From contig CAXTTL010000124.1 of assembly GCA_964247135.1 (NCBI GenBank), forward strand, positions 1 to 14,459: DNA of 14,459 nt. The letters are read 5' to 3'. The position numbers were made by a program, and so were the translations under genes. The stretch is from an uncultured Deinococcales bacterium (GTDB taxonomy: Bacteria > Deinococcota > Deinococci > Deinococcales > JAAFIG01). How positions within the stretch are numbered: the first letter of the stretch is position 1; every line of letters starts with the position of its first letter. The notes under the pieces are model-generated. The model ran no database searches. It was not told where the DNA came from and saw only the letters and a program-made list of their open reading frames with translations. Positions 1-14,459 of the stretch are shown in pieces.

Positions 1-75
1 GAGCATACCATCGACGAGGGCATTGCGACCTCGCTCGAATGGGGGAGACGCCGCAAAGACATGATTGGCTATTAA
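1..75 (+). CDS. 3' end of a gene entering from the left (EHTIDEGIATSLEWGRRRKDMIGY*), product unknown
   Basis: Frame +1 is open from base 1 to TAA at 73-75 and converges on the stop of the next gene at 79. Too short to assign a family. Confidence 0.55.
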   Translation, partial: EHTIDEGIATSLEWGRRRKDMIGY

Positions 76-78
76 AAA

Positions 79-516
79 CTAATCGTAATCTTGAAACTCG
101 AGTTTTGGTTTTTTCGCGGCTTGCTTGGCGCGTTTTTCGGCTGCCAGTTGCTCGAGCAGCGAACTCGTGCGCTCGAGTGAACCTGTCAGGGTTTCTTTGG
201 CTTCAATCACGGTTTCCTCGAGCAGCAAGTCACGGTATTTTGCCCAGTCGGAAGTGTCGGTTTGCAAGGTTTTGAGGCTGGAGGCGGTGCTGAGCCAGCC
301 CAGAAGCGGTTCGGTGGTGTCAATGTCGCGTTCCTCGAGTGCGGCTCGGGCGAGTTCGACACTTGGTTCGTTGTTGTTCATCCAGGCATGAAGCGCTTTG
401 GCTTTGACGTCCAGAATCTCGAGCACCATGTCTTCAAACCCCTCAGTATCCAGTACCGCCTCGAGAAAGGCATCTGGGGTGATCTGGGTTTTGGATTTGG
501 TCTGGCGTTTTGCCAT
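79..516 (-). CDS. Hypothetical protein, 145 aa, acidic helical core with basic patches near both termini
   Basis: Protein-like composition; ATG lies 6 nt downstream of a TAAAAT -10 box (leaderless layout); no family motif recognised. Confidence 0.8.
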   Translation of the reverse strand: MAKRQTKSKTQITPDAFLEAVLDTEGFEDMVLEILDVKAKALHAWMNNNEPSVELARAALEERDIDTTEPLLGWLSTASSLKTLQTDTSDWAKYRDLLLEETVIEAKETLTGSLERTSSLLEQLAAEKRAKQAAKKPKLEFQDYD

Positions 517-522
517 GAACGT

Positions 523-528
523 ATTTTA
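523..528 (-). promoter_or_regulatory. -10 box TAAAAT, leaderless promoter of 79..516
   Basis: Minus strand TAAAAT-ACGTTC-ATG; no Shine-Dalgarno. Confidence 0.65.
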
Positions 529-676
529 CACTTGGGTCCGAACCGTGGATGGGTTGATGGCATTTCGGTGACAATTCACAAACACAAACTTTTTTGACCA
601 GCACGCAAATTTGAACTCGAGTTGCAATCAGGAATCCGTGTCTTGTTGGATACCAAACGATTTTTGCCAAGCCCCA

Positions 677-682
677 TAGACT
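677..682 (+). promoter_or_regulatory. -10 box TAGACT, leaderless promoter of the hydrolase
   Basis: TAGACT-GCGGGTC-ATG (7-nt gap); no Shine-Dalgarno. Confidence 0.6.
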
Positions 683-689
683 GCGGGTC

Positions 690-1853
690 ATGAACAAAAT
701 TCTATTGATGGTCGGTTCAAGCCTCGCGCTTGCCACTGCGGTCATGACCTCCGATGTCAACGCCGCCCCGCGTCCTGACGCTCCACCGCTCGCGCTTCGC
801 GGTTCGCATTCGGTTGGGGTTCGCACCCTGCAAATTCTCGATGCCAGCCGCAAGCGTCCTCTCACGCTCGAGGTGTGGTATCCAGCCAAACTGGAAGCCA
901 ACCAAACCGAGAGCACCGTTTACAAAGCCACGATTGGCAGCACCAAATTTGATCTGCCAGGACAAGCGTTCAGAGATGCCAATCTAGAGGCGGGCAAATT
1001 CCCACTCGTCATCCTCTCGCACGGACAGGCAGGCTCGAGGTTTGTCATGACCTACTTGACCGAACACCTCGCCTCACAAGGTTTTGTGGTTGCCGCAATT
1101 GACCACACGGGCAGCACTTACGACGACATCACGCCTCCCGCTTATATCTCAAGCTTGGTGGATCGCCCATTGGACATGCTTTTTAGCATCAATGAGGTTG
1201 CCAAAGCCGTACCGACCAGCGACGGCAATAACGTTGCCCTGATGGGTTACAGCTACGGTGGTTATACCGCCTTGAACGCCGCCGGAATTGGTTTGGACAA
1301 AGCCAATTTGACCGATTACTGCAAAACCTCCAACAACGAAGGACCGTGTTTCGCCCTGCCGTACTTCGACAGTTTAACGCCAGCCCGAGGCTCGAGCACT
1401 GTCAAACCCGACCCTCGGGTCAAAGCCGTGTTTGTGATGTCTCCCTACGGCATCCCGTGGTTGAGCACCGAGCAATTCAAAAGTATGCGCGTGCCGTTGT
1501 TTGTTGGCGGCGGCGAAAACGATGACGTTGCCGTTTTTAAGCGCGATGCGCAACAAGCCTTCAACCTCTCAGGCTCGAGCAGCAAATACCTGTTGTCGCT
1601 GGCTTCGGCTTCGCACAACATTTTTACCAATAACCCACCAGAATCGGTCAGAAACAACTGGACGGATTACGAGCGTTGGTTTGAACCCGTCTGGGATCGT
1701 GAACGCGTGAACGACATTGCCAAGCATTTTGCCACCGCGTTCTTGAAGCAAAACCTCTTAAAAGACTCAAGCATGGATCAATATTTGACCAGCAAATTGA
1801 ACGGTTTCTTGCCCCGCACGACCATTGGCGTGAAGCTCGAGACTGGGAAGTAA
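690..1853 (+). CDS. Secreted alpha/beta hydrolase (predicted dienelactone hydrolase / PAF-acetylhydrolase-like), 387 aa
   Basis: Signal peptide MNKILLMVGSSLALATAV; family motifs LEVWYPA, FPLVILSHG, LASQGFVVAAIDH; nucleophile elbow GYSYGG; candidate Asp (GENDDVA) and His (ASHNIF). Confidence 0.9.
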   Translation: MNKILLMVGSSLALATAVMTSDVNAAPRPDAPPLALRGSHSVGVRTLQILDASRKRPLTLEVWYPAKLEANQTESTVYKATIGSTKFDLPGQAFRDANLEAGKFPLVILSHGQAGSRFVMTYLTEHLASQGFVVAAIDHTGSTYDDITPPAYISSLVDRPLDMLFSINEVAKAVPTSDGNNVALMGYSYGGYTALNAAGIGLDKANLTDYCKTSNNEGPCFALPYFDSLTPARGSSTVKPDPRVKAVFVMSPYGIPWLSTEQFKSMRVPLFVGGGENDDVAVFKRDAQQAFNLSGSSSKYLLSLASASHNIFTNNPPESVRNNWTDYERWFEPVWDRERVNDIAKHFATAFLKQNLLKDSSMDQYLTSKLNGFLPRTTIGVKLETGK

Positions 1854-1876
1854 ACACGAAGTAAAAAGCTGAGAGT

Positions 1877-1917
1877 AAACATCCCCACCTCGAGATGAGA
1901 TGGGGATGTTTGGTTTT
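1877..1917 (+). terminator. Intrinsic terminator of the hydrolase gene
   Basis: AAACATCCCCA (1877-1887) pairs with TGGGGATGTTT (1901-1911), followed by GGTTTT; a CTCGAG lies in the apical part. Confidence 0.75.
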
Positions 1918-1932
1918 GAATCGCACAAACTT

Positions 1933-2138
1933 AAGTTTTAACTGGGTTTGCTCTTGAAGGTTGAAATCTTGGACGAATCAAGTCGAAAATCCATCTCGAG
2001 AACATCAAGCCATGAAGCCATGTGGTCCAAGTTTCAACCGGTAGCAAGGTCTTGAAGGTTGAAATCTTGGACGAATCAAGTTGTTACTAGATTTCACAAA
2101 TTTCAGTTGTTAAGTCATGTGGTCCAAGTTTTAACCGG
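1933..2138. repeat. Non-coding dual-repeat array, period 97-98 nt
   Basis: X=TCTTGAAGGTTGAAATCTTGGACGAATCAAGT identical at 1952-1983 and 2050-2081; Y=AAG(C/T)CATGTGGTCCAAGTTT(C/T)AACCGG at 2015-2041 and 2112-2138 (25/27), partial Y at 1933-1945; unrelated 31- and 30-nt spacers between X and Y. Confidence 0.9.
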
Positions 2139-2146
2139 CAACACTG

Positions 2147-2176
2147 AAAACCGCCTCGAGAAATTCTCGAGGCGGT
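2147..2176 (-). terminator. Intrinsic terminator of the csp gene built from two CTCGAG arms
   Basis: ACCGCCTCGAGAA-A-TTCTCGAGGCGGT (2150-2176), ending in TTTT on the minus strand, 17 nt after the csp stop. Confidence 0.85.
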
Positions 2177-2193
2177 AGCGTGGTTGAGGTCAA

Positions 2194-2403
2194 TTAAAGA
2201 ACTGTAACGTTAACAGCCTGCGGACCTTTGCCGTTCTTGCCCTCTTCGCTCTCGAAGGTCACGCGTTGACCCTCTTCGAGGTTACGGTAGCCCGAACCCT
2301 TGATCGCCGAAAAGTGGACGAACAAATCTTTTCCACCCTCGTTTGGCGTGATGAACCCAAAGCCTTTTTCACCGTTGAACCACTTCACTGTACCTTCTGG
2401 CAT
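2194..2403 (-). CDS. cspA: Cold-shock protein, CspA family, 69 aa
   Basis: [18 protein letters not shown] (RNP1), DLFVHFSAI (RNP2), GPQAVNV; ATG at 2403 has GGAAAGG upstream, so the track start at 2460 is too far upstream. Confidence 0.97.
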
Positions 2404-2469
2404 TTGATGCCTTTCCGCACGAACTGCAAAAACAGCGTGCCCAGCCAACAAGACTGGCATTCCCTAACG

Positions 2470-2521
2470 TGTACCGTTCTGGAATGATTAAATTATAGCA
2501 CAAGAATTCTAAAACGGTACA
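2470..2521 (-). promoter_or_regulatory. csp promoter (extended -10 TGCTATAAT, TATAAT at 2492-2497) flanked by a 16-bp imperfect inverted repeat
   Basis: Perfect TATAAT with TGn extension gives an ~80-nt 5' UTR, as is typical of csp mRNAs; arms 2470-2485 and 2506-2521 match 14/16. Confidence 0.7.
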
Positions 2522-2622
2522 TTTAACTTTACTGAAGGTGGCAATAGTAGCGTCAGCACAAGAAGTTTTGAAATTCCTCGAGCTTTGGTAGCAGCAAATC
2601 TTGCGGCAATCTCGAGCCTCAA

Positions 2623-3003
2623 TTATGGTTTTGGCGGTTGTGCTGGTGGTTTGCAATCTGGGATTGCACCTGTGATGCTCAGGGTTAGCTCGGTTTGACT
2701 TGCCTGATAACCCAGGGCGGTGGAGGTCAAAACACCGTTTAAGTACGGTTTGTTGTCCCGAATAACGAATGGCAGTTTGAATATCTTGTCGCACAACCGC
2801 ACGGTGACCTCAAACCGTTCGATTTTGATCATACTCGCGCCCAAGGTTGTCAGAAAATCTTTTGGCGAGACAAACAACACGTGATCGTCAACAAAACCCG
2901 TTAAGCTCGAGTGTTTGCCGTTGAAATTCAGGCAGATGCCATTCGCCAGGGCGACACCCAGAAAGACAGTGTAAATGCTCAAAAACCCAATGATCTGTTT
3001 CAC
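2623..3003 (-). CDS. Small secreted protein, possibly copper-amine-oxidase N-terminal/stalk-like domain, 126 aa
   Basis: GTG start with GGGGAG SD; signal peptide ending ALA; repeated pattern LFVSPKDFLTTLGA / PYLNGVLTSTALGY resembles stalk-domain repeats; TAAAAT at 3043-3048. Confidence 0.7.
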   Translation of the reverse strand: MKQIIGFLSIYTVFLGVALANGICLNFNGKHSSLTGFVDDHVLFVSPKDFLTTLGASMIKIERFEVTVRLCDKIFKLPFVIRDNKPYLNGVLTSTALGYQASQTELTLSITGAIPDCKPPAQPPKP

Positions 3004-3147
3004 AATTTCTCCCCGTTTTCAAGCTCGAGCCGAGAATGTCGTATTTTAAACCCAAGATTATTGTTGAGCGCAACGTCATGAAAACCAGCCGTCGATCACG
3101 TCTCAATTTCAGTTACAATCAATGGGTTTCACTTGGGGAGCAAAAAA

Positions 3148-4023
3148 ATGACCAAACTGGCTGTCGTTCAAATGTCCATGACCAACAACTTCGAGCATAA
3201 CGTCGAAAAAGCCATTTCGCTGGTTCGTGATGCTGTATCGCAGGGCGCGAATCTGGTGTTGCTGCCAGAATTGTTCGAGAATTTATATTGGTGTCAGGTG
3301 CAACGCGAGCAGTATTTTAGCCTAGCCAATCCGCTCGAGTCGCATCCGTTCATTCCAAAATTCCGAGCACTTGCCAAAGAGCTGAACGTGGTTTTGCCGA
3401 TTTCATTTTTTGAACGCGCCAACCAGGCGTATTTTAATTCGCTGGTCATGATTGATGCTGGCGGCGAGCTGCTCGGGCTGTACCGCAAATCGCACATTCC
3501 TGACGGTCCTGGGTACACCGAAAAATACTATTTCAACCCTGGCGATACGGGTTTTAAAGCATTCCCGACAAACGCTGGCAACGTGGGCGCGGGCATTTGC
3601 TGGGATCAGTGGTATCCAGAGTCCGCTCGAGCGATGGCATTGCAGGGCGCGGAAATCTTGCTGTACCCGACCGCCATCGGCAGCGAACCCGAAAGTGCCG
3701 GCACGCCCGACACGCGTCACATGTGGCAACGCGTGATGATCGGTCATGCCGTGGCAAACTTATGTTATTTGGGCGCAGCCAACCGTGTCGGCACTGAAAC
3801 CGTCGAAGGATTGGAGCAACGTTATTACGGCTCGAGTTTTATTTGCGATTACACCGGCGAGAAAATGGCTGAAGCCTCCGACAGCGAAGAAACCGTGCTG
3901 ATCGCCGAACTCGACCTCGAGAAAGCCAGGAATTTCAGAGCAAGTTTTGGTTTTTTCAGGGATCGCCGCCCCGAGTTGTACCAGAGCTTGTTAACCCTTG
4001 ATGGCAAAACGAGAAGAGCCTAA
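3148..4023 (+). CDS. aguB: N-carbamoylputrescine amidase (carbon-nitrogen hydrolase family), 291 aa
   Basis: Triad Glu (LPELF), Lys (YRKSHIPDGPGYTEKYYF), Cys (GICWDQWYPE); LLYPTAIGSEP is typical of AguB; ATG at 3148 with GGGGAG SD; TACAAT at 3114-3119. Confidence 0.9.
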   Translation: MTKLAVVQMSMTNNFEHNVEKAISLVRDAVSQGANLVLLPELFENLYWCQVQREQYFSLANPLESHPFIPKFRALAKELNVVLPISFFERANQAYFNSLVMIDAGGELLGLYRKSHIPDGPGYTEKYYFNPGDTGFKAFPTNAGNVGAGICWDQWYPESARAMALQGAEILLYPTAIGSEPESAGTPDTRHMWQRVMIGHAVANLCYLGAANRVGTETVEGLEQRYYGSSFICDYTGEKMAEASDSEETVLIAELDLEKARNFRASFGFFRDRRPELYQSLLTLDGKTRRA

Positions 4024-4026
4024 AAA

Positions 4027-4056
4027 GAATCTCGAGCATTATGGCGCTCGAGATTC
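4027..4056. terminator. Hairpin between convergent aguB and roadblock operon, with CTCGAG arms
   Basis: GAATCTCGAGC-N8-GCTCGAGATTC, 11-bp stem; preceding A-run gives a U-tail on the minus strand. Confidence 0.75.
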
Positions 4057-4081
4057 GCTAATTACTATCTGCTAATCGCTA

Positions 4082-4441
4082 TCAAGCCTTCGCAGCCTCT
4101 TCAAGTCTCGGCAAATACTTTTTCAACTGAAATCGCACCCGTCCAAGATTCTGGCTCGAGTCTAGCGTTGCCAGCAAGCTGGTTTCACCGATGGGGGAGA
4201 GCAGCACCGGACCCTCTTCAAATTCGACCATGACTTGATTGACGTCGCCTTTGCCAAAAAATTCGGACAGGGCTTGGCTGGCGGCAAAACTCGAGGTGGC
4301 AACCCCACCCAGAAAGTCCAGGTCGATGTCGTAGCCTTCGGCGGTGGCGCTTTCGATCACAAAACCGTCATGTCCGACCAAAGCGGCGCTGGTCAGTCCT
4401 TTGATTTGGACGATTTCCTCGAGCAGGGTTCTTAAATCCAT
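4082..4441 (-). CDS. Roadblock/LC7 (MglB-like) protein, 119 aa
   Basis: GLTSAALVGHDGFVIES, QVMVEFEEGPVLL, NLGRVRFQLKK; ATG at 4441 follows GAGGTG SD. Confidence 0.88.
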   Translation of the reverse strand: MDLRTLLEEIVQIKGLTSAALVGHDGFVIESATAEGYDIDLDFLGGVATSSFAASQALSEFFGKGDVNQVMVEFEEGPVLLSPIGETSLLATLDSSQNLGRVRFQLKKYLPRLEEAAKA

Positions 4442-4465
4442 GAATATCACCTCTGGGTTGAATCT

Positions 4466-4816
4466 TTACTCGAGGTCTTGCACGAGTTGCAAAGCCAGGC
4501 GTGCCATTTCGATTTGCAAATTGCGCAGGTCTGCGCCGCGTTGGGCGGCGACGGTGAGCGAGTGTTTACTGCCGACCCGAATCGAGATGACCTCGAAGGC
4601 GTCGGTGGTGAACGCAATTCTGAACAGTTGTCCAAGGCGCAGTTGGGTGCTGGCATGGCTGGTCACCCGCACCAAACTGGCGGTTTCGGCGGCAAGACCG
4701 GCGGGTGAAACCACCGCGCCGCCAACGCTTTCAATCTCGAGTCCAGCGTCGGAAACCAGGGTTGCGGTCACGACATTGGGCATTGAAGCCAAGGATGCCA
4801 GCCATTTGACCGCCAT
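4466..4816 (-). CDS. Roadblock/LC7 protein, 116 aa
   Basis: VVTATLVSDAGLEIES and GADLRNLQIEM fit the roadblock pattern; start overlaps the upstream stop (TAATG). Confidence 0.8.
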   Translation of the reverse strand: MAVKWLASLASMPNVVTATLVSDAGLEIESVGGAVVSPAGLAAETASLVRVTSHASTQLRLGQLFRIAFTTDAFEVISIRVGSKHSLTVAAQRGADLRNLQIEMARLALQLVQDLE

Positions 4817-5178
4817 TAGCTCAGCACCTCGCGCAAGGATTTCAGTGCCAGGTCGCTCATCAGTCGGGCTTTGCCGATGTTGCCGCTCGGCTCGAGGGTC
4901 AGGGTCAAGAAAAAATCTGGCGTGATTTGTACGGTATAACCTATCAACTTTTGGCTGATGATCAGGACTTCACTGACCTTGCCAGCGTCAAGGCTGCTTT
5001 GATAAGCGATGCCGGCGTTGCGCAGCAAATTCGAGTGTTCTGCCACAATGCTCGAGAAGTCAAGTTTGGTTTCATTGGAAAATTGTTCGACCAGCAATCC
5101 ATCCATGCCGCCAATGGCAGCACCGATTGCCCCATCGACGTTCGAGACCAGGTTTGAGAGTATCTTGTCGAGTTCCAC
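4816..5178 (-). CDS. Roadblock/LC7 protein, ~120 aa
   Basis: VDGAIGAAIGGMDGLLVE and GNIGKARL; probable GTG start at 5178, 8 nt after TAGACT (5187-5192). Start position uncertain. Confidence 0.85.
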   Translation of the reverse strand: MELDKILSNLVSNVDGAIGAAIGGMDGLLVEQFSNETKLDFSSIVAEHSNLLRNAGIAYQSSLDAGKVSEVLIISQKLIGYTVQITPDFFLTLTLEPSGNIGKARLMSDLALKSLREVLS

Positions 5179-5288
5179 TGTGTTGCAGTCTAACCGAATT
5201 TTGAATCTTGGCATGTGCATTTTGAGCGTCTTCGATTTTTGGTCTTGGGTTCAGCTCGAGTGCAATGCCGTGCTGGTGGTCTGCGTTC

Positions 5289-5318
5289 TGAGAACGTTCT
5301 CATTGAATTCTGTATAAT
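5289..5318 (+). promoter_or_regulatory. Perfect 14-bp palindrome TGAGAACGTTCTCA (LacI-family-like operator) at the -35 position of a TATAAT promoter
   Basis: Palindrome at 5289-5302 with central CG; TATAAT at 5313-5318. Confidence 0.6.
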
Positions 5319-5324
5319 TTGCAT

Positions 5325-5418
5325 GTCGGAACAAGCGATTGAAGACCCATCGCTTTCGGTGCGAACCGCGAGCGATTTGGAGTTGTCTACGGCATTCGGT
5401 TTTGCCGTCTGTTTTTTT
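5325..5418 (+). ncRNA. Candidate sRNA or cis-regulatory leader (~94 nt) ending in a terminator-like hairpin
   Basis: Starts ~6 nt after TATAAT; GNRA-capped stem 5349-5376; hairpin ACGGCA/TGCCGT (5389-5408) plus T7 (5412-5418). No Rfam family recognised. Confidence 0.45.
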
Positions 5419-5520
5419 GACCTATATCTTGTACTAGTTTTCACGTATGATGGCGGCAGTTCAAACTTGAGGAATTTTCTCCAGAGTGTAGCCATCATCG
5501 TCTCAGATAAGGAGTAAGCA

Positions 5521-6690
5521 GTGAAGCTTTTTGTCATCGGCGACGTTACCGTTGACCACCTGTACTTCCTCGAGCGCATCCCACGCGCCGGCGAGGAAGC
5601 CATGCCCATTCGCAGTACGCTGATCCCAGGCGGCGCAGGTGGCAGCCTTGCCTATTACGCAGCCCAACTTGGACATCAGGTTACCCTCGGCGCTCGGGTC
5701 GGCAATGACCCATTCCAAGAGGTTGCTTTAAGCAAATTAAAAGCGGTCGGCGTGGATTTGAGCGCCATTCAAAAAGACGAGAATACCCTGACCAGTACCA
5801 TCACGATCATGGTCACACCCGATGCCGAACGCAGCATGATCAGCGCGGGCGGAGCCAACCGCAACCTCGATGCCGCCGAACTGCCCAAAAAAGCGATTGA
5901 AGAGAGCGACGCCATGATCCTGAGCGCCTACGCCCTGGTCAGCGGAATGCAGCGCGAATATACCGTCAAAGCCATGCAGTTGGCGCAAAAACAAAAAATC
6001 CCAGTCTTCATCGACCTTGGCACAGGCGCGGTCAACACCGCTGGCACCAAGCTGCTCGAGATCGTCAAAAGCGCCGATTATCTTTTGATGAACCAACTCG
6101 AGTTGGCACGCATCACCGGGCACACCAGCATTTCCGACGCGCTCGAGGGACTGCACGCCCAGGGGGTTCACAATGTGGTGGTCAAAGTCGGTTCGATGGG
6201 CGCAATCGTCTGGACGCCCGAAGAATCGGAATTGATTGAAGGTTACGAAATTGACGGGGTTGCCGACAGCACCGGAGCGGGTGACGGGTTTACCGCCGCC
6301 TTCGCCCATGCGATCTTGCTGGGCTACGACATGAAACGCGCCGCCCAGTATGCCAACGTGGTCGGTGCGCTGGTTGCCACGCATGTTGGCGCTCAGGGTG
6401 CCAAGATCAGCCACGAAAACATTCTCGAGCGGGTCGAAGAACGCTACGGCAAACAACCTGCAATTGTCCAGAAACCTGTAGACAGTCCAAAACAAGCAAA
6501 AACCTTGAGCAAATCAGTTCAGTCCGAGCCAATCAACCCCGAACCAGTCAAACCTCAATCCATGCCCGAACCACTCTTGATTGAACCTCCAGCGGTCAGC
6601 AAACCAGAAGTGGTCAAAGAAGCCCCTGCCAAAGAAGCTCCTGTCAAAGAAACACCGGTCAAGAAAACCCGCGTTAAAGCAAAAGTATAA
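5521..6690 (+). CDS. PfkB/ribokinase-family carbohydrate kinase with a Pro/Lys/Glu-rich C-terminal tail, 389 aa
   Basis: VIGDVTVDH, PGGAGG, VGNDPF, LLMNQLE, VVVKVGSMGA and anion hole DSTGAGDGF; GTG start with AAGGAG SD. Confidence 0.93.
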   Translation: MKLFVIGDVTVDHLYFLERIPRAGEEAMPIRSTLIPGGAGGSLAYYAAQLGHQVTLGARVGNDPFQEVALSKLKAVGVDLSAIQKDENTLTSTITIMVTPDAERSMISAGGANRNLDAAELPKKAIEESDAMILSAYALVSGMQREYTVKAMQLAQKQKIPVFIDLGTGAVNTAGTKLLEIVKSADYLLMNQLELARITGHTSISDALEGLHAQGVHNVVVKVGSMGAIVWTPEESELIEGYEIDGVADSTGAGDGFTAAFAHAILLGYDMKRAAQYANVVGALVATHVGAQGAKISHENILERVEERYGKQPAIVQKPVDSPKQAKTLSKSVQSEPINPEPVKPQSMPEPLLIEPPAVSKPEVVKEAPAKEAPVKETPVKKTRVKAKV

Positions 6691-6698
6691 ACGACAAA

Positions 6699-6738
6699 AA
6701 AATCTCGAGCCTGGGTTATTTTCCAGGCTCGAGATTTT
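6699..6738. terminator. Bidirectional terminator with CTCGAG arms between pfkB and the rhodopsin operon
   Basis: AAAATCTCGAGCCTGG-N8-CCAGGCTCGAGATTTT, perfect 16-bp stem with U-tails on both strands. Confidence 0.9.
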
Positions 6739-6757
6739 GATTTGAGATGATAGGATT

Positions 6758-6985
6758 TTAGGTTTCAGATGTTTTGGTCTGGATGGTAGCGAGCGTGTAG
6801 AGGTAGCCCACAACCAGCAGCATCTCGAGCGCATACACGGCGCGTAAGGTCAGCAGGCGTGGACTTGCGCCAAAGCCGCCAACAGCATCCACAGCCAATG
6901 TACCGAGCACCAGCGCCATCAAAATCCAACCAGCCGTTTCTTGTCGTTTCAGAATAAACCGCTTGATCTGCGTCAATTCAATCAC
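6758..6985 (-). CDS. Small two-TM membrane protein, 75 aa, overlapping the rhodopsin stop
   Basis: GTG start overlaps the last 8 nt of the rhodopsin gene; hydrophobic segments GWILMALVLGTLAVDAVGG and AVYALEMLLVVGYLYTLATI; exactly fills the gap to the terminator. Confidence 0.65.
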   Translation of the reverse strand: MIELTQIKRFILKRQETAGWILMALVLGTLAVDAVGGFGASPRLLTLRAVYALEMLLVVGYLYTLATIQTKTSET

Positions 6986-7814
6986 CCGCCAATGCTGGGG
7001 TCAGTGCTTTGTCGGCGGCGGTTTTCTCGAGCGCAATGAAATAAATCAAAACACCGAAGCCCGCCTTGGCGATGATGTCCGCCAGGCTGTAACCAACTTG
7101 AAGTCCGACCACACCACTGGCGCTCAGACCACCAAACACGGCGGGCAAGAGGTATGCGAGCGGGTAAAAACCCCACGAGAAAATCAACAACAGTCGCAAG
7201 TTGCGAACCAAGACTTTGACATACTCGGGTTGACGATCCAAAGAGTTGCTCAGTTCGCTCCAGAGGACAAACAAAATGTAGACGAAGGGAATGGTGCTGA
7301 TTGTTCCCCAGACCAGACGCGTGGTGTTGTCGCTCGAGACTTCGCCTGGGTATCCGGTGGCGATCATCACCACGGCGGCAATCACCAAACGACCAATCAA
7401 ACCAGCCGAGATGTTACGTGCCAATGCCAGCACCGAGACTGCTTCGACAAGGAGCAGCGGCACGGTCAAAATCCAATCGGCGTAACGGTAGGCATCGTTG
7501 AACGGAACGCCGGTGGGGTTGTAAGCGCCGTTCACAAGGGCATACGATTCGTTCCAGGAGTTAAAAATTCGCACGTAATGGTAGCAGGCGACCGCCACCA
7601 CCAGCGCCGTGACCAGCATGGCGGGTCGGTATTTTTCGGCAAGTGACTGACGACCCAGCACAAAGAAGATAAAAGATGCACCCATTGTGGCGATGGTGAT
7701 TGAAAAAAGTTGGTAAACCAATCCAAACTGCCCAGAAGTCAATTGAATTCCTGCTGCGAATGAACTTGATCCAAACAAAACAAATACTGTCAATAACATC
7801 AGCCACTTTTTCAT
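6978..7814 (-). CDS. Microbial rhodopsin, xanthorhodopsin/Gloeobacter-rhodopsin clade, DTE outward proton pump, 278 aa with N-terminal signal peptide
   Basis: FNDAYRYADWILTVPLLLVE (DTE), helix B His in YHYVRIF, TGYPGE, WGTISTIPF, WGFYPLAY, retinal lysine in DIIAKAGFG; ATG at 7814 with GGAGGA SD at 7820-7825. Confidence 0.96.
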   Translation of the reverse strand: MKKWLMLLTVFVLFGSSSFAAGIQLTSGQFGLVYQLFSITIATMGASFIFFVLGRQSLAEKYRPAMLVTALVVAVACYHYVRIFNSWNESYALVNGAYNPTGVPFNDAYRYADWILTVPLLLVEAVSVLALARNISAGLIGRLVIAAVVMIATGYPGEVSSDNTTRLVWGTISTIPFVYILFVLWSELSNSLDRQPEYVKVLVRNLRLLLIFSWGFYPLAYLLPAVFGGLSASGVVGLQVGYSLADIIAKAGFGVLIYFIALEKTAADKALTPALAGD

Positions 7815-8155
7815 AATGATCCTCCGTGTCGTTACAAAAAATAGAAAGGTTTCAAGCATTGTAAAAAGGCTCGAGCAGTAAAAAATGATTTTTGCAAACA
7901 ACTTCTAAAGTTTATACAACTCAACCTTATACACGTGAAGTCTATTGCACACTCTAATTTCTGATTTTACTGCAATTGAATGGTAGCTCGAGATTCAATT
8001 CCTTGATCGAATTTGTATAACCTTTGGAAAATAGCTTTACTGCACAGCTTTTTACGGCAATGCTCGAGTTTAAGCAATCATGTTTTTTGGTTGACGAAGC
8101 CCGATTTGGCGCATCGTCGCATCGAGAATCCGGTACCAATTATTCCAAAGACTTG

Positions 8156-9364
8156 TTAATCCAGCACCGCTCGAGCCAGACGTTTGACGCCCTCCTCGAT
8201 TTGTTCCGTGCTGGGCGTGGCAAACGACAGACGCAAGTAATTGGCTTTGGGATTGCCAGGAAAAAACGGCACGCCAGGCACGTAAATCACGCCGTTGTCC
8301 ACGGCTTTTTGCACCATGCTCATCGTGTCCACGCCCGCCGCCATTTTCGCCCACAAGAACATGCCGCCATCGGGTTTGTTGAACTCGAGCGTTCCCGCCG
8401 GAAAATGCTCTTCCAATGCCGCGATCATGGCATGACCTTTGGCGCCGTAGGTGCTGCGAATTTTCGGCAGTTGCGCCTGCAAGCGTCCAGTCTCGAGGTA
8501 ACGCGCCGCGACGTGCTGGCTAAAGGTGCTGGTGTGCAAATCGGCGGCTTGTTTGGCAATGGTCACGGGTTGCACCAGCCCTTCTGGCAGAAGCATCCAA
8601 CCCAGCCGTAACCCTGGCGCGACAAATTTAGACAAGGTGGAAAAGTACGTGACCCACTCGCTCGAGCCGTCCACAAAAGCAGTCAGACCCACCAATGGCG
8701 GCAGGATTTCGCCGCTAAAACGCAACTCGCTGTACGGATCGTCCTCGATCACCAGCACCTGGTATTTAACCGCCAGCTCGAGCAATTTTTTGCGCCGCTC
8801 GAGCGAGAGTGTCGCGCCGCTCGGGTTGCCAAAGGTTGCCACGGTGTAAATAAATTTGGCTCGGCGCCCCTCGGCTTGCAGTGCCTGCAATTGCTGCTCG
8901 AGGTCGTCGGGGTTAAGACCATCGGCGTCAATTTCGATGCCGCGCAATTCGGCTTGGTACATTTCAAAGACCTGCACCGCCGCCAAATAGGCGGGGCGTT
9001 CGACCAGCACCACATCGCCAGGGTCAACCAGAATTTTGGCGATCACATCGATGGCTTGCTGCGAACCCGTGGTGACAATCAGATTGTCTGGTGACAGTCC
9101 AGATGCACCTCGAGACGCCATGATGTCGATCAGGTGGTTTTTCAGAACATCGTAACCGTCCGTTGGACCGTATTGCAGGGTCGCCTGCGGGTTTTGCTCG
9201 AAGGCATCGAGTGCCGCCTGGCGAATGCCCTCAATGTCAAACAACTCTGGGGCAGGCAAACCACCCGCGAAAGAAATGATGTCCTTGCGTACTGCCACCT
9301 TTAAAACTTCACGAACGAACGAGGGCTTGACACCGGACATCCTGCTTGCGAGTGGATAAGACAT
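8156..9364 (-). CDS. PLP-dependent class I/II aminotransferase (LysN/2-aminoadipate transaminase-like), 402 aa
   Basis: ISFAGGLPAPELF, TTGSQQAID, FGNPSG, IEDDPY, PLP lysine in STLSKFVAPGLRLGW, LRLSFA; no HTH. ATG at 9364 is 6 nt after TACAAT (9371-9376). Confidence 0.93.
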   Translation of the reverse strand: MSYPLASRMSGVKPSFVREVLKVAVRKDIISFAGGLPAPELFDIEGIRQAALDAFEQNPQATLQYGPTDGYDVLKNHLIDIMASRGASGLSPDNLIVTTGSQQAIDVIAKILVDPGDVVLVERPAYLAAVQVFEMYQAELRGIEIDADGLNPDDLEQQLQALQAEGRRAKFIYTVATFGNPSGATLSLERRKKLLELAVKYQVLVIEDDPYSELRFSGEILPPLVGLTAFVDGSSEWVTYFSTLSKFVAPGLRLGWMLLPEGLVQPVTIAKQAADLHTSTFSQHVAARYLETGRLQAQLPKIRSTYGAKGHAMIAALEEHFPAGTLEFNKPDGGMFLWAKMAAGVDTMSMVQKAVDNGVIYVPGVPFFPGNPKANYLRLSFATPSTEQIEEGVKRLARAVLD

Positions 9365-9573
9365 GCGTTGATTGTACGATGTTTGAAAGCGATTGGCGAA
9401 ACCCAAATCTGTTGTTGCTTTGAAAACTCGAGCATTCTGAAACCCATCAAGTCAGTGCCTCAGCTCTGGGATGTTCGGGTCCTCAATGGTATTTTTTCTC
9501 GGGGCTTGTGGCGATACTCTTGCTGTTTCGCGCCTGACCAAGTTTCTCGAGCGTAACGCGCTAAAATGCTGGC

Positions 9574-10488
9574 ATGAAGTTTTTGTTGCGATGCTTGATT
9601 TTGCTGCTCACGTTCGGTTTCGGCACGAATGCCTTGGCGCAACTCTCGTACCCGCCAGCCAAATTTGCGAATGCGTTCAAAGCCAAATTGACTGGCTCGG
9701 GTTTTAAGCTTGGCAATGCCAGCATCAAACTCGAGGTTATCAATGGCTTGGTCACAGGACTGTCTTACGAGGGTGCAAGGGACGATCTGAAAACTGTAGC
9801 CTTGGTCATTGCAGGAGCGCTCGAGCATCCAGAAAACGCGGCTGGACTTGAAACCAACCTGAGAAACAGCGCCAACCGCTTTCGTGATGTGGGCACGGTC
9901 ACGCCAGGTTTAACGCCGGAAACGGTGCTCGAGTTGCGTTGGGCAAAAACCTTTGTTTTTCGGTTGAACTTGAAACGCTTTTCTGGCTTTGGACCGGACC
10001 GCCACGTCATGGGCAAGGGTGGCGTGATGATTCGGGAGTTCAGCGATTTTGAATGCCCGTTTTGCAAGCAGTTGATGCTGCAAACCATGCCAGGTCTCAG
10101 GGCAAAATTTGTCAATACCGGCTTGGCGCGTTTTGCCTTTCATCACCTGCCCTTGACCAGCATTCACCCCCAGGCGCTCGAGGCTGGAATTGCCGCCGAA
10201 TGCGCGGGAGCGCAAGGTAAATTTTTTGCCTATCACGATCTGTTGTTTGCCCTGGGATTAAACGATTTTCAAAATTTGGCTCGAATCACGCAACTCAATG
10301 TCGGGGTTTTTAACCAGTGCCTGAAATCAGTCTCGAGCAAACAGGCGGTGCTGGACGAAGCCAGCTATGCCCAAAAATTGCAAATCAATGCCACGCCGAC
10401 CGTGTTTGTTGGACCGTTTCAACTCGCCAATGCAAACGACCTGAACGCCTATGCCAGATACCTGAAAATGGCGAAAGGTTTGGAATAA
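9574..10488 (+). CDS. Secreted DsbA-family thiol-disulfide oxidoreductase with an N-terminal extension, 304 aa
   Basis: Signal peptide ending ALA; EFSDFECPFC, HLPLTSIHP, AAECAGAQGKFFAYHDLLF, cis-Pro loop NATPT; TAAAAT at 9562-9567, 6 nt before ATG. Confidence 0.92.
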   Translation: MKFLLRCLILLLTFGFGTNALAQLSYPPAKFANAFKAKLTGSGFKLGNASIKLEVINGLVTGLSYEGARDDLKTVALVIAGALEHPENAAGLETNLRNSANRFRDVGTVTPGLTPETVLELRWAKTFVFRLNLKRFSGFGPDRHVMGKGGVMIREFSDFECPFCKQLMLQTMPGLRAKFVNTGLARFAFHHLPLTSIHPQALEAGIAAECAGAQGKFFAYHDLLFALGLNDFQNLARITQLNVGVFNQCLKSVSSKQAVLDEASYAQKLQINATPTVFVGPFQLANANDLNAYARYLKMAKGLE

Positions 10489-12774
10489 TCAGGCTCGAGT
10501 TGACTTCAGGTTTTTGGGTGACTTGGTTTTGCGCTTGACCTTGTCGCGGTACATCAATGCGTCGGCGTGTTTGTACAAAGCGTCGGCATCCGCGCCGTCT
10601 CGAGGGTAGATTGCCAAACCGACGCTGGCGCTGACCGTCAAGGTCTCTTTGCCAGCATCCAGACCAATTTTGAGGTTTTGGGTGATGTCTTGCCTCAAGT
10701 TTTCGCTCGGGACGCTGTCGGTTAAATCGGGCAGAATCAAACAAAATTCGTCGCCGCCAAGCCGCGCCACGGTGTCCGAAGCCCGCACAAAACTTTGCAG
10801 TTGAACGCCAATGTCGCGCAGCAGCCGGTCGCCGACCGAATGCCCCAAGCCATCATTGACGGCTTTGAAACCGTTTAAATCGATAAACAACACCCCCACC
10901 AAACTGCCGTTGCGATCCGCCCTGGCAATCGCTTGTTGCAAACGGTCGTGGTACAAAACACGGTTGGGCAAACCCGTCAAAGCATCGTGAAGCGCTTGAT
11001 ACTCGAGTTTTTGAATCAGTGAATGGCGCTCGATGGCAATCGCTGCCAGATCAGCCGCCGCTTTTTGCTGGGTTCGCAAATCCAAACCCCAGTGTTCGTT
11101 GCGGGTGTAACTGGTGAGCGTTCCCAAAATCAGACCGCTGCTGGTCATGATCGGCAGCGCGGCACAATGCTTGTACCCAGCCTGAATCAGCGTCGCGCGG
11201 TACTCGAGCGACCAACGGTCATCGGTGCCAAGGTTTTCAATGTATTGCGCCTCGCCGGTGCGCACCGCCACGCTGCACGGATCACCGCCCGCAGCGTCAA
11301 GGCACTCCAGCAAATCATCGGTCACATCGCGGGTCGCCACGTAACTCAAATGCCCCTCCTCGAGCAAACTGATCTGGGCGCCCAAACCAGGAAATTGTTC
11401 GGTCAGCATTTCCAGATTCATCTCGAGCAATGTGGCAATTTTTACACCCCGCGCAATCCCTTCGAGCACGCGGTTGCGACCGCGCTCGAGAATTTGGGCG
11501 CGTTTACGATCTGTGATGTCCACGATCAAACCCCGCACCAACCGAGGGCGGTTGGGTTCGATAAAGCCAACCGCGCGGTCTTGAACCCAACGCACCTCCC
11601 CGTCAGGTCTGATGATTCGGTACTCGCCTTCGACCACGGTCAGTTGTTCCGCCGCTTTCATGAAAGCACCGACCACCAATTTACGATCCTCGGGATGAAT
11701 CATGCCCATCCAAAAACGGGTCGAACCCAGCATTTGCTCCGATGCCACACCCAGCATGGCTTGGCTTTGAGGACTGACAAAGGTAAACTGGGCGACATCT
11801 TGGGAGTACAACTCGGCTTCCCAAACAACCCCTGAAACATTCTCGACCAAGTCGCGGTAACGGGCGCGTGACTTGTTGAGATCGCGTTCGGCATTCTTGG
11901 CGTCGGTGATGTCACGTTCAATTAATATTGTGCCACCGGACCAAATCGGAGCCAGCCTCGCCTCGAGGTTGCGTTCACCCGTCGGATACATCAGGCTGTA
12001 CTCGAGATCACCGACCTTGCCGCGTTCTTGCACGCGCTTTAATGCTTGTTCGATCAAGCTCACCACCGATTCTGGGTAAACATCACGAAGGTGTTTATCG
12101 ACCATCCAAGACCCGTCCGCCCCAGGCACACGAACGTCCTGAATTTGACCTCGGGCGTCAAGCCTGTACACCGTGTCGGGCAGCGCATCAAGGATGGCTT
12201 TGGCGCCCGCCTCGCTCAAGGTCAGGCGCTCTTCGATTTGCTTGCCGCGCCTCAGTTCGGTGCTGAGTTGCGCAATCTCACGGGTTTTTGCCATGAACGG
12301 CGCGGCGAGGTTGGCGATCATTTCGACAAACGCAATCTCTTCGGGATCAAAGCTTCTTGCCTCGAAGAAATCCAAAGCAAACGAGCCGAGCATCGTCCCG
12401 TGCGAAACCACAGGCACAAGCAAGGTGGCAATCACACCAAATGGCTTAAAAATCTCTTGAATGTTTTGTGGAAGTTGCCCTGTATCAACAATCGCAATTG
12501 GTTTGAGGTCACGCATCAATTGTCGTCCGACATCATCGATGGCAATTCGTCTGCCCACATTGGAAACCCCACCAGAATTGAATTCGGCAACAATCAAAAG
12601 CTCCTTGTGGTCACTCGAGAGTTGCGCGAAATTGGATTGCGGAATGCCAAGTGCCAGCGCCAGCCGTTTACAAACCACCGTTAAAAATTCTTTCGGACTG
12701 AGGGTCAACGCCGAGGTCACGGTTTTTAAAACGTCCAATTGACGCTCGAGGTTGAGTGGTGTGTTGTTGTTCAT
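10489..12774 (-). CDS. Diguanylate cyclase, GAF-PAS-PAS/PAC-GAF-GGDEF, ~761 aa
   Basis: HDALTGLPNR, FIDLNGFKAVNDGLGHSVGD, I-site RASD, RLGGDEF; PAS motifs IHPEDR and YRIIRPDGEVRWV; no EAL domain. Start at ATG 12774 is preferred but uncertain. Confidence 0.93.
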   Translation of the reverse strand: MNNNTPLNLERQLDVLKTVTSALTLSPKEFLTVVCKRLALALGIPQSNFAQLSSDHKELLIVAEFNSGGVSNVGRRIAIDDVGRQLMRDLKPIAIVDTGQLPQNIQEIFKPFGVIATLLVPVVSHGTMLGSFALDFFEARSFDPEEIAFVEMIANLAAPFMAKTREIAQLSTELRRGKQIEERLTLSEAGAKAILDALPDTVYRLDARGQIQDVRVPGADGSWMVDKHLRDVYPESVVSLIEQALKRVQERGKVGDLEYSLMYPTGERNLEARLAPIWSGGTILIERDITDAKNAERDLNKSRARYRDLVENVSGVVWEAELYSQDVAQFTFVSPQSQAMLGVASEQMLGSTRFWMGMIHPEDRKLVVGAFMKAAEQLTVVEGEYRIIRPDGEVRWVQDRAVGFIEPNRPRLVRGLIVDITDRKRAQILERGRNRVLEGIARGVKIATLLEMNLEMLTEQFPGLGAQISLLEEGHLSYVATRDVTDDLLECLDAAGGDPCSVAVRTGEAQYIENLGTDDRWSLEYRATLIQAGYKHCAALPIMTSSGLILGTLTSYTRNEHWGLDLRTQQKAAADLAAIAIERHSLIQKLEYQALHDALTGLPNRVLYHDRLQQAIARADRNGSLVGVLFIDLNGFKAVNDGLGHSVGDRLLRDIGVQLQSFVRASDTVARLGGDEFCLILPDLTDSVPSENLRQDITQNLKIGLDAGKETLTVSASVGLAIYPRDGADADALYKHADALMYRDKVKRKTKSPKNLKSTRA

Positions 12775-12892
12775 GGTTTGAAAGTTTGTGGCATCAAAAC
12801 GAATCAAACGCCCGAGCGGGCGGGTTCAAAAGTGCAAGCAGGTTGGTATCCGAATTCAACATAGATTCTAGCGCAATCAACGCGGCTCGAGC

Positions 12893-14041
12893 TTAAGTGG
12901 TGTACTCGGCATTGATCTTGACGTAACCCTCGGTCAGGTCGCAACCCCACGCCTCGCCAGTGCCCGCGCCCGTGCCCAAATCGCAAGCCACAATCACCTC
13001 AGGTTCACGCATGGCATTCGAGACAGCCTGTCGGTCAAACTCGAGCGGTGTGCCATCAAAAACGGCGATGCCCTGAATTGAAACCTTGGCGTTTAAAGGT
13101 TCAAAGCTCACACCGCTGCGCCCGAGTGCCGCCAGAATCCGACCCCAATTTGGGTCGTTACCGTAAACCGCCGCCTTAAACAAACTCGAGCCTGCCACGG
13201 TTTTTGCCGCCATCAGCGCGTCAGATTCGCTCGGTGCGCCAGTCACTTTGACCGTCAGGAGTTTGGTCGCCCCCTCGCCGTCTCGGGCAATCGCTCGAGC
13301 CAAATCGCGCATCACACTTTCGATGGCAATCAGGGCTTCGCCCGAATCCGTCTCTCCCGCCGCGCCGTTGGCGAGAACCACCGTCATGTCATTGGTGCTG
13401 GTGTCACCGTCCACCGTCACGGCATTGAACGTGCGGTTGACAATCCCAACAAAGGCTTCACGCAAAACGTCTTGCTCGAGCCTGGCATCGGTCAGCACAA
13501 ATGAGAGCATGGTCGCCATGGTCGGATGAATCATCCCCGAACCCTTGCAGACCCCGACCACCCTCGCGCCACTTGAGAGTGTTCGCTCAGAAATTTTCAT
13601 GACCAAATCGGTGGTCATGATGGCGCTCGCCGCAGGCTCGAGTTCCAGTCCCAGCGCTGCGCCAGCCGCCGGAATACCAGCCTCGAGTTTTGAGACGGGC
13701 AATTGCACCCCAATGACCCCAGTGCTGGCGGTCATGACTGCATCAGGCTCGAGCTTGAGTTCCCCTGCCGTGATGGCTGCCATTTTCGCATCGGTTTGGA
13801 TGCCTTGCTCGCCCGTGACGCAGTTGGCATTGCCCGCATTGACCACGATGGCTTGCAAACTTTTATTGCCAGCGTACAGTGCCCGACCACGCTGCACACT
13901 GGCGGCAACCGCCAGATTTTGCGTTCCAGCGAACGCCCAGGCGCAGGGCGTCCCGCTGACGAACAGCGCCAAATCAGGATTGCCCGAGGGTTTGATGCCC
14001 GCTTTAACGCCAGATGCCCGAAAACCGATAGGTAATTTCAC
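12893..14041 (-). CDS. argJ: Ornithine acetyltransferase / bifunctional glutamate N-acetyltransferase ArgJ, 382 aa
   Basis: VNAGNANC, ASTGVIG, IMTTD, autocleavage site KGSGMIHPTMA/TML, DGDTSTND, DGEGATK, DPNWGR, YVKINAEYTT; GTG at 14041. Confidence 0.97.
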   Translation of the reverse strand: MKLPIGFRASGVKAGIKPSGNPDLALFVSGTPCAWAFAGTQNLAVAASVQRGRALYAGNKSLQAIVVNAGNANCVTGEQGIQTDAKMAAITAGELKLEPDAVMTASTGVIGVQLPVSKLEAGIPAAGAALGLELEPAASAIMTTDLVMKISERTLSSGARVVGVCKGSGMIHPTMATMLSFVLTDARLEQDVLREAFVGIVNRTFNAVTVDGDTSTNDMTVVLANGAAGETDSGEALIAIESVMRDLARAIARDGEGATKLLTVKVTGAPSESDALMAAKTVAGSSLFKAAVYGNDPNWGRILAALGRSGVSFEPLNAKVSIQGIAVFDGTPLEFDRQAVSNAMREPEVIVACDLGTGAGTGEAWGCDLTEGYVKINAEYTT

Positions 14042-14048
14042 ACGAACG

Positions 14049-14057
14049 AGTGTATCA
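14049..14057 (-). promoter_or_regulatory. Extended -10 TGATACACT, leaderless promoter of argJ
   Basis: Minus strand TGA-TACACT-CGTTCGT-GTG (7-nt gap); no Shine-Dalgarno. Confidence 0.65.
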
Positions 14058-14300
14058 GAACAGGTGCTTTCGGGCAAAAATGAAGCTGGCGGCAGAATCG
14101 CCCACTCAAATCTCGAGGGGCATAGCGAGCGTTGCGCATCTCGAATCGCGGTTTGATCGGATTTTTGTATCAGCCAAGCGAATAATCATTTGCTCGCGGC
14201 TCGAGTTTTAAGGTTGGCAAAACCTGACCAGTTGTTCGAGAATCTAAATGTTTGAATTTCGATGCAGAATTAATTGTTGTAAATCCGAGTCTCATGCAGC

Positions 14301-14333
14301 AAAAGATGCGCCCAAAAAACGGGACGCATCTTT
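14301..14333 (-). terminator. Intrinsic terminator of the gene entering from the right
   Basis: AAAGATGCG-CCC-N7-GGG-A-CGCATCTTT hairpin, 30 nt after the stop at 14364. Confidence 0.75.
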
Positions 14334-14363
14334 GTGATTCTCGAATTTTGAGAATTTAAAAAC

Positions 14364-14459
14364 TTACTTTTTTGCGGCTGGCTTTTTCGCGGCTGGTTTG
14401 GCTGCGGCTTTAGGAGCTGCTTTGGCGGCGGCTTTAGGAGCTGCTTTCGCGGCTGGTTT
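14364..14459 (-). CDS. 3' end of a gene with a histone-H1-like tail (KPAAKAAPKAAAKAAPKAAAKPAAKKPAAKK*)
   Basis: 32 codons in frame to TAA at 14364-14366; 20-nt direct repeat at 14404-14423 and 14428-14447; parent protein lies outside the window. Confidence 0.8.
   Translation of the reverse strand, partial: KPAAKAAPKAAAKAAPKAAAKPAAKKPAAKK

Follow-up and report, generated by a model that had tools for sequence, protein, structure and literature searches.

CTCGAG is a HIP1-like iterated palindrome maintained by whole-site fixation bias in a family of Deinococcales

We observed that CTCGAG is a real, HIP1-like iterated palindrome in a family of Deinococcales, and that it is maintained by a fixation bias acting on the whole site. 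A directional force on the DNA itself, which reads the intact hexamer, holds its density. The best overall explanation, to which we assign a probability of roughly 60%, is a palindrome of the HIP kind that is kept by a DNA-level force, probably through a factor other than methylation or very-short-patch repair.

The window, that is, the whole stretch of 14,459 nucleotides that was analysed, contains exactly 84 CTCGAG sites spanning 97 to 14205, where a sequence-only reading had counted about 84. That reading had also expected about 4 sites, and this was correct because the mononucleotide expectation is 3.88. Dinucleotide-preserving shuffles of the window gave a mean of 2.85 sites (s.d. 1.70, largest 10), and none of the 200 shuffles reached 84. 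The features are listed below.

97..14205, no strand: dispersed array of 84 CTCGAG sites, from word count and shuffles
Site starts, part 1: 97, 151, 172, 217, 334, 418, 460, 616, 867, 1034, 1391, 1574, 1836, 1889, 1995, 2155, 2166, 2577, 2611, 2906, 3024
Site starts, part 2: 3334, 3626, 3831, 3916, 4031, 4047, 4155, 4290, 4418, 4469, 4736, 4891, 5051, 5255, 5569, 6055, 6097, 6142, 6424, 6704, 6728
Site starts, part 3: 6824, 7026, 7333, 7870, 7987, 8063, 8170, 8384, 8492, 8661, 8777, 8798, 8897, 9109, 9427, 9546, 9730, 9820, 9928, 10177, 10332
Site starts, part 4: 10494, 10599, 11002, 11203, 11359, 11422, 11485, 11962, 12001, 12614, 12745, 12886, 13040, 13185, 13294, 13475, 13637, 13682, 13748, 14112, 14200
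867..872, plus strand: example of phase 0, CTC-GAG (Leu-Glu), inside the alpha/beta-hydrolase gene 690-1853
3626..3631, plus strand: example of NCT-CGA-GNN, inside the CN-hydrolase gene 3133-4023
3831..3836, plus strand: example of NNC-TCG-AGN (Ser-Ser/Arg), inside the CN-hydrolase gene 3133-4023
6704..6829, no strand: stretch with intergenic sites at 6704, 6728 and 6824, flanked by the PfkB kinase and rhodopsin genes
12893..14077, minus strand: ArgJ gene with 7 CTCGAG, whose site positions were mapped over 19 genomes of the order

The sites were said to occur in genes of both strands, in intergenic DNA and in all three codon phases, and we found the same (63 coding and 21 non-coding); all six phase examples given (867, 1034, 1391, 1574, 3831 and 3626) were right by the gene calls. 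Among the 63 coding sites, 43 are read as CTC-GAG, 6 as NCT-CGA-GNN and 14 as NNC-TCG-AGN. The 21 non-coding sites lie in 2,429 non-coding bases, which corresponds to 8.6 per kb.

The source genome carries 33,925 CTCGAG in 5,091,702 bases (6.7 per kb, about one per 150 bp). This is 24.8 times the mononucleotide expectation, above the observed/expected ratio of >16 given as the HIP threshold in the available text of Xu et al. 2018 (PMC5861425). The ~20-fold excess claimed earlier is real, and its size was understated (25-fold genome-wide). CTCGAG is the commonest hexamer of the genome by more than 2-fold and makes up ∼4% of all bases. Its abundance extends well beyond the window, with 2.6–10.5 sites per kb in every one of the 297 contigs that reach 5 kb, and even the poorest of 825 5-kb segments has 8. 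The word is dispersed through coding and non-coding DNA without a longer repeat unit, at 7.05 per kb in intergenic regions against 6.58 per kb in genes, and its density along genes is almost flat. Mobile DNA is poorer in the word, as seen for conjugation genes on contig C75 and an IS element on contig C17.

Junctions at XhoI sites could in principle have produced such a pattern as a library or assembly artefact, but the chance of this is practically nil. CTCGAG lay within 30 bp of 106 of the 772 contig ends, compared to 118.8 expected. In-frame sites occur within conserved genes, at positions shared by the orthologues of five species whose assemblies are separate, the same sites recur at orthologous positions in independently assembled genomes including the single 5.09-Mb contig of G011, and the trait is present in 21 genomes. 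We found no support for this reading and consider it refuted.

The view that the excess simply follows from codon, dicodon or amino-acid usage, or from other words being avoided, is likewise refuted and has almost no probability left. Two observations seem to speak for it: the Leu-Glu phase accounts for 63% of the coding sites, and the maximal-order Markov ratio, calculated by hand, is near 1. The latter reflects the dominance of the motif within its own sub-words. Against it, intergenic regions contain 6,453 sites compared to 205 expected (31-fold). Shuffling of synonymous codons leaves 3,839 of the 27,428 coding sites, about one seventh, and the observed phases (17,209/4,009/6,210, phase 0 first) compare with 3,016/279/544 after shuffling, which leaves the other two phases 11–14-fold enriched. 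Synonymous and intergenic positions are protected (see below), and genome G158 (GC 0.51) has no excess. The earlier statement that protein composition alone is not the explanation is borne out by the intergenic excess, the shuffling and the protected synonymous sites.

The proteome carries the imprint of the word. CTC supplies 25% of the Leu codons and GAG 46% of the Glu codons of the source genome, whereas 17,209 of its 22,259 Leu-Glu pairs (77%) are written CTCGAG. The observed/expected ratio of Leu-Glu is 2.36, the highest of all dipeptides, against 1.02 for Glu-Leu and 0.96 for Leu-Glu in 80 unrelated loci. The force acting on CTCGAG has been strong enough to create Leu-Glu pairs in proteins.

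We compared the source genome with a species of the same genus (85% DNA identity, 625 kb aligned). CTCGAG was identical in the congener in 6,716 of 8,185 cases (82%), compared to 45.6% of all hexamers, and ranked 1 of 1,124 hexamers in the first 302 kb of the alignment. Conservation thus exceeds that of control words, and the synonymous and intergenic tests indicate that it does not come via codons. The third base of CTC was kept in 906/979 cases before GAG and in 635/1,008 otherwise; that of GAG was kept in 938/984 after CTC and in 920/1,241 otherwise, and the combination of a CTN codon other than CTC with a following GAG was kept in only 8/39. Intergenic CTCGAG were kept in 219/304 cases against 38.8% of intergenic hexamers; within the window, 4 of 5 species retain the intergenic site at 6824. 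Per-base differences over 582 intergenic sites were 6.6, 7.7 and 8.2% at half-site positions 1–3, and the background was 17.5% at C/G and 15.6% at A/T. Taken together, synonymous and intergenic bases change 2–5 times slower inside the word than outside it, with equal protection at the three half-site positions that covers transversions too. One-step variants were kept only in 10–37% of cases, and for 18–30% of them the second genome reads CTCGAG. CTTGAG/CTCAAG are not depleted (1.17-fold of expectation genome-wide, 1.50-fold intergenic). The proposal that a sequence-specific process acts on CTCGAG holds at the DNA level, as judged from the synonymous protection, the shuffling and the 31-fold intergenic excess.

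Singletons polarised among 5 species, in the window only, were 30 loss-like and 14 gain-like, which does not demonstrate the equilibrium of sites that the preferred reading assumes. A few of the gains in the window need 3–4 simultaneous changes. As a source of new sites, multi-base events were rejected: at least 3 differences were seen in 3.7% of cases compared to 6.3% of all hexamers over the 625 kb.

The conserved unit is a bare 6-bp word with a weak G before it and a weak C after it. Around intergenic sites this preference is symmetric (G at −1, 0.36; C at +1, 0.37), in the source genus A at −3 and T at +3 (each 0.42) are also preferred, and flank information stays at or below 0.1 bit per position. 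A dispersed repeat element of the REP or MITE type was ruled out, the flanks being unconserved beyond these weak single-base preferences. Spacing is near-exponential (CV 0.96), with pairs 3-fold depleted at 7–12 bp and back to about 1 by 40–60 bp, and gaps of 200–400 bp slightly fewer than the exponential distribution predicts. The symmetric flanks and the short-range depletion may point to a symmetric reader that leaves a footprint; the depletion could alternatively stem from protein constraints or from slippage that deletes DNA between direct repeats. Up to 400 bp there was no helical or longer periodicity, and only the 3-bp period was seen.

The trait extends well beyond the source genome. 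All 19 genomes of its family carry 4.3–6.8 CTCGAG per kb. In another family, G156 and G157 reach 8.6 and 7.0 per kb, whereas their congener G158 has 0.3, without an excess despite similar GC (0.51). The word also ranked 1 of 180 words of the same composition in samples of G042, G265 and G180, and the word is enriched to a lesser degree in several further lineages of the order. The lineage to which the sequence-only reading had assigned the process is indeed enriched, but the trait is wider, reaching from the entire family to two species of a second one and, more weakly, to other lineages of the order. The other 63 palindromes stand at 0.26–0.48 of expectation in the enriched genomes and at 0.85 in G158. 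The ArgJ gene carries 6–9 sites in family genomes, 10–11 in G156 and G157 and 0–2 in eight low-range orthologues, and at several of the site positions other lineages have residues other than Leu-Glu. As most genomes are incomplete MAGs (57–94% complete), an absence from a single genome carries little weight. The source MAG yielded no 16S rRNA gene. Two species at ∼7–9 per kb against a congener at 0.3, together with the graded series in the order, constitute a sharp natural experiment, and the responsible factor is therefore searchable by phyletic profiling.

The methyltransferase-coupled mechanism that the sequence-only reading had suggested is not supported so far: the 19 family genomes contained no XhoI-family nuclease (PF04555), no Vsr endonuclease and no family-wide methyltransferase orthogroup. 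The last result covers PF00145, PF01555, PF02086, PF07669 and PF02384 in 19 partly incomplete genomes. XhoI-family nucleases were found in 3 of 22 other relatives (G021, G033 and G031, outside the family), each with an adjacent methyltransferase, and neither the XhoI-linked methyltransferase of G031 nor that of G021 has a source-genome orthologue. For the TaqI-like enzyme beside the broken XhoI gene of G031, there was no match in the source genome and family matches were only 17–33% identical; for the N6_N4 enzyme beside the XhoI gene of G021, the best source-genome protein was 26% identical over most of its length, with a 68-residue stretch reaching 41%. Both candidates were rejected. The C5 methyltransferases were also set aside, being non-orthologous between genera and <40% identical across the family genera compared; the two in the source genome adjoin NgoPII-like and Eco29kI-like nucleases. 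The D12 enzyme of the source genome is 74.5% identical to one in G157. Its neighbour is a SacI-like nuclease, and orthologues occur in just 7 of the 19 family genomes. The enzyme explains the absence of GAGCTC rather than the excess of CTCGAG. In the single-contig G011 no N6_N4 methyltransferase was found, and its yield was limited to two D12 enzymes, one C5 enzyme and weak matches to the Eco57I family; in G008 no C5 enzyme was found. The weak Eco57I matches of ∼500 aa in G011, G005 and G007 resemble the large PF02384 methylase of the source genome and were therefore read as type I methylase subunits.

These results bear directly on the methyltransferase-coupled mismatch-repair ratchet, in which an orphan methyltransferase marks CTCGAG or its core and methyl-directed repair preferentially fixes changes that create or restore a site. 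It is the model put forward for the closest analogue, HIP1, in the available text of Elhai (PMC4390886). The weak outer G...C preference of CTCGAG recalls the outer G and C of the HIP1 word GCGATCGC, and the trait accompanies methyltransferase-rich genomes that avoid other palindromes. We nevertheless consider the ratchet unlikely. The family is without a spanning orthogroup in the five Pfam families, with the reservation for incomplete MAGs given above; the yields from G011 and G008 were poor, and three methyltransferases of the source genome pair with NgoPII-, Eco29kI- and SacI-like nucleases, which are specific to other words. Protection is equal at the three half-site positions and includes transversions, and thus does not point to one methylated base.

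A bias in DNA uptake or recombination of the DUS/USS type, with machinery that prefers CTCGAG-bearing DNA and sites spreading by molecular drive, shares several signatures with our data, namely genic dispersal in all frames, the peptide imprint, conservation among relatives and scarcity in mobile DNA. Deinococcota contain naturally transformable genera. A 2026 paper, which applied phylogenetic regression to HIP1, makes the case in its available text that HIP1 could serve as an uptake sequence (PMC13756078). However, CTCGAG, with its 6 bp and 6.7 sites per kb, is far shorter and more closely spaced than known uptake sequences, and one extra site among the dozens on kilobase-scale fragments should add little, so that such a drive would be expected to level off well below the density seen here. 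These points make uptake an improbable explanation, and no receptor is known. Weak selection at each site for binding of an abundant dimeric nucleoid-associated or chromosome-organising protein would fit the palindrome with weak symmetric flanks, the exclusion of neighbouring sites up to ∼40 bp, the slight shortage of 200–400-bp gaps and the near-flat density along genes. Xu et al. read HIP1 in this way in the available text (PMC5861425). We give this explanation a low probability: there is no candidate protein, and such selection rarely drives amino-acid replacement at the scale seen here (Leu-Glu 2.4-fold).

As regards the nature of the force behind our preferred reading, alleles with an intact CTCGAG may enjoy a transmission advantage ('drive') as proposed for HIP1 and uptake sequences. 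The drive would come from a candidate symmetric factor that binds or processes DNA while it is recombined, repaired or taken up, and not from restriction-modification, very-short-patch repair of deaminated methyl-cytosine or any recognisably conserved methyltransferase. We hold this version at somewhat below even odds; as no factor was found, its support comes from analogy and from how large the protein effect is. Sequence alone cannot separate drive from ordinary weak selection per site, for example for nucleoid-protein binding. A bolder and more tentative version is that CTCGAG is the recognition word of a methyltransferase-independent Deinococcales system, in which a factor for self-marking, recombination or repair would read the intact palindrome, with lineage-variable strength, and would drive sites to fixation so forcefully that proteins are rewritten. 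Its strength would be very high in the family and in G156/G157, moderate in several other lineages and absent or reversed in the largest genus and G158. If this is true, the contrast of G156/G157 with G158 lets plain comparative genomics find the factor behind words of the HIP type. To our knowledge, thirty years of work have not settled the factor behind HIP1.

Short palindromes of extreme abundance have long been puzzling, and the known cases come mainly from cyanobacteria (HIP1). CTCGAG provides a second, independent case from another phylum, denser and with a clear proteome imprint, and offers a test of whether such words really need methylation. It marks native as opposed to recently acquired DNA in these genomes, and it shifts codon-pair and dipeptide statistics and hence gene finding and binning for the family. 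Literature searches, with supplementary files outside their scope, found no published description of a CTCGAG excess in Deinococcota. A genome-scale excess of the word is described for the honey bee in the available text of PMC3903499.

Among known systems, restriction-modification of the XhoI/PaeR7I type recognises the same word. Restriction predicts avoidance of a word and not its enrichment. With PF04555 not found in the 19 family genomes and the XhoI-linked methyltransferases lacking source-genome orthologues, this system was rejected. Very-short-patch repair of the Dcm/Vsr type, which acts at CCWGG in E. coli, depends on Vsr together with a C5 methyltransferase and has a small effect. It resembles our case in favouring one short word, there a methylated one, over its one-step neighbours, but the effect here is 25-fold and protection is not C-to-T specific. 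This mechanism was also rejected, given Vsr in 0/19 genomes, CTTGAG/CTCAAG undepleted and the three positions equally protected.

The uptake sequences of Neisseria (DUS) and Pasteurellaceae (USS) are 9–12 bp long, non-palindromic, present at ∼1 per kb and often paired in terminators. CTCGAG is like them in being very abundant, on both strands, genic in all frames with a peptide imprint, common to relatives and rarer in foreign DNA, and unlike them in being a 6-bp palindrome at 6.7 per kb, with no 9–12-bp non-palindromic core. The 'HIP1/DUS-like' label of the sequence-only reading stands in the three descriptive respects of HIP1 (excess, dispersal and conservation), and does not extend to the matching methyltransferase of HIPs or to the DUS/USS core.

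HIP1 and the alternate HIPs are accompanied by a matching methyltransferase in the available text of Elhai 2015 (PMC4390886), whereas within the five Pfam families searched no orthogroup shared by the 19 partly incomplete family genomes was found. CTCGAG differs from HIP1 also in phylum, in the word itself (6 bp versus 8 bp) and in the conservation of its one-step variants, which lies below the average rather than above it. It is ∼5–7 times denser by a rough comparison (6.7 per kb against about 1 per kb for HIP1 in the available text of PMC4390886). A chromosomal periodicity of 10–90 kb belongs to the HIP class, and the source genome, in 386 contigs, was examined for periodicity up to 400 bp. 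As far as the available texts describe HIP1 and the alternate HIPs of cyanobacteria (PMC4390886, PMC5861425), CTCGAG is like them a GC-rich palindrome in >16-fold excess in coding and non-coding DNA, conserved between relatives above control words independently of codon use, and lineage-wide with exceptions.

The sequence-only reading had put about 84 copies of CTCGAG in the window, with about 4 expected. We counted 84 in its 14,459 bases against a mononucleotide expectation of 3.88, and 200 dinucleotide-preserving shuffles gave a mean of 2.85 and a maximum of 10. Among the circumstances that, by the same reading, would explain the excess away were confinement to the window and assembly junctions at XhoI sites, and neither was observed. 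The home genome, where the window is contig C124, is a MAG of 5.09 Mb in 386 contigs (52.7% G+C, 84% complete) and carries 33,925 copies (6.66 per kb, 4% of all bases), which is 24.8 times the mononucleotide expectation. CTCGAG ranks first among its hexamers, more than 2-fold ahead, and the words ranked 2 to 10 all overlap it. The density is 2.6–10.5 per kb in all 297 contigs that reach 5 kb, none of 825 5-kb intervals across the genome holds fewer than 8 copies, and contig ends show no enrichment (106 of 772 versus 118.8 expected). TCGA outside CTCGAG occurs at expectation (20,685 observed versus 19,755 expected).

Genes were called with our own codon-usage log-odds model (4,241 genes, 82% of the genome; ORFs below 80 aa were excluded, and 7 genes containing N were omitted from later counts), and the calls within the window match the Pfam hits there. 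Sixty-three of the window sites are coding, on both strands (43 CTC-GAG, 6 NCT-CGA-GNN and 14 NNC-TCG-AGN), and 21 lie within 2,429 non-coding bases. The distribution claimed from the sequence, over both strands, intergenic DNA and all three phases, was thus borne out, and the six codon-phase examples all agreed with the gene calls. Genome-wide, intergenic DNA (48% G+C) has 6,453 copies versus 205 expected, at a density of 7.05 per kb versus 6.58 per kb in genes. The three coding phases hold 17,209, 4,009 and 6,210 copies, versus 3,016, 279 and 544 after a synonymous-codon shuffle within each gene that leaves both its protein and its codon tally unchanged; shuffling codon order leaves 1,631 in all phases together. 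Codon and protein usage therefore fail to account for the excess, as had been argued for protein composition.

The motif has instead left its mark on the proteins. It spells 77% of 22,259 Leu-Glu pairs, although 25% of Leu codons are CTC and 46% of Glu codons are GAG. No dipeptide is in greater excess than Leu-Glu (2.36); the ratio is 1.02 for Glu-Leu, and 0.96 for Leu-Glu in long ORFs from 80 unrelated bacterial loci. Several sites in the window's ArgJ gene read as Leu-Glu at positions where orthologues from other lineages carry, for example, Val-Pro, Ile-Thr or Val-His. Causation runs from DNA to protein, and CTCGAG has shaped the Leu-Glu content.

Conservation was measured against G005, a congener of which 800 kb was aligned to the window's genome by blastn; non-overlapping alignments no shorter than 300 bp and with 75% identity or more were retained (234 pieces, 625 kb, 85.2% identity). 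Of 8,185 CTCGAG present in either genome, 6,716 (82.0%) were identical in the other, versus 45.6% for all hexamers, and in the first 302 kb it was the most conserved of 1,124 hexamers having at least 100 occurrences. Between the window and four congeners, the corresponding values were 76–90% versus 43–47%. Before GAG, CTC kept its third base at 906 of 979 positions, versus 635 of 1,008 otherwise; GAG kept its own at 938 of 984 positions where CTC preceded it, versus 920 of 1,241 otherwise. When another CTN codon preceded GAG, its third base was retained in just 8 of 39 cases, and GAA following CTC was retained in 29 of 60 versus 77.8% elsewhere. Intergenic copies were retained in 219 of 304 cases versus 38.8% for intergenic hexamers. 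At 582 intergenic sites, half-site positions 1, 2 and 3 differed by 6.6, 7.7 and 8.2% per base, the background being 17.5% at C/G and 15.6% at A/T; transitions and transversions were both lowered. The protection acts at the DNA level.

One-step variants proved unstable. They were retained in 10.5% (CTCAAG), 35% (CCCGAG) and 37.5% (CTCGAA) of cases, and the three transition variants were CTCGAG in the other genome in 18–30% of cases. Sites also turn over. Of the 104 window positions where at least one of five congeners has CTCGAG, 42 are shared by the full set and 30 by four, and 14 are confined to a single one. A few gains in the window require three or four simultaneous changes, and over the 625 kb aligned with G005 no excess of multi-change pairs was found at CTCGAG.

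The flanks carry a weak, symmetric signal and nothing else: G(−1) at 0.36 and C(+1) at 0.37 at intergenic sites, with A(−3) and T(+3) at 0.42 each in the window's genus. The G/C preference was seen again in most other enriched genomes sampled, and the A/T preference was not. Density is nearly uniform along genes; genome-wide there is a peak of 12.1 per kb over the 30 bp that follow stop codons versus 6–7 elsewhere, and a dip to 5.6 per kb over the first 30 bp of genes. Spacing is near-exponential (CV 0.96), and its sole period is the 3-bp coding period. Pairs are 3-fold depleted at 7–12 bp, with recovery to about 1 by 40–60 bp, and gaps of 200–400 bp are slightly below expectation. Distance 6 never occurs; it would create GAGCTC, which has no copy in the genome. 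Just 11 pairs have a centre-to-centre distance of 8 (CTCGAGNNCTCGAG), versus 87 and 115 pairs for distances 7 and 9, respectively; a pair at distance 8 would create GAGNNCTC.

The site-poorest regions include an IS element (contig C17) and conjugation genes (C75), which fits foreign DNA still without the word; further site-poor regions hold ordinary sugar-use or protease genes. The C75 region (G000:C75:9000-19000), with its genes for a type IV coupling protein and a TraG-type ATPase, probably represents either an integrative conjugative element or part of a plasmid.

Two other features of the window were recorded:
6978-7901, minus strand, bacteriorhodopsin-like gene (PF01036, E 3e-43), here in a Deinococcota MAG
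14368-14459, the last 90 bases, with three matches, overlapping and offset from one another, in each of two congeners (G005:C35:147028-147239 and G002:C51:1975-2193)
The latter suggests a short tandem repeat downstream of the divergently placed ArgJ gene.

The closest named relatives of the window ArgJ are from Deinococcus species (55–56% identity). All 18 other species of the family in the genome collection used, from five genera, have 4.3–6.8 CTCGAG per kb and almost no GAGCTC. We scanned 364 genomes of 60 genera across the phylum (including the unpublished G327, on which no claim rests) and observed two more hyper-enriched genomes, G156 (8.6 per kb) and G157 (7.0 per kb), from one genus of another family; their congener G158, the third species there, stands at 0.3 per kb. 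In DNA samples of the three (49–56% G+C), observed/expected was 32, 28 and 1.2, respectively. G156 and G157 are basal to their own family in the single-gene ArgJ tree (support 99/98). Many other genera have 2–3.6 per kb. In samples from three of these more weakly enriched genera (G042, G265 and G180), CTCGAG comes first among the 180 hexamers of identical composition and spells 50–63% of Leu-Glu pairs versus 18–21% expected; at two loci of named Deinococcus it spells 1% versus 10% expected. The trait thus varies by degree over the order: it reaches an extreme in two places, and elsewhere it can be absent or reversed. The ArgJ tree puts the sequence of g5, a genus of the window's family, with a genus from a different family (support 100/98) and not with the remaining genera of its own family, indicating either gene transfer or a family that is not one clade for ArgJ.

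Nucleases of the XhoI family turned up in 3 of 22 other relatives and in none of the 19 family genomes, which also yielded no Vsr. The methyltransferases adjoining the XhoI genes are of two kinds, TaqI-like (G031) and N6_N4 (G021 and G033). Neither has an orthologue in the window's genome. Searches for N6_N4 enzymes came up empty in G015 and in G011, a single-contig genome. C5 enzymes occur in 17 of 18 family genomes, being missing from G008 (91% complete), and those compared are below 40% identical across genera. Overall, a search with five Pfam families in MAGs 57–94% complete gave no recognisable methyltransferase tracking the trait.

Three complete-looking restriction-modification pairs were found in the window's genome:
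C320:1061-2985, SacI-like nuclease with a D12 enzyme
C14:36040-37936, NgoPII-like nuclease with a C5 enzyme
C178:2930-4752, Eco29kI-like nuclease with the other C5 enzyme
They fit the near-absence of GAGCTC, of palindromes containing GGCC and of CCGCGG. Apart from CTCGAG, almost every 6-bp palindrome is strongly depleted in the genome, with these copies genome-wide:
GAGCTC 0, GGGCCC 1, CGGCCG 3, AGGCCT 4, CGTACG 5, GGATCC 7, CCGCGG 11
Orthologues of the D12 enzyme occur in only 7 of 19 family genomes, and also in G157. The copy in the window's genome (L155:1411-2244) is 74.5% identical to that of G157 (L196:22-921, C72), compared with 58% for ArgJ, and identities inside the family (93, 84, 78, 76, 76 and 76%) are not ordered by genus; the pair looks like a horizontally moving restriction system. 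The sole C5 methylase found in G011 (L178, G011:C1:4979787-4983683) appears to share an operon with genes for an HD-CE protein and an ORC/CDC6-like ATPase, possibly a defence system.

A force on the DNA favours the intact hexamer. It acts equally on coding and non-coding DNA and on every position of the word, and it is old enough to be shared family-wide and strong enough to alter proteins. We propose that a symmetric reader of the entire site, acting in recombination, repair or uptake, would give intact sites a transmission advantage, a reading to which we assign a probability of roughly 40%. Very-short-patch repair is disfavoured by the equal half-site protection, the undepleted C-to-T neighbours and the failure to find Vsr. 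A ratchet linked to methylation would have to run through an enzyme that the methyltransferase search overlooked, and we consider it unlikely. Bias at uptake in the strict sense appears no less improbable than the ratchet, and plain selection for protein binding is somewhat more doubtful than either. The transmission advantage and these three alternatives shade into one another and are inseparable by sequence alone.

We found no description of a CTCGAG excess in Deinococcota in the main text of openly available papers. The word is listed as enriched in the honey bee genome in PMC3903499, it has been reported as a methylated motif in other phyla, and it is given as a table entry for Halobacteria. 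The closest parallel is HIP1, the hyper-abundant cyanobacterial palindrome. HIP1 comes with an accompanying methyltransferase (PMC4390886), and here CTCGAG differs, none having been recognised with it in the five Pfam families searched. The descriptive criteria in PMC5861425 are an observed/expected ratio above 16, dispersal and conservation beyond that of codons; in all three, CTCGAG resembles HIP1.

Follow-up and report, generated by a model that had tools for sequence, protein, structure and literature searches.

Two tandem stem-loop units between convergent hydrolase and csp genes: a probable member of a REPIN-like hairpin-repeat family in uncultured Deinococcales

The window, the whole stretch of 14,459 nucleotides analysed here, carries a two-unit hairpin array between two convergent genes, an alpha/beta-hydrolase gene on the + strand and the cold-shock protein gene csp on the − strand, each of which has a 3′ hairpin of its own (Table 1). 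The earlier note placed the array between two terminators, and a hairpin is indeed found on each side, although a simple scan for terminator-like sites lists sites only at about 1880–1905. The hairpin behind the hydrolase gene is probably its terminator; it also resembles the 5′ hairpin, named hairpin A (GTRCATCC...GGATGYAC), that accompanies many copies of the repeat family described below, and it may be homologous to it. The csp leader scores 70 bits against the cspA leader family RF01766, with a match that runs off the end of the searched stretch. Between window positions 2148–2460 and three relatives (L009, L010 and L011), the csp terminator and coding sequence are near-identical, as is, by eye, the start of the leader; the conservation of csp across the congeneric species compared is near-total even at silent sites, against just 86% for the adjoining hydrolase gene. 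The window also holds a bacteriorhodopsin-family gene at 6978–7901 on the − strand (Bac_rhodopsin, 148 bits), which is notable in a Deinococcales MAG. The hexamer CTCGAG is by far the commonest in the window (84 occurrences against 3.9 expected) and is abundant in the whole genome (33,925, or 6.7 per kb, against 1,371 expected); it occurs inside the loops and flanks of the hairpin repeats as well.

Table 1. Features in and around the hairpin array, in window coordinates
Feature	Position	Strand	Basis or remarks
alpha/beta-hydrolase gene, PETase/PAF-AH-like	690..1853	+	Pfam; syntenic in G002, G003, G005, G001
15-bp hairpin AAACATCCCC...GGGGATGTTT, then T-rich run	1877..1911	+	inverted-repeat scan; terminator-like-site scan
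partial 3′ arm Y0 (includes 13-nt partial Y, 1933-1945)	1933..1948	+	repeat-family scan; alignments with relatives, which share Y0
X1 (5′ stem arm 1959-1974)	1952..1983	+	repeat scan; R2 match 1956-2051, 62.7 bits
loop 1	1984..2014	+	fast-evolving; nearest to G002 and G005 loops (alignment)
Y1 arm (3′ stem arm 2025-2039)	2015..2041	+	repeat scan and pairing check
linker between units, 8 nt	2042..2049	+	
X2 (5′ stem arm 2057-2072)	2050..2081	+	R2 match 2054-2148, 61.8 bits
loop 2	2082..2111	+	best score against G002 loop; most identities with G003 loop
Y2 (3′ stem arm 2122-2136)	2112..2138	+	repeat scan
degenerate 3′ tail GCAACACTGAA	2139..2149	+	in place of family tail nGnAGATAC(TTA); assigned from alignments
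csp terminator-type hairpin, 13-bp perfect stem and T-run	2150..2176	−	inverted-repeat scan; 99-100% identical in relatives
cold-shock protein gene csp, cspA-type 5′ leader	2194..2403	−	CSD domain, 101.6 bits

The two copies of the X arm are identical at all 32 positions, and the two complete copies of Y agree at 25 of 27 (88% over 32 nt in the repeat scan). The stretches from X to Y measure 31 and 30 nt and the linkers 6 and 8 nt, so that the order given in the earlier note (partial Y, X, spacer, Y, X, spacer, Y) was re-derived with the same coordinates and lengths. The complementarity of X and Y was reproduced as well: GGTTGAAATCTTGGAC pairs with GTCCAAGTTTCAACC with one bulged base, and the X/Y stem of the window is 14–15 bp long. 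A scan of both strands of the window for promoters gave nothing convincing, with one 9/12 match against 0.8 expected. A candidate promoter in X (TTGAAA, 18 nt, GAAAAT) is not conserved, because its −10 part lies within the variable loop of the relatives. Nor is the element coding, since an ATG at the 5′ arm, though frequent in the family, is not universal and is in some copies followed at once by a stop codon (ATGTAA in L045). Among metatranscriptome contigs from four runs matched to positions 1400–2700, the near-identical ones span csp only (from 2179/2183 to 2441/2465), and the element is without an RNA contig; these are assembled contigs only, and the perfect 13-bp palindrome at 2150–2176 may break assembly.

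The genus of the window, g1, is represented by six genomes, namely the MAG that contains the window (G000, 84% complete, 386 contigs) and G001–G005. A single X–loop–Y unit lies at the same hydrolase/csp spot in three of the other five genomes (G002, G003 and G005), and in all three it is preceded by the partial Y. Since the relatives have one unit and the window has two, the conserved unit has been tandemly duplicated in the window; Y0 is the leftover of an older, truncated unit. The loops, which the earlier note called unrelated spacers, share 17 of 35 positions, an agreement reached by only 9 of 1000 shuffles. The loop of unit 1 is the same as the G002 loop at 22 of 35 positions and that of unit 2 the same as the G003 loop at 23 of 39, values that no more than 2 of 1000 shuffles equalled in each case, so that each window loop aligns better with a relative's loop than with its neighbour. 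The two window loops are diverged homologues of one loop. They differ from each other as much as the loops of different species do; the duplication is old.

Arm and loop have evolved very differently at this site. In the g1 orthologous alignment, X has a mean pairwise identity of 0.97 with 30 of 32 columns invariant, whereas the loop has 0.54 (8 of 39) and the linker upstream of X 0.77 (24 of 40); the corresponding values are 0.86 (338 of 445) for the hydrolase coding sequence and 0.99 (253 of 256) for the csp terminator and coding sequence. The X arm is therefore conserved above the adjoining hydrolase coding sequence, and the loop drifts as other non-coding DNA does, suggesting that this copy is selectively kept in g1. 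A comparison of csp loci for empty sites, as proposed in the earlier note, found one in G001, where hydrolase and csp are 174 nt apart in a syntenic spacer that lacks the element and retains, if anything, a short piece of the 5′ part of X (possibly TTGAAGGATAAAAATCT). The 174 nt of the spacer itself (L146 147–320) are unrelated in sequence and contain another GC-rich hairpin, CTCCCTTCTCCCGC...GCGGGAGAAGGG. Since G001 manages without the element at the same site, any local function is dispensable. One family member is present at another locus of G001 (L095), which has no counterpart in the 84% complete G000 assembly. BLAST, covariance models and a relaxed regular expression run over the G000 genome found no second locus there. 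The earlier note had held that single-locus, untranscribed and unconserved arms would refute its reading; the repeat is indeed single-locus in G000, but it is conserved and has counterparts elsewhere, as the units in the relatives make plain.

The units of the window belong to a family of dispersed repeats. A first covariance model, R1, made from the five g1 units, gave weaker, repeated matches in two sister genera, and a second, R2, was made from 34 copies, with matches counted at E ≤ 0.01 among no more than 150 scored candidates per genome. R2 matches number at least 50 in G010 and at least 27 in G006 (genus g2), and at least 22 in G007 and at least 34 in the complete chromosome of G011 (genus g3). 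In g1 there are at least two in G000, at one locus, and at least one each in G001, G002, G003 and G005, with none among the candidates scored in G004. None was found among the candidates scored in the single genome of g4, and at least one weak match occurs among the eight genomes of g5. The search for X/Y copies in relatives and the covariance model that the earlier note had suggested were both productive: the stem recurs in sister genera within this Deinococcales family, with at least 22–50 copies in each g2 or g3 genome. An exact pattern matched 25 stretches in 185,579 species genomes (one per species), all titled Deinococcales MAGs, and also eight metagenome contigs; a metagenome scan for the g1-type X gave no match. 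On this distribution the hairpin family appears to be lineage-specific, confined to one uncultured family of Deinococcales.

The family design consists of a 5′ arm (A/T)(T/G)GTNNAAATCTTGGAC, a loop of 50–58 nt, a 3′ arm GTCCAAGTTTNNAC(T/C) and a tail of about nGnAGATAC, giving a unit of about 100 nt. The length classes are a long form of 79–87 nt overall and short forms of 31–49 nt, the latter with a loop of 5–25 nt. Most copies are single units, and tandem pairs also occur in L038 and in G011. The loops differ in every copy, with no two alike except between orthologues; because the loops of paralogues are unrelated, most copies are old. A separate repeat of 181 nt, about 95% identical between copies, is present in eight of the examined loci of G010 (L117–L127), several of them at contig ends. 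Its middle is occupied by the short form of the family hairpin, and there is also a terminal hairpin, TCTTGAGAA...TTCTCAAGA; the repeat looks like a recently active, classical MITE.

Base pairing between the arms is under constraint. For the 34-copy alignment, copies were picked by patterns that left NN positions free on each arm. Standard pairs make up 95.1% of the cells of the 15-pair stem, and both sides have changed in 6 of the 15 pairs. The third pair is UA in 15 copies, CG in 13, AU in 5 and GC in 1, and the fourth is AU in 23, GC in 6 and GU in 5. None of 500 shuffles reached the covariation score, although some of the 34 rows are orthologues, so that the cells are not all independent, and when the partner is slid by one to three columns as a control, pairing drops to 18–51%. 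The alignment contains seven G·U/U·G cells and no A·C cell, and two arm substitutions within g1 are compatible with pairing on the + strand but not on the − strand. These observations together suggest that the + strand folds, either as RNA or as single-stranded DNA. The loop shows no excess folding over shuffles (mean z −0.06, with z below −1 in 6 of 34 copies).

Many copies carry further structure around the stem. In about 14 of the 34 copies, a second covarying hairpin of 8 bp (hairpin A) lies 3–5 nt upstream, often after TAA, and in several copies the upstream stop codon abuts this 5′ hairpin directly. Across the DNA examined, the strict form of hairpin A is found only adjoining an element. 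In 6 of the 34 copies, a GGAGATAC-type tail lies 5–8 nt before the downstream start codon, where by its position it likely acts as a ribosome-binding site.

The neighbours of the copies are housekeeping genes unrelated to one another, including infB after ylxR, V-ATPase subunits, ABC permeases and binding proteins, cytochrome b, citrate synthase, alpha-amylase, CobW, SSB and others. Pfam matches in 35 of 55 flanking ORFs comprise 19 genes co-directional with the element and 16 in the opposite direction. On the G011 chromosome, 15 matches are on the + strand and 19 on the − strand among at least 34, with no obvious split if the origin is assumed to be near position 1. Six copies lie there within about 4 kb, in or next to a 25-gene tRNA array upstream of the TROVE (Rsr) gene, four of them on the strand opposite to the tRNAs.

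Copies are present in some genomes and absent from the same sites in relatives. The Ham1/citrate-synthase spacer contains an element in G011, whereas that of G007 has neither arm and is shorter by about 118 nt. Likewise, a tRNA-like gene upstream of rsr has an apical loop of 5–7 nt in three g5 genomes, and the same loop measures about 104 nt, element included, in both g3 genomes; the insert is placed in the loop and not to the base. These two sites and the hydrolase/csp spacer of G001, filled in one genome and empty in a relative, point to insertion or loss. Insertion boundaries were unreadable in the G011/G007 alignment of the Ham1/citrate-synthase spacer, where the intergenic sequence is too diverged. 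No consistent target-site duplication was seen, TA standing on both sides in 4 of 10 copies inspected by eye, and an outer TAAGT...ACTTA pair is present in a few copies only and is inconsistent between copies. The tRNA-like genes upstream of TROVE/Rsr in g2, g3 and g5 (L077–L084, and L130 at G011:C1:4059500–4068500) show the usual acceptor, D and T arms, encode CCA, carry long inserts that replace the anticodon arm, and in G011 adjoin the 25 ordinary tRNA genes. It is possible that these genes are Y-RNA-type partners of Rsr; in Rfam they have a weak tmRNA-like score only.

REPINs of Pseudomonas and enterobacteria are REP doublets mobilised by RAYT transposases, and the paper that describes them (Bertels and Rainey 2011, PMC3337134) depicts two inverted REPs around a less conserved spacer that is different in every copy and is itself hairpin-organised. 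The present family agrees with this anatomy in its paired inverted arms, in a spacer of preferred lengths that differs in sequence from copy to copy, in its extragenic position with tens of copies per genome (g2 and g3) and occasional tandem or higher-order clusters, and in vertical persistence at orthologous sites. It differs in that its spacer is unfolded and in that many copies have the extra covarying 5′ hairpin and the 3′ tail; moreover, G000 has one locus only, against at least 22–50 copies in the sister genera. In REP superfamilies the palindrome has GTAG or CGTC as a tetramer at one of its ends (PMC3733652), whereas the consensus here ends in (A/T)(T/G)GTNN... and ...NNAC(T/C), without either tetramer.

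A transposase partner was sought around genes for IS200-type Y1 transposases. These are present in 16 of the 19 genomes of the family, including genera without the repeat, and do not track it. No RAYT flanked by repeats was found at 12 Y1 loci of 37 matches, with flanks of about 1.5 kb wherever the contig was long enough; these loci contain only scattered single 9-nt arm-like words and no paired element. The nearest R2 match in G011, among the matches listed, is more than 25 kb from any of the four Y1 hits. Since neither a mobilising enzyme nor a flanking RAYT, a tetramer tag or a structured spacer was found, the family is called REPIN-like here and is not assigned to the REPIN/RAYT system. 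The REP/BIME- or MITE-like character proposed in the earlier note is therefore borne out at the level of the family, by copy number and by the REPIN anatomy, and fails for the flanking RAYT, the tag and the folded spacer. By this comparison, REPINs are the closest known kind, with a better fit than any other.

Copies of a MITE normally share their internal sequence and have target-site duplications, and the parent IS carries the same ends. Like the MITEs Correia, ERIC and RUP, the element is small, has terminal inverted repeats, lies in intergenic or intercistronic positions in both orientations, and can give the next gene a ribosome-binding site. Unlike them, it has inner sequences that show no relationship from copy to copy. 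No consistent duplication was seen, and no IS with the same ends is evident in G011. Exact arm cores in that genome number 16 for the 5′ arm and 16 for the 3′ arm, against 1 and 2 for the reversed control, and their coordinates put 13 of the 5′ cores and 10 of the 3′ cores inside R2 matches. Since most exact arm cores are inside compact R2 matches, no larger element with such ends is evident.

Two further proposals of the earlier note, a guide array acting in trans and an array of recombination sites, fare worse. In favour of a CRISPR-like array, with Y–linker–X as its palindromic repeat and the loops as acquired spacers, Y, linker and X can form a hairpin that has loops of constant length on either side, and tandem pairs occur elsewhere in the family. 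However, this reading fails because the loops are homologous between units and between species, orthologous loops diverging by point substitution as other non-coding DNA does; most copies are single units, G000 has no further copy, and no cas, integrase or transposase domain is present in the 12 largest ORFs of the window, in line with the earlier note, which saw no such gene in the window. A guide array is hardly credible on these grounds. In attC sites of integrons, R″–L″...L′–R′ boxes with 5′ RYYYAAC...GTTRRRY 3′ accompany cassette ORFs and intI. The hairpin recalls such sites in being imperfect, in keeping an extrahelical base and in conserving structure and not sequence at its variable centre, but the arm polarity is opposite (5′ GT...AC 3′). 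The copies are also dispersed, mostly as single units that lack cassette ORFs and stand between core genes such as those for V-ATPase, ABC permease and citrate synthase and infB. An attC-like or other site-specific recombination array is thus very improbable.

The main rival is a reading in which the element acts as host RNA. A structured RNA module encoded by the host, for example a hairpin for processing or stability, a tag that binds protein, or a small RNA, could have spread by duplication or recruitment instead of transposition, in which case the window would hold two tandem RNA units read from the + strand. The strong covariation of the stem, its strand-specific tolerance of wobble with G·U pairs that suit RNA, arms conserved above coding DNA at the orthologous locus, the covarying 5′ hairpin directly after an upstream stop codon and the tail before a start codon would all suit such a module. 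It is nevertheless unlikely, because orientation relative to neighbouring genes is near random, most copies at the tRNA array are antisense, neither strand has a convincing promoter and the window array lacks its own promoter and terminator, the unit is situated beyond the two flanking terminators, and copies are gained or lost between close relatives. Rfam gives the element no family match either: searches of Rfam 15 with window positions 1700–2600 (E up to 10), L019 (E up to 1) and 20 loci (gathering score) returned only the cspA leader, tRNA and chance-level matches. A more specific proposal is a genome-dispersed helix bound by Ro/Rsr, as in Y RNA. According to PMC4201824, bacterial Y RNA is encoded next to rsr, with an Rsr-binding motif GNCGAAN0-1G, and Ro60 contacts GGUCCGA, which GGUCCAAG in the 3′ arm loosely resembles; g3 has one long and one short copy just upstream of TROVE (Rsr), the long one inside the tRNA-like gene. 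This proposal fails, and has very little probability, because TROVE is present in 0 of 6 genomes of g1, a genus that has the element, and in 5 of 8 genomes of g5, where the element is almost absent, and because the motif is unconserved, its NN positions covarying freely. Moreover, G007 lacks the short hairpin that G011 has upstream of rsr, and no Rfam Y-RNA family scored. It is also conceivable, but quite unlikely, that the element is a host-selected address tag and not selfish DNA, with a 15-bp bulged stem for a protein of the lineage and an unstructured, copy-specific loop of about 55 nt. If so, dozens of loci, among them intercistronic positions of infB, V-ATPase and ABC-transporter operons and the tRNA array, would be under one control at the RNA or DNA level, and the copy adjoining csp would be its last retained member in g1.

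The window probably holds a retained, tandemly duplicated member of a REPIN-like hairpin-repeat family. The many intergenic copies in some genera, in both orientations, their presence and absence between relatives, the pairing arms and the variable spacer make the family REPIN-like. The array at 1933–2149 consists of two tandem stem-loop units of about 100 nt and an older truncated remnant. The family would be a REP/REPIN-type mobile element, small and non-autonomous, which lies between genes in either orientation and is gained or lost between close relatives. What defines the element would be its pair of inverted arms and their need to base-pair, with drift in the intervening sequence, and in the g1 hydrolase/csp copy the arms would be under purifying selection and the loops neutral. 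With selection on the arms and neutral loops, an old duplication of 97–98 nt mimics constant repeats with replaced spacers. This answers the objection of the earlier note that replacement of the spacers alone is not what a plain duplication produces. The element may move by a strand-specific hairpin mechanism, but old copies with intact arms fit selection on every copy as well as mobility. There is the possibility that the retained copy serves as a stable hairpin between convergent genes, either as a barrier or stabiliser at transcript ends or as a protein-binding site.

To our knowledge, REP/REPIN-type repeats have been studied almost only in Proteobacteria, and a full-text literature search found no account of such a repeat in relatives of Deinococcus; Deinococcales is a new lineage for elements of this type. 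A family comparable to REPINs is present in an uncultured, cold-freshwater branch of the order, without the REPIN-defining transposase partner at its flanks, and it offers unusually clean evidence for constraint on the pairing arms alone. For annotation, the family explains many conserved intergenic blocks in these MAGs, and the present case cautions that "repeat-spacer" patterns can come from old tandem duplication combined with selection on a stem. A genus in which the family has been lost save for one tightly held copy is a usable test of the benefit of such hairpins to their host.

Follow-up and report, generated by a model that had tools for sequence, protein, structure and literature searches.

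The window analysed here, a stretch of 14,459 nucleotides from an uncultured Deinococcales bacterium, carries on its minus strand a rhodopsin gene (6978..7814 including the stop codon, with the ATG at 7814), whose 278-aa product matches PF01036 with an E-value of 1.7e-43 and begins with a signal-peptide-like N-terminus. The DTE set of D113, T117 and E124 lies on helix C and H79, the His that pairs with the acceptor Asp, on helix B; the Schiff-base lysine of helix G is present as K250, which like G170 is invariant in an alignment of 80 rhodopsins. H79, D113 and N106 align with His87, Asp121 and Asn114 of Gloeobacter rhodopsin and G170 with residue 178 of the same protein; we take G170 to be the antenna glycine, that is, the small residue on helix E providing the window for the carotenoid ring. 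The closest solved relatives are psXR (9wfa, 8e-91), Gloeobacter rhodopsin (6nwd, 4e-89), xanthorhodopsin (3ddl, 3e-79) and Kin4B8 (7ytb, 2e-75), so that solved xanthorhodopsins, and not proteorhodopsins, stand closest; Cl and Na pumps match at 1e-31 or weaker. From these relatives together with the DTE motif, H79, K250 and G170, the protein is assigned as a DTE xanthorhodopsin-type proton pump.

Directly behind the pump, on the same strand, lies a short open reading frame, which the initial annotation had described as a two-helix membrane protein of 75 aa (6758..6985). This frame is intact over 75 codons, from a GTG at 6985-6983 to a TAA at 6760-6758, and its translation has a basic N-terminus and two predicted helices at residues 4-35 and 44-73. 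The GTG is found within GGGTGATTGA, where the TGA at 6980-6978 is the stop codon of the rhodopsin; the rhodopsin 3′ end reads GGT GAT TGA, and the overlap of the two genes is as had been proposed. A TTG at 6976-6974 offers another start, giving a gene at 6758..6976 and a protein of 72 aa. An SD-like GGGTGA (6982..6987, minus strand), formed by the last Gly-Asp codons of the rhodopsin, stands 5 nt upstream of this TTG and may well act as such; in other genera the site reads AGGTGA or AGGAGA, also provided by the last codons of the pump. Both candidate starts are kept in all five genomes of the window's genus, the TTG always 4 nt past the first base of the rhodopsin stop. In the other genera of the family, the homologue begins with an ATG at +2 to +5 from that base at nine of 11 loci, and at +15 and +46 at the remaining two. 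At one locus of the family (L005) the two codons between GTG and TTG are altered from Ile-Glu to Thr-Lys because the rhodopsin frame has changed there from GAT to GAC and from TGA to TAA. On the strength of the SD spacing, the match to the position of the homologous ATG and this free change of the intervening codons, TTG 6976 is likelier than GTG 6985 to be the true start. The internal ATG chosen by the gene caller (53 aa; P0066) drops a conserved basic segment; as the sequence ahead of this ATG shows conservation at the protein level, that start was rejected.

An intrinsic terminator hairpin of 16 pairs with a T tail (6699..6738, minus strand) follows 19 nt past the stop of the small gene, at the distance already given for a terminator shared by a two-gene unit; it folds with -28.6 kcal/mol (z -8.3), a stability that none of 200 shuffled sequences attains. 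A convergent pfkB-family kinase gene (5521-6690, plus strand) faces this terminator and an aminotransferase gene (8156-9406) lies upstream of the rhodopsin, so that the transcription unit would consist of the rhodopsin and the small ORF. The rhodopsin ATG is preceded at 6 nt by a GGAGG ribosome-binding site (7821..7825, minus strand) and, further upstream, by a candidate sigma-70-like promoter, TTTACA-16-TATTTT (7838..7865, minus strand), which is a weak match and one of two promoter matches found, no excess over the shuffle mean of 1.6. When 10 RNA runs were screened for the locus, none came out as a match, the best share of words being 0.20.

The small ORF is a real gene, far more than a chance reading frame. 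When 61 related genomes were searched in six frames, 16 of the 19 belonging to the window's family, its own genome included, gave matches that are credible (E <= 5.4e-6), and every match in four other families had an E-value of at least 0.009. The frame is open at all 16 loci and differences in length are whole codons, with the identity of the small protein to that of the window going down to 30-38% at loci whose rhodopsins are 66-73% identical. Pairwise dN/dS values of the small gene are 0.15-0.44 in the window's genus and 0.03-0.27 in a second genus, for pairs that allowed an estimate of dS, all well below 1; those of the rhodopsin are 0.01-0.10, and the small protein shows a dN 3-5 times that of the rhodopsin. 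Purifying selection is therefore acting on the small protein, more weakly than on the pump. One might still read the conservation as that of a 3′ untranslated or terminator region without any gene, since the ORF is short, has no Pfam match and was called only in its 53-aa version, but this reading is contradicted by the open frames and the dN/dS values, as well as by the whole-codon length differences, four invariant residues and a two-helix pattern kept at all this divergence, and we reject it as hardly credible.

A profile built from the 16 family sequences was run over 364 genomes of the phylum and found matches with E <= 5.5e-11 in 29 of them: 16 of the window's family, 12 of the 111 genomes of Deinococcus (genus g7) and one of a further genus (g27). 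Three weak matches (E 0.005-0.008; G352, G294 and G183) were discounted, because chance alone should give roughly this number in a search of 364 genomes; they cover 22-57 of the 71 profile positions and fall within long frames of 165-371 aa. PF01036 is found in 109 of the 364 genomes, among them all 29 with the small gene, so that homologues in genomes without a rhodopsin were not encountered. In the window's family, the small gene sits directly behind the rhodopsin on the same strand at all 16 loci, its start falling -5 to +5 nt from the rhodopsin stop in 14 and at +15 and +46 in one each; two family genomes (79% and 57% complete) lack both genes, and in one more the rhodopsin runs up to a contig end. 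The start of the small gene is thus coupled to the stop of the rhodopsin. The one exception to adjacency is a Deinococcus genome (G067) with the two genes on different contigs, the rhodopsin ending 95 nt before the end of its contig and the small gene lying 585 nt from the end of the other; a transposase-like C-terminus fills this 585-nt stretch upstream of the small gene, and the split reflects either an insertion or an assembly break. Searches with the profile through 1.84 billion representative proteins and 5.8 billion clusters gave 14 matches, all of 45-82 aa, and 62 matches, all unnamed or called 'hypothetical protein', respectively. A fused form of rhodopsin and hairpin was not among the 14 matches, and a search limited to proteins of at least 145 aa gave none either, the latter being weak evidence.

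How closely the gene follows the type of rhodopsin was examined by adding 60 rhodopsin loci from the phylum and 80 from 185,579 species genomes, collected with the rhodopsin clade as query, which gave 149 distinct rhodopsin 3′ ends, 142 of them with at least 300 nt of downstream sequence. The small gene is present directly downstream in 27 of 27 rhodopsins that are at least 65.7% identical to that of the window (E <= 1.2e-21) and in none of the 115 at or below 65.4% identity (best E 0.81). Among these 115 loci are 58 from Cyanobacteria, Bdellovibrionota, Myxococcota, Chloroflexota and others, and also rhodopsins of further clades from Deinococcus, Thermaceae and a third family. Because the identity cut-off was read off afterwards, the association is put more fairly by a tree. 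When 80 rhodopsins were placed in a maximum-likelihood tree (quick search, midpoint root; three of 83 rows were left out, one with a stop in the chosen range and two with long upstream extensions), the 24 gene-bearing rhodopsins and one cut by a contig end formed a single clade of 25 rows with SH-aLRT support of 100 and a stem length of 0.46. The small gene is inherited only together with this one xanthorhodopsin clade. Within the clade, the Deinococcus rhodopsins nest inside those of the uncultured Deinococcales family, which indicates that rhodopsin and small gene have travelled as a unit, also between families.

Where the beta-carotene dioxygenase gene blh (PF15461) is present, the small gene is embedded in the opsin-blh operon. 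Seven of the 12 Deinococcus genomes with the pair have rhodopsin, small gene and blh on one strand, blh about 500 nt past the small gene, as at the locus L046 with its small gene of 84 aa; blh lies elsewhere in two of the others and was not found in three. In other rhodopsin clades of Deinococcus, blh adjoins the opsin gene with no small gene between them. The window's family has the opsin without a detectable blh in 18 of 19 genomes, and an RPE65-type oxygenase was found in 0 of the 19.

Across 24 diverse members of the small protein family, D33, R48, Y51 and Y61 (window numbering) are invariant. The initial annotation had drawn attention to an acidic residue in each helix, Asp in LAVDAVG and Glu in YALEMLL; both are present in the window and the Asp is the invariant D33, but the Glu occurs only in the window's genus, L010, P0006 and P0008, so that the argument fails for the Glu and stands only for the Asp. 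AlphaFold gives the monomer as a plain helical hairpin (helices 4-35 and 44-73) with a pLDDT of 65. The N-terminus carries four Lys/Arg residues and, by the positive-inside rule, both ends of the protein would be cytoplasmic with the GGFGASPR loop facing outward. As had been stated for the Blh-type PHGxxD motif, the protein lacks it, and indeed contains no His. The window's protein matches no family in Pfam or NCBIfam, and when the 24 members were compared with Pfam, no family was matched by more than three of them (best E 0.0045). A profile search of the PDB returned only designed helical repeats (E >= 0.039), and the best score in the ESM Atlas was 0.86, below the lead threshold of 0.9 and to unnamed clusters. 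A duplicated pair of rhodopsin helices or a fragment of Blh as the origin is ruled out by hhalign, with a probability of 0.25% against the rhodopsin alignment and likewise 0.25% against Deinococcus Blh. The small protein is a new, narrowly distributed family.

A complex was modelled from rhodopsin residues 20-278 (alignment of 80 rows) and the small protein (24 rows). In three runs ipSAE was 0.76, 0.78 and 0.76, as against 0.00 for the best of three controls, which were unrelated natural proteins and probably not hydrophobic hairpins. In the benchmark, 58 of 80 solved complexes attain this mark, as do 2 of 110 mismatched pairs; these counts are only roughly valid for the present model because our own alignments were used. 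The pLDDT of the partner is at least 76, and at least 91% of the contacts are common to the runs. On the rhodopsin, the contacts comprise residues 60-78 of helix B, the helix that carries H79, 104-130 of helix C, including D113, T117 and E124, and 135-148, where helix D begins. The small protein follows rhodopsin residues 67 to 78 with its residues 23 to 30, and 116 to 123 with its residues 51 to 59; this order fits both the topology that the positive-inside rule gives for the small protein and the one known for rhodopsins. R48, Y51 and Y61 are in the list of confident contacts; D33 is absent from it, with residues 30 and 34 present. The complex and its geometry are thus predicted with the confidence of a model and not that of a measurement.

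Two comparisons between rhodopsins with and without the small gene bear on this predicted interface. Clade-specific substitutions are not enriched there (mean divergence 0.280 versus 0.251, p 0.27), whereas conservation at the interface is stronger in the partner-bearing clade (entropy 0.49 versus 0.72), a marginal result with a permutation p of 0.045 that was obtained on positions variable in partner-less rhodopsins and is not corrected for phylogeny. At rhodopsin position 115, which touches Y51 in the model, members of the partner-bearing clade have Ile or Val, and 95% of the remaining rhodopsins have Leu. A paper on Gloeobacter rhodopsin describes XR-type pentamers as held by helices A, B and C, with His87 and Asn114 facing the neighbouring protomer and His87, Asp121 and Asn114 as pentamer-interface and pH-sensitive residues (PMC6677831). 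H79 and N106 being the equivalents of His87 and Asn114, the predicted site overlaps one side of the pentamer interface. Either the hairpin bridges or replaces a contact between protomers, or the overlap is an artefact of a generally sticky face; a known oligomerisation face could attract any membrane helix in such a model. The carotenoid antenna site of xanthorhodopsins lies near helices E and F around the conserved glycine (G170 here), and because the predicted contact is on helices B, C and D, away from that site, the model lends no support to the carotenoid handling that had been suggested among the possible roles.

The closest analogue among known systems is Bap, the bacterio-opsin associated protein of haloarchaea, which the original report describes as a predicted two-pass membrane protein of 50-70 aa that occurs only in rhodopsin gene context, is often linked to and co-transferred with the bacteriorhodopsin gene, and has an unknown function, a role in insertion or assembly having been proposed (Sharma et al., 2007; PMC1885257). 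The small protein resembles Bap in its size (72-75 aa), its two predicted membrane passes, its restriction to rhodopsin context and its co-transfer with a pump gene. It differs in its bacterial host, its xanthorhodopsin partner and the coupling of its start to the stop of the pump; moreover, Bap is usually accompanied by the AAA ATPase Bac, and the window's locus has no Bac-like neighbour. We liken the small protein to Bap in the way it may work and do not assign it to the Bap family: a link in sequence did not emerge from the two large profile searches, whose 14 and 62 matches bear only Deinococcus or Deinococcales names where a name is given. In the literature searched, no description of a small partner of a bacterial xanthorhodopsin turned up and Bap was the sole analogue, although Supplementary Fig. 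S2 of one report (PMC12779958) might show small neighbours. The statement of the initial annotation that no such partner is known for xanthorhodopsins thus calls for the qualification that haloarchaeal Bap is a close analogue (PMC1885257).

Other membrane proteins encoded beside or bound to their partners are less similar. The transducers HtrI and HtrII share with the small protein two membrane helices, lateral binding to a rhodopsin (here predicted) and a gene adjoining the opsin gene, but they carry HAMP and methyl-accepting domains and serve sensory rhodopsins, whereas the small protein has no further domain and accompanies a DTE proton pump. Htr transducers bind rhodopsin helices F and G, and the contact predicted here is on helices B, C and D. 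An Htr transducer was rejected as the identity of the small protein, which ends 9-12 residues past helix 2 and has no Pfam match. AcrZ with AcrB, KdpF with KdpABC and CydX with CydAB are examples of proteins of less than 100 aa whose genes lie with or near that of the partner and which, once bound to it, serve as accessory subunits or modulators. This class is mostly single-helix, in contrast to the two helices of the small protein, whose binding to the pump is a prediction of the model; we know of no small bound subunit of this kind for a rhodopsin. Blh/Brp and Hli proteins are, like the small protein, membrane proteins encoded beside a rhodopsin gene, and Hli genes are reported as frequent neighbours of cyanobacterial xanthorhodopsin genes (PMC12779958). 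The small protein shows no match to PF15461 (about 270 aa, with conserved His residues), and with its 75 aa and lack of His it cannot be a Blh-type enzyme; nor does it match the chlorophyll a/b-binding family, which sets Hli aside. A separate observation concerns six loci of Myxococcota-type MAGs, where a second small ORF of 70-88 aa with one or two hydrophobic segments follows the xanthorhodopsin gene, with its start at -1 to +21 nt relative to the stop codon of the latter. This ORF differs from the Deinococcales family in phylum and in rhodopsin subclade and has no detectable homology to it (hhalign probability 0.7%).

The best reading of these data is that the small protein is a dedicated membrane partner of one xanthorhodopsin clade; a pump of a kind generally regarded as working by itself would then probably have a small membrane partner not described before. 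The initial annotation had proposed a rhodopsin partner, with assembly, carotenoid or retinal handling, or proton relay as candidate roles. The partnership as such is supported by the strict synteny of the two genes, their inheritance together within one clade, the coupling of start to stop, the position of the small gene between opsin and blh in Deinococcus, and the complex model. The small gene would encode a two-pass inner-membrane protein of 72-75 aa, its termini cytoplasmic and its short loop outward, which would be translated from the xanthorhodopsin's own mRNA by re-initiation at the rhodopsin stop. It would bind the pump within the membrane, helix 1 along rhodopsin helix B and helix 2 along helix C and the first part of helix D, with Arg48, Tyr51 and Tyr61 in contact, and would serve the pump as a structural or biogenesis subunit, stabilising or organising it, a reading that we regard as reasonably probable. 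The bound face being part of the helix A/B/C pentamer surface of XR-type rhodopsins, the hairpin may determine the oligomer or form a bridge within it. Catalysis of retinal synthesis and carotenoid binding are not favoured as roles. Most xanthorhodopsins, including all 58 examined from other phyla, are without the gene, and since these include relatives of pumps that work alone heterologously, the partner is not generally required for pumping.

The main rival to a bound subunit is a protein equally tied to the rhodopsin but acting transiently, as an insertion or folding helper or a retinal-loading factor, and we consider it rather unlikely. The genomic evidence is the same for both; the fast evolution of the small protein relative to the rhodopsin, with a dN 3-5 times higher, would suit a helper, and according to the Bap report that protein was never observed in purple membrane (PMC1885257). 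Moreover, with blh missing from 18 of the family's 19 genomes and an RPE65-type oxygenase from all 19, it is conceivable that the small protein helps to take up or load retinal from outside. Against this, the gene is retained in Deinococcus genomes with an adjacent blh, the protein has no cofactor-like or enzyme-like motif, the model of the complex is confident and consistent between runs, and coupling to the stop would suggest comparable rather than catalytic amounts. Small hydrophobic ORFs are, on the other hand, common, and since function cannot be read from their sequence, the gene might belong to a membrane protein unrelated to the pump, for instance a stress- or envelope-related one, hitch-hiking in the rhodopsin unit. 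Such a passenger is improbable in view of the division between 27 of 27 and 0 of 115 loci, the presence of a rhodopsin in 29 of 29 genomes with the small gene, its maintenance through transfer between two families, its location in Deinococcus, flanked by opsin and blh, and a complex model that stands up to its controls.

A more specific alternative makes the small protein a proton-pathway or oligomer-switching subunit, in which Asp33 and Arg48 extend the proton-release side, or the hairpin takes the place of the neighbour's helix A and thereby changes the pentamer. Asp33 and Arg48 are invariant in the 24 diverse sequences, and topology and model put both towards the outward ends of helices B and C, in the neighbourhood of H79, R82 and N106, close to the residues given as pH-sensitive at the pentamer interface in the Gloeobacter work (PMC6677831). 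This alternative derives entirely from model geometry, however, and Asp33 and Arg48 may simply pair with each other and staple the hairpin; we judge it very improbable. In its boldest form, the partner reading would make the pump of this clade a heteromer with an obligate two-helix subunit, whose invariant, membrane-embedded Asp/Arg/Tyr set at the helix B/C pentamer face controls oligomer assembly or proton release, and would see such partners as having arisen repeatedly, also in Myxococcota and as Bap, and been overlooked through truncation or omission by gene callers; this we put forward tentatively, as a doubtful extension. The reading that we prefer remains the two-pass protein bound to its pump as a structural or biogenesis subunit.

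Annotation hides genes of this sort, as the 53-aa truncation called in the window itself illustrates. The pair of rhodopsin and small gene occurs in the cultivable species D. marmoris, D. saxicola and D. arenicola, which makes the question of the partner directly testable, and the family would offer, in bacteria accessible to genetics, a counterpart of the haloarchaeal Bap described without a function in 2007. It is customary to regard microbial rhodopsin pumps as complete with one protein and retinal, and they are expressed alone in biophysics, in estimates of their ecological contribution and in optogenetics. A conserved, co-inherited and probably bound subunit could alter the stability, oligomeric state, spectral tuning or pumping of the xanthorhodopsins that carry it.

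In the public protein collection, the small gene of the window is represented solely by a 53-aa product, P0066 (window 6758-6919, minus strand), which begins at an internal ATG and, by comparison with homologues, lacks the conserved N-terminal basic segment. The whole window is rich in the palindrome CTCGAG, which occurs in 84 copies over its 14,459 bases (for example at 6704-6709, 6728-6733, 6824-6829, and 7026-7031), while dinucleotide-preserving shuffles of the window give a mean of 2.85 copies and a maximum of 10. Its density is about 4.5/kb in loci across the whole family of the window but 0.05/kb in Deinococcus loci. CTCGAG makes both arms of the terminator that closes the rhodopsin unit, and it encodes the Leu-Glu of the YALEMLL stretch in predicted helix 2 of the small protein in four of the five genomes of the window's genus. 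It looks like a highly iterated palindrome. Elsewhere in the window, a pfkB-family sugar kinase of 389 residues is encoded at 5521-6690 on the plus strand; its kinase domain ends near residue 293 and is followed by a tail of about 95 aa, in which Pro, Lys, Glu, and Val are abundant. A large GAF-PAS-PAS-GAF-GGDEF protein of 772 aa is encoded at 10489-12807 on the minus strand, 3.5 kb away from the rhodopsin.

A distinct small ORF of 70-88 aa with one or two hydrophobic segments lies behind the xanthorhodopsin gene in six loci from Myxococcota-type MAGs (L183:2268-2516, L188:2297-2560, L195:2288-2512, L198:2282-2500, L201:2069-2311, and L203:2299-2508), and starts at -1 to +21 nt relative to the xanthorhodopsin stop. 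Homology of this ORF to the small-gene family of Deinococcales and Deinococcus was undetected (hhalign probability 0.7%), and no Pfam family was found for it.

In Deinococcus, the rhodopsin gene, the small gene, and blh, the gene for the Blh-type retinal-producing dioxygenase, form a same-strand three-gene unit in locus L046 (416-3102, all on one strand) and in six further genomes; in other rhodopsin clades of this genus, blh adjoins the opsin gene without the small gene. The rhodopsin and small genes of genome G067 are on separate contigs. Upstream of its small gene (locus L039, contig C371), the 585 nt to the contig end are occupied by a transposase-like C-terminal fragment, and the contig with the rhodopsin gene ends 95 nt past the rhodopsin stop; this split reflects either an intervening insertion sequence or an assembly break.

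Opsin is present in 17 of the 19 genomes of the window's family. Blh (PF15461) was found in just one of the 19, G006, as fragments, and RPE65-type carotenoid oxygenase (PF03055) in none of them, a one-contig genome of 5.1 Mb included. The retinal of this family may be taken up from outside or synthesized by an unknown enzyme.
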